64,000 nucleotides of DNA from contig JAKQTN010000069.1 of the NCBI GenBank assembly GCA_029563075.1, forward strand, positions 7,618 through 71,617, in the 5' to 3' direction. Within the stretch, counting starts at the first letter, position 1, and each line of letters opens with the position of its first letter. This document shows positions 1-64,000 of the stretch, one piece after another. The stretch is from Pseudomonadota bacterium (lineage in GTDB: Bacteria; Pseudomonadota; Gammaproteobacteria; Burkholderiales; Methylophilaceae). Below the pieces are notes generated by a model, which was not told the origin of the DNA, did no database searches, and saw nothing but the letters and a program-made list of their open reading frames with translations. Both the position numbers and the translations under genes were made by a program.

Positions 1-1124
1 GGTGTCACTGCAACGCCCGCTTTTACGCCTTCGCGCTCCAGTGAAGCCACAATTCGGTCGCCCTGTTTTAACCCATCCAGTACTTCGGTGTATTCCCAGT
101 TGGTAATGCCCGCCTTGATTGCGCGCTCTTCCAGTTTTTTGGTTTCTGGCTGGTAAAGCAGTACTTTGTTGCTTTCCATCAGGGTGGATGTCGGCACGCG
201 CAGCACGTTATCGCGACTATCCAGCACAACTTCCACATCGGCGCTGTAGCCAACTAATAATTGTTTGGTGTCGTCGCTATTGTCCAAAGAGACTTCTATA
301 TCAACGGTACGCGCCTGTTTCTCCACCGCCACCACATAAGGTGCAACGCGTTTTACATGCCCTGGCAGCGCCTTGCCTGGCAGCGCGTCTAAAGAAACCC
401 GCGCCGGCTGGCCAATATGAATCTTGGGGGCATCCACTTCATCCATTGGCGCCTCAATATACAGGCAGGAATCATCGATCAGGTCGATGGCGGGCGGCGT
501 GGCCACACCGGGCGGCGAGGGCGTGGTGTATTCCCCCAGTTCGCCGACGATATCCGCCACAATGCCGTCAAATGGTGCTACCAGTAAAGTACGGTCTTGC
601 TCTACCTTAGTAAGTTTTACACGTGCCTGCGCCTGCTTCACATCGGCACGCGCGGCATCGCAGGCGGCGCGGCGCGACTGTGCCTCGTAACGTGATTTTT
701 CTTCACCGCTTTTAGAGATAAAGCCTTTTGCACGTAGCTCAGCCATGCGGCCTGCTTCACGTTCGGCGTTATCGGCAATTGCGCAGGCCTCGGCGATGCG
801 TTTCTGGCTGCTGGCTACTTGGGTTTGCGCCAGGTTGCTTTGCGCCTGCTGGTCATCGTTCCACAGGCGCAATAAAACTTGCCCCTTTTTAACGTGATCG
901 CCTTTTTTAATGCCAAGATAAGCGATACGCCCGCCGCTGATGGGCGAGAGCCGTGTACGCAGGCAGGCTTCCACGCTGCCGGCGCGCGTGTTGGCTACGC
1001 TGGCCTCCACTTTGCCACGCCCAACTTCAACCAGCGCTACAGCAATTGGCTTCGGCTTGGTAAACCACCAATATGCAGCACCAACGCCTGCTATAAGTAC
1101 AAGGATAATTAAAATGCGTCGCAT
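1..1124 (-). CDS. Efflux RND/ABC periplasmic adaptor (membrane fusion protein), 3' end cut off by the window edge
   Basis: Manual minus-strand translation from ATG 1124: MRRILIILVLIAGVGAAYWWFTKPKPIAVALVEVGRGKVEASVANTRAG...SPISGGRIAYLGIKKGDHVKKGQVLLRL..., ending GITNWEYTEVLDGLKQGDRIV. N-terminal anchor, lipoyl-like barrel and coiled coil are typical of MFPs. Absent from the ORF track because it runs off the window. Confidence 0.85.
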   Translation of the reverse strand, partial: MRRILIILVLIAGVGAAYWWFTKPKPIAVALVEVGRGKVEASVANTRAGSVEACLRTRLSPISGGRIAYLGIKKGDHVKKGQVLLRLWNDDQQAQSNLAQTQVASSQKRIAEACAIADNAEREAGRMAELRAKGFISKSGEEKSRYEAQSRRAACDAARADVKQAQARVKLTKVEQDRTLLVAPFDGIVADIVGELGEYTTPSPPGVATPPAIDLIDDSCLYIEAPMDEVDAPKIHIGQPARVSLDALPGKALPGHVKRVAPYVVAVEKQARTVDIEVSLDNSDDTKQLLVGYSADVEVVLDSRDNVLRVPTSTLMESNKVLLYQPETKKLEERAIKAGITNWEYTEVLDGLKQGDRIVASLEREGVKAGVAVT

Positions 1125-1291
1125 AGGTATCTGTTGTTTTTCTGCCTAGTCTATCTAGCTATTATGATACTGTTAATTATAGGCTTTTGGGTAAGTTCGA
1201 GCTTGCCTTAAGTGCTCGCCCTTACATCGACCATAAAACAAAGATGGCGTTCAAATTGAATTTTTCAAAAGAATATCCAAGAAAGGTTTTG

Positions 1292-2224
1292 CTACACCTC
1301 AAGGTGGCTATACAGCACGGTCGAAAGATAGCGCTCGCCGAAGGATGGAATAATCACCACAATCAGTTTGCCCTTGTTCTCTGGCCGTTTGGCGACTTCC
1401 ATCGCCGCCCAGGCTGCCGCGCCGGATGAAATGCCCACCAGCAGGCCATCCTCGGTCGCCATGCGGCGCGCGGTATTCATGGCATCATCATTTTTTACGC
1501 GAATCACTTCATCGTAGATTTTGGTATTGAGTATGGAGGGCACAAAGCCTGCGCCGATGCCCTGAATCGGGTGTGGGCCGCGCACGCCGCCGGAGAGTAT
1601 CGGGCTGGCATCCGGCTCCACTGCGATAATTTGAATCTTCGGGTTGCGCGCTTTCAGCACTTCGCCCACGCCGGTAATGGTGCCGCCGGTGCCGATGCCG
1701 GAGACGAAAATATCCACCTTGCCATCGGTATCGCGCCAGATTTCTTCTGCCGTGGTTGTGCGGTGTATCTCCGGGTTGGCGGGGTTATCAAACTGCTGCG
1801 CAATCACGTAGCGCGCATCGGTTGCCGCCAGTTCTTCGGTTTTTTTAATCGCACCCGGCATGCCGTCCGGCCCGGGGGTTAAAATCAAGTCTGCACCATA
1901 AGCTTTTAGTAGCAGCCTGCGCTCGCGGCTCATGGTTTCCGGCATCACAAACGCACATTTAATGCCGCGCGCCGCACACACCATGGCCAAGCCGATGCCC
2001 GTGTTGCCGCTGGTGGCCTCTAAAATAATGGTGTCCGGTTTAATGCGCCCTGCAGCGGTGAGCGCATCAATAATCGAGACGGCAATACGGTCTTTTACGC
2101 TGCTGGCGGGGTTAAAGTATTCCAGCTTGCAGGCGATTGTGGCATTTATGCCTGCCGCAACGCGGTTGAGTTTAACCAGTGGGGTGTTGCCGATAAGCTC
2201 GGCGGTATTGTTAGCGATGCGCAT
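1292..2224 (-). CDS. cysK: Cysteine synthase A
   Basis: PLP lysine motif SVKDRIA, TSGNTG, GIGTGGT, C-terminal GERYLS. Confidence 0.96.
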
Positions 2225-2238
2225 AATGACTCCTTATG

Positions 2239-3321
2239 TTATTTTCCGGCTGCTTTGATGGCATCTTGAATGGATGGCATTGCTGGACTATGGTCGCCAG
2301 CGAGTAAACCAGAATCACTTCTGCTAAACAAGGCTTGCAGTACAATATTTCTTGATTCAGCATCAACTTTATTATCATTACTTAAAGCCAAGTATAGATG
2401 GGTAAGTTGTTCACGTTCTTCAGCATCTCGCTGCAAGTGGAATGCGCTAAACGTTAGTTTGGATAGGGTTTTTATTGCAAATGCAAACACAGAAATAGTT
2501 GCAGCGAATATAACTGCGCCTTCGAGAGTATTTAAATTAATTTTTGTGCTATAAGCATGTAGCCATGCAGCCATTAAAAATACAAAAATAATTACTGCTG
2601 AAGTTATTGTTGCGCCTAGTAACCTAGCCCAGTATTCACCTTGCTCTTTACATTCTTCTGCACGGTCTTTCCAGTATTTTGCGGGCCCCTCGAGCCGCAT
2701 ATGCTCTACGTAAGTTTTTGTTACATTGTCAGCATTTGTTTCGAAATCAGAAATTTCGCTCACTAAATTGTCTTTTTGTTCAACGAGTACGCCTCTTAAG
2801 TGCTCAAAAGCCTGCGCTTCAGAGTCTCTTCGTTTTGTAATAAATGATTCACCTTGCAATTCAAATTCATATGCTAAAAGATAGCCTTTAAGCCAGTCGT
2901 AGTTGCTGAAGTTAGGTATTGTTCTAGTTAGCGTGGCTTGGATAAAGCCTTCTCCAGCTGCTTGCGAAACTTTGTAGGCATTTAGCCAAGCAGGAATAAA
3001 TGGCTGACCACTCCATATCCATTTTGTGTGGATTATACTTAGCTGGCTAGTATTCAAGCTTTGAACTTGAGTGGAAAATACTGATTCTTCTAAATTCTTT
3101 GAATCTTTTTTCCAAGTTTTTGTTGTATTGAGTATTAACTGAAAAATGGCTTCAATATTTAAGTAGGGATTAGTAAATCCTTTTGTTTGTAAAAGTTCTG
3201 AAGCTTTTTCAGCCCAAAATCTTTGCTCCACTTTAATAAAATCAAGAAAAGTTTCAAGTTTGTCGAATTCGAAAGTTTTGCCAGTAGCATCTTGAAAGTT
3301 TAATTTTATTGGGAGTTTCAT
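2239..3321 (-). CDS. Membrane protein, DUF6161-like C-terminal domain
   Basis: ATG 3321 with an AAGGA RBS overlapping the glnS stop. Coiled coil, then two hydrophobic helices and HLQRDAEEREQLTHLYLAL...IVLQALFSR, a pattern I recall as DUF6161. Visibly AT-richer than its neighbours. Confidence 0.6.
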   Translation of the reverse strand: MKLPIKLNFQDATGKTFEFDKLETFLDFIKVEQRFWAEKASELLQTKGFTNPYLNIEAIFQLILNTTKTWKKDSKNLEESVFSTQVQSLNTSQLSIIHTKWIWSGQPFIPAWLNAYKVSQAAGEGFIQATLTRTIPNFSNYDWLKGYLLAYEFELQGESFITKRRDSEAQAFEHLRGVLVEQKDNLVSEISDFETNADNVTKTYVEHMRLEGPAKYWKDRAEECKEQGEYWARLLGATITSAVIIFVFLMAAWLHAYSTKINLNTLEGAVIFAATISVFAFAIKTLSKLTFSAFHLQRDAEEREQLTHLYLALSNDNKVDAESRNIVLQALFSRSDSGLLAGDHSPAMPSIQDAIKAAGK

Positions 3322-3329
3322 AGTATTCC

Positions 3330-5096
3330 TTACTTTTGCCAAGCATCCCTCAAAGTCACGGTTCTATTAAACACAGTCTTGCCTGCCGTGCTGTCTTTTC
3401 TATCTGCCACAAAGTAGCCGTGGCGCTCAAACTGAAAGGTTTCGGCGGGTTTTGCGTCTTGCAAACTTAACTCAAGCTGTGCGGTAATCGTCTGTGCCGA
3501 ATTCGGGTTAATGTCATCCAAAAAGTCTCTATCGCCGCTTCCAGGATTCGCTTCTTTGAATAATCTGTCGTACAGGCGCACTTCGGCCGCGTAGGCATGT
3601 GCCGCGGAAACCCAGTGGATATTGCCTTTCACCTTCACGCTATCGGAGCCCGGTGTGCCGGATTTGGTATCCGGCAGGTATTCGCAATGCACCACGGTGA
3701 CGTTACCTGCGGCGTCTTTCTCGCAACTTAGGCATTTCACCACATAGCCATAACGCAGGCGCACCATGTTGCCCGGAAACAGGCGGAAATAGCCTTTGCT
3801 GGGTTCTTCCATAAAGTCTTCGCGCTCTATCCAGAGCTCTTTTGAAAGTTGAATAGTGCGTTTGCCAAGCTCCGGTTTTAGCGGATGGTTAGGCGCAAAG
3901 CAATCTTCACTTTGGCCTGCAGGGTAGTTATCAATCACTAGTTTAATCGGGTCTAGCACGGCAATGCGGCGCTCTGCGGCCTCGTTCAGCGTTTCACGCA
4001 TGCAGTCTTCGAGGATGGTGTATTCAATCCATGAATCAGCTTTGCTTACGCCGATACGGTCTGCAAACAGCCTGAAGCCTTCCGGCGTATAGCCGCGGCG
4101 GCGCGCACCTGCCAGCGTAGGCAAGCGCGGGTCATCCCAGCCTGATACATGTTTTTCTTCCACCAGTTGTATGAGTTTGCGTTTGGATAGCACCACGTAA
4201 GTAAGGTTGAGCCGCGCGAATTCGTATTGGTGCGGCAGCGGATGTGCTAAAAGAGATGCCTCTGCAAGCCGCTCCAGAAGCCAATCGTAGAAGGGCCTTT
4301 GGTCTTCGAATTCCAGCGTGCAGATGGAGTGGGTAATGGTTTCCAGCGCGTCCTCAATCGGGTGCGCAAAGGTGTACATAGGGTAGATGCACCATTTGTC
4401 GCCAGTGTTGTGGTGGTGCGCGCGGCGGATGCGGTAAATGGCAGGGTCGCGCATGTTGATGTTGGGCGAGGCCATGTCGATTTTCGCACGCAGCACCATG
4501 CTGCCGTCCGGGTGTTTGCCATCGCGCATCCCGCGGAAGATGGCAAGGTTCTCGGCAACGCTGAGGTTGCGGTAAGGTGAATCTTTACCTGCTTCAGTCA
4601 ATGTGCCGCGGTTGGCGCGCATCTCATCGGCGGTTTGCTGGTCCACATACGCATGGCCGTGTTCAATCAGGCTTTCTGCCGCCGCGTACATAAAATCAAA
4701 ATAATCAGAGGCAAAATACAAATTACTTTCGCCATTATTTTCCCAACCAAAGTCAAGCCAGTGCACCATCTCGGTGATGCTGTCGACATATTCCTGGCTT
4801 TCTTTTTCTGGGTTGGTGTCGTCAAATCGCAAGTGGCAAATACCGCCGTAATCGCGCGCCAGGCCGAAATTCAGGCAGATAGATTTAGCATGGCCGATGT
4901 GCAAATAGCCATTCGGCTCGGGTGGAAAACGCGTGCGGATTTTGGCGGTATCCACCGGGCCAGTAGCTTGGTGCGCTGCATCGCCGGGGCTGCCTGCCCA
5001 GTGCTTGTTGGCGAATTTATTTTCGGCCAAGTCGCGGTCGATAATGCCGCGAATAAAGTTGGAGGCAGGCGGTACAGGTGTTTTTTCGGATGACAT
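3330..5096 (-). CDS. glnS: Glutamine--tRNA ligase
   Basis: [14 protein letters not shown] (HIGH), VLSKR (KMSKS equivalent), FQFERHGYF. Confidence 0.97.
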
Positions 5097-5167
5097 GGCA
5101 GCAAGTTTAATTAAGTTTCTGTTATTTTACACCAGCTTATGGGGTTCTATATGGCTGTGCTAAACTC

Positions 5168-6142
5168 TTGCCCTATATGAACGCGCTTACTTTTCCAATA
5201 TTGCGACTGCTAGCGGATGGAAAATTCCATTCCGGCGAGGATTTGGCGCAGCAGTTTAAGGTGACGCGCGCCACGATATGGAATGCGGTTAATCATGCAG
5301 AAACTTTGGGGATTGAAGTTTTTTCGGTCCGCGGGCGGGGTTACAAATTGCCGCAAGCCATTGAATTTTTAGATGAAAATGAAGTGCTTAAAGCTATCGG
5401 CGAGCAGCGCGCCTGGTTTAAACTGGAAGTGCTGGATGAAGTGGCTTCGACCAATACTATTCTTATGCAAAGCAAACATGCGGCGCATGCCACATGCGTG
5501 GCGGCACACGTGCAAACCAGCGGCAAGGGCCGGCGTGGTAGAACTTGGGTATCGCATTTGGGTTCTAGTTTAACGTTTTCATTGTTATGGCGCTTTCAAT
5601 GCGGGGCAGCAGCGCTTTCCGGCTTGAGTCTGGCGGTGGGCGTGGCGCTGATGCGCACGCTGCATGGCTTTGGCATAAACCAGGCGCAGCTTAAATGGCC
5701 CAATGATGTGCTGATTGACAGTAAAAAACTGGCGGGCATTTTGATTGAACTGCAGGGTGATATGGAAGGCCCGAGCGCGGCGGTGATCGGTGTGGGCGTT
5801 AATTTGAATCTGCCAAAAAATGTGCTGCATAACATTGACCAGCCTGCGATTGATTTGGCGAGCACGAGTGTGCCAATTGATCAGAACGAACTGCTGGGCG
5901 TGCTGCTGAAACACCTGGCAGATGTGTTGAGCGGCTTTGAACAGCAAGGATTTATTGGGCTGCGGGACGAATGGCTGAGCCACCATGCATACCACGGCAA
6001 GCCGGTACGCATGCATTTACCGGATGGGCGTGATGTGCAGGGCGTAGTGAAGAGCGTGGCAGAAGACGGTATTTTGCTGGTAGAAACCGCGCTTGGTTTG
6101 CAGCGGTTTTCTGCAGGAGAGATTAGTCTGCGCGGAGTTTAA
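5168..6142 (+). CDS. birA: Bifunctional biotin--protein ligase/repressor
   Basis: N-terminal HTH (SGEDLAQQFKVTRATIW), QTSGKGRRGRTW, KWPND, KLAGIL. Start may be ATG 5177. Confidence 0.95.
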   Translation: MPYMNALTFPILRLLADGKFHSGEDLAQQFKVTRATIWNAVNHAETLGIEVFSVRGRGYKLPQAIEFLDENEVLKAIGEQRAWFKLEVLDEVASTNTILMQSKHAAHATCVAAHVQTSGKGRRGRTWVSHLGSSLTFSLLWRFQCGAAALSGLSLAVGVALMRTLHGFGINQAQLKWPNDVLIDSKKLAGILIELQGDMEGPSAAVIGVGVNLNLPKNVLHNIDQPAIDLASTSVPIDQNELLGVLLKHLADVLSGFEQQGFIGLRDEWLSHHAYHGKPVRMHLPDGRDVQGVVKSVAEDGILLVETALGLQRFSAGEISLRGV

Positions 6143-6154
6143 CCCGCGCAGACT
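6125..6154 (+). terminator. 11-bp perfect hairpin spanning the birA stop; possible terminator between convergent genes
   Basis: AGTCTGCGCGG-agtttaac-CCGCGCAGACT followed by TTAAAC. The U-tract is weak. Confidence 0.45.
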
Positions 6155-6165
6155 TTAAACACTGC

Positions 6166-8400
6166 TTAATATTTCAGGGTTAAGCCAACGTTTACAGAGC
6201 GCCCCATGCCCGGTACAGATACACCATGTGCTACGCCTGTTCCCATTGTCGCGCCTTGACCAAGGTATACGCCACCTAATGGGTCGTAGTAATGTTTGTC
6301 GAAGATGTTTTCAACACCCAAATCCAGTCGTGCGTGTTTCCAATCGTAACTGGTATAAAAATTAAACAACGTGTAACCGGCAGTTTTAAGTTCTTTGCGC
6401 ACCGCCTGGACGTTGTCTTTACTATCCACCAGTCTCGCTTGAAGAGTATTAGACCAGCCACCGAAATAATGCACCAAAGCCAAGTTCGCATTGAGCGGCA
6501 TGATGTTGTATAAATCATCATCCGTGCTATTGTTTTTACCGCGCACATAACTTAACGTGCCCTTCGCCTCAAAGCTGCCCATACCCGTGTTTTGCACCAA
6601 AAGCATTTTCCCTGACAGGTCTACGCCGTATAAACGAGCAGATTGATTATCTAGGCTTAAGTTAACAAACCCATCGGTACGCGCTGGACATGTTTTACCA
6701 ACTTTTGTGCAAGCGACCGCATCAATGTAATCATCCACATAGGTGAAATACGGCGTTACTTTTAAGTTCCAATGCTGCTGCGCCGCATCATGCCAATTGC
6801 CGGAAACACTTAATGTATGTGCTGTTTCAGGCTTAAGATTTAAATTGCCGACATAGCCGTTACCATCACCATATAGATTATTCATGTTCATCACCATGGT
6901 GTTGTTATTAGACCACGCAAACCGCTCATAGATATTAGGGGACCGAGTTTTCATGGCGTAACCCGCTTCAAAAGCTTGGTTTTGATCCAGCGTAAAACGC
7001 GTCAAAGCGGTAACATCTATATTGTTATCGGTATTAGAGCGATCGGCGGCATTAAAAGCACCCGGAATCGTTGCCGGATTAGTTGGGTCGCCGTAATCCA
7101 TCATACCCGCGCCATTGTTGTAACCCTGTACTTTCCCAGTATCCATTTTTACCGTGCTGCTGCGCAGACCTAGCTGAGAGAACCATTGCTCACTCCACTT
7201 TGCTTCCCACTCTGCAAATACATCATAGCGGTCACGTTCGCCATTGTTGATGTTCCAGAAAGTATTCGGCCCCATCATCGTATTCATCATCAGTCCGGGT
7301 GGTGATGCGCGCCAATAGTCGTCTAAACGATAGCGTTGATATTCTGCACCGATACGTAATGTATCGCGCTGTGAAAGATTAATATCGCCTTTTACAGTAA
7401 CACCAGTGGTTTTGCCCTCTGTGTCCATGGGCATGCCTGGCGCAGTACCCATCATGCTGGTGTAAAAATACTGCTTGTCGTCACCAAACTGCATGCTATG
7501 GCGCGTTCTCTCGTGATAAGCGCGTGCTTCTAATGTGCCCCAGTCATACTTGCCTTTGTAGCTCAGGTTATATTGTTCACTATCATTTCCGGTCATATCC
7601 ATACGTTGATTCACAAAGCCTTGATATGGAATATCTTGTAAGCCTAACTTGAACTCAAATAGATGGTTTTCATGCTGCAAGCCGAAAGCCAAGGCGTGAT
7701 TACGTGACTTGTAAGCGGTAGAACCAACTTCCTCACCATCTCTTAGCCAGTTTCTAACGGTTGTTGACAATGTGGACTTGAAATCATCACCTGCTTTATA
7801 GTTATTTGCTTCAACCGTTGAGCCTGTATAGCGCATATAGGCATTTTCATTGGCTACGCTAGCAGAAAGATTCACGCCACGCGCGTCATTATTGCTGCGG
7901 TAAAAAGTATTAATCTGGCCTTTAACTAATAGGTCTTGTCCAGATTCGGCAAACTCCGGTGTTTCTGATTTGACCAGTATGGTTCCTGCGATGCTGTCGC
8001 CGCCAAGACTCACCGGCGAAATTCCTGCAAACACTTGCAGGTTATTTACATTTGCAGGATCAATATAAGAAAGTGGCGGATTCATGTGGTTAGCACAGCT
8101 AGAAACTAAATCCATGCCATCTACTTTTACACGCACCCGGTCATCGGCTAGACCGTGAATAACAGGTAAACTGGATACTCCGCCGGCACGATAAAGACTA
8201 ACGCCCGGCTCATCACTTAAAAGGCTCGCTGTGTCACTGGTATTGAGTGGTGATTTGTTTTCGTCGCTAATTTTATCGGCGTGAATTTCAATGCTCGGCA
8301 AATCCAGGTGCTCTGCCTTCGCGCTGAGGGTAACTGCGCTAAGCAAACATGATGTTAGAATGGTCGTAAATGCAATGTATTTCTTCTTGAATGGCAACAT
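6166..8400 (-). CDS. TonB-dependent outer-membrane receptor, OprC/NosA-like (putative copper)
   Basis: Signal peptide from ATG 8400 with AGGA RBS; plug domain. CANHM (CxxxM) and HSM (HxM) motifs, several Met-rich loops, C-terminal GRSVNVGLTLKY. Confidence 0.8.
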   Translation of the reverse strand: MLPFKKKYIAFTTILTSCLLSAVTLSAKAEHLDLPSIEIHADKISDENKSPLNTSDTASLLSDEPGVSLYRAGGVSSLPVIHGLADDRVRVKVDGMDLVSSCANHMNPPLSYIDPANVNNLQVFAGISPVSLGGDSIAGTILVKSETPEFAESGQDLLVKGQINTFYRSNNDARGVNLSASVANENAYMRYTGSTVEANNYKAGDDFKSTLSTTVRNWLRDGEEVGSTAYKSRNHALAFGLQHENHLFEFKLGLQDIPYQGFVNQRMDMTGNDSEQYNLSYKGKYDWGTLEARAYHERTRHSMQFGDDKQYFYTSMMGTAPGMPMDTEGKTTGVTVKGDINLSQRDTLRIGAEYQRYRLDDYWRASPPGLMMNTMMGPNTFWNINNGERDRYDVFAEWEAKWSEQWFSQLGLRSSTVKMDTGKVQGYNNGAGMMDYGDPTNPATIPGAFNAADRSNTDNNIDVTALTRFTLDQNQAFEAGYAMKTRSPNIYERFAWSNNNTMVMNMNNLYGDGNGYVGNLNLKPETAHTLSVSGNWHDAAQQHWNLKVTPYFTYVDDYIDAVACTKVGKTCPARTDGFVNLSLDNQSARLYGVDLSGKMLLVQNTGMGSFEAKGTLSYVRGKNNSTDDDLYNIMPLNANLALVHYFGGWSNTLQARLVDSKDNVQAVRKELKTAGYTLFNFYTSYDWKHARLDLGVENIFDKHYYDPLGGVYLGQGATMGTGVAHGVSVPGMGRSVNVGLTLKY

Positions 8401-8493
8401 AACCTTATTCCTAGAATGGTTAAATAATGGTGAGATTATATTGGTTAACGCGCGTACTGAGAATGTGGCAAATTGTCGCAGATAAGGCACTGT

Positions 8494-9270
8494 GTGTTTT
8501 TAGTGATTGATATTGGCAATACCCGCACCAAGTGGGCGCTGGCAGATGCTGAAGGGAAATTGTCAGAAGTAGAATCATGCTTTAATGCGGATATCGCTAC
8601 CTCGTCTTTACCGCAGGACGCCATGCGCTCGCAGAAAGCCATTATTGCAAATGTCGCGGCAGAAGCCGTTGCGCATCAAGTCGCGCAGCTATTGCAGGCA
8701 ACAGGCAAAGAGTTTCATTTTGTGGCTGCAAAAGTACAGGCCTGTGGCGTGATTAACGGCTATCAGAAACCGCACACATTAGGGGCAGACCGCTGGGCGG
8801 CGCTGATTGCGGCTTGGCATCTTTATAGGCACGCGGCGGTTGTCGTGAATGCAGGTACAGCGATTACGGTTGATGCATTAATAGAAGATGCCACCAATAA
8901 CAATATCGGCGAGAACGGATTATATCTTGGCGGCACTATCATGCCGGGCCTGCGCTTGATGCACGAATCGTTAAGCCATCATGCTGCTCAGCTAAATATA
9001 CCTTCTGGAGCCATGAGTACATTCCCGATCAATACGCAGGACGCGATGCAGACTGGCTGTTTGAATGCGGCTTCTGGCGCAATTGTTATAATGTGTCAGC
9101 AGCTTGAGAAGCATTGCGGTGTAATGCCAAAGGTGGTGATGAGTGGCGGCGATGCTGGCAAAATTGCTGAAGCCATAAATGCCAACTTAATCCCCGGCTT
9201 AAAACAGGTTATCATTGTAAAAAACCTAGTGTTGCAAGGCTTGGTATTGTTAGAGAAAGAGTGTAGATGA
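8494..9270 (+). CDS. coaX: Type III pantothenate kinase
   Basis: IDIGNTRTKW, LGADRW, NAGTAITVD, GGTIMPG. Likely GTG start at 8494 (the track starts at 8473). Confidence 0.93.
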   Translation: MFLVIDIGNTRTKWALADAEGKLSEVESCFNADIATSSLPQDAMRSQKAIIANVAAEAVAHQVAQLLQATGKEFHFVAAKVQACGVINGYQKPHTLGADRWAALIAAWHLYRHAAVVVNAGTAITVDALIEDATNNNIGENGLYLGGTIMPGLRLMHESLSHHAAQLNIPSGAMSTFPINTQDAMQTGCLNAASGAIVIMCQQLEKHCGVMPKVVMSGGDAGKIAEAINANLIPGLKQVIIVKNLVLQGLVLLEKECR

Positions 9271-9944
9271 AATTACTGGTTTGGTTGCTGGTGCTGTTCA
9301 ATGTGGGTTTGCTGGCTTATTTTAATATGGATTTAATCTTACCTCAGCCAGTGGTTGCCGATAGATCGATACAGCCGGAAAAGCTGAAAATATTAAGCGC
9401 CAAAGATCTGGAAACAATGCCCAAGAAAGAGGCTCCGCCAGCGGCTACAGTGACAGTGGCGGCGCCGGTCGAAGCGCAAGCGACAAGCTGCTACAAATGG
9501 GGGAATTTCACCAAGACCAATCTGCCGGCAGCGCAAGTGGTATTGGCGAGACTGGGTTTGCAAGGTGAGGTCAATCAGGAGCAGGGCGCGCAGGAGGACA
9601 GACGGTTCTGGGTATATTATCCGCCTTTAAAAAATGCGGAACTGGCAAAGCAAAAAGCGGCTGAAATTAAAGATTTAGGCGTGCAGGAATTGATTATCGT
9701 GCAAGATTCGCAGTGGCGTCACGCCATTTCATTTGGCCTGTTTCAAGATGAGCAGCTCGCCATTAATTTGCTAAATGATCTGCATGCAAAAGGAATAAAA
9801 GGTGCTACCAAGGCTCTGCGCAGTCCGGGTAAATCGCTTAGCAGCTTGTTGATTAAGGCGGTGACGGCAGAAGCTGCCCTGGAATTGCACAAGGTTAAGC
9901 CGGAGTTTATCGGCACGGATATCGTACCTGCTGCCTGTCCTTAA
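9267..9944 (+). CDS. SPOR-domain protein
   Basis: N-terminal membrane anchor and AISFGLFQDEQLA-type SPOR segment. ATGA overlap with coaX, the usual birA-coaX-SPOR context. Confidence 0.8.
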   Translation: MKLLVWLLVLFNVGLLAYFNMDLILPQPVVADRSIQPEKLKILSAKDLETMPKKEAPPAATVTVAAPVEAQATSCYKWGNFTKTNLPAAQVVLARLGLQGEVNQEQGAQEDRRFWVYYPPLKNAELAKQKAAEIKDLGVQELIIVQDSQWRHAISFGLFQDEQLAINLLNDLHAKGIKGATKALRSPGKSLSSLLIKAVTAEAALELHKVKPEFIGTDIVPAACP

Positions 9945-9983
9945 AACGGGCAAGTGTTTGTACTTGCCTTAATCGTGAATGGC

Positions 9984-10553
9984 TTAATGAATGTTATTAG
10001 CTTCCGCAGCTATCTTTTCTTGAGCTGCTTTTTCCTGTGCAGCTTTTTCTTCAGCAGCTTTTGCTACTTCAATTTTCTTTAACTCTTCAGGTGAGGCTGG
10101 TTGACCTAACATGACTTCGTTGTCCTTATTGTTTTTTCTGTCAAAAACAAGGTTGTCACCCATAATGACGCGTATCCAATCAGGGTAACTATAAGCAGTA
10201 CCTTTGTTATGATCAATAATCGCGCCAATACCTCCGCCAAATAAAATATTGCCAAACATGCCACCGTTAGCACGTGAAATAACCGTTGCAAAGCCTGGTT
10301 CTTCACCTTCTTTTTCACAGCTGACAAGTAAGTTCTGACCTGAACGGTGCACGGAAGCTGAATTTGGAGTGTTGGTCGTCCACTCGCCACGTTCATTTTT
10401 CGCGGTGCACTTGGCGCCGATTACAGCCTGATTACTTTTAGAATATGTTTCGATTTTTACAGGTTGGTTCGAATCTTTAGTAATACTGGCGCAGCCGGTT
10501 AATAAAGTTTGTAAGGTTAGTGCTAAGATAAGGGCTTGACGATTAACTTGCAT
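9984..10553 (-). CDS. Lipoprotein of unknown function
   Basis: Lipobox LTGC, glycine-rich GGMFGNILFGGGIGAIID, C-terminal AAEEKAAQEKAAQEK repeats. Confidence 0.7.
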   Translation of the reverse strand: MQVNRQALILALTLQTLLTGCASITKDSNQPVKIETYSKSNQAVIGAKCTAKNERGEWTTNTPNSASVHRSGQNLLVSCEKEGEEPGFATVISRANGGMFGNILFGGGIGAIIDHNKGTAYSYPDWIRVIMGDNLVFDRKNNKDNEVMLGQPASPEELKKIEVAKAAEEKAAQEKAAQEKIAAEANNIH

Positions 10554-10584
10554 TATTTTTCTTCTTTCTTGGTTGTTGTAATTT

Positions 10585-12342
10585 TTAACGTTTTTTAATA
10601 TAAAGGTCGGTAATCGTACCTTCTTTAACTTCCGCAGCGAAGCAAACCGTTTCAGACAGCGTTGGATGTGCGTGAATGGTCAAGCCCAAATCATGCGCAT
10701 CTGCACCCATTTCAATCGCAAGCACGGCTTCGGCCAGCAGCTCGCCGGCATTTACGCCAACAATGCCCGCACCAATCACCCGGTGGGTTTCTTTATCGAA
10801 TATTAACTTGGTCGAGCCTTCGGTGCGCGCAATCGAAAGCGCGCGTCCGCTGGCCGCCCATGGGAAGCTGGCTTTTTCGATTTCGATGCCTTTTGCTTTG
10901 GCTTCGGTTTCCGTCATGCCAGCCCAGGCTACTTCCGGGTCAGTATAGGCGACGGATGGAATCACCATAGCCTGAAACTCCACCTTATAGCCAGCAATCA
11001 CCTCGGCAGCCACTTTGCCTTCGTGCGTGGCTTTGTGCGCCAGCATGGGCTGGCCCACGATATCACCAATGGCAAAAATGTGCGGCACGTTAGTGCGCAT
11101 TTGTTTATCGACACTGATAAAACCGCGTTCATCCACTGTCACGCCAGCGTTTTCTGCACCAATATTCTTGCCGTTAGGGCGGCGGCCAATCGATACCAGC
11201 ACGCGGTCGTACACTTGTACACCTTCAGGTGCATTTTCACCTTCAAAGCCTACATGGATGCCGTCTTTTTTGGCTTCCATTTTTGCAACTTTGGTGGATA
11301 GCATAATGCTCTCGAAACGCTTCTCCATGCGCTTTTGCAAGGGGCGCACGAGGTCGCGGTCACAGCCGGTAATCAGGCCGTCCATAAACTCAACCACGCT
11401 CACTTTTGTGCCAAGTGCATCGTAAACCGTGCCCATTTCCAGCCCGATAATGCCGCCTCCAATAACCAGCATGCGTTTCGGAATGTCTGCCAAAGCCAAT
11501 GCGCCGGTGGAGTCCATAATACGTTCGTCATCCGGCGCGCCAGGGAATTTAGTCGCTTGCGAACCTGCAGCGATAATCGCGTTCTCAAAGCCTACTGTGG
11601 TGACTTTGCCATCTGTTGCGGTCACGGCGATTTGATTTGGGCTTGTGAATTTACCCACGCCTTGAACAACGGTAACCCCACGTTGTTTTGCCATCTGTGC
11701 CAGGCCACCGGTGAGCTTGCCTACGACATCGTTGGCTTTCCAGTTGCGCAGTTGTTCAATATCGACTTTTGGCACCCCAAAACTCACACCGTGGTGTGAA
11801 GTTTCTTCGGCTTCGGTAATTACTTTGGCAGTATGCAGCAAGGCTTTGGAAGGAATGCAGCCTACGTTTAAGCAAACGCCGCCGAGCGTGGCGTAACGTT
11901 CAATTAACACAACTTTTAAACCTAAATCTGCTGCGCGAAAAGCTGCGGTGTAGCCGCCAGGGCCCGAGCCCAGCACGACCACCTGTGTATTGATGTCGTT
12001 GTTGCCTGCTGGTGCAGCGGGAGCGGGTGCTGCAACAGCCGCTACTGGCGCTGACGCAGGTGCGGGTGTTGCCACCTGTTTAGTTGCAGGGCTTGTGGCG
12101 GCCTCAGCTTCGATAAGCAGGATTAACGAATCTTTGCTCACCTTGTCACCCACTTTGACTTTGATTTCTTTCACCACGCCCTCTTGAGAGGCAGGAATAT
12201 CCATCGATGCTTTGTCGGATTCCACGGTGATTAAGCTGTCTTCTTTGGCAATGCTGTCGCCAGCTTTTACCAGCACTTCAATCACATCTACACTATCGAA
12301 ATTGCCGATATCTGGAACTAGAACTTCAATTATATTGCTCAT
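10585..12342 (-). CDS. lpdA: Dihydrolipoamide dehydrogenase (E3) with N-terminal lipoyl domain
   Basis: ESDKASM lipoyl motif, [28 protein letters not shown]. Confidence 0.96.
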
Positions 12343-12354
12343 GTCAATTTCCTG

Positions 12355-13695
12355 TTACAGCAAGAGGCGACGCACGTCAGAAAGCATCATACGCATATGG
12401 CTGGTGAAACGTGCGCCGTCGGCGCCATCGACTACACGGTGATCGTAAGAGAGCGAAAGCGGCAGGATCAAACGTGGCTCAAATTCTTTAGTGGCAGCAT
12501 TGTAAACAGGCTGCATGCTGGAACGCGAAACACCAAGAATCGCCACTTCCGGGCAATTAATGATGGGCGTGAACATGGTGCCGCCGATACCGCCAAGACT
12601 GGAAATGGTAAAGCAGCCGCCTTGCATTTCTTCAACTTTAAGCTTGCGTTCGCGTGCTTTTGAGGAAAGCTCCATCAAATCACGTGCAATATCCAAAACA
12701 TCTTTTTGCTGCACGTCCTTAACCACCGGCACGACTAAACCATCTGGCGTATCACAGGCAAAGCCGATGTTGTAGTAATTTTTTAAAATCAGGCTGTCCC
12801 CATCCGGTGAAAGCGATGAGTTGAAGTTTGGATAAGCTTTAAGCGCATTGACTGAAGCTTTGATGAGAAAGGCCAGCATGGTCAATTTAACACCGCGTTT
12901 CTCTGCGTCCGCCTGCATGGATTTCCTGAAGTCTTCCAGGTCGGTAATATCTGCTTCATCAAATTGCGTGACATGTGGCGCAGTGACCCAGTTACGGTGC
13001 AAATTGGCGCCTGATAATTTTTTAATGCGTGAAAGCGGCTTGGTTTCCACTTCGCCAAACTGGCTGAAATCAATCACCGGCATTGGCAGTGTAGCTAGCG
13101 CACCTAAGCCTGCGCCCATGTTTTCGGTGCGCGGTTTGGCCAGTTCGCCTTTTACGAAGGCTTGCACATCGCTTTGCAGGATACGGTTTTTGGCACCACT
13201 GCCTTTTACCAGTGCCAGATTCACGCCCAGTTCGCGTGCGAATTTACGCACGGACGGGCTGGCATGGGAAAGTTTGCCCCCATTTACCACAATACTTTCG
13301 CCGACTGGCAACGGCTGATGTGCGGGCTGCACCTGTTTTGGTGGCTCCGGTGCAGGGCGAGTAGGTTCGGGAATAGGTTGCTCGGGTATTGCAGTTTTTG
13401 GCGCTTCCGCTACTGGCGCGGCTGTAGGAGCCGGCGATTTTTCTGCTGCGCCTGCCGCACTTTCTTCGAGCATTAAAATCAACGAGCCTTGCGAGATTTT
13501 ATCGCCAATTTTGGTTTTAACTTCTTTCACCACGCCGGCAAACGGCGCAGGAATATCCATTGAAGCCTTGTCAGACTCCACTGTGATCAGTGAATCATCT
13601 TTGGCGATCGTATCGCCTGGCTTGACCAATACTTCAATGACATCGACAGAATCAAAATTGCCGATGTCAGGAACAAGAACTTCTTTTAATGCCAT
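12355..13695 (-). CDS. aceF: Dihydrolipoamide acetyltransferase (E2), one lipoyl domain
   Basis: ESDKASM, HASPSVRKFARE, SYDHRVVDGADG. Confidence 0.96.
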   Translation of the reverse strand: MALKEVLVPDIGNFDSVDVIEVLVKPGDTIAKDDSLITVESDKASMDIPAPFAGVVKEVKTKIGDKISQGSLILMLEESAAGAAEKSPAPTAAPVAEAPKTAIPEQPIPEPTRPAPEPPKQVQPAHQPLPVGESIVVNGGKLSHASPSVRKFARELGVNLALVKGSGAKNRILQSDVQAFVKGELAKPRTENMGAGLGALATLPMPVIDFSQFGEVETKPLSRIKKLSGANLHRNWVTAPHVTQFDEADITDLEDFRKSMQADAEKRGVKLTMLAFLIKASVNALKAYPNFNSSLSPDGDSLILKNYYNIGFACDTPDGLVVPVVKDVQQKDVLDIARDLMELSSKARERKLKVEEMQGGCFTISSLGGIGGTMFTPIINCPEVAILGVSRSSMQPVYNAATKEFEPRLILPLSLSYDHRVVDGADGARFTSHMRMMLSDVRRLLL

Positions 13696-13707
13696 CTTGT
13701 TTTATCC

Positions 13708-16392
13708 TTAAATGCTCGTTGGATTTGGTTTATTCGGATTGAGCTTGTATTTTTTTACCGCCTCGGCCACTTTGGCTGCAGGCAGCTTGCCTTCATCGCT
13801 TAAGGCTTTAAGTGCGGCTATGGTTACATAGTGGCGATCCACCTCAAAGAAATCGCGCAAGGCTTCGCGGCTATCTGAGCGGCCAAAACCATCGGTGCCG
13901 AGTGCTACAAATTTATTCGGCACAAAGCGCTGAATTTGCTCGGCGAAACTCTTCATATAGTCGGTTGAGGCGATCACAGGGCCTTTTGCATCTTTCAGGC
14001 ACTGGGCGACATAGCTCAGTTTCTGTGGTTTTTCAGGGTTGAGCATATTCCAGCGGTCGCACTCTAGGCCTTCGCGACGCAGTTCGGTAAAGCTCGGCAC
14101 GCTCCATATGTCGGCCGAAACGCCCCAATCTTGTTCCAGCAGTTCTGCAGCTGCAATCACTTCGCGCAGAATCACGCCGCTGCCCATCAATTGCACCTTT
14201 TCGCCCTTGGCCTTGGATTTGTTGAAGTTGTACATACCTTTGAGGATGCCGGCTTCCGCGCCTTTGGGCATTTCTGGATGGCTGTAGTTTTCATTCATGA
14301 CGGTAATGTAGTAATACACGTCTTCCTGATTTTGCACCATGCGGCGCAAGCCTTCCTGAACGATCACAGCCAATTCGTAAGCAAATGTAGGATCGTAGGA
14401 AATACAGTTCGGGATGGTAGCGGACATCAAATGGCTATGGCCGTCTTCATGCTGCAGGCCTTCACCGTTAAGCGTGGTGCGGCCTGCGGTGGCGCCAAGC
14501 AGGAAGCCGCGCGCACGGCTGTCGCCAGCTGCCCAGGCCAGATCGCCGATGCGCTGAAAGCCGAACATGGAGTAGAAAATGTAGAACGGGATCATTTGCA
14601 CGCCAGTGACGCTGTACGAAGTGGCAGCGGCTAGCCAGCTGGAGAACGAGCCGGCCTCATTGATGCCTTCTTCCAGAATCTGGCCGTCTTTGGATTCTTT
14701 GTAGTACATCACCTGGTCGGAATCCATTGGCTCGTACAGCTGGCCTTGGCTTGCGTAAATACCAAGCTGGCGGAACATGCCCTCCATGCCGAATGTGCGT
14801 GCTTCATCAGGCACGATTGGTACGATATATTTGCCAATTTCTTTATCACGCACTAGCGTAGAAAGTATGCGCACGAACGCCATGGTGGTAGAGATTTCAC
14901 GCTCGCCTGTTGCGCCAAGCATATTTTCAAAGGCAGATAATTCTGGCACCTTGAGTTCATTACCTTTGCGCCTGCGTTGTGGCACAAAGCCGCCCATGGC
15001 TGCGCGGCGTTCCGCCATATACTTCATTTCCGGGCTGTTTTCCGCAGGTTTGTAAAAACTCAAGTTCTCAACTTGTTCATCAGAAATTGGCAAGTCAAAT
15101 CGGTCGCGGAATTTTTTCAGCGACTCAATATCCATGCTCTTTTGCTGGTGCGTGGTATTTTGAGCTTCCCCCGCTTCGCCCATGCCGTAGCCTTTGACAG
15201 TTTTGGCTAGAATCACGGTTGGCTGGCCTTTGTGATTTACTGCTGCGTGGTAGGCTGCATATACTTTGTGCGGGTCATGTCCGCCGCGGTTCAGGCGCCA
15301 AATGTCCTGGTCGCTCATTGCTGCCACCATTTCTTTCAGCTCAGGATATTTACCGAAGAAATGCTCGCGGGTATAAGCACCGCCTTTTTGCTTGAAGTTT
15401 TGATATTCGCCGTCCACGCATTCTTCCATGCGTTTTTTCAGCAAACCATCTTTGTCCATGGCCAGCAATGGATCCCAGTATGAACCCCAGATCACTTTGA
15501 GCACATTCCAGCCGGAGCCGCGGAAGTCAGACTCCAGCTCCTGAATGATTTTACTGTTGCCGCGTACCGGGCCATCCAGGCGCTGCAAGTTGCAGTTGAT
15601 CACAAAAATGAGGTTGTCCAGCTTTTCGCGGCTGGCCAATGAAATCGCGCCTAGCGACTCAGGCTCATCCATCTCGCCATCACCGCAGAACACCCATACT
15701 TTTCTGTCGCTGGTGTCGGCAATGCCGCGGTCGTGGAGATACTTCAAGAATCTGGCTTGGTAAATACCTTGCAGCGGCCCTAACCCCATCGAAACCGTTG
15801 GGAACTGCCAGAAATCTGGCATTAACCACGGGTGCGGGTAGCTGGATAGGCCGTTGCCGCCAGTTTCCTGCCGGAAGTTATCCATTTGTTCTTCAGTAAT
15901 GCGGCCTTCTAAAAAAGCACGTGCATATACGCCGGGCGATGAATGGCCCTGAAAATACACACAGTCGCCGCCGAAGTTCTCATTTGGCGCGCGGAAGAAA
16001 TAATTAAAGCCGGTGTCGTATAAAGTAGCGGCTGACTGGAAGCTGGCGATGTGGCCGCCCACGCCTGGCGATTTTTCATTGCCACGCAGCACTGTCATGA
16101 TGGCGTTCCAGCGCACCAGGGCGCGAATGCGACGTTCCATTTCCGGGTCCCCCGGCAAGCGCTGTTGCAAATGGGTCGGGATGGTGTTTACGTAAGCGGT
16201 CGTGGCATTGTAAGGCAGATTGCTGCCTGAGCGGCGCGCCTTGTCAATCATCGCTTCAAGCAGGAAGTGAGCACGCTCGGTGCCTTCGTTCTCAATCACT
16301 GAAGTAAGCGCGTCAAGCCATTCCTGCGTTTCTTGTGCGTCTGTTTCCTGCACCATTTTTAAAGGTTGCCCTGTCTGCTGATTCATTGCCAT
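13708..16392 (-). CDS. aceE: Pyruvate dehydrogenase E1 (homodimeric type)
   Basis: GGHIASFQSAA, GDGEMDEPES, GEGLQHEDGH. Confidence 0.97.
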   Translation of the reverse strand: MAMNQQTGQPLKMVQETDAQETQEWLDALTSVIENEGTERAHFLLEAMIDKARRSGSNLPYNATTAYVNTIPTHLQQRLPGDPEMERRIRALVRWNAIMTVLRGNEKSPGVGGHIASFQSAATLYDTGFNYFFRAPNENFGGDCVYFQGHSSPGVYARAFLEGRITEEQMDNFRQETGGNGLSSYPHPWLMPDFWQFPTVSMGLGPLQGIYQARFLKYLHDRGIADTSDRKVWVFCGDGEMDEPESLGAISLASREKLDNLIFVINCNLQRLDGPVRGNSKIIQELESDFRGSGWNVLKVIWGSYWDPLLAMDKDGLLKKRMEECVDGEYQNFKQKGGAYTREHFFGKYPELKEMVAAMSDQDIWRLNRGGHDPHKVYAAYHAAVNHKGQPTVILAKTVKGYGMGEAGEAQNTTHQQKSMDIESLKKFRDRFDLPISDEQVENLSFYKPAENSPEMKYMAERRAAMGGFVPQRRRKGNELKVPELSAFENMLGATGEREISTTMAFVRILSTLVRDKEIGKYIVPIVPDEARTFGMEGMFRQLGIYASQGQLYEPMDSDQVMYYKESKDGQILEEGINEAGSFSSWLAAATSYSVTGVQMIPFYIFYSMFGFQRIGDLAWAAGDSRARGFLLGATAGRTTLNGEGLQHEDGHSHLMSATIPNCISYDPTFAYELAVIVQEGLRRMVQNQEDVYYYITVMNENYSHPEMPKGAEAGILKGMYNFNKSKAKGEKVQLMGSGVILREVIAAAELLEQDWGVSADIWSVPSFTELRREGLECDRWNMLNPEKPQKLSYVAQCLKDAKGPVIASTDYMKSFAEQIQRFVPNKFVALGTDGFGRSDSREALRDFFEVDRHYVTIAALKALSDEGKLPAAKVAEAVKKYKLNPNKPNPTSI

Positions 16393-16589
16393 GCGTGAGA
16401 TTTCTCCGTGTCGCGTTTGCTGCGCGTATAATCTACGCAGAGGGCAAACGTGAATTAGAATGTCCTATAAAGCTGTAAGTGTGTCTTTTTTAGGCATTTT
16501 GGTCAAGTTAAAACATGGTTTAGTAGAACGACAGATAACAATTTTGCTATCATGGCCTTAGATATTATACAAGAGTTAAGGGCGATTAA

Positions 16590-18047
16590 ATGTCAATAAA
16601 ATTAATACAACATGCTGCTATTGGCAGCGAAAAAACATTATCTTCTGAAAAACACATACTTTTTGTGCTGGAGGGAAAAACAGAAAGAAATTTCCCGTTT
16701 GCCAAAATCCTCGAGCGCAAGCTGCAACGTACCAGAGGTGAATATAAAGATTTGAATAAAACGCCAATCGTCATTGAACTGCCTGATGGCGGCGTGGCCA
16801 GCTTCGTAATGTTAGGCGAAAATCTCAGCATATTTCAGAAGCATACCCTGCTGCGCAAGGCTGTAAAACCTTTGCTGGATGAGCAGCCCGAGGCTTTGGC
16901 GATTTGTGTGTTTGGTGACGGCGCCGCGCGTGAAGCGAATGCTTGTGCGGCTTATTACGTGGCAACAGTCAATGCAGCCGAACTGCCAAGCCGTAAAAAA
17001 GACAACAAAGCTAAGCCGTTGAAAGAAATAAGCATTCATGGCTTTAAAGCCGAGCACGATTACAGCTATGTGAATGCGCGCGTGGCAGGCAATACGCTGT
17101 GCCGCAGCTTGACCATGCTGCCACCTAACGAACTGACGCCCACCATTTACCGTGAGAAGCTAAAAACATTAGCTAAACAATACGGCTGGGCCTGGGAGGA
17201 GTTTGATATGCCTGCACTCAAAAAAATGGGCGCCGGTGCATTTTATGCGGTGGGGCAGGGCTCTGAGCCGCAAGATGCTGCGATCGTGCATTTAACCTAT
17301 AGTCCAAAGGAGGCCAGGAAGCACATCGCCTTGGTCGGCAAAGGCATTTGTTTTGATACGGGCGGACACAACCTGAAACCCGCCAAGTATATGCAGGGCA
17401 TGCACGAAGACATGAACGGCAGCGCGGTCTCGCTGGGGATTCTAACGGCTGCAACTTTACAAAAGTTACCCGTTAAACTCGATTGCTGGCTGGCGATTGC
17501 GCAGAATCACATCAGCCCGCTCGCCTATAAGCAAAACGATGTCGTCACTACATTAAATGGCATGACGATTGAAGTCGTGCATACTGATGCAGAAGGCCGG
17601 ATGGTGCTGGCAGACACGCTTACACTGGCTTCTCGTCAGAAGCCGGATGCGATTCTGGATTACGCCACACTCACAGGCAGTATGGCCGTGGCTGTGACAG
17701 ACCGTATGAGTGGCGTAATTGCCAATCGCCCGGAGTTGGCCTGCAAGGCAATAGGGGCGGGTGCAGCAGCAGGGGAGCGCATCGTGGCTTTTCCCTACGA
17801 AGAAGACATGGATAGCGATTTGGACAGCGACATTGCCGATATCAAGCAATGTACCATGGAAGGTGGCGGCGACCATATGCACGCGGCGCGTTTTATGGGC
17901 AAGTTCATCGAAAACGATGTGGCCTGGCTGCATGCGGATTTGTCCAGTACCAACCGCAAAGACGGCCTGGGAGCTGTGCAAAGCGATGTGAATGGCTTTG
18001 GCGTTGGTTTTGGTTTGGAAATGATTAATAGGTTAATCGGCGATTAA
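16590..18047 (+). CDS. pepA: Leucyl aminopeptidase (M17)
   Basis: VGKGICFDTGG..LKP, EDMNGSA, TDAEGRMVLAD. Confidence 0.88.
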   Translation: MSIKLIQHAAIGSEKTLSSEKHILFVLEGKTERNFPFAKILERKLQRTRGEYKDLNKTPIVIELPDGGVASFVMLGENLSIFQKHTLLRKAVKPLLDEQPEALAICVFGDGAAREANACAAYYVATVNAAELPSRKKDNKAKPLKEISIHGFKAEHDYSYVNARVAGNTLCRSLTMLPPNELTPTIYREKLKTLAKQYGWAWEEFDMPALKKMGAGAFYAVGQGSEPQDAAIVHLTYSPKEARKHIALVGKGICFDTGGHNLKPAKYMQGMHEDMNGSAVSLGILTAATLQKLPVKLDCWLAIAQNHISPLAYKQNDVVTTLNGMTIEVVHTDAEGRMVLADTLTLASRQKPDAILDYATLTGSMAVAVTDRMSGVIANRPELACKAIGAGAAAGERIVAFPYEEDMDSDLDSDIADIKQCTMEGGGDHMHAARFMGKFIENDVAWLHADLSSTNRKDGLGAVQSDVNGFGVGFGLEMINRLIGD

Positions 18048-18146
18048 TGTTTTTGTGGAAAATAAGCTGAGATGTTGCAACAATAAGCGAATGCTGACAG
18101 TTTGCGGGTTACATAATAATCAAGTCAGCTTTTTAGGGGATAGAAA

Positions 18147-18803
18147 ATGGAGAATTTATCTTGGCTGGAGAGCTTTCCGCCATTATTGCAGTTGGAGCCT
18201 CACGCGCGCGACATTCTGGCTAAATCCGCAAGGATTGTGGAAGCGCCGGTAGGTACAATCGGCTATCGTGAAGGCGGTGCCTGCGGGGCTTATGTGATGC
18301 GGCTTGCAGGTCAGTCGCGCGTGTATAAAATGTCATCTTCAGGGCGCGAAATCTTGCTTTACCGTGTGGCAGCAGGGGAAACTTGCGTGATCACCACGAC
18401 GTGTTTATTGGGCAATAGCAATTATCCAGCATCAACAATCGTCGAAGAACCGATAAAGGATGTCATTATCCCTTCTGCCGCTTTTAATCAACTGATGGTT
18501 GATTCGAAAGTGTTCCGTACTTTTGTGATGACCAACTACGGCGCGCTGATCAGTGATCTGATCGTGCTGCTGGACGAAGTGGCATTTCATAGCCTGGATG
18601 CCCGCCTGGCCAAGCTGCTGCTGGATACGGGCAGCGCCACGATCAGCAGAACACATCAGTTGATAGCCGATGAACTTGGGACTGCGCGCGAGGTGGTGAG
18701 CCGCCAGTTGAAACGTTTTGAGCAAAAGGGCTGGGTTACGCTTGGGCGCGGCCATGTAGAACTGACCAATCGACCAGCTTTGGAAAAGCTCGCAGCTAGC
18801 TAA
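18147..18803 (+). CDS. Crp/Fnr-family transcriptional regulator
   Basis: cNMP-type sensor domain and HTH THQLIADELGTAREVVSRQLKRF. Confidence 0.9.
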   Translation: MENLSWLESFPPLLQLEPHARDILAKSARIVEAPVGTIGYREGGACGAYVMRLAGQSRVYKMSSSGREILLYRVAAGETCVITTTCLLGNSNYPASTIVEEPIKDVIIPSAAFNQLMVDSKVFRTFVMTNYGALISDLIVLLDEVAFHSLDARLAKLLLDTGSATISRTHQLIADELGTAREVVSRQLKRFEQKGWVTLGRGHVELTNRPALEKLAAS

Positions 18804-18827
18804 TGTTGCAGTGGCAGCCTGTGTTTG

Positions 18828-19643
18828 TTAAAAAGCCGAAAAACCTTTAGCAGCCAGCATTAATGCTGCAATTAACGCCAGCACGGCAAAGCCGCGCTGG
18901 CTAATGACTACCGGTATTCTAGGGCTGATCAGCCTGAAGATCAACATGCTGACCATGGTGCTCGCGGCAAATGGAATGGCGATTTGCCAAAGAATATTGC
19001 TGTGCAGCAGATAGATTGAAATGCTTACGACTGAGACGATGGCGATAGCCATGAGAGAAGTGGCGATGATGGTTTGCATATCAAAGTTACTGACTTTACG
19101 TAAACTTGGCACAATGACAAAGCCGCCACCTACACCCAAAAGGCCTGAAAGAAAGCCTGCGAGGCTGCCTGTGATCATCAGCCTTTTTGTACACGGCGCT
19201 GTCCAGAACAATCTGGATGTCGCAGGGTTCAGCACGCAGGCCGGCGCAGGCTTGTAATCATCCGGCTGCAGATTTTGTGTGTTTTGGTGCCACATACGAC
19301 AGGCGATATACCCAAGTACAATAGCAAAGATCAGACTCAAGTGCTGGTTTGATGCGAGATGCGCCAGCCAAACGCCAAGTGGTGCAAACAGAATGCCGAA
19401 GCCTGCGATCAGCGTGGCGGCTTTGTAGCGCACAATGCCCACCCGCAGGCCTTGCAGAGCGCCGACGCAGGAAGCCAGCATCACGGCAAGCAAGCCGATG
19501 GGTGCGGCCTGTGCCATGCTGAGGTGTAAGCCGAAAGCCAATAGCGGTATTGCTAGAATCGAGCCGCCCGCACCGGTTACGGCTAACACCAGTCCTGTAA
19601 ACAGCCCTAATGCGATGCTGATCAAGTTTGCATCTAACAGCAT
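18828..19643 (-). CDS. Sulfite exporter TauE/SafE (TSUP)
   Basis: Two repeats of GAGG/GVGGG.I.VP and multiple TM helices. Confidence 0.9.
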   Translation of the reverse strand: MLLDANLISIALGLFTGLVLAVTGAGGSILAIPLLAFGLHLSMAQAAPIGLLAVMLASCVGALQGLRVGIVRYKAATLIAGFGILFAPLGVWLAHLASNQHLSLIFAIVLGYIACRMWHQNTQNLQPDDYKPAPACVLNPATSRLFWTAPCTKRLMITGSLAGFLSGLLGVGGGFVIVPSLRKVSNFDMQTIIATSLMAIAIVSVVSISIYLLHSNILWQIAIPFAASTMVSMLIFRLISPRIPVVISQRGFAVLALIAALMLAAKGFSAF

Positions 19644-19691
19644 AGTGCTATCAATTTTTGGGTGGCGTCCAGTTTGAGCCTGGGTTCAAGG

Positions 19692-20174
19692 TCAGGCTTT
19701 TTTACACCAATTACGGCACAAGAACATGAGCGGGCATTTGGTTTTATACCAGCTGCAAAGTTGGCTAAAGACGCATTTTCCTTTTAACCATGCCATTGAA
19801 CTTTGGTTTTGAACTGGCGGATGAACTGCTTCGGTGCTTGTTTGGGATTGCTTGAATATGGTCGCGGCACGGTTACCTGTTCTGCAAAAGCCAAGCACTG
19901 GTTTGGCTGCAGCGGCATAAACCGCGCTGAATTCTACAACATGCTCAGGCTGCATGTTGCCCGGGCTGAAGGGAATGTAAAAATAAGCCAGGCCTGATTT
20001 TTCGGCTGCGACTTTAATCTGTGCGCTGGCTGGCTGATCAGGGCCGCCTTCACCGTCAGGACGGTTGTTGATAATGGTTTTAAAACCTAACCGGGCGATT
20101 TCAGTAACATCTTCCACGCCGATTTGCGGTGCAGTGCTAAAACTCTCTGAATGCTTGGTGATTTGAATTGACAT
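19692..20174 (-). CDS. Blh-type sulfurtransferase domain (DUF442-like) with Cys-rich tail
   Basis: GFKTIINNRPDGE and active-site FCRTGNRA. Confidence 0.85.
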   Translation of the reverse strand: MSIQITKHSESFSTAPQIGVEDVTEIARLGFKTIINNRPDGEGGPDQPASAQIKVAAEKSGLAYFYIPFSPGNMQPEHVVEFSAVYAAAAKPVLGFCRTGNRAATIFKQSQTSTEAVHPPVQNQSSMAWLKGKCVFSQLCSWYKTKCPLMFLCRNWCKKA

Positions 20175-20181
20175 GATTTCC

Positions 20182-20496
20182 TTAAGGTTTGCAAATTTCC
20201 TGGCTCAAAACCCGCATCACGGCTAATGCTGAATGGCTTGAAATGTTATAAAAAATATTCTTGCCTTCACGCCGTGTTGCTACCAATTCTGATTCGCGTA
20301 ACACTGTGAGCTGCTGTGACAGTGTAGGCTGCCGAATATCCAATATTTGCTCTAATTCGCCTACGGATTTTTCACCTTGCGAGAGCTGGCATAGCAGCAT
20401 TAAGCGATCCGAATTCGCCAGTACCTTCATCAGAGAGGAAGCTTTGTCAGCTGAGGCGCGAAGCACATCAAAATTTATTTCTTTAATTTCAGACAT
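20182..20496 (-). CDS. ArsR/SmtB regulator, BigR/SqrR type
   Basis: LANSDRLMLLCQL, SQQLTVLR, and a second Cys near the C-terminus (EICKP). Confidence 0.88.
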   Translation of the reverse strand: MSEIKEINFDVLRASADKASSLMKVLANSDRLMLLCQLSQGEKSVGELEQILDIRQPTLSQQLTVLRESELVATRREGKNIFYNISSHSALAVMRVLSQEICKP

Positions 20497-20519
20497 GGGT
20501 TGGTTTGAAACAGGAGATA

Positions 20520-20550
20520 ATATGTAATTTAATATTATATTAAAACATAT
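20520..20550. promoter_or_regulatory. AT-rich palindrome, candidate BigR-type operator for the divergent promoters
   Basis: TTTAATAT-t-ATATTAAA (20528-20544) flanked by ATATGT/ACATAT. Confidence 0.55.
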
Positions 20551-20600
20551 AATATAATATCACGCCAGCCGGACTTTTAACGCTCTCTGAGAACACCCCT

Positions 20601-21305
20601 ATGATTTTTAAGCAATTATTTGATAAAGCTTCTTCGACTTATACTTATTTCATCGCGGATACAGCGGCAGGTGAGGCGGTGTTTATTGACCCGGTGGATA
20701 CGCATATAGAGGACCACCTTGCTTTGTTAAAGCAGCATCAATGTATGCTTAAATATTCGCTTGAAACACATGTGCATGCAGACCACATCACAGGTGGCGG
20801 TATGTTGCGCCAGAAAACCAATGCGCTCACTGGCGTCGCGAGGGCATGCGGCGCGGAAACCGCTGATTTGCAATTAAAAGATGGCGACGTGATTGCCTTT
20901 GCGCAAGAAACCATCAAGGTCATTGCTACGCCCGGGCACACGCCGGGTAGTATCTCTTATTTGTGGCGCGACCGCTTGTTTACAGGTGACACTTTATTAA
21001 TTAATGGCTGCGGCAGAACAGACTTTCAGGGTGGCAGTGCAATCGCCATGTACGATAGCATTGTGAATAAATTATTTACTCTGCCAGAAGACACGCTGGT
21101 GTGTCCAGGCCATGATTACAATGGCCGCCGTGTAAGCTGCATCGGGCAAGAAATGGCCATTAATCCACGCTTGGCAGGAAAAACGCGAGATGAGTTTGTT
21201 GAAATTATGAACAATCTGAACCTGCCAAAACCCAGGCTGATCGATATTGCCGTGCCTGCAAATCGCATGTGCGGTGTGCCAGAACCAGAGGTCGTACAGG
21301 GTTGA
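20601..21305 (+). CDS. Persulfide dioxygenase (ETHE1-like metallo-beta-lactamase fold)
   Basis: ETHVHADHITG, GHTPG, FTGDTLLINGCGRTDFQ, C-terminal VPANRMCG. Confidence 0.88.
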   Translation: MIFKQLFDKASSTYTYFIADTAAGEAVFIDPVDTHIEDHLALLKQHQCMLKYSLETHVHADHITGGGMLRQKTNALTGVARACGAETADLQLKDGDVIAFAQETIKVIATPGHTPGSISYLWRDRLFTGDTLLINGCGRTDFQGGSAIAMYDSIVNKLFTLPEDTLVCPGHDYNGRRVSCIGQEMAINPRLAGKTRDEFVEIMNNLNLPKPRLIDIAVPANRMCGVPEPEVVQG

Positions 21306-21317
21306 TTGATTTGGCAG

Positions 21318-21352
21318 AAAAAAGCGCGGGTAAGTACTAGACTTAACCGCGC
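21318..21352 (-). terminator. Rho-independent terminator of the pentapeptide-repeat gene
   Basis: Minus strand GCGCGGTTAAGT-ctagt-ACTTACCCGCGC-TTTTTT. Confidence 0.7.
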
Positions 21353-21376
21353 CAGACTAGATAAGCTAATAGTTAG

Positions 21377-22426
21377 CTAGAATCTCGCGCCCATTTTGCA
21401 GGCGCTCTTTGCTGGATTCTCAGCCGTCATCATATTAGCTTCACTTAACTTTTTTGTTTCTGGCACCTCTGCCACCAGCGCGCAATTTACACATTTACCT
21501 TTGGCTTCATCGTAGCCTTTAATCGCTTCCAGGCCTTTTACGTTGGTCATAATCGTTCCGTCTAATATAGCCTCACCCATTTTTGCACCGGTAATATCGG
21601 CGCCTGTTAAATCGGCTTTGCTAAAATCGGCGCGGAACAAATCCGTATTGCGTAAGTTGGCATTGCGTAAATTAGCAAACCTGAAGTTGCTGCGATTAAT
21701 ATCTGCGCCTTCAAAATTGGTATTAGCAAAATTGCCGCCAATCGCATCAAAGCGCATGGCGCCCATCGGCTGGTTGCCAATATCCAGGCCAAAGCGACCG
21801 TTTTTAATGACGGCGTTGCTCATATTCACATCGCCTAGCGTGCCTATCATGCGGGCATTGGTGAGGTTGGCGCCTTCAAAATTCACTTTATCAAAAATAG
21901 CCTGAAAAATCGTGGCATCTGTTAAATCAGCTTTGCTTAGGTCTGCACCTTCAAGTCGGGCCAAATTTAAATAACTTTTCTGCATATTGGCACCGCTTAA
22001 ATTCGCGCCGCGTAGATAGGCGCCAAAAAAGCTGGTATTCACCATTTTGCAGTGGCGCAAATCCATTTTATCGAACTCTAAGTAACCTGCATCCTTATTG
22101 CTCAAATCACAGGTTTTGCTGTTAATTTGCTTCAGTGCATCGGCCTGGCTGATTTTTTCGCGCTCAGGCTCAGCGTTTTTAGCATAAAAAGCAGCTGCTT
22201 TGGTAATCGTATTGTCCGGGTCAAGCAAAAATGAATCTTTTGCAGCCTGATTACCAAAACAATAGGTTTTGCCTTTATATAATTCGTTAATCTCACATTT
22301 TGTTTTGACCAGAGCGCCATTGGATAAACCGGTGGTGCAGTGGTCGCCAAATTCACCTGCAAAGGCCATGCTGGTAAATAGCAGCGTCGCGCTGGCAAGC
22401 ATTACTTTTAAAGTTTTCATCATCAT
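21377..22426 (-). CDS. Secreted pentapeptide-repeat protein with N-terminal YHS-like domain
   Basis: Signal peptide MKTLKVMLASATLLFTSMAFA, YKGKTYCFGNQAAKDSFLLDPD, then A(D/N)Lxx repeats. Start is one of three tandem ATGs (22420-22426). Confidence 0.8.
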   Translation of the reverse strand: MMMKTLKVMLASATLLFTSMAFAGEFGDHCTTGLSNGALVKTKCEINELYKGKTYCFGNQAAKDSFLLDPDNTITKAAAFYAKNAEPEREKISQADALKQINSKTCDLSNKDAGYLEFDKMDLRHCKMVNTSFFGAYLRGANLSGANMQKSYLNLARLEGADLSKADLTDATIFQAIFDKVNFEGANLTNARMIGTLGDVNMSNAVIKNGRFGLDIGNQPMGAMRFDAIGGNFANTNFEGADINRSNFRFANLRNANLRNTDLFRADFSKADLTGADITGAKMGEAILDGTIMTNVKGLEAIKGYDEAKGKCVNCALVAEVPETKKLSEANMMTAENPAKSACKMGARF

Positions 22427-22701
22427 TCTCCAGTAGTTTAGTATTGCCGTCTGTCGCGGCATGTGGGCAAGTATAGGCGTATGGCAAACCTGCACAGTAA
22501 CTCCAGTCACATAACAAATTTGATTGTTTAATCAGCCGTTGATTCATTGTAATTCACTACTTCTATTCGCTAAGTAAAATCATGAGTTACAGTTTATTTA
22601 CAATTTGAAGTCGGCAAAGTTTAAAGCGGCCTCGTTGAACACTCACCTGCACAATGTTTTTTGGTAATAATAATTGCAGAGATAACTAAGGAGATTTAAA
22701 A

Positions 22702-23340
22702 ATGCGTAACACATTATTATTTGGTTTAATAGCTGCGACTGTTTCATTGCCTGCACTGGCAAGCCATGATGATCGTGACGATAATTACGAAGACCGCGCC
22801 CGTGTCATTTCTGTGGCGCCACAATATGAGCGTGTGAACTCGCCACGTCAGGAATGCCGTACTGAGTACGTGCGAGAAAGTTATTACGAAGCGCCACAAC
22901 GTTCATTGGGTGGTGCGGTTATTGGCGGTGTAACGGGCGGCCTGCTAGGCAGCACGATTGGTCGTGGCAATGGCCGTGTAGCGGCTGCTGCTGTGGGTGC
23001 TGGCGTAGGGGCCATTGTCGGGGATCGTGTAGATAATGATCGTGGTTATGGCAACCGTGGCCGCGAGCGTGTAGAAACGCGTCCGGTTGAGCGTTGCGAG
23101 ACGGTGGACAATTGGCAAAACATTCCTGCCGGTTACCTGGTAAATTACGAGTATAACGGCCGTCAATATTCAACGGTAACGGACCGTGACCCAGGCCGCT
23201 TTATTCCAGTAAATGTTTCAGTTAGGTCTGGTGGTTATGTGTCACAAGTAAGTTATCGTGAAGGCCGAGGCGAGCGTAGAGGCTGGAAGAGGGGCCACGG
23301 TTATGGGCATCGTAAACATCACGACCGTGATTACTGGTAG
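22702..23340 (+). CDS. Glycine-zipper 2TM domain protein
   Basis: Signal peptide, GGAVIGGVTGGLLGSTIG...AVGAGVGAIVG, strong AAGGAG RBS. Confidence 0.8.
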   Translation: MRNTLLFGLIAATVSLPALASHDDRDDNYEDRARVISVAPQYERVNSPRQECRTEYVRESYYEAPQRSLGGAVIGGVTGGLLGSTIGRGNGRVAAAAVGAGVGAIVGDRVDNDRGYGNRGRERVETRPVERCETVDNWQNIPAGYLVNYEYNGRQYSTVTDRDPGRFIPVNVSVRSGGYVSQVSYREGRGERRGWKRGHGYGHRKHHDRDYW

Positions 23341-23355
23341 TTGTTCGTAAGTCAG

Positions 23356-23394
23356 AAAGCCGCACCCCGTATTGATTAGGGAGGCGGCTTTTTT
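23356..23394 (+). terminator. Rho-independent terminator
   Basis: AAAGCCGC...GCGGCTTTTTT. Confidence 0.7.
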
Positions 23395-23446
23395 ATTGGG
23401 CGGATGCTGGCGCTAAAAGTTTGGCTTAAATGCTAAAATAGCCAGC

Positions 23447-23950
23447 ATGTTCGCTTTTCTTCAGAAATTGTTTCAATCCAAAGGACTCAATGCAGCGCTT
23501 GCCTGGCAGCAGGCTGGCAATCAGGCGGGGAGCGCTTACTGGCTATATGCCGCACCAGTGCATCTGGTGCTGCAGCGTGATAGCTTCAGTTTGGCTGCAC
23601 CCGCACCTTTGTTGCTGGAAAGCCATGAAGCAGCTGCCCTGACAAACGCTTTCAATCAGCATTTCTCCAATGATGGCATGCAGTTTTTCTGGCATGAAAC
23701 CACCTGGTTCCTAAGCTTGCAATCCAATCCTCACATAGAAACGAGCGCGCCAGAAACCGCATTGAATAAGGATATTAGCGCATATTTGCCAACAGGTGCG
23801 GGTGCAATCCAATGGGCCGCATTTCAAAACGAACTGCAAATGCTGTTGTTCGAACATCCTGTCAATCTGGCGCGCGAAGCCAAGCGCTTGCCGGTCATCA
23901 ACAGCATCTGGTGTTACGGTGGTGGGCAGTTGGTCAATGATGCAGATTAA
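23447..23950 (+). CDS. Conserved recJ-upstream protein (short form of the RpfE/phosphoglycerate-mutase-like family)
   Basis: APVHL, NELQMLLFEHPVNLAREA and INSIWCYGGG motifs; overlaps the recJ start. Confidence 0.6.
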   Translation: MFAFLQKLFQSKGLNAALAWQQAGNQAGSAYWLYAAPVHLVLQRDSFSLAAPAPLLLESHEAAALTNAFNQHFSNDGMQFFWHETTWFLSLQSNPHIETSAPETALNKDISAYLPTGAGAIQWAAFQNELQMLLFEHPVNLAREAKRLPVINSIWCYGGGQLVNDAD

Positions 23951-25637
23951 GACGAGGACAGTGAATGAAAGTGCGTATCAGCACCTGCTAGAGGCGGGCG
24001 TAGCGCCGCTGCTCGCAAGGCTGTATGCGGGGCGCGGTGTGGTTGATAAAAGCGAATTGGAAACTTCTTTGGCTGGAATCATCCCACCCGAACGACTCAC
24101 CAATAGTGCTGAAATGGCGAAACTTTTGGCCGATGCAATTCAGCAGAATAAAAAAATCCTTGTGATCGGCGACTACGATGCAGATGGCGCAACCGCCACG
24201 GCAGTAGCGGTAAAGGGCTTGCGTAGTATGGGCGCTAACGTCGATTTTCTCGTGCCCAACCGCTTTGAATATGGTTACGGCTTAACGCCTGAAATCGTCG
24301 CGCTCGCCGCCATGCAAAATCCGGATATTCTGATCACGGTGGATAACGGCATCGCCAGTGTCGATGGCGTAAAAGCTGCGAATTCACTGGGGCTGCAGGT
24401 ACTGGTTACCGATCACCATTTGCCAGGCGACACTACGCCAGATGCCACTTGCATCGTGAACCCCAATCAACATGGCTGCAATTTTCCCAGTAAAAATCTC
24501 GCTGGCGTCGGCGTCATGTTTTACGTGCTGCTGGCGTTGCGCGCAGAGCTTCGAGCGCGCGGAGCTTTTGAAAACCGACTTGAACCCAATTTGACGGAGT
24601 TGCTAGATTTGGTCGCACTGGGCACGGTGGCTGATCTGGTGAAGTTGGACGTCAACAACCGCATTCTGGTCGAGCAGGGCTTGCGCCGCATCCGCGCAAA
24701 TGCTTGCTGTGCAGGCATTACAGCATTGCTGAAAATCGCCGGAAAATCACCCGAAAAAACCACTGCGCAGGATCTGGGCTTTTACGTAGGGCCGCGCCTC
24801 AATGCGGCTGGCAGGCTGGATGATATGCGGCTGGGCATCTCCTGCTTGCTGGCAGGAACGGAAACCGATGCGCTGCAAAAAGCACAGACGCTGCATGAGC
24901 TGAACATGGAGCGGCGTAATATCGAGTCCGATATGCAGGACAGTGCGCTAACAGCGCTGGATAACATTGAAGTGGCCGAACAATTCAGCCTGAGTCTGTA
25001 TCAGCCCGATTGGCATCAAGGCGTCATCGGCATTCTGGCTTCGCGCTTGAAAGAAAAATATCATCGTCCTACGCTTGTGTTTGCAGATGCGGGCGAAGGG
25101 GTATTGAAAGGGTCTGGCCGCTCCATTGCCGGCTTGCATTTGCGCGACGCACTGGATTTAGTCACCAAACATCATCCGCAATTGATTATCAAGTTTGGCG
25201 GCCACGCCATGGCAGCGGGCCTGAGCATTCGTGAAGTGGATTTCTTAGCATTTCAGCAGGCGTTTGAAGCTGTGACCCGCACACTGCTAAATGAGGCAGA
25301 TTTGCAAGCGGTAATGGAAACTGATGGCAATTTAAGCGCAAATGAGATTAGCCTGCAGGCCGCGCAGACACTGGCTTCCCAGGCATGGGGTCAAGGCTTT
25401 CCGCTACCGCTGTTTAACGATGATTTTAAAGTGATTAATCAGCGCGTTATCGGCGAAAAACATTCGAAGCTAATATTAGAAAAAGAGCAAAAACGGTTTG
25501 ATGCGATTTATTTTAATTGTAGCGATGATTTGCCTGAAACCATTACCGCGGTATATGCCATGGAAGCCAATGAATACAAGGGGTTGCAGACGTTGCAATT
25601 GCAGATAAAGCACGTGTTTAATAATAATTTCACTTGA
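23937..25637 (+). CDS. recJ: ssDNA exonuclease RecJ
   Basis: GDYDADGAT, ITVDNG, TDHH (DHH), GSGRS, GGHAMAAG. Start corrected to ATG 23937/23940. Confidence 0.96.
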   Translation: MMQIKTRTVNESAYQHLLEAGVAPLLARLYAGRGVVDKSELETSLAGIIPPERLTNSAEMAKLLADAIQQNKKILVIGDYDADGATATAVAVKGLRSMGANVDFLVPNRFEYGYGLTPEIVALAAMQNPDILITVDNGIASVDGVKAANSLGLQVLVTDHHLPGDTTPDATCIVNPNQHGCNFPSKNLAGVGVMFYVLLALRAELRARGAFENRLEPNLTELLDLVALGTVADLVKLDVNNRILVEQGLRRIRANACCAGITALLKIAGKSPEKTTAQDLGFYVGPRLNAAGRLDDMRLGISCLLAGTETDALQKAQTLHELNMERRNIESDMQDSALTALDNIEVAEQFSLSLYQPDWHQGVIGILASRLKEKYHRPTLVFADAGEGVLKGSGRSIAGLHLRDALDLVTKHHPQLIIKFGGHAMAAGLSIREVDFLAFQQAFEAVTRTLLNEADLQAVMETDGNLSANEISLQAAQTLASQAWGQGFPLPLFNDDFKVINQRVIGEKHSKLILEKEQKRFDAIYFNCSDDLPETITAVYAMEANEYKGLQTLQLQIKHVFNNNFT

Positions 25638-25703
25638 AACTTTTACCAATAATCGCTATCTTATCGATGTTGCCATTTGGCAAGTTTTTATAAGGAAATA
25701 ACA

Positions 25704-26390
25704 ATGTCAGATAATATTCAAGTATTAGGCCGTGAAGGTAGTTTAGCCACGCAAAACAAGGTGCTGCGCAACACTTACGCCATGCTTGGCCTGACCATGA
25801 TTCCAACCGTGATTGGTGCGATGATTGGCATGAAAATGAATTTTGCGTTCGCGGCAGAGCATCCATTTATGTTTGCAATTGGCGCGTTGGCGGTGATGTA
25901 CGGTCTGTTTGCGGCGATTTCTGCAAATCGTAACAGCAGCATTGGTGTGGTGTTATTGTTAGGTCTCACCTTTGTATTAGGTTTGATGTTAGGGCCGATT
26001 TTGCAACATGCGCTGAATTTAAGTAATGGCGCTCAGATCGTTGGCCTGGCCGCAGGCGGCACCGGTGTGATATTGATGACCATGGCGGGCATTGCAACTA
26101 CCACCAAAAAAGACTTCAGCTTTATGGGCAAGTTTTTACTGGTGGGTATTATTTTGCTGATTGTGGCCTCGTTAGCCAATATCTTTTTACAAATCCCAGC
26201 GATGACACTGGCGCTATCCGGCGTGGGTGTACTGCTGTTCTCCGGCTTTATTTTGTATGACGTAAGCCGCATTGTCACGGGGGGCGAAACCAATTACATC
26301 ATGGCAACTTTAAGCCTGTACATGAGCATCTACAACCTGTTCACCAGTTTGCTGCAATTGTTGATGGGCTTAATGGGCAGTAACGATTAA
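25704..26390 (+). CDS. yccA: Bax inhibitor-1/YccA membrane protein
   Basis: NKVLRNTYAML, ILYDVSRI, GGETNYIMATLSLYMSIYNLF; AAGGA RBS before ATG 25704. Confidence 0.9.
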   Translation: MSDNIQVLGREGSLATQNKVLRNTYAMLGLTMIPTVIGAMIGMKMNFAFAAEHPFMFAIGALAVMYGLFAAISANRNSSIGVVLLLGLTFVLGLMLGPILQHALNLSNGAQIVGLAAGGTGVILMTMAGIATTTKKDFSFMGKFLLVGIILLIVASLANIFLQIPAMTLALSGVGVLLFSGFILYDVSRIVTGGETNYIMATLSLYMSIYNLFTSLLQLLMGLMGSND

Positions 26391-26406
26391 GTGATTTTTA
26401 AGCTAT

Positions 26407-26433
26407 AAAAAACCCGCCAAGTGCGGGTTTTTT
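26407..26433. terminator. Bidirectional terminator
   Basis: AAAAAACCCGC-caagt-GCGGGTTTTTT between convergent yccA and tadA. Confidence 0.85.
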
Positions 26434-26448
26434 ATTTGGTGCGGATTT

Positions 26449-26964
<516 letters not shown>

Positions 26965-27017
26965 TTAATATTAGCACACCAAAGTATCAAAAATTGGCAC
27001 ATGAAAGGTGTTGTCTT

Positions 27018-27719
27018 ATGCAGATCAGAGCCTCACATGAGCGCGGACATGCGAACCACGGCTGGCTGGATAGCTACCATTCCTTCTCGTTCGCTCATTA
27101 TTACGACCCGGATTGGATGGGGTATTCGGTATTGCGCGTGATTAATGAGGACGTGATTGCGCCCGCACAAGGCTTTGGCATGCATTCGCACGACAATATG
27201 GAAATTATCACCTATATTATGCAAGGCAATTTAGCGCATAAAGATAGCCTAGGCAATGTGGAAGTGATTAAGCAAGGCCACGTGCAGCGTATGACTGCTG
27301 GCACGGGGATCAGGCATAGCGAGTTCAATGGGTCTGACACCGAACCCGTGCATTTGCTGCAAATCTGGATTATGCCGAATCAGCAGAATTTGCCGCCGAG
27401 TTATGAGGATAAGTTTTTTACCGATGCGCAAAAGCTGAACCAATGGTGTTTGCTGGCGTCAGAAAATGGTGAAAATGACTCGCTTACAGTTCATCAGGAC
27501 ATGGCGCTCTATGCGGCAAAATTAAGTGAACAAAAGCAGCTGGAATATGCGCTTAAAGAGGGCCGCTGCGCTTATTTGCAATTGGTGAGCGGTTGCATGG
27601 AAATTAACCGGAAGCAACTTGATGCAGGCGATGCGGCAATGTTCGATTCTGTCCAGACAGTTCAGATTAAAGCCACCGATAACGCAGAAATATTATTGTT
27701 TGATTTGCCAAAACTCTAA
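27018..27719 (+). CDS. Pirin-family protein (YhhW-like)
   Basis: HGWLDSYHSFSFA, GFGMHSHDNMEIITY, GTGIRHSEFN. Confidence 0.9.
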   Translation: MQIRASHERGHANHGWLDSYHSFSFAHYYDPDWMGYSVLRVINEDVIAPAQGFGMHSHDNMEIITYIMQGNLAHKDSLGNVEVIKQGHVQRMTAGTGIRHSEFNGSDTEPVHLLQIWIMPNQQNLPPSYEDKFFTDAQKLNQWCLLASENGENDSLTVHQDMALYAAKLSEQKQLEYALKEGRCAYLQLVSGCMEINRKQLDAGDAAMFDSVQTVQIKATDNAEILLFDLPKL

Positions 27720-27735
27720 TTAACAGGAGAATAAC

Positions 27736-28341
27736 GTGAATAGTTTAATTAAAAACATTGCCCTGGGAGCCGCTCTGGTATTGGTCTGTAGCCATGCACT
27801 TGCAGAGCAGGAAGCCTATAAGATTGATGAGAACCATAGCTTCGCCAACTGGAGCATTCGCCACGTGGCCTCAAAAACTTCGGGCATGTTCAGTGACATC
27901 AAAGGCAACATAATGATCGATCCGAATAATCTGGCCAATTCGTCGGTGGAGGCGAAAATCAATATGTTGAGCGTCTATAGTGGCCATGCCAAGCGTGATA
28001 AGCACATTAAGGAAGCAGAGTATTTAGATACCGATAAGTTTGCCGAAATGACCTTTGTAAGCAAAAAAATAGAAGCAAAATCCAATACCGAAGGCGTGAT
28101 GACAGGCATCCTGACCATGCATGGCGTCGCAAAAGAAATCACCTTTCCCTTTAAAGTGCTAGGTTTTGGCAGCGACCCTTGGGGCGGCCACAGATCCGGC
28201 TTCGAGGCGCGCACTTCACTCAAAGCGAGCGATTTTGGCTTTACCTGGCCGTTTAAAAAAGATGCGCCGGTAGGGGACGATGTTGAGATTACGCTGCTGA
28301 TTGAGGGTGTAAAATTACCAGCAGCGAATCCAGCTAAGTAG
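27736..28341 (+). CDS. YceI-family periplasmic lipid/polyisoprenoid-binding protein
   Basis: Signal peptide, YKIDENHS, RDKHI, G.LTMHGV, DPWGG.R.GF. Confidence 0.9.
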   Translation: MNSLIKNIALGAALVLVCSHALAEQEAYKIDENHSFANWSIRHVASKTSGMFSDIKGNIMIDPNNLANSSVEAKINMLSVYSGHAKRDKHIKEAEYLDTDKFAEMTFVSKKIEAKSNTEGVMTGILTMHGVAKEITFPFKVLGFGSDPWGGHRSGFEARTSLKASDFGFTWPFKKDAPVGDDVEITLLIEGVKLPAANPAK

Positions 28342-28371
28342 TATCGTCAACCAAATAAATCAGGATTAAAC

Positions 28372-28974
28372 ATGCAAAAGCCCGCCATTACCCAAGTACC
28401 AATTAATGAGACGATTGCCAATCGCTGGAGCGGACGCGCTTACGATGCCGCCAAACCGGTCACGCAAGCGCAAGTCATCGCCTTGCTGGAGGCCGCGCGC
28501 TGGGCGCCTTCGTGCTATGGCGATCAGCCTTGGCGCTTTATCGTGTGGGATAAAAATACAGATAAAAATGCCTGGCAACGCGCGTTTGATTGCCTGGCGC
28601 CCGGCAACCAGAGTTGGGTGAAAGATGCGCCTGTATTAATGCTGGTATGTGCCGACACATTATTTGGCCATAACCAGCAGGCAAACCGCTGGTCGCAATA
28701 CGATACCGGCGCGGCGGCAGAGAACCTGTGTCTTCAGGCAAGCAGCATGGACTTGATGGCGCACCAGATGGGCGGATTTGATGCAGATAAGACACGTGCG
28801 GATTTCGCGATTCCAGCGCAATTCACGCCCATGGCGATGGTTTGCGTGGGTTATCCTGCCGACATTGCCACCGTTACCGGCGAAGCTTTAACGCGCGAAA
28901 CGGCAGCGCGTAAGCGCAAATCTCTGGGCGAGTTGTTCTTTACAGAAACTTGGGGCAGGCCAATTCAGACATAA
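28372..28974 (+). CDS. Nitroreductase-family protein
   Basis: RWSGRAY, AARWAPS..G.QPWRF, HQMGGFD. Confidence 0.9.
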   Translation: MQKPAITQVPINETIANRWSGRAYDAAKPVTQAQVIALLEAARWAPSCYGDQPWRFIVWDKNTDKNAWQRAFDCLAPGNQSWVKDAPVLMLVCADTLFGHNQQANRWSQYDTGAAAENLCLQASSMDLMAHQMGGFDADKTRADFAIPAQFTPMAMVCVGYPADIATVTGEALTRETAARKRKSLGELFFTETWGRPIQT

Positions 28975-29152
28975 AGCTAATAAAACAGATGCTCTGGAAG
29001 CCGCATGGATATTGGCTTGCGCGGCATCTAGTTTAAGTGTTTTTGTATGCACAATAATAAATTAACACCTTAGAGACCAAGACGGATAAGCGCTTAACTA
29101 AAAAGCCAAGCTCTGTTAGAATCACGCGTTACTAAATTTAAGGCAAAAAATC

Positions 29153-29524
29153 ATGGCGGTTGTGACATTAACTAAAGCAAACTTTAAAGACACGATTGAA
29201 AATAACGATTTCGTGATCGTGGATTTCTGGGCACCGTGGTGCGATCCTTGCGTGGCCTTTACGCCTACATTTGAGGCGGCCGCAGCGAAGAACCCGGACA
29301 TCGTGTTTGGCATGGTGAATACAGAAGCTGACCCGGAAATCAGCGATTATTTCGAGGTGGCGCAAATCCCTGGTATTCTGGTGGTTCGCGAGCAAGCGGG
29401 CATACATACCCAGGTGGGCGAGATCGGTGCGCCGGCGCTGGATGAAATCATCAAATGGGCGCGCGAGCGTGATATGACGGTGGTGCGCGAACATTATGCT
29501 GCTGAAGCTGCTAAAAAGAGTTAG
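29153..29524 (+). CDS. Thioredoxin-family protein (WCDPC active site)
   Basis: VIVDFWAPWCDPC within a thioredoxin fold. Confidence 0.88.
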   Translation: MAVVTLTKANFKDTIENNDFVIVDFWAPWCDPCVAFTPTFEAAAAKNPDIVFGMVNTEADPEISDYFEVAQIPGILVVREQAGIHTQVGEIGAPALDEIIKWARERDMTVVREHYAAEAAKKS

Positions 29525-29552
29525 TTAGCATCGTTGTAAATAGTAGTCTTGT

Positions 29553-29583
29553 AAAAAAAGCCACTTTTTGAAGTGGCTTTTTT
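29553..29583. terminator. Bidirectional terminator
   Basis: AAAAAAAGCCACTT-tttg-AAGTGGCTTTTTT. Confidence 0.85.
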
Positions 29584-29597
29584 ATTGCGTAATTTAG

Positions 29598-29975
29598 TTA
29601 AAACCCACCCGTCGTGATAATGCGGTAAACATAAAACAAGCCGACCGCCATCATGGCGTACAAGGGTATATTGCCGGATTTCTTGCTTTCATTTTTGTTC
29701 GGAGTAGACATCCAGCGATTGAGCAGCCATGCCGCAAAAATAATCACCGGGATGAACATCATGTGCGTGGTGGAATCAAACAGCCATGCCAGAGCGGTTT
29801 TCAACCAGCCGCCTTCTTTAAAGAACTCCATGGCGATGCCGATAATTCCGATGATCATCAGCCCGAAACCCACGACAGACAACAGCGTTTTTGAAAGGGT
29901 ATCAGCCTTGATATCGGCATTCTTTGCGTATTTGTTGGGATCTTTCTTGTAGTTTTTCGGTGCGGCCATGGTCAT
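29598..29975 (-). CDS. Hypothetical membrane protein (3 TM)
   Basis: Three hydrophobic segments; GGAG RBS; directly downstream of nlpD. Confidence 0.65.
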   Translation of the reverse strand: MTMAAPKNYKKDPNKYAKNADIKADTLSKTLLSVVGFGLMIIGIIGIAMEFFKEGGWLKTALAWLFDSTTHMMFIPVIIFAAWLLNRWMSTPNKNESKKSGNIPLYAMMAVGLFYVYRIITTGGF

Positions 29976-29995
29976 CTCCCGGATGATGTAATGTG

Positions 29996-30982
29996 CTAAT
30001 TCTGATTCAGATACTTGGCCGGGTCAACTGATTTACCTAGGCGGCGAATCTCGAAATGCAGTTTGACCGTGCTGGAGTCGGTATTGCCCATTTCGGCGAT
30101 TTTCTGGCCAGCCGTCACGATTTGGCCTTCTTTTGCCACGATTTTGCTGTTATGCGCGTACACCGATAAGTAAGTTTTATTGTGCTTAACAATAACCAGC
30201 TTGCCATAGCCGCGCAAGTCGGAGCCGGTATAAATCACCTTGCCGCTGCTGGCGGCGAGAATCGCCTGGCCTGTAGCGCCTCCAATATCAATACCTTTGT
30301 TGCTGGCTTCGTTAAAGCCGGCAACCACTTTGCCTTGTGTGGGCCATGCCCAGGTAATGGATTCATCGTCGGCAGGGCTGGCGATGTCAGGTTTTGTATC
30401 GGCAGGTTTTGTGTCAGCGGGTTTGGCTTCTGCAGGTTTGGTTTCTACAGGCTTGGCGGCGGGGGGTGGCGTGGCACGGTTGAGTGCTTCCAGACTATAA
30501 GGCTCACGTACGGCTTTGGGCTCGGTTAACACCGGGGTTACTGCAGAAGGCGCTGCTTTGGTTTCCACTACGGTTTTATCACCTATTACCGGTTCAGTTT
30601 TCATCGGCGTAATCACAACGCCATCTTCCGTGGTGCTGGCTTCTTCTATGACCGCTGCAGGTTTGGTTTTGAAGCTGGATAAATCGATTTTCTGCCCAAT
30701 TTTAATCGGGTAGGGCGGCTCAATATGGTTGGCTGTGGCAATCTCTTTGTAATCAAGCCCGTATTCCAAGCCGATCCCAAACAAGGTATCGCCCTTTTTG
30801 ACGATATGGCTATCCGGCCGCCAGTCCTTACCTCCGTTGGCAGTTGCTATTTTAGTATCAGTTGCTTTGGCTTCGGTTGGTTTTTCTTTGGGTGTTTGCG
30901 GTGCGCGCTCAATCACTGGCGCGGGCGGATTGGTTTCGCAAGCGGTTAAAAATAATATCAATAGAATTGCAGTAAAACGCAT
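29996..30982 (-). CDS. nlpD: LysM/M23 lipoprotein NlpD
   Basis: Lipobox LTAC, LysM (HIVKKGDTLFGI), KP(A/V)(D/E)TK repeats, M23 YAHN...LHFEIR. Confidence 0.92.
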   Translation of the reverse strand: MRFTAILLILFLTACETNPPAPVIERAPQTPKEKPTEAKATDTKIATANGGKDWRPDSHIVKKGDTLFGIGLEYGLDYKEIATANHIEPPYPIKIGQKIDLSSFKTKPAAVIEEASTTEDGVVITPMKTEPVIGDKTVVETKAAPSAVTPVLTEPKAVREPYSLEALNRATPPPAAKPVETKPAEAKPADTKPADTKPDIASPADDESITWAWPTQGKVVAGFNEASNKGIDIGGATGQAILAASSGKVIYTGSDLRGYGKLVIVKHNKTYLSVYAHNSKIVAKEGQIVTAGQKIAEMGNTDSSTVKLHFEIRRLGKSVDPAKYLNQN

Positions 30983-31663
30983 CTAGCTTACTCCGCCTAA
31001 TAAAGGCACAAATTTTACCGGTTCCAGCTTGGTCTGTTTATATTCGTTGCCAGATTGGGCATTAGTGCGTTCGATCAGGTACAGTGTTTGCGTGCTGGTG
31101 CCGATGGGAATCACCATGCGCCCGCCGACAGCAAGCTGTACGAGCAGTTCTTCTGGCACATGGCTCGCGGCAGCGGTCACCATGATGCCGTCAAACGGTG
31201 CATATTCGCCCAGCCCGGCGCTTCCGTCTGCGTGATCCAGCTTCACATTGGTGCATTTGAGTGTGCGTAAATGGCCGCGCGCTTTCATCACCAGCGGGCG
31301 GATGCGCTCAAGCGAGAGCACCTCTTTAGAAACGCGTGACAGAACAGCAGTCTGGTAACCGCAGCCAGTGCCGATTTCCAGCACTTTATTGAGCTGTTTG
31401 CCATGACGCAGAATCTCGGTCATGCGTGCCACAATATACGGCTGTGAAATGGTCTGGCTATAGCCGATAGGCAGCGAAACATCTTCGTAAGCGCGAATCG
31501 ACAAGGCCTCATCCACAAAGATATGGCGCGGAATCTCGCCCATGACATGCAACACGACTTCATCCTTAATGCCTTGCTCTCGCAGACGGGTCAGCATGCG
31601 CTCACGCGTGCGGAGCGAAGTCATGCCGATACCGCTTTTTGTACTTGGTCTTGCCAGCGCCAT
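30983..31663 (-). CDS. pcm: Protein-L-isoaspartate O-methyltransferase
   Basis: [28 protein letters not shown]. Confidence 0.95.
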
Positions 31664-31665
31664 AA

Positions 31666-32406
31666 CTAGATTAACCAGTCTTTCAGTGCAGCAATCTGGC
31701 TGTGCTTGGTTAAGTCGACCTGAATCGGTGAAACCGATACCTGATTGTGTGCAATCGCATAAAAATCGGTACCTTCGCCACCGTCGTTGGGCTGGCCTGC
31801 TGCGCCCACCCAGTAAACGGTTTCACCGCGCGGCGTTTTAAGCTGCATCACGGGCTCTGCCTTATGGCGCTTGCCCAGACGGGTGACTACTTTGCCTTGC
31901 AACTCATCATAGGGCACATCCGGCACATTGATGTTGAGCAAAGTAGGTGATGCGAGCCCTGTTTTTATATAATGCTGAACCAGTTCAACCGTGATGCGGG
32001 CGGCGGTTTCAAAATGGGTGGCGTTGTGCTGCGACATTGAAATGGCAAATGAAGGAATATCCAGCAGGTAGCCTTCCATTGCCGCTGCGACCGTGCCGGA
32101 GTAAATGGTGTCATCGCCCATGTTCGCGCCATCGTTAATGCCGCTGATTACCATATCTGGCGGAGAATCCATTAAGCCGGTGAGTGCCAGATGTACGCAG
32201 TCTGTCGGCGTGCCGTTCACATAAAAAAAGCCATTGCTGGCTTTGCGCACACTCAAGGGCCTGTCCAGCGTAAGCGAGTTGCTCGCCCCGCTGCGATTGC
32301 GTTCGGGTGCAACCACGGTAATTTCGGCAATTTTCGAGATATGCTGCGCCAGAATATTCAGGCCTGGCGCAAAATAGCCGTCATCATTCGACAGGAGTAT
32401 TTTCAT
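31666..32406 (-). CDS. surE: 5'/3'-nucleotidase SurE
   Basis: [29 protein letters not shown]. Confidence 0.96.
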
Positions 32407-32458
32407 ACGTGACTTACTAATAGCATTTGCATGGGCTTATTATAAATGAAGCCCCCGT

Positions 32459-32799
32459 TTATTGAGAGGTGTTTCGGCCGAGTTTTGCGTAAAAAATTGC
32501 ACAGATAAAAAATATTACGCTCAGCAGGATTTCTATCAGCGCCAATCTGCTTGATATGCCGGTATCCGACCAAGCGCGTACAACACCTTCGGTGAAATAG
32601 AACAGGATGAACATGCTGGCCCATTGGTAAGTGTAGCGTCGGCCTTTGAGTATGCCAAAGAGCGGCAGCAACAAAGGCATGGCTTTTAAGATGAGCAGCG
32701 AGCCTTGCGGTTTAAGCGGTGCCAGCCAGCCTTCCCAGGCGATGCAGATTACGATAAGCGCGATCAGACTTGCACTCGCGCCTGTCTGTAACTGTTTGA

Positions 32800-32803
<4 letters not shown>
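32459..32803 (-). CDS. DUF2069-family membrane protein
   Basis: WEGWLAPL, LPLFGILKGRRYTYQWASM, YFTEGV. Confidence 0.8.
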
Positions 32804-34939
<2,136 letters not shown>

Positions 34940-34957
34940 TTTGGCAACTCCAAAAGT

Positions 34958-36340
<1,383 letters not shown>

Positions 36341-36415
36341 TCAAACAGCGGTTCGACAAACCGCTATTTTACCCTAAATTCTAATTGCTTATTAGTTGCT
36401 AGCTTTTGGTTGAGG

Positions 36416-37876
36416 CTATAGAGAGAGCATATCTACAAAAGTGTTGACTGGCATGGCCTCCAGCTTGGGTTGCTCTAAACATAAAGCCAGAATATCCGCT
36501 TGTTTTTTCACGTCAAAACGCCGTGCCAGGTTTACTTTGAATTTTTTTACCAATTCCGGAATGCCCTCTGCACGGCGGCGGCGGTGACCAATGGGATACT
36601 CCACTGCGATATTATTTGAGTTCGTACCATCTTTGAAGAAAATCTGAATCGCGTTGGCGATAGAGCGTTTTTCCGGGTCGTGATAATCGTGCGTATATTC
36701 TGGTTTTTCTACGCAGGTCATTTTAGCGCGAATGGCATCAATACGTGGGTCTGCGGCAGTTTTATCCTCATAATCCTGTGCAGTGAGACTGCCCTTGATT
36801 AAGCCGATTGCCGCCATGTATTGAATGCAGTGGTCGCGGTCAGCTGGATTGTTGAGCGGGCCAGTTTTGTCGATGATGCGAATGGCAGATTCATGCGTGG
36901 TGATGACGATTCTATCGATTTGTGCGATTTGCTCCAAGGTTTGCAATTTGTTTCCAGCTTCTTTGTTAAGCTGGAAGGCGCATTCCACTGCGGTCTGTGC
37001 ATGAAATTCAGCAGGGAATGAGATTTTGAACAGCACGTGTTCCATCACGTAAGAGCCATATGGTCGCTGGAATTTGAAAGCGTTGCCTTTGAACAGCACA
37101 TCGTAGAAGCCCCAAGTTTTAGCGGTGAGCGCGCTTGGATAACCCATTTCGCCTTGCATGGTCATCCAGGCCAAGCGCACTGCGCGACTTGTAGCGTCGC
37201 CGGCTGCCCATGATTTGCGCGAACCGGTATTCGGGCTATGACGATAGGTGCGCAGGCTTTGTCCATCCACAAACGCATTCGAAACCGCGTTGATAACATC
37301 CTCTTTATTGCCGCCGAGCAGCTTCGTTACCACCGCAGTTGAAGCGATTTTCACCAAGATGACATGGTCCAAACCTACGCGGTTAAAGCTGTTCTCAAGC
37401 GCCAGTACGCCTTGAATTTCATGCGCTTTAATCATGGCGGTCAGCACATCTTTAATGGTGAGCGGTGTTTTGCTCTCAGCCACGTTTTTACGCGAGATAT
37501 AGTCTGCCACGGCCAAAATGCCGCCCAAATTATCCGAGGGATGACCCCATTCCGCCGCCAGCCAGGTGTCGTTAAAGTCCAGCCAGCGAATCATTGCACC
37601 GATGTTGAAAGCGGCAAGAATCGGATCTAGCTGAAAGTTTGTGCCGGGAACTTTTGCGCCATTTGGCACGATCGTACCTGCGATCACGGGGCCGAGCAGT
37701 TTGGTGCAGGCAGGGTAATCCAGTGCTTCAAAGCCGCAACCCAGCGTATCCATCAGGCAGTTGCGTGCGGTATCAAAAGCTTCATCGCTTTTGATTTCGT
37801 AATCGGCGACATAATTGGCAATGTCAACAAGGACTTGATCGGGAGCAGGGCGGACGTTGGAAATGTGAGCGGACAT
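36416..37876 (-). CDS. prpD: 2-methylcitrate dehydratase
   Basis: [42 protein letters not shown]. Confidence 0.96.
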
Positions 37877-37892
37877 AATTTAATTACCCTTA

Positions 37893-38011
37893 TCAATTAG
37901 TTTTTAAGCGAATCGCTTTGTTACGCGGTGTTCAAAAACCTCATGTACTTTGTGTACATTCCGGTTTTTGCGCTCCGTGCGCCTCGCACTTCATCTTAAA
38001 AGCTGAATTGC
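37893..38011. mobile_element. 119-bp MITE-like element with imperfect terminal inverted repeats and TA flanks
   Basis: Left CAATT-AGTTTTTAAG (37894-37908) versus the reverse complement of right CTTAAAAGCTGAATTG (37995-38010). TA on both sides (37891-92, 38012-13). Internal hairpin CAAAAACC..ATGTAC-tttgt-GTACAT..GGTTTTTG. Confidence 0.55.
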
Positions 38012-38042
38012 TACAGGCAATTAAACGCAACAAAATTTAAGT

Positions 38043-39197
38043 TTATCTTTTATCTAATGGCACATACGGCCGATTCTCTGGCCCAGTGTATTCCGCATTT
38101 GGGCGGATGATTTTGTTGTCGATGCGCTGCTCAATGACATGCGCAACCCAGCCTGTGGTGCGTGAGATCACAAAAATCGGTGTGAACATGCCGGTAGGAA
38201 TACCCATCATGTGATAGCTGGAGGCGCTGTACCAATCCAAGTTTGGGAACATCTTTTTCTCGCGCCACATGGTCTCTTCAATGCGTGCAGAGACGTCAAA
38301 AAGCGTCATATTGCCGTTATCTTCGCCTAATCTACGAGAAACTGCTTTAATTGATTCATTTCTTGGGTCGGCAATCGTATATACAGGATGCCCAAACCCG
38401 ATAATGATTTCCTTGCGCGCCATGCGTTTCATAATATCGGCTTCGGCTTCATCGGGTGTTTTGTAACGCCCGATAATTTCCATTGCAGCCTCGTTAGCAC
38501 CGCCATGTTTTGAGCCGCGTAGTGCACCAATCGCTCCTGTAATGCAGCTGTACATATCAGACAGAGTGCCTGCAATAACCCGCGCAGTAAAAGTTGACGC
38601 ATTAAATTCATGCTCGGCGTACAGCACCAGCGAGGTGTTCATGGCGCGGATATGCAATTCAGATGGTGCTTTTCCATGCAGTAGATGCAAGAAGTGTGCA
38701 GCAATAGAATCCTCATCAGTCTCAACTTCGATGCGCTTGTGATTATGGTTAAAGTGATACCAGTACAATAAAATTGAGCCAAAGCAGGCAATGAGCCTGT
38801 CGCCCAAGTCTTTTGCTACGTCAGCATTACGGTCGCTGGCCTCTGGCTCTAGCGTGCCCAGCATGGAGCACCCTGTGCGCATCACATCCATCGGATGTGC
38901 GTTGGCGGGGATGCGTTCTAGCACCTCTTTGAGTGCCTGTGGCAAGCCGCGCAGCTTTTTTAGTCTGGCATGATAAGCCGTCAGTTGCGTTTTGTTGGGC
39001 AACTCTCCGTGAATGAGCAAATAAGCGACTTCTTCAAATGTGGCATATTTCGCAAGCTCGATGATGTCGTAACCACGATAATGCAGGTCGTTGCCTGTGT
39101 GTCCAACTGTGCAGATTGCTGTGCTGCCCGCTGCCACGCCAGCAAGGGCAACACCTTTTTTCTTTTTGGGTTCATGCGTTGTGATAGCTTCTGACAT
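38043..39197 (-). CDS. prpC: 2-methylcitrate synthase
   Basis: [41 protein letters not shown]. Start ATG 39197. Confidence 0.95.
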
Positions 39198-39198
39198 G

Positions 39199-40083
39199 CT
39201 ATTTTCCTTCCTTGAATAGCTGATCCAGCTTCTGCTCATAGGCGTGATAACCTAAGTGTTCGTAAAGCTCAGCGCGTGTCTGCATCAAATCCAGCACGTT
39301 TTTTTGAGTGCCTTCTTTTTTAACGGATTGATATACCTTAAGCGCGGCTTGGTTCATCGCCCTGAACGCCGAGAGAGGGTAGAGCACCATGCTGACATTC
39401 GCTGTTGCCAGTTCATTTACAGTGAATAACGGTGTGCTGCCAAACTCGGTGATATTGGCGAGCACCGGTACTTTTACAGCTTCGGCAAATTGTTTGTACA
39501 TGCCGAGATCGGTAATTGCTTCGGGGAACACCATGTCTGCGCCTGCCTCGACACAGGCACAGGCGCGGTCAATAGCGGACTGCAGTCCCTCCACAGCCAG
39601 TGCATCGGTGCGCGCCATAATCACAAAATCCAGGTCGGTTTTCGCATCTACAGCGGCTTTGATGCGGTCGACCATTTCTACCTGGCTGACAATCGCTTTG
39701 TTCGGGCGATGCCCGCAGCGTTTAGCCTGTACCTGGTCTTCAATATGAACGGCAGCGGCACCTGCTTTAATCACGCTTTTAATAGCGCGCGCAATGTTAA
39801 AGGCACCGCCAAAACCGGTGTCGATATCCACCAGCAAAGGCGTGTCAACCGCATCAGTGATTCGGCGCACATCAATCAATACGTCTTCCAGTGTGGAAAT
39901 GCCTAAATCGGGCAGGCCCAGTGAGCCCGCGGCCACACCACCGCCGGAAAGGTAAATGGCTTGAAAGCCGCTCTGGGTGGCAAGCATGGCGTGGTAGGCG
40001 TTAATCGCGCCGATGATTTGCAGCGGCTTCTCGGCTTTTAATGCGGCGCGAAAACGTGCGCCGGCAGACTGTGATGTTGTCAT
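39199..40083 (-). CDS. prpB: 2-methylisocitrate lyase
   Basis: [31 protein letters not shown]. Start corrected to ATG 40083. Confidence 0.96.
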
Positions 40084-41081
40084 GAAAAAAACCTTTGCTG
40101 AGCTTCGCTGGAAATTGCCACGCCAGTGAGTTTGGCTTTTTGCAGAATCTCCCAAAAATAGCGATAGGTGGCTCTGTCGTGCAACTCGCCTGCATATTGA
40201 ATTGGCCCCCAATCGGCCTGTTGCGCAGCAAGCAGGATATTTGCGGCATCCGCCACTTCGTCAAAATTGGGTTTCATGGCGTCGACAATCGCCTGAATCT
40301 GAGTAGGATAGATGCTCCACATGCGCATAAACCCAAATTCTTTACGGGCGCGGCTTGCATCGCTGAATGTGGTTTCCACGCTTTTTAAATCCAGTGTCAC
40401 GTTATGCGCAGGCACAACACCATTGGCCAAAGCGGCCGCCACTACTTCAGCTTTGGCGCGCGCTAATAATCTGTGCTCAAACTGCCCTGGGCTGCGCATG
40501 GCCGAAGCCGGAATCGCGCCGTGATGCGCGCTGACAAAATCCATCAAGCCAAAATCTAGTACTTGCACCCACGGCAACGTGGCGATTTCATGCGCTTGTC
40601 TGAGCGCGCCATGCGTTTCAATCAAAATATGCACAGGGATTTCACGTGGTTTTCCATTTTGTGAAACTCCGAAAAAAGTTGTCATTTTCTGGATATAAGC
40701 GGTCATTTCTCTCGCTTGGGCTAGCGTCGTGCATTTAGGAATCGTGATGTAGCTTAGCACCTGCCCAGCGCCGCCTACCAGGATGTTGACATCCTGCTTC
40801 CAGGCGGGGTGTGTATAGTCATGAATGCGTACACCTGCCATTTTGTGTTTGTTGGCGTCGCTGTTTAATACGCGTACAATCATTTCCGCGTGCTCACGTT
40901 CTTGACCGCTTGCTGCGCCATCCTCGCAGTCGCAGGTAATATCAAAAACCGCGCCGATACTGTCCTGCAGGGCAAGTGCTTTTAAGATGAGCTTTTCGCT
41001 GCCGGCGAAATGTTCGCATGCCGGAATCAGCGGAAAAGGTTTTTCGCCGCCAAAAAGTGCGTCTTTTGGATGGACTGCCAT
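40080..41081 (-). CDS. CitE-family (HpcH/HpaI aldolase/citrate lyase) protein 1, betaproteobacterial type
   Basis: MHPKDALF-type N-terminus, [31 protein letters not shown]. Confidence 0.85.
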
Positions 41082-42152
41082 TTAATTACTCCCTTTGCGT
41101 GGCATAAGCACTGTGTAGTCAAGGTCTAGCACTACATTGGGGTGATAGCCTTTTTCAGATTTTATTTGCGCCAGTTCACTTACTGGCATATTTTTGATGC
41201 CAGCCATGCGCAAACGCAATGCGCCTATATCGGTGCGGTCGGGTAATGCCCAAACGTCCAGCACTTCGGTCAGGGCATAGATCGTATCGCCAGCAAAGCT
41301 TGGATTGGCATGTGTTCCAGCATTAATGGCTAAGATGGAAATGGCGTTTTCCAGGCCGTCAAAACTCAAGGCGCGGCAAATTGAAATCGGCACGCCGCCA
41401 TACACCAGGCGTTTACCAAAGCTTGAGGATTGCATTGCAAAGTCATCAAAATGCAAACGTGCGTTATTCTGGTAGAGTCGTGTCGCGAGTGAATGGTCGC
41501 CATGATTAATTGTCATGCCGGCGGCATGATGGATGCGCTCGCCTGCCTGGTAGTCTTCCCAAAAATACTGGCCGCCAGTGGCTTTATTATTAAAGTTTTT
41601 GGCAGAAAAATTGGCTGGAATATTCAAGTTTTTAGGCGCGACAAGGCCTGGTAATTCCGGAATGACTGTTTCAGGCGCAAGTCCACTCATGTTGTTTTTA
41701 TGAACCATCACCCAACGCACCCAGCTTAAAACAGGTTCATTTCTTTGATTGACAGAGGTTGAACGTACATAGACCACGCCGCTTTTGCCATTGGAATTCT
41801 GTTTTAAGCCAATCACCTGGCTGGATGTGGAAAGCGTCTCGCCCGCAAAAACCGGCTGCACAAAACGTACATCCGCATAACCTAAATTTGCCACCGCATT
41901 GACTGAAATATCCGGCACGGTTTTGCCAAAGGCGATATGAAACGAGAGTAAATCATCTATGGGCGTGGTTTTGTAGCCTAAAGATTGCGCAAAAGGTTCG
42001 CTGCAATGTAGCGGGTTGCGCGAACCGGTAAGCGCAATATACAGCGCGCAATCGCCAGCGGTAACAGTGCGCGGCGCTGCGTGCTGAATCACTTCATTCA
42101 GCGTGAAGTCTTCAAAAAAGCGACCTGCGTTGATTTTTGTAGAAACGGTCAT
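41082..42152 (-). CDS. Double-hotdog MaoC hydratase, mesaconyl-C1-CoA hydratase (Mch)-like
   Basis: NAGRFFEDF, FHIAFGKTVPDISVNAVANLGYA, SGVVYVRS, WVRWVMV. These closely resemble alphaproteobacterial Mch as I recall it. Confidence 0.78.
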   Translation of the reverse strand: MTVSTKINAGRFFEDFTLNEVIQHAAPRTVTAGDCALYIALTGSRNPLHCSEPFAQSLGYKTTPIDDLLSFHIAFGKTVPDISVNAVANLGYADVRFVQPVFAGETLSTSSQVIGLKQNSNGKSGVVYVRSTSVNQRNEPVLSWVRWVMVHKNNMSGLAPETVIPELPGLVAPKNLNIPANFSAKNFNNKATGGQYFWEDYQAGERIHHAAGMTINHGDHSLATRLYQNNARLHFDDFAMQSSSFGKRLVYGGVPISICRALSFDGLENAISILAINAGTHANPSFAGDTIYALTEVLDVWALPDRTDIGALRLRMAGIKNMPVSELAQIKSEKGYHPNVVLDLDYTVLMPRKGSN

Positions 42153-43034
42153 CTATATAAGCTCTTCTTCTAATTCTGCGATCATGTCATGCAGTTTTAA
42201 CAAGCGCTGCGCGGCCTTTACATGGTGATGCTCGACCAGTCTGTCGTTCACCACCACGGTGCCGCGACCAGATTCATTGGCTTCTTTAAGCGCCTGAATA
42301 ATTGCGCGCGCATCTGCAACCTCGCTCGCTTTTGGCGTGTAGGCGTCGTTACTATAGGCAATTTGGCCAGGATGCACTAAGGTTTTGCCATCAAAGCCCA
42401 TATCTCGCCCCAAGCGGCAGGCGTATTCAAACGAATGCACATTCTTAAAGTCACTGGTGATACCATCTACCACGCAACGCCCATAAGCTCGCGCAGCCAA
42501 TATCACCAATGACAATGCAGTTAATATCGCGCTTTGCTCGTGTGTCACTCTCGCATGCAACTGTGAGGTTAAATCAGATGTCGCTATCATCATGCAAACA
42601 ATTCGGTCGGATGCTGCTGCGATTTCTTTGGCATTGAGCACCGCAATCGGGCTTTCTATCATCACCATAATCGGCATATGACTTCCGCCTGCATTATCCA
42701 GCAGTTTGAGCGCGGTATGCACATGCTCGGCCGATTCTATATTAGGAAAAAGTATCGCATGCGCACCAATATTGGCGACTGCTCTGATGTCGTCATGCCC
42801 CCAGATGGAATCGAGATTATTCACGCGCACGATCACCTCGCGTGAACCATAGCCACCTTGCTTTACTGCGGCGACAATGTTGTTGCGAGATTCAATTTTA
42901 GCGTCCACCAGAATCGGGTCACCCAGGTCGAGAATCACTGCGTCCGCAGGCAAGGTACGCGCGCGGTCCAGATAGCGCTGGTTGCAACCGGGTACATAAA
43001 GTACAGAGCGACGTGGTCGAAAACAAAGTTCCAT
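42153..43034 (-). CDS. CitE-family protein 2, malyl-CoA lyase/thioesterase (Mcl2)-like, with divergent motifs
   Basis: RPRRSVLYVPG, VRVN, MIES, GRDMGFDGKTLVHPGQI. Start corrected to ATG 43034. Confidence 0.8.
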   Translation of the reverse strand: MELCFRPRRSVLYVPGCNQRYLDRARTLPADAVILDLGDPILVDAKIESRNNIVAAVKQGGYGSREVIVRVNNLDSIWGHDDIRAVANIGAHAILFPNIESAEHVHTALKLLDNAGGSHMPIMVMIESPIAVLNAKEIAAASDRIVCMMIATSDLTSQLHARVTHEQSAILTALSLVILAARAYGRCVVDGITSDFKNVHSFEYACRLGRDMGFDGKTLVHPGQIAYSNDAYTPKASEVADARAIIQALKEANESGRGTVVVNDRLVEHHHVKAAQRLLKLHDMIAELEEELI

Positions 43035-43097
43035 AAAAATAAGTTTTAGTTGTGTATTGCAGCGATTATATAGATGGCTTTCTTGCGCTGTCAACAA

Positions 43098-43122
43098 ATA
43101 TCTTATGTCTTATATAAGATAT
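43098..43122. promoter_or_regulatory. GntR/HutC (SdhR-type) operator palindrome
   Basis: ATATCTTAT-gtcttat-ATAAGATAT. The core TCTTATGTCTTATATAAGA matches, from memory, the motif predicted for betaproteobacterial SdhR. Confidence 0.75.
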
Positions 43123-43188
43123 AAAATACTAGACTATTTTTATTCAGTATGTTTTAATTTGTTTAACTTAGAATAGCTGCAGTAAACC

Positions 43189-43926
43189 ATGAAAGATAAA
43201 ACTTACACTTCGCCAAGTTACAAGCCGCTTTACGATCAGATCAAGGTGTTGTTAACTCAAAGCTTGATTGGCGGTGAATGGCGTCCTGGTGAAATGATCC
43301 CAAGCGAAATCGAGCTGGCAGCACGCTATAAAGTAAGCCAAGGTACAGTGCGTAAGGCTATTGATAGCCTCGCAGGTGAGAATATTCTGATTCGCCGCCA
43401 GGGCAAAGGGACTTTTGTCGCCACACACAACGAGGAAGGTATCAAGCTGCGTTTTTTACGTCTGACCGCAGTGAATGGCCAAAAGGAGTTGCTGCAGAAT
43501 GAGTTGATATCGTGCGCTAAAACCAAAGCGGATAATCGCATTGCCAAGATTCTGGAGTTGAAGGCAGGTGCTGCCATGATTGAAGTAAAACGGCTACTTA
43601 CGTTTTCTGGCAGGCCATTGATTTATGACCATATAATCGTCCCAGCCGCACAGTTTAAAGGCCTGAATGCGAATAGGGTGGAAGAGAATAACGGTTCGAT
43701 GTACAGCATGTATGAGACGGAATACGGCATCCGCATGATTCGTGCAGAGGAGCGGCTTACCGCTGTGGCGGCAACGGATGAGGTTGCAAAAGCATTGCAT
43801 TTAAGCGAAGGCGCGCCACTGTTGAGTATTGAGCGCGTTTCGTATACTTATGGCGATAAGCCTATGGAATGGCGGCTAGGCTTATGTTTAACAGACGATC
43901 ATCACTACATGAGCGAATTAGAGTAA
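43189..43926 (+). CDS. GntR/HutC-family regulator (SdhR-type)
   Basis: PLYDQIK...PSEIELAARYKVSQGTVRKAI...QGKGTFV plus UTRA domain; upstream of sdhCDAB. Confidence 0.92.
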   Translation: MKDKTYTSPSYKPLYDQIKVLLTQSLIGGEWRPGEMIPSEIELAARYKVSQGTVRKAIDSLAGENILIRRQGKGTFVATHNEEGIKLRFLRLTAVNGQKELLQNELISCAKTKADNRIAKILELKAGAAMIEVKRLLTFSGRPLIYDHIIVPAAQFKGLNANRVEENNGSMYSMYETEYGIRMIRAEERLTAVAATDEVAKALHLSEGAPLLSIERVSYTYGDKPMEWRLGLCLTDDHHYMSELE

Positions 43927-43942
43927 AAATTGGAAGCAATAA

Positions 43943-45139
43943 ATGGATGACCTAAAAAAACGCGCACTCGATTATCATCAATTCCCCGTTCCTGGCAAGT
44001 TGAGCGTGGAGTCGTCCAAGCCTTGTGCGACGCAGGATGATTTGTCGCTGGCCTACACGCCCGGCGTAGCCGAGCCAGTACGTGAAATCAATGCTGACCC
44101 GGCCAATGCTTATAAGTATACTAACAAAGGCAATCTGGTCGCTGTGATTACCGATGGTACAGCGGTACTGGGCTTAGGTAATATGGGTGCGCTGGCTAGC
44201 AAACCGGTGATGGAGGGCAAGGCTGTCCTGTTCAAGCGCTTTGCGGGCATTGATGTGTTTGATATTGAAATCAATGCTAAAACGCCTGATGAATTTATTC
44301 AAACGGTCGTAAATATTGCGCCTACATTTGGCGGCATCAATCTGGAAGATATCGCGGCGCCGCATTGCTTTTACATTGAGAACGAGCTTAAAAAGCGCCT
44401 CGACATTCCTGTGTTCCATGATGATCAGCATGGCACGGCAGTCATAGTGGCGGCAGCCCTGTTGAACGCGCTTGAGCTGCAAGGCAAAACTTTGCCAACC
44501 GCAAAAATTGTGTTTCTGGGCGCGGGCGCGGCGGGTTGTTCATGTGCTAAGTTACTCAAGCTCATGGGCGCAACCAATGTGACGATGGTCGATAAAAAAG
44601 GGGTGCTTGATGCGGAAAGAGCCGATCTGCATGAGAATAATCGCGATCTTGCTGTGCAGCCAACCAGCTCAAAAACGCTGGCTGATGTCATGCCAAATTG
44701 CGATGTATTTATAGGTGTTTCGGCTAAAAATGCCCTGGATGCAGCACTGATTAGGAGTATGGCCAAAAATCCGATTATCTTTGCCTTAGCTAACCCTGAT
44801 CCTGAAGTATTGCCGAGCGTGGCACATGCCATACGCGATGATATTTTGATGGCAACCGGCCGCAGCGACTTTCCAAACCAGGTGAATAATGCGCTGTGTT
44901 TCCCTTATCTGTTCCGTGGCGCGCTGGATGCCAAAGCCACAAAGATCACGGAGAAAATGAAAATTGCCGCTGCACATGCATTGAGCGAGTTGGCGCGGGA
45001 GCCAGTGCCAGCCGATGTCTTGAAGGCATACAACCTGCAGGCGCTTGAATTCGGAAAAAATTACATTATTCCAAAGCCCTTCGACAAGCGTTTATTGGCG
45101 CGGGTTTCAGGGGCGGTCGCAATCGCCGCAATAGAATAA
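43943..45139 (+). CDS. NAD(P)-dependent malic enzyme, short form without PTA domain
   Basis: [46 protein letters not shown]; 398 aa. Confidence 0.93.
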
Positions 45140-45153
45140 GAAAAAATAGAATC

Positions 45154-45540
45154 ATGCAGAAAAAAACAGCCAGAAGCCGTCCCAAGAACCTGAATCTGTT
45201 CACTATCCGCTTGCCGATTAACGCAGTGGTTTCCATTCTACATCGTGTGTCAGGTATGGTTTTGTTTTTAATGTTGCCGCTCATTTTGCTGGCGTTTCAG
45301 CGCTCTGTGAAATCGCAAGATAGTTATACAGCACTAGCTGAACTGTTGAATGTCTGGTTTATAAAGCTCATGCTTATTGGGTTGGCATGGTCATTCTCCC
45401 ATCATTTTTTTGCAGGCATCAGGCATTTAATGCAAGACATACACTGGATGACCAGCTTGCAAAAAGCGCGATTTTCTGGCCGTGTAGTGCTGTGGTTAGT
45501 AGGATTTTCTGTAGCTATTTTTGCTTTTGTGGTTTGGTAG
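45154..45540 (+). CDS. sdhC: Succinate dehydrogenase cytochrome b556 subunit
   Basis: RPKNLNL, SILHRVSG, HHFFAGIRHL. Confidence 0.93.
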   Translation: MQKKTARSRPKNLNLFTIRLPINAVVSILHRVSGMVLFLMLPLILLAFQRSVKSQDSYTALAELLNVWFIKLMLIGLAWSFSHHFFAGIRHLMQDIHWMTSLQKARFSGRVVLWLVGFSVAIFAFVVW

Positions 45541-45546
45541 TTTTGT

Positions 45547-45894
45547 ATGTTAATTCAACTGCTTACTGATAAATACCCTGGCATGCGTCTGTGGCTGTCT
45601 CAGCGCTTAACTGCAGTCATCATGGCTAGTTACGTGTTGTTTTTCGTAATTATGCTTATTGTTCAACGGCCTGTAGGGTATGAAGCTTGGTATACATTCG
45701 TGTCGCCAGCCTGGTTTAGATTTGCTACGTTATTATTTTTTGTATGCCTCTTTTCGCATGCATGGCTGGGAGTGCGCGATGTGCTGCGGGATTATATTTT
45801 TAACCTAAACTTGAGGAATTATCTGCAAATGCTGGTAGATATTTTGCTGGTGATTTATCTAGCTTGGGTGTCGGTTATTTTATGGAACATTTAA
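45547..45894 (+). CDS. sdhD: Succinate dehydrogenase membrane anchor
   Basis: WLSQRLTAV, HAWLGVRDVLRDYI. Confidence 0.92.
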   Translation: MLIQLLTDKYPGMRLWLSQRLTAVIMASYVLFFVIMLIVQRPVGYEAWYTFVSPAWFRFATLLFFVCLFSHAWLGVRDVLRDYIFNLNLRNYLQMLVDILLVIYLAWVSVILWNI

Positions 45895-45897
45895 CAA

Positions 45898-47661
45898 ATG
45901 GTTTTAGACCAGAACAAGATTCAACACCATCAATTTGATGCAGTCATTGTCGGCGGCGGTGGCGCGGGTTTGCGTGCGTCGCTGCAACTGGCACAGGCTG
46001 GCGTTAAAGTGGCGGTATTGTCTAAAGTATTTCCTACCCGCTCACACACAGTGGCGGCTCAGGGTGGGATTGCTGCGGCGCTAGGCAATGTGGCCGAGGA
46101 TAAATGGCTGTGGCACATGTATGACACCATTAAAGGCTCGGATTTTCTGGGTGACCAGGATGCGATTGAGTTTATGTGCAAAAACGCCGCAAAAGCCATT
46201 ATCGAGTTGGAACACTTTGGCATGCCGTTTGACCGGCTGGAAAGCGGTAAAATTTTTCAGCGCCCGTTTGGCGGCATGACGCAGAATTTTGGCGAAACGC
46301 CTATTTCGCGCACTTGTGCGGTGGCCGATCGTACTGGCCACGCCATGCTGCACACGCTGTATCAGCGCAACATACAAGCTAATACGCAGTTTTTTGTCGA
46401 GTGGTTCGCGCTCGATTTGATTCGAGATGCAGACGGTGATGTACTCGGTGTCATCGCGCTGGAAATTGAAACGGGTGAGATTCACATCATGCAAGCCAAA
46501 ACCACACTGCTGGCTACAGGTGGCGCAGGGCGCATCTTTCAGGCCAGTACCAATGCGTTTATCAACACGGGTGATGGCTTGGGCATGGCGGCGCGGGCCG
46601 GCTTGCCCTTGCAGGACATGGAATTCTGGCAATTCCATCCGACAGGGGTGCTGCATGCAGGAGTGCTGATTACCGAAGGCGTGCGAGGCGAGGGCGGTTA
46701 TCTGGTGAATAGTGAGGGCGAGCGCTTTATGGAGCGTTACGCACCGCATGCCAAAGATCTGGCCAGCCGCGACGTGATTGCACGCGCTTCGGCGACCGAG
46801 ATTAAGGAAGGTCGTGGCGTCGGAAAGAACAAGGATGCGGTGCATCTGAAACTGGATCATCTAGGCGAAGAGCTAATAAACAAGCGCCTACCAGGCATAC
46901 GCGAAATTGCCAAAACCTTTGCCAATGTCGACCCGATTCACGACCCGATACCCGTGGTGCCGACTGCACACTATATGATGGGTGGTATTCCGACCAATCT
47001 GGATGGGCAAGTGGTTGTTAATAATGAGCGACCTGTGAAAGGCCTCTATGCAGTGGGTGAATGTGCTTGTGTTTCAGTGCATGGCGCCAACCGTTTAGGT
47101 TCAAATTCGCTGCTGGACTTGGTTGTGTTCGGTAAAGCGGCGGGCGATAAAATGGCGCTTGAAATCGCACAAAATAAAGCACACAAGCCGTTGCCGATTA
47201 ATGTGGCAGAAGCTACATTGGTGCGCATTGCACGATTGGAAAACGCCAGCGGAGAGAGTGTCACTGAGGTCGGTGCGGCTATGCGCAAAACCATGCAGAG
47301 GCATTGCGGTGTGTTCCGCTTTCCCGATTTGTTGGCAAAAGGGGTGGGTGAAATTGACGCTGTTGCAAAGCGCGTGCAGCACATTGTTATCAAAGATAAA
47401 AGCCAGGTATTTAACACCGCGCGCGTGGAAGCGCTGGAGCTGGACAACCTGATGGAAGTGGCGATGGCCACCATGCACGCTGCCAATGCGCGCACGGAGA
47501 GTCGTGGCGCGCATGCGCGTGAGGATTTTGGTGGGCGTGATGATATCAATTGGCTTAAACATTCACTTTTTTACAAACAAAACAATACATTAGCTTATAA
47601 GCCAGTGCGCTTAAAACCACTGACTGTGGAATCTTTTGAACCGAAAAAGAGGGTTTACTAG
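45898..47661 (+). CDS. sdhA: Succinate dehydrogenase flavoprotein
   Basis: [43 protein letters not shown]. Confidence 0.97.
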
Positions 47662-47662
47662 A

Positions 47663-48400
47663 ATGAAATTTAGCGTTTACAGATACAACCCGGACGCAGA
47701 CAAAAAGCCCTATATGCAGGATTACGACATCGAACTGCATGAGGAAGACCACATGCTCTTGGATGCACTGATCCGTATCAAAGAACACGATGAAACGCTG
47801 AGTTTACGTAAATCCTGCCGAGAAGGCGTGTGCGGCAGCGATGCGATGAATATCAACGGTAAAAATGGCCTGGCTTGCATTACCAAACTTGTGGATTTAG
47901 AAGAGCCAGTGGTGCTGCGCCCTATGCCGGGCTTGCCGGTGATTCGCGATTTGGTGGTCGATATGACACAGTTTTTCGAGCATTACAACTCGGTCAAGCC
48001 CTACCTTGTAAATAATGACCCGCTGCCGGAAACCGAACGCCTGCAAAGCCCGGAAGACCGTGCCAAACTGGACGGTCTGTACGAGTGTATTTTATGCGGT
48101 GCCTGTACCACGTCATGTCCAAGTTTCTGGTGGAATCCGGATAAGTTTGTCGGCCCGGCCGGCCTGATGCAGGCCTATCGGTTTATTGCAGACTCACGTG
48201 ACCAGGCTGAAGCCGAGCGACTGGAGAATCTCGAAGACCCTTATCGTTTATACCGCTGTCATAACATCATGAATTGTGTGGAAGTGTGCCCGAAAAAGCT
48301 CAACCCGAATGCGGCGATTGCCAAAATTAAAGACCTAAAAATCGAGCGGGCGCGTGAGCGCAAAATAACCAAAAAAGAAATACCAATCAAGGTGTTATAA
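47663..48400 (+). CDS. sdhB: Succinate dehydrogenase iron-sulfur subunit
   Basis: SCREGVCGSD, CILCGACTTSCP, CHNIMNCVEVCP. Start ATG 47663. Confidence 0.97.
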   Translation: MKFSVYRYNPDADKKPYMQDYDIELHEEDHMLLDALIRIKEHDETLSLRKSCREGVCGSDAMNINGKNGLACITKLVDLEEPVVLRPMPGLPVIRDLVVDMTQFFEHYNSVKPYLVNNDPLPETERLQSPEDRAKLDGLYECILCGACTTSCPSFWWNPDKFVGPAGLMQAYRFIADSRDQAEAERLENLEDPYRLYRCHNIMNCVEVCPKKLNPNAAIAKIKDLKIERARERKITKKEIPIKVL

Positions 48401-48688
48401 ATGCTGGATAGTGAACACATGAATGAAGCAGAACAACGGCGCTTAGCCTGGCGTTGTAGGCGTGGCCTGCTGGAGCTTGATATCGTGTTGCAGCGCTTTG
48501 TAAATGGGCAATTTAGCGAGCTGAGTTTGCGCGAGCAGCAGGCATTCGATGCGTTGCTCGACTTGCCGGACAATGATTTTTGGGCTTTGATCAGTGCAAC
48601 GGAAACGGCACATGAGAACGGCAGCATGCATAGCGTCATTACAAAATTAAGAGTGGCTGGAATGAACCATAATCAGGAGGCGAAATAA
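48401..48688 (+). CDS. sdhE: Succinate dehydrogenase assembly factor
   Basis: WRCRRGLLELD, LLDLPDNDF. Confidence 0.9.
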   Translation: MLDSEHMNEAEQRRLAWRCRRGLLELDIVLQRFVNGQFSELSLREQQAFDALLDLPDNDFWALISATETAHENGSMHSVITKLRVAGMNHNQEAK

Positions 48689-48689
48689 G

Positions 48690-49820
48690 GTGATGATGCA
48701 TATCGGTGGACAGGCGCTATCTATAGATGCTCGCGCGTTAGGTGACTACTGGCCGGGCATCCAGCTCTATTATCCGCCCGTAAAATACGCGCCCAGTCTC
48801 GGCATATATGAGGACATGGCGCAAGCCGCTGCGCGCATGAAAAAGCATGCACATTTTACCAATGCGCATACGTTGATTTTTGACCTGGAGGATGGTTGCC
48901 GGCAAAAAGAGATGAGTCGCGACTTGCTGCGACAAGAGTTGCCCGAGCTGCGACGAGTAAATCAAAACGTCACGATTGCGATTCGAGCCAACCCTTTCCG
49001 TACCGATGAATACGAGCTGGATATGCGGCTGGTGTGCGAGATGGCGGAATATATTGATGTTGTGATGCTGGCGAAAGCGGGCGAGGCCTATGGCGCGGCA
49101 GAGGTGCGGGATTTATCCAGTTTTCTGTTAAGTATTAATCCGAAAATCACTATTCAGCCGATTATTGAGCATCCAAAATCGCTCAAGATTGCGCCCGAGC
49201 TCATGCAGTACAACACAGTTAAACACGTGGTGTTCGGCATTCACGATTTTTCCAAAGCAATGGGCATTCATATTACGCCAGAAAACTGGATTGAAGAGCT
49301 GCAGTTTTACATGAACCAGCTTATGTTCGAGGCACGTATCGCGGGCAAGGGCGTGATAGGCGGCGTGGAGACTTTGCTCGGGGCTAATATCATGCCAGAG
49401 AAATATTTAGAGCCGCACGATGTGCGCCGTTGGCTGGATTTACATGGCGATAACGAATCGCGCATTGTATACAAACACGCCTGTCAGGAAGCCGCTATGG
49501 GGCTTACCGGCAAACAGGTCATTCATCCTGGGCATATTCATCTGTGTAAAACCGCTTATACACCATCACCCACCGATGTGGCGCAAAAAGTGGCAATTTT
49601 AAAAGCGGCGATTGAAGCCGATGCACTGCACGGCGGCGCGATTAAATTTGAAGGCGAGATGCTGGATCCGCCTATGTTCGGCAAGGCGCTGCAAACCCTG
49701 CTGCGCGCACATGCTTTACGTGCGCTTAAAACGGCAGATATGGAGTTTGCAGTGCATGTTCTGGAACTGCTACCAGCTCAGGTAGTGCGTCAAAATTGGC
49801 CATACGGAGTGCTACTTTAA
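48690..49820 (+). CDS. CitE-family protein 3 (atypical)
   Basis: IFDLEDG, IRAN, IIEHP, FGIHDF, GKQVIHP, EGEMLDPP. Confidence 0.8.
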   Translation: MMMHIGGQALSIDARALGDYWPGIQLYYPPVKYAPSLGIYEDMAQAAARMKKHAHFTNAHTLIFDLEDGCRQKEMSRDLLRQELPELRRVNQNVTIAIRANPFRTDEYELDMRLVCEMAEYIDVVMLAKAGEAYGAAEVRDLSSFLLSINPKITIQPIIEHPKSLKIAPELMQYNTVKHVVFGIHDFSKAMGIHITPENWIEELQFYMNQLMFEARIAGKGVIGGVETLLGANIMPEKYLEPHDVRRWLDLHGDNESRIVYKHACQEAAMGLTGKQVIHPGHIHLCKTAYTPSPTDVAQKVAILKAAIEADALHGGAIKFEGEMLDPPMFGKALQTLLRAHALRALKTADMEFAVHVLELLPAQVVRQNWPYGVLL

Positions 49821-51457
49821 TGTTTACAGACTTTCCCAAATGGGAATGGAATATTCCTGAATATTTCAATATCGGGGCAGCCTGCACCGATAGGCATCTC
49901 GGCACGCCACAAGCCGACAATATCGCCATGATTGTCGAAGATGATACGCTTGGAACTGCGCAAATCACCTTTGCCGAGCTGGCGCGTAAAACCGACCAGT
50001 TTGCACAGGTGCTGCGAAATTTAAACGTTAAGGTGGGTGACCGGGTGCTGATTCGCCTGCCGAACAGCCTGGATTACCCGATCGCATTTCTAGGGGCGAT
50101 GAAGATGGGTGCGATTTCTGTGCCGACATCAACGCTGCTCACGGCTGAAGAAGTGGCTTATCTGGCTAAGGACTCAGGCGCAACGGTGCTGGTGACGGAT
50201 GCGACAGCCTGGAAAAATATGGAAGAGCAATTGGTGCAAGGGTTAAGGGATACGCCTAATCTATCGCACATCTTGCTCTCGCAAGCCACCCATACTGAGC
50301 CGCATGGCTGCCTGAATGTACTGAGTTTGGAAAACAGTCTGAGCGCCACCCATAGGTGTGATAAGGTGCATAAAAGTAAGGCTGACGATCCCGCTTATCT
50401 GGTGTATACCTCTGGCACAACAGGCTACCCAAAAGGTGTTCTGCATGCGCACCGCGCCCTGCTTGGCCGTCAGCCTGCCGCGCAATACTGGTTTAATTAC
50501 AGTGACAGTGCACAAGATCGAATTATGCACTCGGGTAAATTTAACTGGACCTATGTGCTGGGCTCTGGCCTGATGGATCCGCTGTATTTGGGCAAAACCG
50601 TCATTGTGCACGAAGGGAAAAATGATGCGCAGAAATGGCTGGATTTGATTCAAAAACATCAAGCCACCATTTTTATTGGTGTGCCGACGATTTACCGCCA
50701 GATCTTGCAAAAAACAACAGCCACAAAAGAAGAATTGCCCAGTCTGCGCCACTACATGAGCGCGGGTGAGCACCTGTCTGACGAAGTGTTAAGCCAATGG
50801 CGCGAACGGTTTGGTTTGGATATTTATGAAGCCGTGGGCATGAGCGAGTTCTCGTACTATTTAAGCCAGAGTCAATTCCGTGCTATACGTGCGGGATCTG
50901 CAGGATTCGCGCAACCTGGCCATGCTATTAAATTGCTTAATCCTGAAACGCTGGAAGAAGTCGCTATGGGCGAAGAAGGCATGATTTGCGTGCCATTAGA
51001 CGACCCCGGCTTGTTTTTACTTTATTGGAATCTGGACGAAGAAACCGCAAAATATAAGCATAATGGCCACTTTTTCACGGGAGATTTTGCCAAATATGAT
51101 GCGGATGGCTACATCTGGTTTTTAGGCCGCAAAGACGACATTATCAAAAGCTTCGGTTATCGAGTATCGCCCTATGAGATCGAGCGCGTGTACAAAAATC
51201 ATCCTGATGTCGCAGATTGCGCGGCAATTGGCGAAGAGTTGGAGAAAGACAAGGTGCTAGTGGTGTGCTACGTGATACTAAAACCGGATTCAAGCACCAC
51301 CCCGGATGACTTGGCCAGCTTTGGCAAACAACATTTGGCCGCTTACAAAGCGCCAAAAACTGTTTATCTTGCGCATGATTTCCCACGCACTAAGAATGGT
51401 AAAATCTTGCGTAAAGATATTACACCCAGCATTGCGATAGCCAAAAGTTCGAGATGA
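49820..51457 (+). CDS. AMP-forming acyl-CoA ligase (medium-chain/aryl-CoA ligase-like), substrate unknown
   Basis: YTSGTTGYPKG, SAGE, GMSE, TGD, GRKDD, PRTKNGKILR. TAATG overlap with the upstream CitE gene. Confidence 0.88.
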   Translation: MFTDFPKWEWNIPEYFNIGAACTDRHLGTPQADNIAMIVEDDTLGTAQITFAELARKTDQFAQVLRNLNVKVGDRVLIRLPNSLDYPIAFLGAMKMGAISVPTSTLLTAEEVAYLAKDSGATVLVTDATAWKNMEEQLVQGLRDTPNLSHILLSQATHTEPHGCLNVLSLENSLSATHRCDKVHKSKADDPAYLVYTSGTTGYPKGVLHAHRALLGRQPAAQYWFNYSDSAQDRIMHSGKFNWTYVLGSGLMDPLYLGKTVIVHEGKNDAQKWLDLIQKHQATIFIGVPTIYRQILQKTTATKEELPSLRHYMSAGEHLSDEVLSQWRERFGLDIYEAVGMSEFSYYLSQSQFRAIRAGSAGFAQPGHAIKLLNPETLEEVAMGEEGMICVPLDDPGLFLLYWNLDEETAKYKHNGHFFTGDFAKYDADGYIWFLGRKDDIIKSFGYRVSPYEIERVYKNHPDVADCAAIGEELEKDKVLVVCYVILKPDSSTTPDDLASFGKQHLAAYKAPKTVYLAHDFPRTKNGKILRKDITPSIAIAKSSR

Positions 51458-52992
51458 GCATAATCAAACAAGAAGACTTTATTCAAAGCATCGCCGATGC
51501 TTTGCAGTACATTTCTTACTATCACCCGGCGGATTATATCCAAGCCTTGGGTGAGGCATATAAAGTTGAGCAATCGCCTGCGGCGAAAGATGCTATCGCG
51601 CAGATTCTTACCAATTCGCGCATGTGTGCAGAAGGCAAGCGCCCGATCTGTCAGGATACGGGCATTGTGGTGGCGTTTGTTAAAGTGGGCATGAGTGTGT
51701 GTTTTGAGGGCGAGCTATCATTGGAAGAAATGGTGAATGAGGGCGTGCGCCGCGCATATTTGCTGCCGGAGAATAAGCTGCGTGCCTCGATTGTGAACGA
51801 CCCTACTGGTGCCCGCAAAAACACCAAAGACAATACACCAGCTGTAACGCATGTAGAACTGGTGCAAGGCAACATGGTGGAAGTGAGTATTGCAGCAAAA
51901 GGCGGCGGTAGCGAGAATAAAGCCAAGTTCGCGATGCTTAACCCGAATGATTCTATCGTGGATTGGATACTGGAAACCGTGCCGACCATGGGCGCGGGCT
52001 GGTGTCCGCCTGGCATGCTGGGTATTGGTATTGGTGGTGATGCTGAAAAAGCCATGATTCTGGCCAAAGAATCGCTGATGCAGCCGATTAACATGCATGA
52101 ACTTATACAAAAGGGCGCACATAACAGACTGGAAGAGTTGCGGCTGGAGATTTACGAAAAAGTGAATAATCTCGGCATTGGTGCACAAGGTTTAGGTGGC
52201 CTGACAACAGTATTGGATGTGAAGATTTTGGATTATCCAACGCATGCGGCCAGTCTGCCGGTGGCGATTATTCCTAATTGTGCGGCGACGCGGCATATTC
52301 ACTTTAACTTGGGCGGCACGGGCGTAGCAGAGCTCACGCCGCCTGACATTAGCATCTATCCTGATATACACTGGGCACCGAGCCCGCAAGCCAGGCGTGT
52401 GAATCTAGACATGCTCACAAAAGCCGATATAGCCCATTGGCAGGCAGGCGAAACATTATTATTAAGCGGGAAATTGCTGACAGGGCGCGATGCTGCGCAT
52501 AAAAGAATATCCGCCATGCTGGCTAAAGGCGAGCAACTGCCCGTGGATTTTACCAACCGCTTTATTTATTACGTTGGCCCGGTGGATGCTGTCCGGGATG
52601 AAATAGTTGGCCCGGCAGGTCCAACCACGGCCACACGGATGGATGATTATACCGAGATGATGCTAGGGCAGCTCAACTTGTTGGGCAGTATTGGCAAGGC
52701 AGAGCGCGGTGACGAGGCTTTAGCAGTAATCGCTAAATACAAATCAGTGTACTTAATGGCCATTGGCGGCGCGGCGTATCTGGTGAGTAAAGCTATTAAA
52801 AAATCGCGTGTCGTTGCGTTTGCCGATTTGGGCATGGAAGCGATCTATGAGTTTGAAGTGGTGGATATGCCGGTGACGGTGGCTGTGAGCGCGACGGGTG
52901 AATCGGTGCACATAACCGGGCCTGCGGAATGGAAAGAAAGCATTGCGAAGCATAAAACAATAAAAATTCATTCTGTGCCGCAGTTTACATAG
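51454..52992 (+). CDS. fumA: Class I (Fe-S) fumarate hydratase
   Basis: PICQDTG, KGGGSEN, GWCPPG, TGRDAAH, GPTTATRMD. Confidence 0.93.
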   Translation: MSIIKQEDFIQSIADALQYISYYHPADYIQALGEAYKVEQSPAAKDAIAQILTNSRMCAEGKRPICQDTGIVVAFVKVGMSVCFEGELSLEEMVNEGVRRAYLLPENKLRASIVNDPTGARKNTKDNTPAVTHVELVQGNMVEVSIAAKGGGSENKAKFAMLNPNDSIVDWILETVPTMGAGWCPPGMLGIGIGGDAEKAMILAKESLMQPINMHELIQKGAHNRLEELRLEIYEKVNNLGIGAQGLGGLTTVLDVKILDYPTHAASLPVAIIPNCAATRHIHFNLGGTGVAELTPPDISIYPDIHWAPSPQARRVNLDMLTKADIAHWQAGETLLLSGKLLTGRDAAHKRISAMLAKGEQLPVDFTNRFIYYVGPVDAVRDEIVGPAGPTTATRMDDYTEMMLGQLNLLGSIGKAERGDEALAVIAKYKSVYLMAIGGAAYLVSKAIKKSRVVAFADLGMEAIYEFEVVDMPVTVAVSATGESVHITGPAEWKESIAKHKTIKIHSVPQFT

Positions 52993-53043
52993 TAGACTGC
53001 ACTTTTTGTACCAGTATCAGTCATAATGACTGGAGAATACACA

Positions 53044-53376
53044 ATGAATATACATCGATTTCTAAGGCTGACAGCACAGGTTGTTGCGATGATTTTTTTG
53101 CTATTGGCAGCGAATGCGGCCAGTGCGGATGATATATTGGGTTATCTCACCGATAAGGATGGCCGATATACAGGCCCGACGGTGGAAGATAATATCGCCA
53201 GGATGGATGCCGATAAAAATGGCTTCGCAGACGTGTTTGAAGTGCGTGCATTTTTGGAGCTGGAACACGGCAAAGGCTACGAAAAAGCACTGATGGATAA
53301 GTGGGAAGCCTCTGCCAGAGGTACAAGTTGTACCACGCCATTTTCCAAAGAGTTGTATGTAGATAAAAGCAACTAA
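53044..53376 (+). CDS. Small secreted EF-hand protein
   Basis: Signal peptide ending ANA-ASA; 12-residue loop DADKNGFADVFE; GGAG RBS before ATG 53044. Confidence 0.7.
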   Translation: MNIHRFLRLTAQVVAMIFLLLAANAASADDILGYLTDKDGRYTGPTVEDNIARMDADKNGFADVFEVRAFLELEHGKGYEKALMDKWEASARGTSCTTPFSKELYVDKSN

Positions 53377-53501
53377 TTTATTTCTCCGGTAATAGCGTTG
53401 ACTAAGTCATACCGGCGCTGGCAGGAATGATGGAATTTTCAAGCTGGTTGTATAATCACATTTTTAATTATTTTATCCAAATCTCAAAGATGCAAAACAC
53501 C

Positions 53502-56084
53502 ATGTTAAAAGCCTACCAAACGCATGTGCAAGAACGCGCAGCGCAACAGCTTCCACCGTTACCAATGACTGCTGAGCAGGTTGCACAATTGGTTGAGTTG
53601 CTTAAAAACCCGCCGGCAGGCGAAGAGGCTTTACTGACAGATCTGCTTGAAAACCGCACCCCCGCTGGTGTAGACCAAGCGGCTTATGTAAAAGCGGCAT
53701 TTTTGGCCGATATTGCCAAAGGCACTACCAAATCACCTCTGATTTCTCCGGAAAAGGCTGTGCAATTACTTGGCACCATGCTGGGTGGCTACAACGTGCA
53801 AGCGCTGGTTGAGTTATTAAGCACTCCAATGGCAGAGCATGCGGTTAAGGCGTTAAGCAGCACCATCTTGATGTTTGATGCGTTTCACGATGTGGATGTA
53901 TTGATGAAGGCGGGGAACGCCCATGCTAAAAAACTCATGCAATCCTGGGCAAATGCCGAGTGGTTTACCAGCAAACCCGCCATGCCGGATGAAATCAAAA
54001 TGGTGGTGTTTAAGGTCGATGGCGAAACCAACACGGATGACCTTAGTCCGGCGCAGGAGGCCTGGAGTCGCCCGGATATTCCGCTGCATGCCAAAGCCAT
54101 GCTGGTGAATAAAATGCCTGATGGCCTGAAAACCATCGAAAGCCTGAAGCAAAAAGGCCTGCCACTGGCTTACGTGGGCGACATCGTGGGCACGGGCTCA
54201 TCGCGCAAATCGGCGATTAACTCGGTGCAATGGTACATGGGCAACGATATTCCGAATATTCCCAATAAACGCACAGGCGGTGTGATTCTGGGCGGTAAAA
54301 TCGCGCCGATTTTCTTTAATACAGCAGAAGATTCAGGCGCCTTGCCGATTCAATGTGATGTTTCGAAAATGCATACATGTGATGTAATTACGATTAAACC
54401 GTTCGAGGGCAAAGTGTTGAATGACTCGGGAGAAGTCGTTTCCAGCTTTGAGCTTAGCCCAGTCACCATGCCTGATGAAGTGCGTGCGGGCGGCCGTATT
54501 CCTTTGATTATCGGTCGCGGCCTGACTTCTAACGCACGCAAGGCTTTGGGCTTGGCTGAAACAGATGTGTTTATTAAAGCAACACCTGCGGCAGTTTCGA
54601 AAAGGGGTTACACTCTCGCGCAAAAAATGGTGGGCAGAGCATGTGGGTTGCCAGAAGGTGTTGGGGTGCGCCCTGGTACTTATTGCGAGCCAAAAGCAAC
54701 AACTGTGGGCTCGCAGGACACCACTGGCGGCATGACGCGCGATGAGCTAAAAGAATTGGCATGTCTAGGGTTTAGCAGCGATCTGGTGATGCAGAGCTTC
54801 TGCCACACCGCCGCTTACCCGAAACCAGTCGATATCAAATTGCAGCACGAGTTGCCAGAGTTTATGTCTAGCCGCGGCGGGGTTTCTTTGCGTCCAGGCG
54901 ATGGCGTGATCCACTCCTGGCTCAACCGCATGATTCTGCCGGATACCGTTGGTACAGGCGGCGATTCACACACACGCTTCCCGATTGGTATTTCATTCCC
55001 CGCTGGTTCGGGGTTGGTGGCGTTTGCCGCGGCTACCGGCGCGATGCCGCTGGATATGCCGGAATCTGTCCTGGTGCGCTTCAAGGGAACCATGCAGCCG
55101 GGTATTACCCTGCGAGATCTGGTGAATGCGATTCCTTATGCGGCGATTCAGGAAGGTACGCTTACTGTGGGTAAGCAAGGTAAAAAGAACGTATTTAACG
55201 GCAGGATTTTAGAAATAGAAGGCCTGCCTGATTTGAAAGTCGAACAGGCCTTTGAGTTCGCAGATGCTTCTGCCGAGCGCTCTGCCAATGGTTGCACGGT
55301 GTTGCTGAACAAAGAGCCGGTGATTGAGTTTCTGAACTCCAATATCGTGCTGATGCAGAACATGATAGACAATGGCTATCAGGATGCACGCACTTTGCAG
55401 CGTCGCATCGCCAATATGCAGGCATGGCTGGAAAAATCAGAACTGCTGCAACCAGATGCCGATGCTGAATACGCGCATGTGATCGAGATTGATTTGAACG
55501 AAATCAAAGAGCCATTGGTGGCGTGCCCGAACGACCCGGATGACATCAAGCCGTTATCTGCTGTCGTGGGTGATAAGGTGGATGAGGTGTTTATAGGCAG
55601 TTGCATGACCAATATCGGCCATTACCGCGCCGCAGCCAAAGTGCTGGAAGGCACGGGCAACATCCCGACAAGACTGTGGATCGCACCGCCAACCCGTATG
55701 GATGAAGCGCAATTGCGTGACGAAGGCGTGTATTCTGTGTTTGGCGTAGCTGGTGCGCGTACCGAAGTCCCAGGTTGCAGCCTTTGCATGGGCAACCAGG
55801 CGCGTGTGGCAGATAAAGCGACTGTATTCAGTACCAGTACACGCAACTTTGATAACCGCATGGGCAAGGATGCGCGTGTTTATCTAGGTTCAGCAGAATT
55901 GGCTGCTGTCTGCGCCAAACTGGGCCGCATGCCAACGCATGCAGAATATATGGAAACCGTGGGCAATAAACTCGCTAACAGTGCGGAGATTTACAAATAT
56001 CTGAATTTTGACCAGATGACCGAATACAAGGGCGCCCTGGATAAGGTAAAGAAAGTCATTCCAATCGCAGAGCTTTCAGAATAA
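53502..56084 (+). CDS. acnB: Aconitate hydratase B / 2-methylisocitrate dehydratase
   Basis: [41 protein letters not shown]. Start ATG 53502. Confidence 0.97.
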
Positions 56085-56178
56085 AGTGCTAACTTGGTCT
56101 CAGAACCTCTAGCTTAAAAAGGATGATACTGAATTACACTCTTGAGGTTTTTATTGCCATACCTTTAGTTTGTGCGAT

Positions 56179-56604
56179 ATGAACATAGAACAACAGCCTG
56201 ATAACGCCCATATATTCTCCCAAGAAGAGATTGTTTCGCCAGCGAAGCGAGGTGCGTGGAAATGGATGTTGCCATTAAGCATTACGCTGGCGCTGGTCAT
56301 GTTTGCAGCTTGGCATTTTGGCTGGCATGCCAAAGCCGTTACTGCTGGTGTGTTGTTATTAGCAGGGCTTTCCCATTTATTCGCATGGATACTCGGCATC
56401 ATTGCATTAGTGCCGATTATTGGCCCAATATTGGTGAAAGTCCTTAGCTTGTCTATCATCTGGCTGCTGAATGCCATCGGATATCTGGTTTCTTTCGTTG
56501 CTATCAAACGTGGCTATTCTAAAGATGTACTTACCTACCGCGCTGTAACCATCGCGCTTATCTCGGGCATTATTATTGGCTATGTAATTGGCAGCCTGGT
56601 TTAA
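56179..56604 (+). CDS. Hypothetical membrane protein
   Basis: Several hydrophobic helices in an open frame of plausible length. Confidence 0.6.
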   Translation: MNIEQQPDNAHIFSQEEIVSPAKRGAWKWMLPLSITLALVMFAAWHFGWHAKAVTAGVLLLAGLSHLFAWILGIIALVPIIGPILVKVLSLSIIWLLNAIGYLVSFVAIKRGYSKDVLTYRAVTIALISGIIIGYVIGSLV

Positions 56605-56609
56605 ACTAC

Positions 56610-57173
56610 TTAATGCGGAACTTCCGCGCGGGCCATTAGCTTGTCAATGTAGGCAATCGCCATGGCCGAGAATACAAATGTCATGTGAATGACGGTTTGC
56701 CACAATAGTACCTTATCGGTCAGGTTTTCTGCATTGATAAAGGTTTTAAGCAAATGAATGGATGAAATACCGATGATGGCAGTGGCCAGCTTCACTTTAA
56801 GCAGATTGGCATTCACATGGGAAAGCCAATCAGGCTCGTCAGGGTGACCTTCCAGATTCAGGCGTGAAACAAAGGTTTCGTAACCACCCACAATCACCAT
56901 AATCAGCAGGTTTGAAATCATCACCACGTCAATCAAACCCAATACAATCAGCATGATGTCCGCTTCACCCAGATGGGGGATCTTATGTACCAGGTGGAAT
57001 AACTCTACCGCAAAGAAATACACATAGACTGCCTGTGCGATGATGAGACCTAAATATAGCGGCAGTTGCAGCCAGCGGCTGCCGAACAATATATTGGTCA
57101 TGATGTTGCTTTGCTTATATTCGCTACCTGAGATTTTTGTGTTTTCTTGCATGGGGCTACCTGAATAATTCAT
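56610..57173 (-). CDS. UPF0114/YqhA-family membrane protein
   Basis: SRWLQLPLYLGL, LIDVVMISNLLIMV, SSIHLLKTF. Confidence 0.88.
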   Translation of the reverse strand: MNYSGSPMQENTKISGSEYKQSNIMTNILFGSRWLQLPLYLGLIIAQAVYVYFFAVELFHLVHKIPHLGEADIMLIVLGLIDVVMISNLLIMVIVGGYETFVSRLNLEGHPDEPDWLSHVNANLLKVKLATAIIGISSIHLLKTFINAENLTDKVLLWQTVIHMTFVFSAMAIAYIDKLMARAEVPH

Positions 57174-57197
57174 TAATTGCTGGAAGCGTATTTTACC

Positions 57198-58043
57198 TTA
57201 AGTAATCTGACTTGTAAGTTCGAAATGGGCTGTTTCATCCATTGCCAGTAACTTAGTTAGCACTGGCATACTTTCATTTAATGTGGTGGGTAAAGTCCAC
57301 GGCGGGTTTACAATAAACATGCCGCTGCCGTGCATGCCAAAGCCTTCTGCACTAGGCGCTTGCACGCTTAAGCTTATATTCAGCCAGTTGCCTGTATCGA
57401 GTTGTTTTAATTTATCCAGCATCTGCTGCGGTTCTGGGCGTTGCAACAGTGGGTACCACACCAGGTAAGTCCCTGTAGCGAAACGGTTGAGACCGTCTTT
57501 GATGCAGTCAGCTACACGCCGGTACTCATCTTTAAGCTCATATGGGGGGTCGATCAGCACCACAGCGCGTTTGCATGGTGGCGGCAAACAGGCTTTTAAA
57601 CCAATAAAACCATTTTGCATTTCAGTTTTGGTTTGTTTACCTTGATATCTAAAGGTTTCTGTTAGCAGCTTGTAATCATTCGGATGCAGCTCAAACAAGC
57701 GCATTTTGTCGTCCGTGCGCAAATAGTGTCGAGCAATTGCGGGTGAGCCAGGATAAAGCTGCAGTTGATTGTTTTGATTATATTTTCTGATTAAATCGAC
57801 GTAGTTCTTCAGCATGGCAGGCAAGTTTTTTGTGCCTATAAGTCGAGCGATTCCTCTTTCAAATTCGGCATTTTTCTGCGCGAAATCGCTATCCAAGGCA
57901 TACATGCCAGCGCCGGCGTGGGTGTCGATATACCAGTAAGGCTTGTCCTTTTGGTTCATGTAATCCAGTACCAGGCTCAGCACATAATGTTTCAGCACAT
58001 CGGCATGGTTGCCTGCATGAAAGGCGTGGCGGTAACTTAACAT
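57198..58043 (-). CDS. rlmJ: 23S rRNA m6A2030 methyltransferase
   Basis: MLSYRHAFHAGNHADVLKH, YPGSP, LIDPPYE, GSGMFIVNPPW. Confidence 0.96.
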   Translation of the reverse strand: MLSYRHAFHAGNHADVLKHYVLSLVLDYMNQKDKPYWYIDTHAGAGMYALDSDFAQKNAEFERGIARLIGTKNLPAMLKNYVDLIRKYNQNNQLQLYPGSPAIARHYLRTDDKMRLFELHPNDYKLLTETFRYQGKQTKTEMQNGFIGLKACLPPPCKRAVVLIDPPYELKDEYRRVADCIKDGLNRFATGTYLVWYPLLQRPEPQQMLDKLKQLDTGNWLNISLSVQAPSAEGFGMHGSGMFIVNPPWTLPTTLNESMPVLTKLLAMDETAHFELTSQIT

Positions 58044-58134
58044 AGCTTGCCATTATAGCTATCCGCGGTTAGTCTGAACATTTTTTTCGTAGCCTTCCAT
58101 GCTTAATGTTGGGTTTTCGGTTAGCATTTCACCT

Positions 58135-58818
58135 ATGAAAAGCTCTGGCCAAAATACCCCGGTGACGCACGAAGATCATGATGATCATGATCACTATCTT
58201 ATCCCGTTTCTGCTGATTTTTACTTTTGCTGTTGTCGAGGCCGTAGGCAGCTGGTATACCGGCTCTTTGGCCTTGTTAAGCGATGCCGGGCACATGTTTT
58301 CAGATGTCGCGGCGCTAGGGCTGGCCTGGATGGCAGGTGTTATTGCTAAAAGGCCCAATGTAGCGAGGCATGCATGCGGTGTCAGTTATGCTGAGCTGAG
58401 CGTTTCGATCATTAATGCAATCACCATGCTGGCGGTAATTTTCTATGTGGTAGCTGAAGCCATTTCAAGATTCAAGCATCCGCCCTTCGTGCAAGGCGCA
58501 GGCCTGACCATTATTGCGACACTTGGGCTTATTGTAAATCTCATCGTCGCCAAGCAGCTGCATCATCAGGCGGTGCATCATGCTGAAACTCTGAATAACC
58601 GCGCTGCATTTTTGCATGTTGTTGGCGATTTATTAGGCTCTGTGGCGGCGGTGGCTGCCGGCGTGATTATTTATTTTACGGGCTGGATGCCAATCGACCC
58701 GATTCTATCGTTGCTCATTTCCATATTACTGCTCGTGTTTACCTTAAACCTAATCCGCGACATATGGAACACCCTGCGTAGCAAAGCCAGTTTAAGCGGT
58801 CGTAATCATGCTCACTAG
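58135..58818 (+). CDS. Cation diffusion facilitator (Zn/Co/Cd type) lacking the C-terminal cytoplasmic domain
   Basis: SLALLSDAGHMFSD, AFLHVVGD, DPILS; His-rich N-terminus; ends shortly after TM6. Confidence 0.85.
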   Translation: MKSSGQNTPVTHEDHDDHDHYLIPFLLIFTFAVVEAVGSWYTGSLALLSDAGHMFSDVAALGLAWMAGVIAKRPNVARHACGVSYAELSVSIINAITMLAVIFYVVAEAISRFKHPPFVQGAGLTIIATLGLIVNLIVAKQLHHQAVHHAETLNNRAAFLHVVGDLLGSVAAVAAGVIIYFTGWMPIDPILSLLISILLLVFTLNLIRDIWNTLRSKASLSGRNHAH

Positions 58819-59443
58819 GCCTGTGTTCGATATTGGCTGCCGTCAGTGTGCGCGGCTTGCTACGTTTTTAGATGACGTTAAGGTAAAAAATCCGACTTAC
58901 TTCTGCAAACCGGTTCCGCCATTTGGCGACAGCAACGCCAGATTGATTATCATCGGCCTAGCACCTGGTATGCATGGTGCCAATAGAACCGGCAGGCCGT
59001 TTACGGGTGACCATGCAGGTATTCTGCTATATGAAACCTTGCATAAATATGGCTTTGCCACCAAACCACAGTCCATTTCAGCGGATGATGATTTGCAACT
59101 CAACAACTGCCGCATCACCAACGCGGTGAAATGCCTGCCGCCTGAGAATAAACCGCTTCCCGTGGAGATCGTCACATGCAATCAGTTTTTAGCAGCAGAG
59201 TTACAACAATTGGCTCCAAATAGTGTCATATTGGCATTGGGCAATGTGGCGCATCTGGCAGTGCTGAAAGCGTTTGGATTACAAATTAAAGACTGTAAGT
59301 TTGGTCACGCCGCACAGCACATACTTCCCAATGGGTTGATTTTGGTAGATAGTTACCATTGTAGCCGTTACAACACGCAAACCAAACGTCTTACGGAAGC
59401 GATGTTTCATGCAGTGTTTGAAATTATCAAAGCGGAGCTGTAA
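58808..59443 (+). CDS. Uracil-DNA glycosylase, family 5 (UdgB-like, Fe-S)
   Basis: CRQCARL, GLAPGMHGANRTGRPFTGD, NAVKCLPP, YHCSRYN. Confidence 0.9.
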   Translation: MLTRPVFDIGCRQCARLATFLDDVKVKNPTYFCKPVPPFGDSNARLIIIGLAPGMHGANRTGRPFTGDHAGILLYETLHKYGFATKPQSISADDDLQLNNCRITNAVKCLPPENKPLPVEIVTCNQFLAAELQQLAPNSVILALGNVAHLAVLKAFGLQIKDCKFGHAAQHILPNGLILVDSYHCSRYNTQTKRLTEAMFHAVFEIIKAEL

Positions 59444-59518
59444 GAGCGACAACTCGTCGCGATAAAATGGTCAAATTGGTACGAGTTGTGAACCTACAAA
59501 AATTGAAAGGAAATTACT

Positions 59519-59701
59519 ATGCCATACGTTAATATTAAACTTGCAGGCGAAGTCACTCGCGAGCAAAAAGCTAAAATCGCCAAAGAAATCACCGAGACTT
59601 TAGAGCGCGTTGCCAATAAACCTAAATCCTATACCTATATTACATTTGAAGAAGTCGCGTATGAGGATTGGGCGATAGGCGGACAGTTGTTGGATGAGTA
59701 A
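59519..59701 (+). CDS. 4-oxalocrotonate tautomerase family protein
   Basis: Catalytic Pro-1 (MPYVNIK), 60 aa, WAIGG. Confidence 0.88.
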   Translation: MPYVNIKLAGEVTREQKAKIAKEITETLERVANKPKSYTYITFEEVAYEDWAIGGQLLDE

Positions 59702-60446
59702 AGTTGCTTACAATAATTTTGCATTAAACCTAAGCAGGGTTAACTTGAAACTATTTTATAAAGTATTTTTATTACTAAGTTTGCAAATATTTTTTAGCGC
59801 GGCATTTGCAAAAAACGCATGTCTAGATAAGCAATTAAAAATCGTAGCAATTGGCGATAGCATTACCCAAGGCGGAGGCAAGCCCGATGAATATACTTAT
59901 CGGTTGCCATTATCAAAATTACTTAAAGATGCAGGCTATAATGTAGATTTCATTGGGACGCAACGTTCTGGACTAGACAAGTCTTTTAAATGGCCGGCAG
60001 GTTTCGATAATGATCATGAAGGTTTTTACGGGCAATCGGCATCGTTAGTAGCGCAGAAACTTAAAACTGATTTAATTAAGCTGCCGGCTCCAGATTTCGC
60101 ATTAATACATTTAGCTGGTTGTGGTTGTAATGCTTCCAATGTCATTCAGTCAGTGGTGATGCCGATGAGATCAATTATTTCCCAGTTGCGCAAGCGAAAC
60201 CCTAAAGTGCATATTCTGATAAGTGAAATCCACGTCAACACATTTCGGGTTAAGTATATTAGGCTCTATTTAAAACTGCTGGCCAAATACGAAAGTACTG
60301 TAACATCGCCTGTGATTACAGTGCCTGATTATGTAGGATGGACAAGCAGTGATACTCTTGATGGCATGCACCCATCATTGTCTGGTCAAGAGAAAATGGC
60401 AAAAGCATGGTTTAAAAATATTAATTCATTGTGTAGTTCAGGCTAA
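59694..60446 (+). CDS. Secreted SGNH/GDSL hydrolase
   Basis: IGDSIT, HEGFYG, DGMHP; signal-peptide-like stretch; AT-rich. True start uncertain. Confidence 0.75.
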   Translation: MSKVAYNNFALNLSRVNLKLFYKVFLLLSLQIFFSAAFAKNACLDKQLKIVAIGDSITQGGGKPDEYTYRLPLSKLLKDAGYNVDFIGTQRSGLDKSFKWPAGFDNDHEGFYGQSASLVAQKLKTDLIKLPAPDFALIHLAGCGCNASNVIQSVVMPMRSIISQLRKRNPKVHILISEIHVNTFRVKYIRLYLKLLAKYESTVTSPVITVPDYVGWTSSDTLDGMHPSLSGQEKMAKAWFKNINSLCSSG

Positions 60447-60548
60447 TCTAAACTTAAAATTATTTAACAAGTATTTGCATTTTTAAGATTGTTAGTTGGC
60501 TTGATTGGCAGGTTCTCGGAAATGATAGCAGAGTGGTAAAATATCCGC

Positions 60549-62348
60549 ATGTTCGACTCCAAACCCCCCTTAAAAAATCTGCCGAATCTGCCGGGCGTGT
60601 ATCGCATGATTAATGCCACAGACGAGGTGATTTATGTCGGCAAGGCGAAAGACCTCAAGAAGCGGGTTTCATCGTATTTCAACAAAAACTTGCCCAGTCC
60701 GCGCACACGGATGATGGTAAGCAATATCTTCAAAATCGAAACCACTGTCACACACAATGAGGCCGAGGCTTTGCTGCTGGAAAACAACCTGATTAAAGGC
60801 TTGATGCCGCGTTACAACGTGTTGTTTCGGGATGATAAATCGTATCCTTACATCGCGCTTACGGGCGATGAGTTCCCGCGTTTGGCATTTCATCGTGGCG
60901 CGCAGAAAAAGCAGAACCAGTATTTCGGGCCTTTCCCCAATTCGGTTGCGGTGCGCGAAAGCATTCAGCTTTTGCAGAAGGTATTCAAGTTGCGCACCTG
61001 CGAGAATACCGTATTTGCTAATCGCTCGCGCCCCTGTCTGCAGTACCAAATCGAGCGCTGCACGGCGCCTTGCGTGGGTTATATTACACCAGAGGATTAT
61101 GCGCATGATGTGCATCATGCCGCGTTGTTTCTGGAAGGAAAAGCCAACGAAGTGCTGAATGCGTTGGGCGATAAAATGAATACGGCGGCAGCGAATCAGG
61201 AATATGAAATGGCGGTGGTGTTTCGCGACCGCATGCAGGCGCTGCGCCAGGTACAGGCAAAACAGTTTGTGAGTGATTTTAGTGTCTCGGACGCAGATGT
61301 AATCGCCTGTGCTGAGGTACAGGGGCAGCACTGCATTAATTTGGTGATGATACGTGGCGGACGGCATTTGGGCGATAAAAGCTTTTTCCCAAAAAATGCG
61401 CAAGATGCAACATTGTCCGAAACGGTGGAAGCGTTTTTAACCCAGCATTATGTGGCACAAAACACACCGCCGATGATCGTGTGCGGCGCCGAGGTTGATG
61501 CCAAGACCTTTGATCAGGCCTTTAGCGAACAATCCGGCCGCAAGATTAAAATTATTACTAACGCGATTGGCGACAAGCGTGTTTGGCTGAAAATGGCGCA
61601 AACCAATGCAGAACTTGCATTAACGCAAAAACAGGCCGAAGCCACCAATCAGGAGGCGCGATTGATCGCGCTACGCGAAGCGTTGAATTTGCCCGAGACT
61701 ACTGAGCGTATTGAATGCTTTGACATCAGCCACACCATGGGTGAGGCGACGGTGGCGAGCTGTGTAGTGTTCGATAAAGGCAATCTGCAAAACAGTGAAT
61801 ACCGCCGTTATAACATTACGAGCATTACCCCAGGCGACGATTACGCAGCCATGCGCGATGTGCTGACGCGGCGTTACAAAAAAGTCGCAGCGGGTGAGGG
61901 GAAGCGCCCGGACCTGGTGTTTATTGATGGCGGCAAAGGCCAATTGGGCGTGGCAATCGAGGTGATGCAGGAAGTCGGCCTGGAAGATATTTTATTGATC
62001 GGAATAGCAAAAGGCGAAGAACGTAAACCCGGACTGGAAACCATGATTTTTTCTGACACGGGTGAAATGCTAAACCTGGAAAAAGATAACCGAGGGCTGC
62101 ATTTGCTGCAACAAATCCGTGATGAAGCGCACCGGTTTGCCATCACAGGTCATCGCGCAAAGCGTGCTAAAGCAAGATTGCATTCAAGTCTGGAAGACAT
62201 TGGTGGCATAGGCGCAAAAAGGCGTAAGGCCTTGCTGACACGCTTTGGTGGATTGGAAGGGGTGAAAGGTGCTAGCATAGATGAAATTGCCCAAGTCGAA
62301 GGCGTGAGCAAGGCTTTGGCCGAAAAAATTTACGGAGAGTTTCATTAG
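60549..62348 (+). CDS. uvrC: Excinuclease ABC subunit C
   Basis: PGVYRM...YVGKAKDLKKRVSSYF, ECFDISH, DGGKGQ, RDEAHRFA, HhH. Confidence 0.97.
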   Translation: MFDSKPPLKNLPNLPGVYRMINATDEVIYVGKAKDLKKRVSSYFNKNLPSPRTRMMVSNIFKIETTVTHNEAEALLLENNLIKGLMPRYNVLFRDDKSYPYIALTGDEFPRLAFHRGAQKKQNQYFGPFPNSVAVRESIQLLQKVFKLRTCENTVFANRSRPCLQYQIERCTAPCVGYITPEDYAHDVHHAALFLEGKANEVLNALGDKMNTAAANQEYEMAVVFRDRMQALRQVQAKQFVSDFSVSDADVIACAEVQGQHCINLVMIRGGRHLGDKSFFPKNAQDATLSETVEAFLTQHYVAQNTPPMIVCGAEVDAKTFDQAFSEQSGRKIKIITNAIGDKRVWLKMAQTNAELALTQKQAEATNQEARLIALREALNLPETTERIECFDISHTMGEATVASCVVFDKGNLQNSEYRRYNITSITPGDDYAAMRDVLTRRYKKVAAGEGKRPDLVFIDGGKGQLGVAIEVMQEVGLEDILLIGIAKGEERKPGLETMIFSDTGEMLNLEKDNRGLHLLQQIRDEAHRFAITGHRAKRAKARLHSSLEDIGGIGAKRRKALLTRFGGLEGVKGASIDEIAQVEGVSKALAEKIYGEFH

Positions 62349-62364
62349 TGGAGTGCCGCGTTAA

Positions 62365-62961
62365 ATGAAGTTGAACATCCCGACCATGCTCACATGGCTA
62401 CGTATTTTGCTGATTCCCATATTTGTAGGCGCATTTTACTGGCCTGAAAACCTGCACAAATTAAGCGCTATGCCATCGCATTCGGTCAATATTTTTGTTA
62501 CCGCTGTATTTGCGATTGCCTCGTTTACCGATTGGCTGGATGGTTATTTGGCCAGGCGTTGGCATCAAACCTCGGCATTTGGCGCATTTCTGGACCCGGT
62601 AGCCGATAAGCTCATGGTGGCAGCAGCGCTTATTGTGCTGGTGGAGTTTGGACGCGTGGGGGCGATAGTTTCTTTGATCATTATAGGCCGCGAAATTGCT
62701 GTGAGTGCCTTACGCGAATGGATGGCGGGTGATGGAGAGGGCGGTAGCATGGCGGTTGCGATGATAGGTAAAGTTAAAACCTCCGTGCAAATGCTGGCGA
62801 TATTGTTTTTGTTATATTGGGATAATATTCATTTAGGTAGCATGGGTACTTTTCAAACCCAGATTGTCGGACATAGACTGATAGAGATTGCCGCATTTTT
62901 AACATTGCTATCAATGGCTTATTACTTGAAGGTGGCTTGGCCAAAGATTAAAGTCAAATAA
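62365..62961 (+). CDS. pgsA: CDP-diacylglycerol--glycerol-3-phosphate 3-phosphatidyltransferase
   Basis: TDWLDGYLAR...FGAFLDPVADK; context uvrC-pgsA-tRNA. Confidence 0.95.
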   Translation: MKLNIPTMLTWLRILLIPIFVGAFYWPENLHKLSAMPSHSVNIFVTAVFAIASFTDWLDGYLARRWHQTSAFGAFLDPVADKLMVAAALIVLVEFGRVGAIVSLIIIGREIAVSALREWMAGDGEGGSMAVAMIGKVKTSVQMLAILFLLYWDNIHLGSMGTFQTQIVGHRLIEIAAFLTLLSMAYYLKVAWPKIKVK

Positions 62962-63030
62962 ATATGCGATAAAGTGAGCTAATTGGTCTTGACAGTATTC
63001 TGAAAATCGCTAAAATGCACGCTTCTTAAC

Positions 63031-63106
63031 GCGGGAATAGCTCAGCTGGTAGAGCGCAACCTTGCCAAGGTTGAGGTCGCGAGTTCGAGCCTCGTTTCCC
63101 GCTCCA
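63031..63106 (+). tRNA. tRNA-Gly (GCC)
   Basis: GCGGGAATAGCTCAGCTGGTAGAGCGCAACCTTGCCAAGGTTGAGGTCGCGAGTTCGAGCCTCGTTTCCCGCTCCA: cloverleaf with encoded CCA. Confidence 0.98.
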
Positions 63107-63114
63107 GTATTACC

Positions 63115-63147
63115 AAACGGCGAATGCAATTATGCTTTCGCCGTTTT
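63115..63147 (+). terminator. Hairpin between the two tRNAs (terminator/processing structure)
   Basis: AAACGGCGAA-N12-TTCGCCGTTTT. Confidence 0.55.
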
Positions 63148-63193
63148 AGTTTAAGCAGTTTGTTTAATTGGTCTCTTTAAATTAAACATGAAT

Positions 63194-63267
63194 GGCGCGA
63201 TAGCAAAGCGGTTATGCCGCGGCCTGCAAAGCCGTTTAGGCCGGTTCGACTCCGGCTCGCGCCTCCA
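63194..63267 (+). tRNA. tRNA-Cys (GCA)
   Basis: GGCGCGATAGCAAAGCGGTTATGCCGCGGCCTGCAAAGCCGTTTAGGCCGGTTCGACTCCGGCTCGCGCCTCCA. Confidence 0.97.
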
Positions 63268-63407
63268 ATCCCTGGAATCTCCACTGAAATACTGCGCTAT
63301 TTGGCATAAAGATTGCTAGAAACGTGTCGTAATGTACTGTAATACATTGTAGTTATTGCTAAATGTTGATACATTACATTAAATGACAATTTTAATAAGT
63401 TGCAGTG

Positions 63408-64000
63408 ATGAGCTTAGGTAAAATAAGCCCAGAAAATATAACTTTGGAAAATAAAGCGCAGCTGAATATTGAACGGGGAAACCCTGAGTTGGCACAGTTA
63501 ACCGAGAACCAGCCCAACGCGAGTGATTCGCTATTGGGTTGTTTGTTATTAGCCTGCCGCACCCACCAGGTGGCTACGACCAAAGATGCGCTCATTGCGG
63601 GTTTGCCGTTGCGTGATGGCAAAATGACCCCCGCATTGTTCAAACGGGCCGCTGAGCGCGCCAATCTTGCTGTTACCACCCTAAAAAAACCGCTTCATCA
63701 GATTCGTACAGAATTTTTGCCGGTCATCCTGCTGTTAAAAGATAACGAAGCCTGCATGCTGACCGGGATTGACGAAAACACTAAAACCGCAAGCGTCATT
63801 TATCCCGAACTGGGTGACGCCGAAGTGGCTGTGCCATTGGATGAGATTGTGGCACAGTATTCCGGCTACCTGATCGTGGCAAAACCCAAGTATGTGTTTG
63901 ATAAGCGTGCTCCCGCAGTGGGCAAAGTGCGTTTGAAGCATTGGTTCTGGGGCACTTTGGCTGAGAATAAACGTATCTACCGCGATGTGATGGTGGCTGC
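63408..64000 (+). CDS. Type I secretion permease/ATPase (LapB/LssB-like, C39-like N-terminal domain), 5' part
   Basis: Manual translation: DSLLGCLLLACRTHQ...LIAGLPL...LFKRAAERA...LPVILLLKDNEAC...YSGY...HWFWGTL...YRDVMVA. The frame is open to the window end. Confidence 0.88.
   Translation, partial: MSLGKISPENITLENKAQLNIERGNPELAQLTENQPNASDSLLGCLLLACRTHQVATTKDALIAGLPLRDGKMTPALFKRAAERANLAVTTLKKPLHQIRTEFLPVILLLKDNEACMLTGIDENTKTASVIYPELGDAEVAVPLDEIVAQYSGYLIVAKPKYVFDKRAPAVGKVRLKHWFWGTLAENKRIYRDVMVA

Follow-up and report, generated by a model that had tools for sequence, protein, structure and literature searches.

Background

Why would a methylotroph pack the enzymes of the methylcitrate cycle together with three CitE-like enzymes, a MaoC-type hydratase and an acyl-CoA ligase? 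Growth of RuMP-cycle methylotrophs on C1 substrates makes C2 assimilation unnecessary, and Methylotenera mobilis is reportedly an obligate methylotroph for which growth on acetate is said not to have been seen. The original prediction, made for such a locus in a 64,000-nucleotide stretch of Methylophilaceae DNA (the window), was a new route of acetyl-CoA assimilation linking a citramalate/mesaconate arm to the methylcitrate cycle.

The locus and its control region

Eighteen tightly packed genes in two divergent arms occupy 36416-56084 (Table 1), as defined by the ORF list and by NCBIfam and Pfam profile searches, which place every gene named earlier at its original coordinates. Unrelated housekeeping genes lie outside, purB on the left and rlmJ, a cation-efflux gene, udg and uvrC on the right. 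As predicted, the ORFs, NCBIfam and Pfam gave no PrpE orthologue, isocitrate lyase, Mdh or GltA within the cluster, but the claim that it has no transporter needs a caveat, since a UPF0114 gene lies just outside.

Table 1. Features of the cluster and its control region (positions in the window).
Feature	Position	Strand	Basis
prpD, 2-methylcitrate dehydratase	36416..37876	-	NCBIfam NF006943 885.7 bits (cut-off 575)
prpC, 2-methylcitrate synthase	38043..39239	-	NF009006 684 bits (cut-off 550)
prpB, 2-methylisocitrate lyase	39199..40083	-	NF008455 544 bits (cut-off 353)
cyl1 (earlier 'CitE1'), CitE-like CoA-ester lyase	40080..41081	-	3QQW/3R4I clade, uncharacterised
maoC/mch, double hot-dog (double-MaoC), mesaconyl-CoA hydratase, beta-methylmalyl-CoA dehydratase family	41082..42152	-	PDB matches
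cyl2 (earlier 'Mcl-like'), CitE-like with malyl-CoA thioesterase (Mcl2) signature	42153..43097	-	
control block, cyl2-gntR intergenic region	43089..43134		palindrome and left-arm -35 box
gntR, regulator (HutC/PhnF-type)	43189..43926	+	NCBIfam GntR/HutC/PhnF matches, all under cut-off
malic enzyme, short form without PTA domain	43943..45139	+	Pfam malic and Malic_M domains
sdhC, sdhD, sdhA, sdhB, succinate dehydrogenase	45154..48400	+	TIGR02970, TIGR02968, TIGR01816, NF004616, all above cut-off
sdhE, FAD assembly factor	48401..48688	+	Pfam Sdh5 74.8 bits
cyl3 (earlier 'CitE3'), divergent CitE-like enzyme	48690..49820	+	full catalytic set
AMP-forming acyl-CoA ligase	49796..51457	+	no NCBIfam equivalog cut-off reached
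fumA, class I (Fe-S) fumarase	51454..52992	+	Pfam Fumerase 329 bits, Fumerase_C 264 bits
small secreted EF-hand protein, 116-aa ORF	53026..53376	+	signal peptide and loop DADKNGFADVFE
acnB, aconitase 2 / 2-methylisocitrate dehydratase	53427..56084	+	TIGR00117 1489 bits (cut-off 1287)
UPF0114 (YqhA-like) membrane protein	56610..57173	-	Pfam UPF0114 128 bits

The sequence bears out the close junctions described earlier at 42152/3, 41081/2, 40080-83 and 39198. It reads TAG-ATG from cyl2 to maoC and TAA-ATG from maoC to cyl1, with stop and start codons abutting on either side of maoC. An ATGA overlap with the cyl1 stop codon joins cyl1 to prpB, and prpB and prpC are separated by one nucleotide (TAG-C-ATG); the prpC-prpD spacer is 166 bp. 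In the right arm sdhB and sdhE meet at TAA-ATG, cyl3 and the ligase at TAATG, and the ligase and fumA at ATGA. The overlaps suggest translational coupling of cyl1 to prpB, and of cyl3 to the ligase to fumA. Internal ATGs are probably the true starts of prpC (39197) and cyl2 (43034), and the ligase probably starts at the ATG at 49820.

Both arms share one intergenic region, which holds a perfect sigma-70 promoter and an invariant palindrome. The promoter matches the consensus at 12/12 positions (43094-43065, minus strand), is the only such match in 20 kb, and has its -35 box, that of the left arm, inside the conserved control block. The perfect palindrome TCTTATATAAGA at 43108-43119 occurs once in the whole window; in 62 of 63 Methylophilaceae loci the core is unchanged amid variable flanks, and we regard the palindrome as a putative GntR operator. 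The operon-like packing and the divergent control from one regulator are thus as first described. The gntR orthologues Mmol_0754 and M301_0692 are among the most induced genes in situ.

A known cluster of Methylophilaceae

The locus is not new. Gene for gene it is the published 'methylcitric acid cycle' (MCC) cluster of Methylophilaceae methylotrophs, described since 2008, and Methylotenera Mmol_0748-0766 has the same order: prpDCB, cyl1, maoC, cyl2, gntR, malic enzyme, sdhCDAB, sdhE, cyl3, "prpE", fum, orf, acn. The literature labels the ligase prpE and the short malic enzyme 'mdh', and in 2013-2014 the annotating authors stated that the role and substrate of the cluster were unknown. In two Methylotenera species all of its genes are co-induced in situ to very high expression, and the extra genes, those with no MCC role, are expressed at levels equal to or above prpBCD. 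The cluster is kept in the streamlined genomes of OM43, where its genes are induced upon addition of dissolved organic matter.

The predicted co-occurrence of the citE/mch genes with prpBCD across Methylophilaceae holds, with the cluster present or absent as a unit. Every Methylotenera and Methylophilus locus of sufficient length shows full synteny, Methylovorus and Ca. Methylopumilus lack the entire unit, and among the loci seen the extra genes are never lost separately. Few proteins of the cluster are as conserved as cyl3 (85-100% identity across genera).

The methylcitrate enzymes and the path from succinate to pyruvate

The original prediction was right about the methylcitrate enzymes. PrpBCD and AcnB are true orthologues, each scoring above its equivalog cut-off; PrpD, PrpC and PrpB are 69%, 65% and 73% identical to those of E. 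coli. By orthology, PrpC, PrpD, AcnB and PrpB convert propionyl-CoA and oxaloacetate to pyruvate and succinate. By orthology as well, Sdh (with SdhE) and the fumarase carry succinate to malate, and malic enzyme yields pyruvate. The sdhA profile TIGR01816 scores 946 bits (cut-off 727), and the malic enzyme aligns to the first 403 of 764 positions of the NADP malic enzyme profile NF009501; its orthologue Mmol_0756 is annotated as oxaloacetate-decarboxylating.

The 116-aa ORF between fumA and acnB, with its signal peptide and canonical EF-hand loop, is Mmol_0765 in Methylotenera. Its position is conserved, at 50-82% identity, and it had no match in the Pfam or NCBIfam profile search.

The MaoC hydratase, cyl1 and cyl2

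MaoC matches the PDB entries 4e3e (3e-128) and 8hgn, a 'beta-methylmalyl-CoA dehydratase' (2e-112). It is 51-57% identical to the mesaconyl-C1-CoA hydratases (Mch) of Chloroflexus and Ruegeria, including 51% to the Ruegeria hydratase of the ethylmalonyl-CoA pathway. By these matches it is a member of the Mch family, and the 'Mch-like' label was sound. The Methylophilaceae clade is placed between true Mch and hydratases of Cupriavidus catabolic clusters, which sit with genes for a CoA transferase, an MmgE/PrpD protein and an acyl-CoA dehydrogenase. That company is typical of itaconate/methylsuccinate clusters, which are routed through C4 esters. MaoC and cyl1 may therefore act on C4 rather than C1 esters (Ich/Ccl-like), which would yield acetyl-CoA and pyruvate and no propionyl-CoA.

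Cyl1 is likely a beta-methylmalyl-CoA/malyl-CoA lyase. Its best PDB matches are 3qqw (6e-152) and 3r4i (2e-109), and the next is the malyl-/beta-methylmalyl-CoA lyase 4l9y (2e-14), which rather than the citramalyl-CoA lyases is its closest characterised relative. The full catalytic set (DCED, Arg, Glu, Asp, lid Asp) is invariant in 59-60 orthologues. A cyl1-type gene, 63-67% identical, adjoins a MaoC homologue in Cupriavidus and Sphingobium, and the Paraburkholderia homologue, Bxe_B2899, lies far from the itaconate cluster around Bxe_B2582.

Cyl2 has Glu (RLVE) rather than the catalytic Asp in its lid, and DLGD instead of DLED, both invariant in 63 orthologues. PMC3832036 gives a lid Glu as the mark of the Mcl2 (malyl-CoA thioesterase) clade, and cyl2 carries that signature. 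It is 42% identical (3e-82) to the mch-linked 284-aa CitE-like protein of Ruegeria TM1040, where this homologue and mch are located between mdh and sdhCDAB. The labels 'Mcl-like' and 'CitE1' were probably swapped, since cyl2 has the thioesterase signature and cyl1 the lyase residues.

The cyl3-ligase-fumarase module

Across 80 orthologues cyl3 keeps the DLED motif, Arg, Glu, Asp and lid Asp without exception, and an AF2 model (pLDDT 91) has the CitE/Mcl fold with no preference among known lyases. The family is rare, with about six full-length 50%-identity clusters outside its own, and in the loci compared the same ligase orthologue invariably comes after cyl3. We infer that cyl3 forms citramalyl-CoA ('(S)-citramalate synthase'); alternatively it may be a malyl-/citramalyl-CoA lyase.

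We reject the ligase as a PrpE (27% identity to that of E. coli, no equivalog cut-off reached) and as an Acs (24-25%); all orthologues have Gly in place of the Trp gate of the Acs/PrpE acyl pocket. A ligase limited to acetate or propionate, which would count against the original prediction, is unlikely given this replacement across the family. The enzyme has a conserved K/R in SGKFNWTYVLG and would be a C4/C5 (di)carboxylate-CoA ligase, with mesaconate a candidate substrate. Class I fumarases hydrate mesaconate to (S)-citramalate (PMC4682846), making fumA a candidate bifunctional fumarase/mesaconase.

Cyl3, the ligase and a class I fumarase, sometimes with a UPF0114 gene, form an independently conserved module that is also found in other Betaproteobacteria. 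The fumarase there is 67-72% identical, and acs (acetyl-CoA synthetase) is divergently adjacent in 7/8 non-Methylophilaceae loci carrying the fumarase. These acs-linked modules often lie with ActP/YjcH-like (acetate-permease-like) and two-component genes, and their right flanks differ. The neighbourhood provides an independent link to acetyl-CoA. In the acs-linked modules a UPF0114 gene lies between ligase and fumarase, and the one beyond acnB in the window is 56-66% identical to it. The gene follows acnB in about 24 Methylophilaceae loci, mostly Methylotenera, and is probably a further member of the module outside the boundaries first drawn. Two metagenome contigs and Leptospiraceae have the cyl3-ligase pair without the fumarase.

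A proposed cycle

We believe the best explanation, tentative as it is, is a GntR-controlled divergon whose products form one cyclic pathway, because every gene in the cluster is then used. Cyl3 would condense acetyl-CoA and pyruvate to (S)-citramalyl-CoA, which cyl3 itself or cyl2 would hydrolyse to (S)-citramalate. The class I fumarase would dehydrate citramalate to mesaconate, the ligase would activate this to mesaconyl-C1-CoA (ATP to AMP and PPi), and Mch would hydrate the ester to beta-methylmalyl-CoA. Cyl1 would cleave this to glyoxylate and propionyl-CoA, the latter entering the methylcitrate enzymes to regenerate pyruvate. Cyl1 and the thioesterase-type cyl2 would make malate from glyoxylate and a second acetyl-CoA, as in the Mcl1/Mcl2 'apparent malate synthase' of Rhodobacter.

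The scheme gives a role to 12/12 enzymes or enzyme complexes; only oxaloacetate regeneration is absent, and malate:quinone oxidoreductase or pyruvate carboxylase would supply it from outside the cluster. Mqo is reported instead of Mdh in Methylophilaceae. The cost would be two ATP equivalents per turn, and without coupling we estimate the forward direction as endergonic by about +12 to +14 kJ/mol (standard formation energies of free acids). Both points count against the scheme, as does the C1 lifestyle described at the outset. Much of the original cycle survives, namely the gene families and the packing, now joined by the acs linkage; the enzyme labels and the newness do not, and the order of the cyl3 and ligase steps is questionable.

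Alternative readings

That order is where catabolism of C5 dicarboxylates, or operation in reverse, has its appeal, and the original prediction had itself offered mesaconate or itaconate catabolism as an alternative. As in Paraburkholderia xenovorans, the fumarase would turn mesaconate into (S)-citramalate, the ligase would form citramalyl-CoA and cyl3 would release acetyl-CoA and pyruvate; in a variant the same three enzymes would take fumarate through malate and malyl-CoA to acetyl-CoA and glyoxylate. The role of MaoC and cyl1 would be to break down CoA esters of mesaconyl, itaconyl or methylsuccinyl origin, or else to run from glyoxylate and propionyl-CoA towards acetyl-CoA and pyruvate, the direction taken by the second cycle of the 3-hydroxypropionate bi-cycle. 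Any propionyl-CoA that arises would be cleared by the methylcitrate enzymes. The known mesaconate route does use a class I fumarase and a citramalyl-CoA lyase (PMC4682846), and this direction is exergonic by our estimate (about -12 to -14 kJ/mol). The Leptospiraceae pair adjoins an MFS transporter and a MarR gene, typical of uptake, activation and cleavage, and a ligase-then-lyase order would fit the pair more simply than the one first proposed. Elsewhere the MaoC-cyl1 pair keeps company with a family III CoA transferase, an acyl-CoA dehydrogenase, an MmgE/PrpD protein and TctC, in catabolic clusters similar to the characterised one for itaconate/methylsuccinate.

We nevertheless consider this reading unlikely. 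These methylotrophs have no evident source of external C5 acids or of glyoxylate and propionyl-CoA, and the cluster has no solute transporter except the uncharacterised UPF0114 protein. Unless joined in series, two parallel C5 routes would duplicate each other within the cluster. The cluster proteins miss the RipB_Ich and RipC_Ccl NCBIfam cut-offs by wide margins, and a CitE-fold thioesterase such as cyl2 is an improbable mesaconyl-CoA hydrolase because mesaconyl-CoA has no beta-hydroxyl. Catabolism also leaves the acs linkage unexplained, and both the retention in OM43 and the very high in-situ expression favour a central role.

Quite unlikely, in our opinion, is a plain methylcitrate cycle on external propionate or internal propionyl-CoA, with the ligase as propionyl-CoA synthetase and maoC and the three CitE-like genes as accessories (glyoxylate/malyl-CoA handling, metabolite repair) that form no pathway with the Prp enzymes. 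A complete, orthodox route of propionate oxidation does exist in PrpBCD, AcnB, Sdh and Fum, and propionate is a common fermentation product in sediments. The published annotation and the OM43 response to dissolved organic matter also speak for it. However, the ligase is no PrpE by identity, pocket or cut-off, and the annotation's own authors claim neither role nor substrate. Six of the 18 genes, including the highly conserved cyl3, would be left without a role despite their coupling to prpB and fumA, their high expression and their retention.

Implications

The net reaction of the proposed cycle would be acetyl-CoA and oxaloacetate to glyoxylate and succinate, a glyoxylate bypass without isocitrate lyase. 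Methylophilaceae are reported to be without the glyoxylate shunt, the ethylmalonyl-CoA pathway and 2-oxoglutarate dehydrogenase. We find it plausible from these comparisons that the cluster allows acetyl-CoA to be used without isocitrate lyase. In organisms that lack 2-oxoglutarate dehydrogenase, the enzymes of the cycle together with malic enzyme and pyruvate dehydrogenase could instead oxidise acetyl-CoA fully.

Gene content and control of the cluster

The ORF map and family scans find every gene of the original prediction where it had been placed, and the couplings it described are the ones we read from the sequence. The junctions of the left arm are TAG/ATG, TAA/ATG, an ATGA overlap and TAG-C-ATG. 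Those of the right arm include TAA/ATG between sdhB and sdhE, TAATG between cyl3 and the ligase gene and ATGA between the ligase gene and fumA. The third CitE-like gene, cyl3, is more divergent than cyl1 and cyl2. Both flanks carry housekeeping genes that the family scans show to be unrelated to the cluster.

Positions of the cluster, its control elements and other features named in the text
Feature	Sequence	Position	Strand	Description
Cluster	window	36416-56084		18 genes in two divergent arms
Left arm	window		-	prpD, prpC, prpB, then upstream cyl1 (CitE-like), maoC (356-aa double-MaoC gene), cyl2 (CitE-like)
Right arm	window		+	gntR (GntR/HutC-type regulator), short malic enzyme, sdhCDAB, sdhE, cyl3, AMP-forming acyl-CoA ligase, class I fumarase (fumA), 116-aa ORF, acnB
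prpC/prpD spacer	window	37877-38042		166 bp
cyl2 start, preferred	window	43034	-	ATG
cyl2 start, alternative	window	43097	-	TTG
Conserved intergenic block	window	43089-43134		TGTCAACAAATATCTTATGTCTTATATAAGATATAAAATACTAGAC; perfect 12-bp palindrome and -35 box of the 12/12 promoter
gntR/malic enzyme gap	window	43926-43943		16 nt
Terminator-like hairpin	window	52980-53000	+	9-bp stem, T-rich tail after
116-aa ORF	window	53026-53376	+	signal peptide; one canonical EF-hand loop, DADKNGFADVFE; second loop degenerate
UPF0114 gene	window	56610-57173	-	YqhA-like membrane protein, just past acnB
aceE, aceF, lpd	window	10585-16392	-	PDH complex, about 20 kb upstream of the cluster; lpd with N-terminal lipoyl domain
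tRNA genes	window	63031-63103, 63194-63264	+	downstream of pgsA
mcl2-like gene and mch	Ruegeria sp. TM1040 megaplasmid (L086)	1823-13041		between mdh and sdhCDAB
TPR/methyltransferase gene	L091	11167-13080		between cyl3 and ligase gene
Cupin gene	L097	11145-11573		between cyl3 and ligase gene

The claim that the two arms stand under one regulator is well founded, because their common intergenic region holds a unique, conserved palindrome and an adjoining promoter. The promoter is a 12/12 sigma-70 match that reads into the left arm, the sole perfect one within 20 kb. Promoter and terminator scans overall are at chance level, and the only hit we use is this one, which lies inside a conserved block. 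Its position implies that cyl2 starts at the ATG and not at the TTG. The palindrome, TCTTATATAAGA, is present once in the window and is the same in 62 of 63 related loci, with variable intergenic DNA around it; the block that contains it is near-invariant in Methylotenera and Methylophilus. With a regulator gene beside this putative operator, the arrangement is that of a GntR/HutC-controlled divergon. At some comparison loci (L025, L026, L028, L069, L072) the palindrome is in tandem duplicate.

A spacer lies between prpC and prpD, whereas all the other genes of the left arm abut or overlap. According to data published for M. mobilis, prpD is transcribed about 4-fold less than prpC, which suggests attenuation or a separate promoter. 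In the right arm a terminator-like hairpin overlaps the fumA stop codon, so the 116-aa ORF and acnB may be transcribed partly independently of the sdh-cyl3-ligase-fumA unit. Family-wide this ORF keeps its place between fumA and acnB, with 50-82% identity, and searches of Pfam and NCBIfam found no family for it. An apparent periplasmic Ca2+- or lanthanide-type binding protein within a central-carbon operon is an unexplained pairing. The PDH complex, whose genes are also in the window, is the enzyme that would join pyruvate to acetyl-CoA in either version of the cycle proposed below. An Rfam scan of the window gave nothing but the two tRNAs, both far from the cluster.

A catalogued cluster with an open function

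This cluster is already catalogued, and its function is an acknowledged open question. [quoted passage not shown] The published list reads prpD, prpC, prpB, cyl1, maoC, cyl2, gntR, mdh, sdhCDAB, orf, cyl3, prpE, fum, orf, acn (PMC4109929; Table S11 of PMC3728764). In the window's copy the 'mdh' is the malic enzyme gene and the orf after sdhCDAB is SdhE. Both copies have purB upstream. M. mobilis differs in two respects: it has two genes between purB and prpD that are missing from the window, and its gntR and malic enzyme genes are separated by Mmol_0755, a hypothetical gene with high expression, for which the short gap in the window holds no counterpart.

The same papers place the cyl, maoC and ligase genes in no pathway and describe the cluster as one of unknown function (PMC3728764, PMC4109929). 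In incubations of lake sediment they report strong transcription of it, opposite in trend to the RuMP cycle, with gntR among the most induced genes (PMC3728764, PMC4109929). In situ, M. mobilis has RPKM values of about 2600-3100 (cyl2), 1300-1700 (cyl1), 800-1200 (maoC), about 1150 (cyl3), about 780 (ligase) and 560-790 (prpB and prpC) (Table S11 of PMC3728764). Transcripts of the cyl, maoC and ligase genes co-vary with those of the prp genes and are at least equal to them in level (per-gene RPKM tables, PMC3728764). According to the literature the cluster is present in Methylotenera, Methylophilus, Ca. Methylosemipumilus and marine OM43 and lost from Ca. Methylopumilus, and as a unit it is missing from Methylovorus (PMC3728764). 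The family is described as having no glyoxylate shunt, ethylmalonyl-CoA pathway or 2-oxoglutarate dehydrogenase, and Mqo often replaces Mdh. Our full-text literature search found no paper that ties citramalate, citramalyl-CoA or mesaconyl-CoA chemistry to the Methylophilaceae, and an earlier proposal in older papers is possible.

A genome scan found cyl3 relatives in 374 species-representative genomes, and the best 80 of the 374 are all from Methylophilaceae. It had been predicted that the citE and mch genes would co-occur with prpBCD in related genomes. This is the case: the full prpB-to-acnB order is found in every locus long enough to show it, and synteny is complete across the Methylotenera and Methylophilus loci. 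Across genera cyl3 is 85-100% identical, on par with SdhA, AcnB and malic enzyme; MaoC (64-93%) and the ligase (72-94%) are less conserved than cyl3.

Methylcitrate enzymes

PrpB, PrpC and PrpD share 65-73% identity with their E. coli counterparts, and NCBIfam equivalog cut-offs are passed by PrpC (684 bits against 550), PrpD (886 against 575), PrpB (544 against 353) and AcnB (1489 against 1287). By these measures all four are methylcitrate cycle enzymes. PrpB was also considered as an isocitrate lyase and rejected, with 82 bits on that model against a cut-off of 562. A profile search of the window found neither isocitrate lyase nor canonical malate synthase, so no glyoxylate cycle is encoded there; the absence of isocitrate lyase had been part of the original prediction.

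Classical prp operons (prpBCDE of E. coli and Salmonella, the prpBC-acnM-prpF type of Ralstonia) share PrpB, PrpC and PrpD with this cluster, in which AcnB serves as the 2-methylisocitrate dehydratase. Unlike them, the cluster has no PrpE orthologue and no PrpR. It is instead joined to sdh, fumarase, malic enzyme, three CitE-like genes, an Mch-type hydratase and a non-PrpE ligase, under a GntR-type regulator.

The hydratase and the CitE-like proteins

MaoC has two hot-dog domains and matches the solved structures 4e3e (3e-128, 57% identity) and 8hgn (2e-112, 52%), one of which is named as a beta-methylmalyl-CoA dehydratase. Against the hydratase that serves the ethylmalonyl-CoA pathway in Ruegeria its identity is 51%. 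In size, domain and similarity it is a member of the mesaconyl-C1-CoA hydratase / beta-methylmalyl-CoA dehydratase (Mch) family, and on the strength of these matches the Mch-like identity first given to it holds.

The CitE-like proteins can be judged against the known lyase residues: the N-terminal Asp/Glu/Asp, Arg76, Glu141, Asp168 and the lid Asp299 (R. sphaeroides numbering). Cyl1 has the complete set (DCED, Arg, Glu, Asp, ELHD), invariant in 59-60 orthologues. It falls in the 3QQW/3R4I structural-genomics clade (6e-152), and its nearest characterised relative is the malyl-/beta-methylmalyl-CoA lyase 4l9y, at only 57 bits. There is no sequence match between cyl1 and the P. aeruginosa (S)-citramalyl-CoA lyase structure 8khl. 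A gene 63-67% identical to cyl1 directly follows a MaoC homologue in Cupriavidus metallidurans, C. oxalaticus and Sphingobium. We assign cyl1 as the probable lyase partner of the hydratase, and it is the adjacency to the hydratase gene that this assignment rests on.

Cyl2 aligns best to malyl-CoA lyases, yet it has RLVE where 4l9y has RLVD, a change of the lid Asp to Glu, and DLGD for DLED; both are invariant in 63 orthologues. Across the superfamily the lid Asp has this one exception, a Glu that identifies the clade of Mcl2, the malyl-CoA thioesterase of Rhodobacter (Zarzycki and Kerfeld 2013). Cyl2 is also 42% identical (3e-82) to a 284-aa CitE-like protein encoded beside mch in Ruegeria TM1040, which has the lid Glu too (KIVE). 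We assign cyl2 as a predicted (3S)-malyl-CoA thioesterase, and the lid Glu led us to reject it as the main lyase. The original prediction had called cyl2 'Mcl-like' and cyl1 'CitE1'. Those two labels need to be swapped, because it is cyl1 that has the full lyase set and the hydratase neighbor, and cyl2 that bears the thioesterase mark.

Cyl3 keeps all the catalytic residues including the lid Asp, invariant in 80 orthologues. Its AF2 model (pLDDT 91) has the CitE/Mcl fold, and neither the model nor a Foldseek search shows a preference among the known lyases or between synthase-type and lyase-type relatives. The family is rare, with about 6 full-length clusters beyond its own among 1.84 billion representative proteins. 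Neither cyl1 nor cyl3 falls in a clade that holds a biochemically characterised Mcl.

The functions predicted for MaoC, cyl1 and cyl2 are the same trio as Mch, Mcl1 and Mcl2 of Rhodobacter, which carry out the last steps of the ethylmalonyl-CoA pathway. On the Ruegeria megaplasmid the genes for C5-CoA esters are placed among TCA genes, as they are in the Methylophilaceae cluster. The two systems differ in that the lyase candidate here is in the 3QQW/3R4I clade and not the Mcl1 clade, and in that the cluster has no Ccr, Ecm or Mcd. Propionyl-CoA would enter the methylcitrate cycle, not B12-dependent carboxylation and the mutase.

It is harder to decide whether the hydratase is specific for the C1 thioester of mesaconate or takes the C4 thioester or itaconyl-CoA. 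In a neighbour-joining tree the Methylophilaceae hydratases lie between the true Mch clade (51-57% identity) and a clade from catabolic clusters of Cupriavidus, Sphingobium and Marinobacter (52-55%), so the tree does not separate C1 from C4. We annotated the Cupriavidus neighborhoods with Pfam, and the MaoC-cyl1 pairs there sit near a family III CoA transferase, an MmgE/PrpD protein, an acyl-CoA dehydrogenase and TctC. The itaconate and methylsuccinate clusters characterised by the Berg laboratory have the same gene content and run through C4 esters to acetyl-CoA and pyruvate. Because of this match, the MaoC-cyl1 adjacency is not clean support for an Mch with a beta-methylmalyl-CoA lyase.

More broadly, the degradation of itaconate, methylsuccinate and mesaconate (Ict-Ich-Ccl, RipABC; the P. 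xenovorans mesaconase route) also uses a MaoC-type hydratase, a CitE-type lyase and a class I fumarase as mesaconase, and the Cupriavidus clusters hold the closest homologues of MaoC and cyl1 outside the Methylophilaceae. In contrast to these systems the cluster has no CoA transferase, acyl-CoA dehydrogenase or MmgE-type isomerase. The RipB_Ich model gives 118 bits against a cut-off of 340, and RipC_Ccl gives 45 (cyl1), 125 (cyl2) and 45 (cyl3) against 375. A canonical RipABC-type itaconate operon was rejected on these missed cut-offs and on the absence of a CoA transferase from the cluster. In Paraburkholderia the cyl1 homologue, Bxe_B2899, is far from the itaconate cluster around Bxe_B2582. 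This distance, the missed Rip models and the standing of cyl1 nearest to 4l9y, with no match to 8khl, all disfavor equating the cluster with the itaconate type. For the MaoC/cyl1 pair we tentatively favor the C1 regiochemistry from these comparisons.

The ligase and its partnership with cyl3

The ligase, 'prpE' in the literature, is 27% identical to E. coli PrpE and 24-25% identical to Acs, and it reaches no equivalog cut-off. The Trp of the acyl pocket in Acs and PrpE (WWQTE, YWQTE) is Gly in every ligase orthologue (VGMSE), and an adjoining pocket motif has a conserved Lys/Arg. The sequence is thus not that of a PrpE/Acs-type orthologue with the pocket-limiting Trp, and PrpE and Acs were both rejected on the 24-27% identity and the Trp to Gly change. 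Work on Acs pocket mutants gives a basis for predicting larger acyl substrates from the pocket residue. Read in that light, the Gly and the Lys/Arg predict an acid larger than propionate. The original view of the ligase as something other than an acetate or propionate enzyme agrees with this low identity and with the pocket Gly.

The search with the cyl3 of the window and the best 80 of the 374 genomes in the genome scan gave Methylophilaceae only; distant relatives were reached through a library of representatives and then by second and third searches seeded with those. We read the genomic context of 12 such relatives, and the same ligase orthologue is just downstream of cyl3 in all 12. In the 7 loci aligned it is 43-67% identical to the ligase of the window, compared with 24-27% for Acs/PrpE. 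An unrelated gene intervenes in two loci (see the table). The pair occurs without a fumarase in metagenome contigs L088 and L089 and in Leptospiraceae (Turneriella; L090, L093). In the Leptospiraceae its neighbors are an MFS transporter gene on one side and a MarR regulator gene on the other, and in the two contigs it is preceded by a conserved methyltransferase, a sedolisin-like protease and genes of no assigned function. Its substrate may be different in these four loci.

A large uncultured betaproteobacterial clade, including Usitatibacter-like organisms, has the unit cyl3-ligase-UPF0114-class I fumarase. Its proteins are 69-78% (cyl3), 64-67% (ligase) and 67-72% (fumarase) identical to those of the window. 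In 7 of 8 loci the fumarase-bearing unit is divergently adjacent to acetyl-CoA synthetase (acs). These loci usually carry a DUF294/CBS-exonuclease pair and a sensor kinase with a GerE-type regulator; two have ActP/YjcH-like permease genes, and downstream of the fumarase L095, L097 and L099 have a Ser/Thr kinase gene. One acs-linked locus has a different right flank, which argues that the association is more than inherited synteny. The UPF0114 gene of the window is an orthologue of the one in this module (56-66% identity), and about 24 Methylophilaceae loci, most of them from Methylotenera, keep it behind acnB. It is therefore probable that the functional unit is longer than the range first proposed for it, and the UPF0114 protein may supply a transport or membrane function that the system otherwise lacks.

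A possible citramalate-methylcitrate cycle

The six extra genes are the exact set that would join acetyl-CoA and pyruvate to glyoxylate and propionyl-CoA through free citramalate and mesaconate, the candidates for each step being cyl3, fumA, the ligase, maoC, cyl1 and then prpBCD/acnB. The co-encoded methylcitrate enzymes would use up the propionyl-CoA and regenerate pyruvate, for a net conversion of acetyl-CoA and oxaloacetate to glyoxylate and succinate. Glyoxylate and a second acetyl-CoA would give malate by way of cyl1 and cyl2, by analogy with Mcl1 and Mcl2 in Rhodobacter. Malic enzyme might supply C3 units or, with the PDH complex, allow full oxidation of acetyl-CoA where 2-oxoglutarate dehydrogenase is missing. 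Among the steps of this cycle it is the Mch and Prp enzymes alone that orthology supports.

The forward direction, uncoupled, comes to about +12 to +14 kJ/mol, an estimate from standard formation energies of the free acids. Two steps would drive it, in which citramalyl-CoA is hydrolysed and mesaconate is activated again as ATP goes to AMP and PPi. The direction of flux would therefore depend on the ester that undergoes hydrolysis and on the acid that the ligase accepts. A thioesterase of the CitE fold chemically fits beta-hydroxyacyl-CoAs and not mesaconyl-CoA.

We favor this cyclic route because it has a role for every gene, and because of the acs linkage, the predicted CitE-fold thioesterase cyl2 and the translational coupling of cyl1 to prpB. 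We hold it tentatively, at somewhat less than an even chance. The pathway of the original prediction is partly supported. It is chemically coherent and agrees with the co-occurrence, the Mch identity, the ligase type and the absence of isocitrate lyase, and the acs-linked module speaks for it independently, but two of its enzymes carried each other's labels.

The same genes could run in a catabolic or reverse sense, from mesaconate through citramalate and citramalyl-CoA to acetyl-CoA and pyruvate, or from malate through malyl-CoA. To activate an acid and then cleave it is the simplest account of a cyl3-ligase pair standing by itself. However, such a route leaves the acs linkage, the source of the substrate and the coupling to prp unexplained, and we consider it rather unlikely. 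The published view, a plain propionate cycle with the ligase as PrpE, is improbable to us since it clashes with the ligase sequence and leaves six conserved, co-expressed, translationally coupled genes idle. The probability that is left belongs to schemes we have not thought of.

The chemistry of the favored cyclic route has been proposed before. The 'citramalate cycle' of Rhodospirillum rubrum, put forward by Ivanovsky and co-workers, reportedly ran from acetyl-CoA and pyruvate through citramalate, mesaconate, mesaconyl-CoA and beta-methylmalyl-CoA to glyoxylate and propionyl-CoA. It is said to have been closed by propionyl-CoA carboxylation and to have been superseded in that organism by the ethylmalonyl-CoA pathway. 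To our knowledge it was never backed by a gene set. The proposed reactions are the same here, but the window has a complete candidate gene set, and closure would be by methylcitrate enzymes. The methylaspartate cycle of haloarchaea likewise converts free mesaconate to mesaconyl-C1-CoA, uses Mch and a CitE-type lyase to reach glyoxylate and propionyl-CoA, and makes malate with a CitE-type enzyme. The haloarchaea differ in making mesaconate from glutamate by a B12-dependent mutase and methylaspartate ammonia-lyase, activating it with a CoA transferase and carboxylating the propionyl-CoA. Genes for glutamate mutase, methylaspartate ammonia-lyase, the CoA transferase and propionyl-CoA carboxylation are all absent from the window.

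In its widest form the idea is that the Methylophilaceae and the Usitatibacter-like Betaproteobacteria with the acs-linked module run an unrecognised natural 'citramalate-methylcitrate cycle' for acetyl-CoA. A CitE-type (S)-citramalate synthase, a mesaconase and an AMP-forming mesaconate-CoA ligase would feed Mch and a 3QQW-type lyase. The cycle would replace isocitrate lyase and, with malic enzyme and PDH, 2-oxoglutarate dehydrogenase as well. This broad claim is possible but doubtful.

Implications for methylotrophs

Since 2008 the physiology of methylotrophs has lacked an account of what this cluster does. Few gene sets of Methylotenera are more strongly expressed in lake sediment, its expression runs inversely to that of the RuMP cycle, and the marine OM43 clade has kept it in spite of streamlining. 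Should the cycle prove wrong, two leads would still be there to test, namely the acs-linked cyl3-ligase-UPF0114-fumarase module and the revised assignments of lyase and thioesterase. Mutants of M. mobilis have been reported before (Mustakhimov et al. 2013, cited in PMC3728764). If it is true, three orphan families (the 3QQW/3R4I CitE clade, the cyl3 clade and the partner ligase) would gain functions, and their reactions are possibly useful for pathway engineering. It would be the fourth natural route of acetyl-CoA assimilation, after the glyoxylate cycle, the ethylmalonyl-CoA pathway and the methylaspartate cycle, and one that needs neither B12 nor isocitrate lyase. It would explain the puzzle of highly expressed methylcitrate genes in 'obligate' methylotrophs, and it would mean that these abundant organisms co-use acetate or pyruvate-derived carbon in nature.

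Follow-up and report, generated by a model that had tools for sequence, protein, structure and literature searches.

The window analysed here, a stretch of 64,000 nucleotides from a Methylotenera genome of the Methylophilaceae, contains three overlapping open reading frames that encode a CitE-family protein (CitE3), an acid-CoA ligase, and a class I fumarase, all verified by ORF inspection (Table 1). CitE3 starts with GTG (ATG codons at 48693 and 48696 are alternatives), and the length of the ligase is counted from its ATG, with a TTG at 49796 as an alternative start. The three genes and their two overlaps were found exactly as a preliminary description, made from the sequence, had placed them. 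However, these overlaps are lineage-specific: among 52 Methylophilaceae loci, the CitE3/ligase junction is TAATG or TGATG in about 18 and the ligase/fumarase junction is ATGA in about 15, whereas the gene order is kept in 51. Tight packing is not peculiar to this trio either, because spacers are 14 nt or less throughout the string from the malic enzyme gene through sdhCDAB and sdhE to the fumarase gene; sdhE ends 1 nt before CitE3. The 116-aa ORF (orfX) and acnB that follow are both retained in 51 of the 52 long Methylophilaceae loci. Tentatively, the three genes may be read as the distal part of a long operon, gntR/malic enzyme-sdhCDAB-sdhE-CitE3-ligase-fumarase-orfX-acnB.

Table 1. Features of the two divergent gene strings in the window.
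Feature	Position	Strand	Remarks
prpD, prpC, prpB (methylcitrate cycle)	36416..40212	-	Pfam MmgE_PrpD, Citrate_synt, PEP_mutase/ICL
CitE2, CitE-family protein, 3QQW/3R4I type	40080..41081	-	PDB 3QQW, E 6e-152
Mch, mesaconyl-C1-CoA hydratase/beta-methylmalyl-CoA dehydratase, double hot-dog, 356 aa	41082..42152	-	Pfam MC_hydratase
CitE1, Mcl-like CoA-ester lyase	42153..43097	-	Closest PDB entries: malyl-CoA/beta-methylmalyl-CoA lyases 5UGR and 4L9Y
gntR regulator, PTA-less malic enzyme, sdhCDAB, sdhE	43189..48688	+	Upstream in the same tightly packed string
CitE3, divergent CitE/HpcH-family CoA-ester lyase, 376 aa	48690..49820	+	PF03328, 40.3 bits (cut-off 25)
TAATG stop/start overlap, CitE3/ligase	49818..49822	+	TAA 49818-49820 shares a base with ATG 49820-49822
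AMP-forming acyl-CoA ligase, 545 aa, CitE3 partner	49820..51457	+	PF00501 and PF13193; candidate C4/C5-dicarboxylate CoA ligase
ATGA start/stop overlap, ligase/fumarase	51454..51457	+	ATG 51454-51456 over TGA 51455-51457
Class I (Fe-S) fumarase, fused alpha/beta type, 512 aa	51454..52992	+	PF05681 and PF05683; possible mesaconase
Small conserved ORF (116 aa) and acnB	53026..56084	+	Downstream of the fumarase gene

CitE3 has an HpcH_HpaI domain and a C-C_Bond_Lyase fragment, and it falls far below the cut-off of every NCBIfam equivalog. Its N-terminal WPGIQLYYPPVKY, the C-terminal tail ending in NWPYG, and the motif EMLDPPMFGK are invariant or nearly so among 20 family members, down to 65% identity, and are therefore family signatures rather than noise; the unusual N-terminus and C-terminal extension pointed out earlier are thus real. 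The reading of the MLDxP aspartate as a link to thioesterase or malate-synthase-type activity did not hold, because ordinary CitE-type lyases (1SGJ and CLYBL) retain the same aspartate. Foldseek matched CitE3 best to CLYBL, (S)-citramalyl-CoA lyase, Mtb CitE, and Mcl, with identities of about 20%. The protein shares the fold of CLYBL, (S)-citramalyl-CoA lyases, and Mcl1 (PDB 5VXC, 8KHL, 6AQ4, and 4L9Y) and their catalytic motifs (DLED, R99, E160, D186, and the C-terminal EMLD326PP loop). It is only about 20% identical to these enzymes and, unlike them, has an N-terminal extension of about 50 residues, an insertion at about 184-290, and a C-terminal tail of about 40 residues, all conserved inside the CitE3 clade. 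AlphaFold2 could not model the insertion, and the structural model is poor at residues 184-290.

The ligase (Pfam AMP-binding and AMP-binding_C) reaches no NCBIfam equivalog cut-off. Its score is far under the Acs cut-off and PrpE is absent from its 25 best NCBIfam matches, in line with the earlier view that it is of neither type; among solved structures, it comes closest to benzoate-CoA ligases and to the Methanosarcina enzyme 3ETC. The pocket has W/T/Y and S/Y/Y at BadA positions 226-228 and 332-334. These residues are also found in relatives of 42-44% identity, and two of the three such relatives with an examined neighbourhood lack a CitE3 partner. The sequence does not reveal the acid; mesaconate, citramalate, or malate are candidates. 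Clustering at 50% leaves just two forms in the family, one stand-alone and one fused to CitE, and the ligase always adjoins CitE3 in the loci examined.

The divergent operon contains CitE1, Mch, and CitE2, with prpD, prpC, and prpB downstream on the same strand. Mch matches PDB entries 4E3E (E 3e-128) and 8HGN ("Beta-methylmalyl-CoA dehydratase"; E 1.7e-112) over its full length; identity to Mch over that length is about 52-58% (about 52% to 8HGN). By this similarity, it is a predicted bona fide mesaconyl-CoA hydratase, orthologous to the solved beta-methylmalyl-CoA dehydratase. CitE1 is 36% identical to the C-terminal domain of the fusion protein P0243, and CitE2 is kept in every module found. 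A set of this kind might alternatively detoxify or degrade itaconate or another C5-dicarboxylate, with the ligase forming itaconyl-CoA, the MaoC protein (Mch) acting as itaconyl-CoA hydratase, and a CitE protein cleaving (S)-citramalyl-CoA to acetyl-CoA and pyruvate. The itaconate pathway, as outlined in PMC12290011, relies on these three types of enzyme, except that a CoA transferase does the work of the ligase. In NCBIfam, the N-terminal half of the MaoC protein weakly matches RipB/Ich (118 bits), and CitE1 weakly matches RipC/Ccl (125 bits). However, these scores are far under the curated cut-offs (340 and 375 bits, respectively), the full-length match is to Mch, and no transporter gene was recognised among the genes of the cluster. 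Because it also explains neither the presence of three CitE paralogues nor the connection with prpBCD, this function appears highly improbable.

Eight of 400 genomes sampled evenly across the class have a CitE3 orthologue (67-81% identity), with no intermediate matches, and in all eight Mch, the ligase, and two more CitE genes are neighbours. The conserved unit is CitE3, ligase, CitE1, Mch, and CitE2, and it recurs in several gamma/betaproteobacterial families and, with ligase and CitE1 fused, in Campylobacterota. This fusion hints that the ligase product may pass straight to a lyase. Four genomes have Mch and lack CitE3 and the ligase; next to Mch they encode either a pair of family-III CoA transferases or an Mcd-like acyl-CoA dehydrogenase of 542 aa, indicating that the CitE3-ligase pair takes the place of the enzymes that supply mesaconyl-CoA in other genomes. 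The pair itself is co-evolving. In one locus (L126), it occurs at 42-44% identity with no Mch within 6 kb, and the simplest reading is that the ligase product would be the CitE3 substrate.

These patterns also bear on a second possibility, in which the pair activates and cleaves in the direction of the 3-hydroxypropionate bicycle. The ligase would activate (S)-citramalate and/or (S)-malate, and CitE3 would cleave the CoA ester to acetyl-CoA and pyruvate or glyoxylate. CitE1 would condense propionyl-CoA with glyoxylate, Mch would dehydrate the product, mesaconyl-CoA would be hydrolysed (perhaps by CitE2), and the fumarase would convert mesaconate to citramalate, for a net conversion of propionyl-CoA and glyoxylate to acetyl-CoA and pyruvate. 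Miller et al. discussed this direction for Aliarcobacter butzleri (PMC2147049). No pair is conserved more tightly than CitE3 and the ligase. They are also found without Mch nearby, as in L126, which fits a citramalate or malate ligase with its lyase equally well, and the ligase of Campylobacterota is fused to a lyase domain. Foldseek places citramalyl-CoA lyases (CLYBL, 8KHL, and Mtb CitE) first for CitE3, although at about 20% identity these matches do not discriminate specificity. The order sdh-CitE3-ligase-fumarase would likewise suit a route from succinate via fumarate, malate, and malyl-CoA to acetyl-CoA and glyoxylate. Nevertheless, sources of propionyl-CoA and glyoxylate are not obvious in the genome (no beta-oxidation and no isocitrate lyase), and the module would compete for propionyl-CoA with the co-regulated prpBCD. 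A mesaconyl-CoA thioesterase is also required, for which we know of no CitE precedent. This direction therefore seems rather unlikely.

The fumarase (Fumerase and Fumerase_C domains) is the sole fumarase of the 99.6%-complete genome, in which no class II enzyme was found. Since it is unique and follows sdh, a role in the TCA/methylcitrate cycle alone explains its position. It adjoins the module only in Methylophilaceae and in A. butzleri, where a class I fumarase (59% identity) lies directly 3' of the module; none is near the module in five gammaproteobacterial families or in Halarcobacter. The gene is the housekeeping fumarase and is outside the conserved module core. Thus, for the citramalate synthase/mesaconase/mesaconate-CoA ligase trio proposed earlier, the trio is not the functional unit, although a class I fumarase has joined the module independently in A. 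butzleri. The other part of the proposal fared better, as the ligase is linked to mesaconyl-CoA chemistry by Mch in the divergent operon, the co-occurrence in all eight genomes, and a genome without CoA transferases. Overall, the idea is partly supported.

The gene names in the literature suggest a third possibility, namely that the ligase is a propionate-CoA ligase substituting for PrpE and bringing exogenous propionate into the methylcitrate cycle, with the fumarase serving the TCA/methylcitrate cycle and CitE3 as an accessory lyase whose function is minor or unrelated. PMC4109929 places the trio, as "cyl3, prpE, fum", within the methylcitric acid cycle cluster of Methylophilaceae. The genome lacks a canonical PrpE and has one fumarase, and the W-containing ligase pocket suggests a small acyl group. 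However, the ligase falls in an ANL clade distinct from that of Acs/PrpE, and it stays with CitE3, CitE1 (to which it is fused in Campylobacterota), and Mch in five other families and in Campylobacterota with no prp genes adjoining; PrpD was unmatched in one complete module genome. In addition, a canonical Acs, an enzyme often active on propionate, is encoded elsewhere in the genome, and Mch would be left without a source or sink of mesaconyl-CoA. A PrpE substitute is accordingly improbable.

The same genome had no match for CoA transferases (families I, III, or acetyl-CoA-hydrolase type), acyl-CoA dehydrogenase, methylmalonyl-CoA-type (B12) mutase, methylaspartate ammonia-lyase, isocitrate lyase, or malate synthase. 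As beta-oxidation is absent, propionyl-CoA lacks its usual internal sources, though prpBCD is in the same regulon. Isocitrate lyase is absent from all eight module genomes, which is not significant against a base rate of 27%. Gene identities, module conservation, the association of CitE3 with the ligase, the assignment of Mch, and the lack of alternative enzymes are established; the flux direction and the substrates of the ligase and of the three CitE proteins are inferred as follows. CitE3 would condense acetyl-CoA and pyruvate and release (S)-citramalate, which the fumarase, beside its housekeeping role, would dehydrate to mesaconate; class I fumarases, but not class II, hydrate mesaconate (PMC4682846). 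The ligase would form mesaconyl-C1-CoA, Mch would hydrate it to beta-methylmalyl-CoA, and CitE1 would cleave this to propionyl-CoA and glyoxylate. PrpC, PrpD, AcnB, and PrpB would convert propionyl-CoA and oxaloacetate to succinate and pyruvate, Sdh, fumarase, and Mqo (which is present) would regenerate oxaloacetate, and CitE2 (or CitE1) would combine glyoxylate with acetyl-CoA to malate. The net effect would be equivalent to a glyoxylate cycle independent of isocitrate lyase. The module probably makes propionyl-CoA and glyoxylate via mesaconyl-CoA, and it is possible, though far from assured, that the two operons together form a CoA-transferase-independent mesaconyl-CoA/beta-methylmalyl-CoA pathway feeding the methylcitrate cycle. 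The scheme gives a role to every gene of the supercluster. Its cost, two ATP equivalents and one thioester per turn, speaks against it, as do the L126 pair with no Mch nearby and the ligase-CitE1 fusion.

The genes of Table 1 correspond to the "methylcitric acid cycle" cluster of Methylophilaceae (mmol_0748-0766), with identical gene order in 51 of 52 loci. In the accounts given in PMC3728764 and PMC4109929, this cluster is a propionate-oxidising cycle of unknown substrate, with the names mdh for the malic enzyme and prpE for the ligase. In situ, expression of the entire cluster is high (PMC3728764), and natural DOM induces the OM43 orthologues NB46_00665 and NB46_00666 together (PMC5120137). 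Term searches of this literature returned neither the Mch identity of "maoC" nor a CitE3-ligase-Mch module shared with non-methylotrophs. A mesaconyl-CoA module could explain this long-puzzling cluster.

The pathway idea is not new. For A. butzleri ab1917-ab1921, Miller et al. (2007) proposed from sequence alone a mesaconyl-CoA synthetase, a fumarase acting as mesaconase, and CitE-made citramalate, tied to the methylcitrate cycle (PMC2147049). What is added here is the co-evolving CitE3-ligase pair and the conserved five-part module shared by several families and Campylobacterota. The A. butzleri locus has the same five families in the same order (CitE3-like, ligase, CitE1, Mch, and CitE2, then class I fumarase) at 53-63% identity (34% for CitE1). 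However, its ligase and CitE1 form one polypeptide and its prp genes are elsewhere, with AcnD/PrpF, whereas in the window these two are separate genes and the module is split across two divergent operons, interleaved with sdh, malic enzyme, acnB, and prpBCD. A. butzleri also has FumC (PMC2147049), and its clustered class I fumarase is therefore an extra copy.

The same chemistry was proposed as a citramalate cycle in Rhodospirillum rubrum (Ivanovsky et al., 1997, cited in PMC2147049), running from acetyl-CoA and pyruvate via citramalate, mesaconate, mesaconyl-CoA, and beta-methylmalyl-CoA to propionyl-CoA and glyoxylate. No genes were assigned to that cycle, whereas the window has a dedicated gene set. 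The R. rubrum proposal has reportedly been superseded by the ethylmalonyl-CoA pathway. This pathway, the methylaspartate cycle, and the 3-hydroxypropionate bi-cycle (Mct/Mcd, Mch, Mcl1, and Mcl2) resemble the window in having an Mch orthologue and CitE-family lyases around beta-methylmalyl-CoA, malyl-CoA, and citramalyl-CoA, with propionyl-CoA and glyoxylate as products or substrates. In these routes, mesaconyl-CoA comes from a family-III CoA transferase or from methylsuccinyl-CoA dehydrogenase, both absent from the genome studied here, in which an AMP-forming ligase and the distinct CitE3 clade stand in place of Mct/Mcd. Furthermore, propionyl-CoA would enter the methylcitrate cycle rather than methylmalonyl-CoA as in the known mesaconyl-CoA routes.

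The preliminary description had CitE3 (a CoA-ester lyase), an AMP-forming acyl-CoA ligase and a class I fumarase coupled by stop/start overlaps, and the open reading frames and codons at the two junctions agree with this (TAATG, where the CitE3 stop overlaps the ligase start; ATGA, where the fumarase start overlaps the ligase stop). However, the close spacing spans the whole string malic enzyme-sdhCDAB-sdhE-CitE3-ligase-fumarase rather than the trio alone, with 1 nt between the end of sdhE and CitE3. Overlap junctions are present in about one third of the related loci, with gaps that are approximate because start codons were extrapolated from tblastn alignments; gene order is conserved in 51 of 52. 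The best 80 loci from the locus search all belong to Methylophilaceae, with CitE3 homologues of 85–100% identity in Methylotenera and Methylophilus, and the other taxa discussed here come from the genome sample and protein searches. The genome that carries the window is a Methylotenera MAG (2.11 Mb, 99.6% complete).

Coordinates of features at the locus (window positions)
Feature	Position	Strand	Remarks
CitE2	40080-41081	-
Mch ('maoC')	41082-42152	-
CitE1	42153-43097	-	TTG start
Sigma-70 consensus match	43065-43094	-	12/12; TTGACA, 18 nt, TATAAT
Malic enzyme homologue ('mdh')	43943-45139		398 aa
CitE3	48690-49820	+	376 aa, GTG start; ATG codons 3 and 6 nt downstream
TAATG junction	49818-49822	+	CitE3/ligase
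Ligase	49820-51457	+	545 aa
ATGA junction	51454-51457	+	ligase/fumarase
Class I fumarase	51454-52992	+	512 aa
Hairpin and T-rich run	52980-53000		9-bp stem
ORF between fumarase and acnB	53026-53376		116 aa

Promoter and terminator counts in a scan of 43000-56700 were not above shuffled expectation. Among the individual sites, a perfect sigma-70 consensus lies within the 5' end of the CitE1 ORF, in the divergent region shared with gntR, and points toward the CitE1-Mch-CitE2-prpBCD operon. The hairpin overlaps the fumarase stop and may partly terminate or attenuate transcription before orfX-acnB, terminator-like sites being not enriched over shuffles. The small ORF between fumarase and acnB has no family match and occupies the same place in 51 of 52 long Methylophilaceae loci.

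CitE3 contains the Pfam HpcH_HpaI domain and a C-C_Bond_Lyase fragment, and its match to PF03328 (40.3 bits over residues 46–226; cut-off 25) places it in the CitE-like/HpcH-HpaI CoA-ester lyase superfamily. Residues FDLED65-68, R99, E160, D186, and D326 coincide with the 1SGJ/CLYBL motifs in an alignment and do not vary among 20 homologues; we take their metal-binding and catalytic roles (DLED-type motif, Arg, Glu, and Asp ligands, C-terminal lid Asp) to be those of the Mcl and CLYBL structures. The odd N-terminus and C-terminal extension pointed out from the sequence are genuine features of the family, as the N-terminal WPGIQLYYPPVKY, the tail ending in NWPYG, and the EMLDPPMFGK loop show little or no variation among the 20 homologues (at least 65% identity). 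Neither CitE3 nor the ligase reached an NCBIfam equivalog cut-off. For CitE3, the citrate lyase beta subunit model TIGR01588 gave 53.9 bits (cut-off 443.4) over the C-terminal 75 residues only, and a true citrate lyase was rejected on this ground. Scores were likewise low for the malyl-CoA/beta-methylmalyl-CoA lyase model NF041626 (23.6, cut-off 500) and the itaconate-pathway citramalyl-CoA lyase (RipC/Ccl) model NF038242 (44.7, cut-off 375). A role of the locus in itaconate degradation, the evidence for which consists of sub-threshold matches of the 'maoC' product to RipB and of CitE1 to RipC, is the least probable of the readings considered and very improbable overall. Judged by these scores, CitE3 forms its own clade.

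The Asp of the MLDxP motif had been read as a marker of thioesterase or malate-synthase-type activity. This reading fails because the same Asp is found in ordinary CitE lyases, and it therefore carries no information on synthase or thioesterase chemistry; we know of no sequence determinant for malyl-CoA thioesterase or CLYBL-type synthase activity. Sequence matches of CitE3 to solved CitE enzymes lie mainly in the last ~80 residues. An AlphaFold2 model built from the 20-sequence alignment has a mean pLDDT of 64, with residues 184–290 below 50, and the Foldseek matches, all at ~20% identity, are CLYBL, (S)-citramalyl-CoA lyase, Mtb CitE, and Mcl; these confirm the CitE fold but do not discriminate specificity.

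The ligase is an ANL adenylate-forming acyl-CoA ligase, with AMP-binding (PF00501, 257 bits) and AMP-binding_C (PF13193, 58.7 bits) domains and with conserved core motifs: the P-loop-like YTSGTTGYPKG, GMSE, TGD, GRKDDIIK, and PRTKNGK with the C-terminal catalytic Lys. The preliminary description was right to separate it from Acs and PrpE: it scores 237.8 bits against the AcsA cut-off of 724.95, and PrpE models are absent from its best 25 NCBIfam matches. The canonical Acs encoded elsewhere in the genome reaches 1007 bits with the AcsA model. That the ligase substitutes for PrpE in activating propionate is quite improbable, given that its clade differs and that it always occurs with CitE and Mch in taxa lacking adjacent prp genes. 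In an alignment to the benzoate-CoA ligase BadA, the pocket positions are W/T/Y and S/Y/Y. A substrate reading from this pocket was dropped, since the motifs NWTY and GMSEFSYY are also found in relatives at 42–44% identity, and two of the three relatives whose neighborhoods were inspected have no CitE3 partner. The representative-sequence search with the ligase gave a list dominated by giant NRPS proteins, with seven useful entries. At 50% clustering, the ligase family comprises only two clusters, one of ligases that stand alone and one of an 840-aa protein in which ligase and CitE are fused.

In 400 evenly sampled genomes of the class, related members of which are not independent, CitE3 orthologues are present in eight genomes from six families (67–81% identity, E below 1e-167), and the interval between these and the 1e-20 threshold is empty. 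A phylum-level sample of 400 genomes yielded no further match with CitE3, which is thus rare, and added no lineage. The gene neighborhoods take several forms. In Methylophaga-like genomes, the order is prpDCB-CitE2-MaoC-CitE1 divergent from gntR-ME-CitE3-ligase, followed by ppsR-ppsA, without sdh and without fumarase. At the Methylophaga-like locus L019 (12824-16092), ppsR and PEP synthase replace fumarase and acnB after the ligase, which suggests that the pathway products drain to PEP. Four other families, including that of Inmirania, have a compact module with CitE2 divergent from CitE3-ligase-CitE1-MaoC. At L021, a locus of a high-GC family (2893-4509, minus strand; 14960-18376, plus strand), a LeuA/CimA-like synthase lies a few genes upstream of the compact module and acetate kinase lies downstream, preceded by a long ORF that may be pta. 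The ligase-CitE fusion is the form found in Campylobacterota (Sulfurospirillum, Aliarcobacter, Arcobacter, and Halarcobacter), in the context CitE3-like, ligase-CitE1, Mch, and CitE2; its CitE domain is 36–38% identical to CitE1. In Aliarcobacter butzleri (L129:12114-12950) and Halarcobacter anaerophilus (L131:12018-12860), the module is followed by a gene of ~280 aa with DUF5718 (PF18985) and no NCBIfam match, which could be a further pathway component.

The 'maoC' gene of the module matches PDB 4E3E over its full length (E 3e-128) and 8HGN, 'Beta-methylmalyl-CoA dehydratase' (E 1.7e-112, 379 bits, residues 6–352 against 2–348), and is thereby identified as the gene of a mesaconyl-C1-CoA hydratase (Mch), an enzyme that takes only the C1 ester. 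The nearest PDB relatives of CitE1 are the malyl-CoA/beta-methylmalyl-CoA lyases 5UGR and 4L9Y, and CitE2 is of the 3QQW/3R4I structural-genomics type. A more distant pair lies on a metagenomic contig (L126), where a ligase and a CitE3 (44 and 42% identical, respectively) are adjacent, the CitE3 keeping both terminal signature motifs, and no Mch lies within 6 kb; CitE3 and the ligase are therefore the tightest couple. The conserved unit is the five-gene module, not the trio that had been proposed as a functional unit, and the Methylophaga-like loci do without the fumarase altogether.

The pair without Mch and the ligase-lyase fusion both favor an alternative in which CitE3 cleaves citramalyl- or malyl-CoA formed by the ligase, with the module running in the direction of the 3-hydroxypropionate bi-cycle. 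This scheme would require a mesaconyl-CoA thioesterase, and sources of propionyl-CoA and glyoxylate are lacking; it appears rather unlikely.

The gene inventory of the Methylotenera genome bears on the origin of these intermediates. Searches of this genome gave no match for any of the three CoA transferase families, acyl-CoA dehydrogenase, methylmalonyl-CoA-type (B12) mutase, methylaspartate ammonia-lyase, isocitrate lyase, malate synthase, Ldh/Mdh-type malate dehydrogenase, or class II fumarase. Mqo, SucC, and, besides Acs, two unrelated AMP-binding genes are present, and the only three CitE genes are those of the locus described here. For the fourth AMP-binding gene (L007:1456-2937, 493 aa), no NCBIfam match reached E 1e-60. 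Without a CoA transferase or an acyl-CoA dehydrogenase, mesaconyl-CoA cannot come by CoA transfer or from methylsuccinyl-CoA, and by the same inventory propionyl-CoA cannot arise from beta-oxidation or branched-chain catabolism. Methylaspartate as a source of mesaconate was rejected for lack of the ammonia-lyase, and the ethylmalonyl-CoA route for lack of the dehydrogenase and mutase. The 'mdh' of the literature is a PTA-less homologue of NADP-malic enzyme; oxidation of malate to oxaloacetate must depend on Mqo, encoded on another contig. Having given no match for the enzyme families above while retaining prpBCD, Mch, and the three CitE genes, the 2.1-Mb genome provides an unusually clean background for pathway assignment. 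Isocitrate lyase is present in none of the eight module genomes and in 110 of the 400 class genomes (27%), a base-rate count that is the sole use of the unpublished genomes G039, G141, G296, and G308. With about six independent families, this absence is not significant, and the anticorrelation was dropped as evidence. Two module genomes have malate synthase but no isocitrate lyase (G080:C2:471494-472231 and G118:C2:177076-177780), and another glyoxylate source is thus needed there.

The fumarase is a class I (Fe-S) fumarate hydratase with Fumerase (PF05681, 328.8 bits) and Fumerase_C (PF05683, 264.3 bits) domains. It is far below the E. coli FumA/FumB-type model NF011919 (174 bits, cut-off 1105) and also below two-subunit-type models (NF004885, 272.9 against 276; NF005310, 174.9 against 238), and is a fusion of the two-subunit type. 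C66, C184, and C276, presumably the Fe-S cluster ligands, are conserved in the A. butzleri enzyme. A fumarase of the same subtype (67–70% identity) is encoded elsewhere in the genome in all four complete module genomes tested. Because the Methylotenera genome has no class II enzyme, the window fumarase is a housekeeping enzyme. A class I fumarase also follows the module immediately in A. butzleri (59% identity), which has FumC as well (PMC2147049), and 4.6 kb downstream in Sulfurospirillum. According to PMC4682846, mesaconase efficiencies of FumA and FumB are 4 and 19% of those with fumarate, and FumC has none. Demonstrated cases of mesaconate promiscuity are confined to three class I enzymes of E. 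coli (FumA, FumB, and FumD), with a further case reported from B. xenovorans. This promiscuity, together with the fumarase after the A. butzleri module, supports a mesaconate step by the fumarase.

From the gene identities and comparative patterns, we infer substrates for CitE3, the ligase, CitE1, and CitE2 and a direction of flux. CitE3 would condense acetyl-CoA and pyruvate to (S)-citramalate, the fumarase would dehydrate this to mesaconate, the ligase would form mesaconyl-C1-CoA, Mch would hydrate it to beta-methylmalyl-CoA, and CitE1 would cleave the latter to propionyl-CoA and glyoxylate. Propionyl-CoA would then enter the methylcitrate cycle (PrpC, PrpD, AcnB, and PrpB), followed by Sdh, fumarase, and Mqo, while CitE2 or CitE1 would join glyoxylate and acetyl-CoA to malate, to be drained to pyruvate and PEP by malic enzyme and, in Methylophaga, PEP synthase. 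This mechanism is the best supported, and it is held with somewhat less than even confidence. It would assign a role to each gene of the supercluster (CitE3, ligase, class I fumarase, Mch, CitE1, CitE2, prpBCD, acnB, sdhCDABE, and malic enzyme) and would equal a glyoxylate cycle without isocitrate lyase. Somewhat less probable is the wider claim that this supercluster of ~19 genes is a complete, so far unrecognized acetyl-CoA assimilation cycle, composed of a citramalate/mesaconate arm and the methylcitrate cycle, that replaces the glyoxylate shunt in isocitrate-lyase-negative Methylophilaceae, Methylophaga, sulfur oxidizers, and Arcobacter relatives and relies on an AMP-forming mesaconate-CoA ligase, the first of its kind, together with an (S)-citramalate synthase of the CitE type.

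Parts of this scheme have a precedent. In an annotation-only proposal, Miller et al. (2007) described ab1918 as a possible mesaconyl-CoA synthetase, ab1921 as possibly interconverting mesaconate and citramalate, and CitE as a candidate for forming citramalate (PMC2147049), and thus neither the locus nor the pathway idea is new. A literature search for the phrases mesaconate-CoA ligase and mesaconyl-CoA synthetase found no characterized member and only this in silico A. butzleri proposal. As far as found, the conservation of the module in two phyla, the identification of Mch, the pattern of replacement, and the inventory of a stripped-down genome are new, and a 15-year-old question is now reduced to simple assays. 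If the module makes propionyl-CoA and glyoxylate inside the cell from acetyl-CoA and pyruvate, the cluster would be a fifth type of glyoxylate-cycle substitute and would account for how methylotrophs abundant in fresh and marine waters switch to assimilating C2 compounds mixotrophically. The ligase and synthase would then be two undescribed activities, both of use in those synthetic C1/C2 pathways that at present rely on CoA transferases. Even with another direction or substrate, the module is a widespread, conserved set of predicted enzymes with clear candidate substrates.

For Mch, orthologues with at least 52% identity are present in 12 of the 400 class genomes, eight of which are those with CitE3 and the ligase, while four belong to two further families. 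In the first, Mch adjoins a pair of family-III CoA transferases and a pair of HpcH lyases, an arrangement reminiscent of the 3-hydroxypropionate bi-cycle; in the second, its neighbors are an acyl-CoA dehydrogenase of 542 aa and a malate-synthase/HpcH-like protein, reminiscent of the ethylmalonyl-CoA pathway. With CoA transferases or a dehydrogenase as the partners of Mch elsewhere, the ligase and CitE3 fill the slot of the enzymes that deliver or remove mesaconyl-CoA, and the module is counted as a variant of the known mesaconyl-CoA routes.
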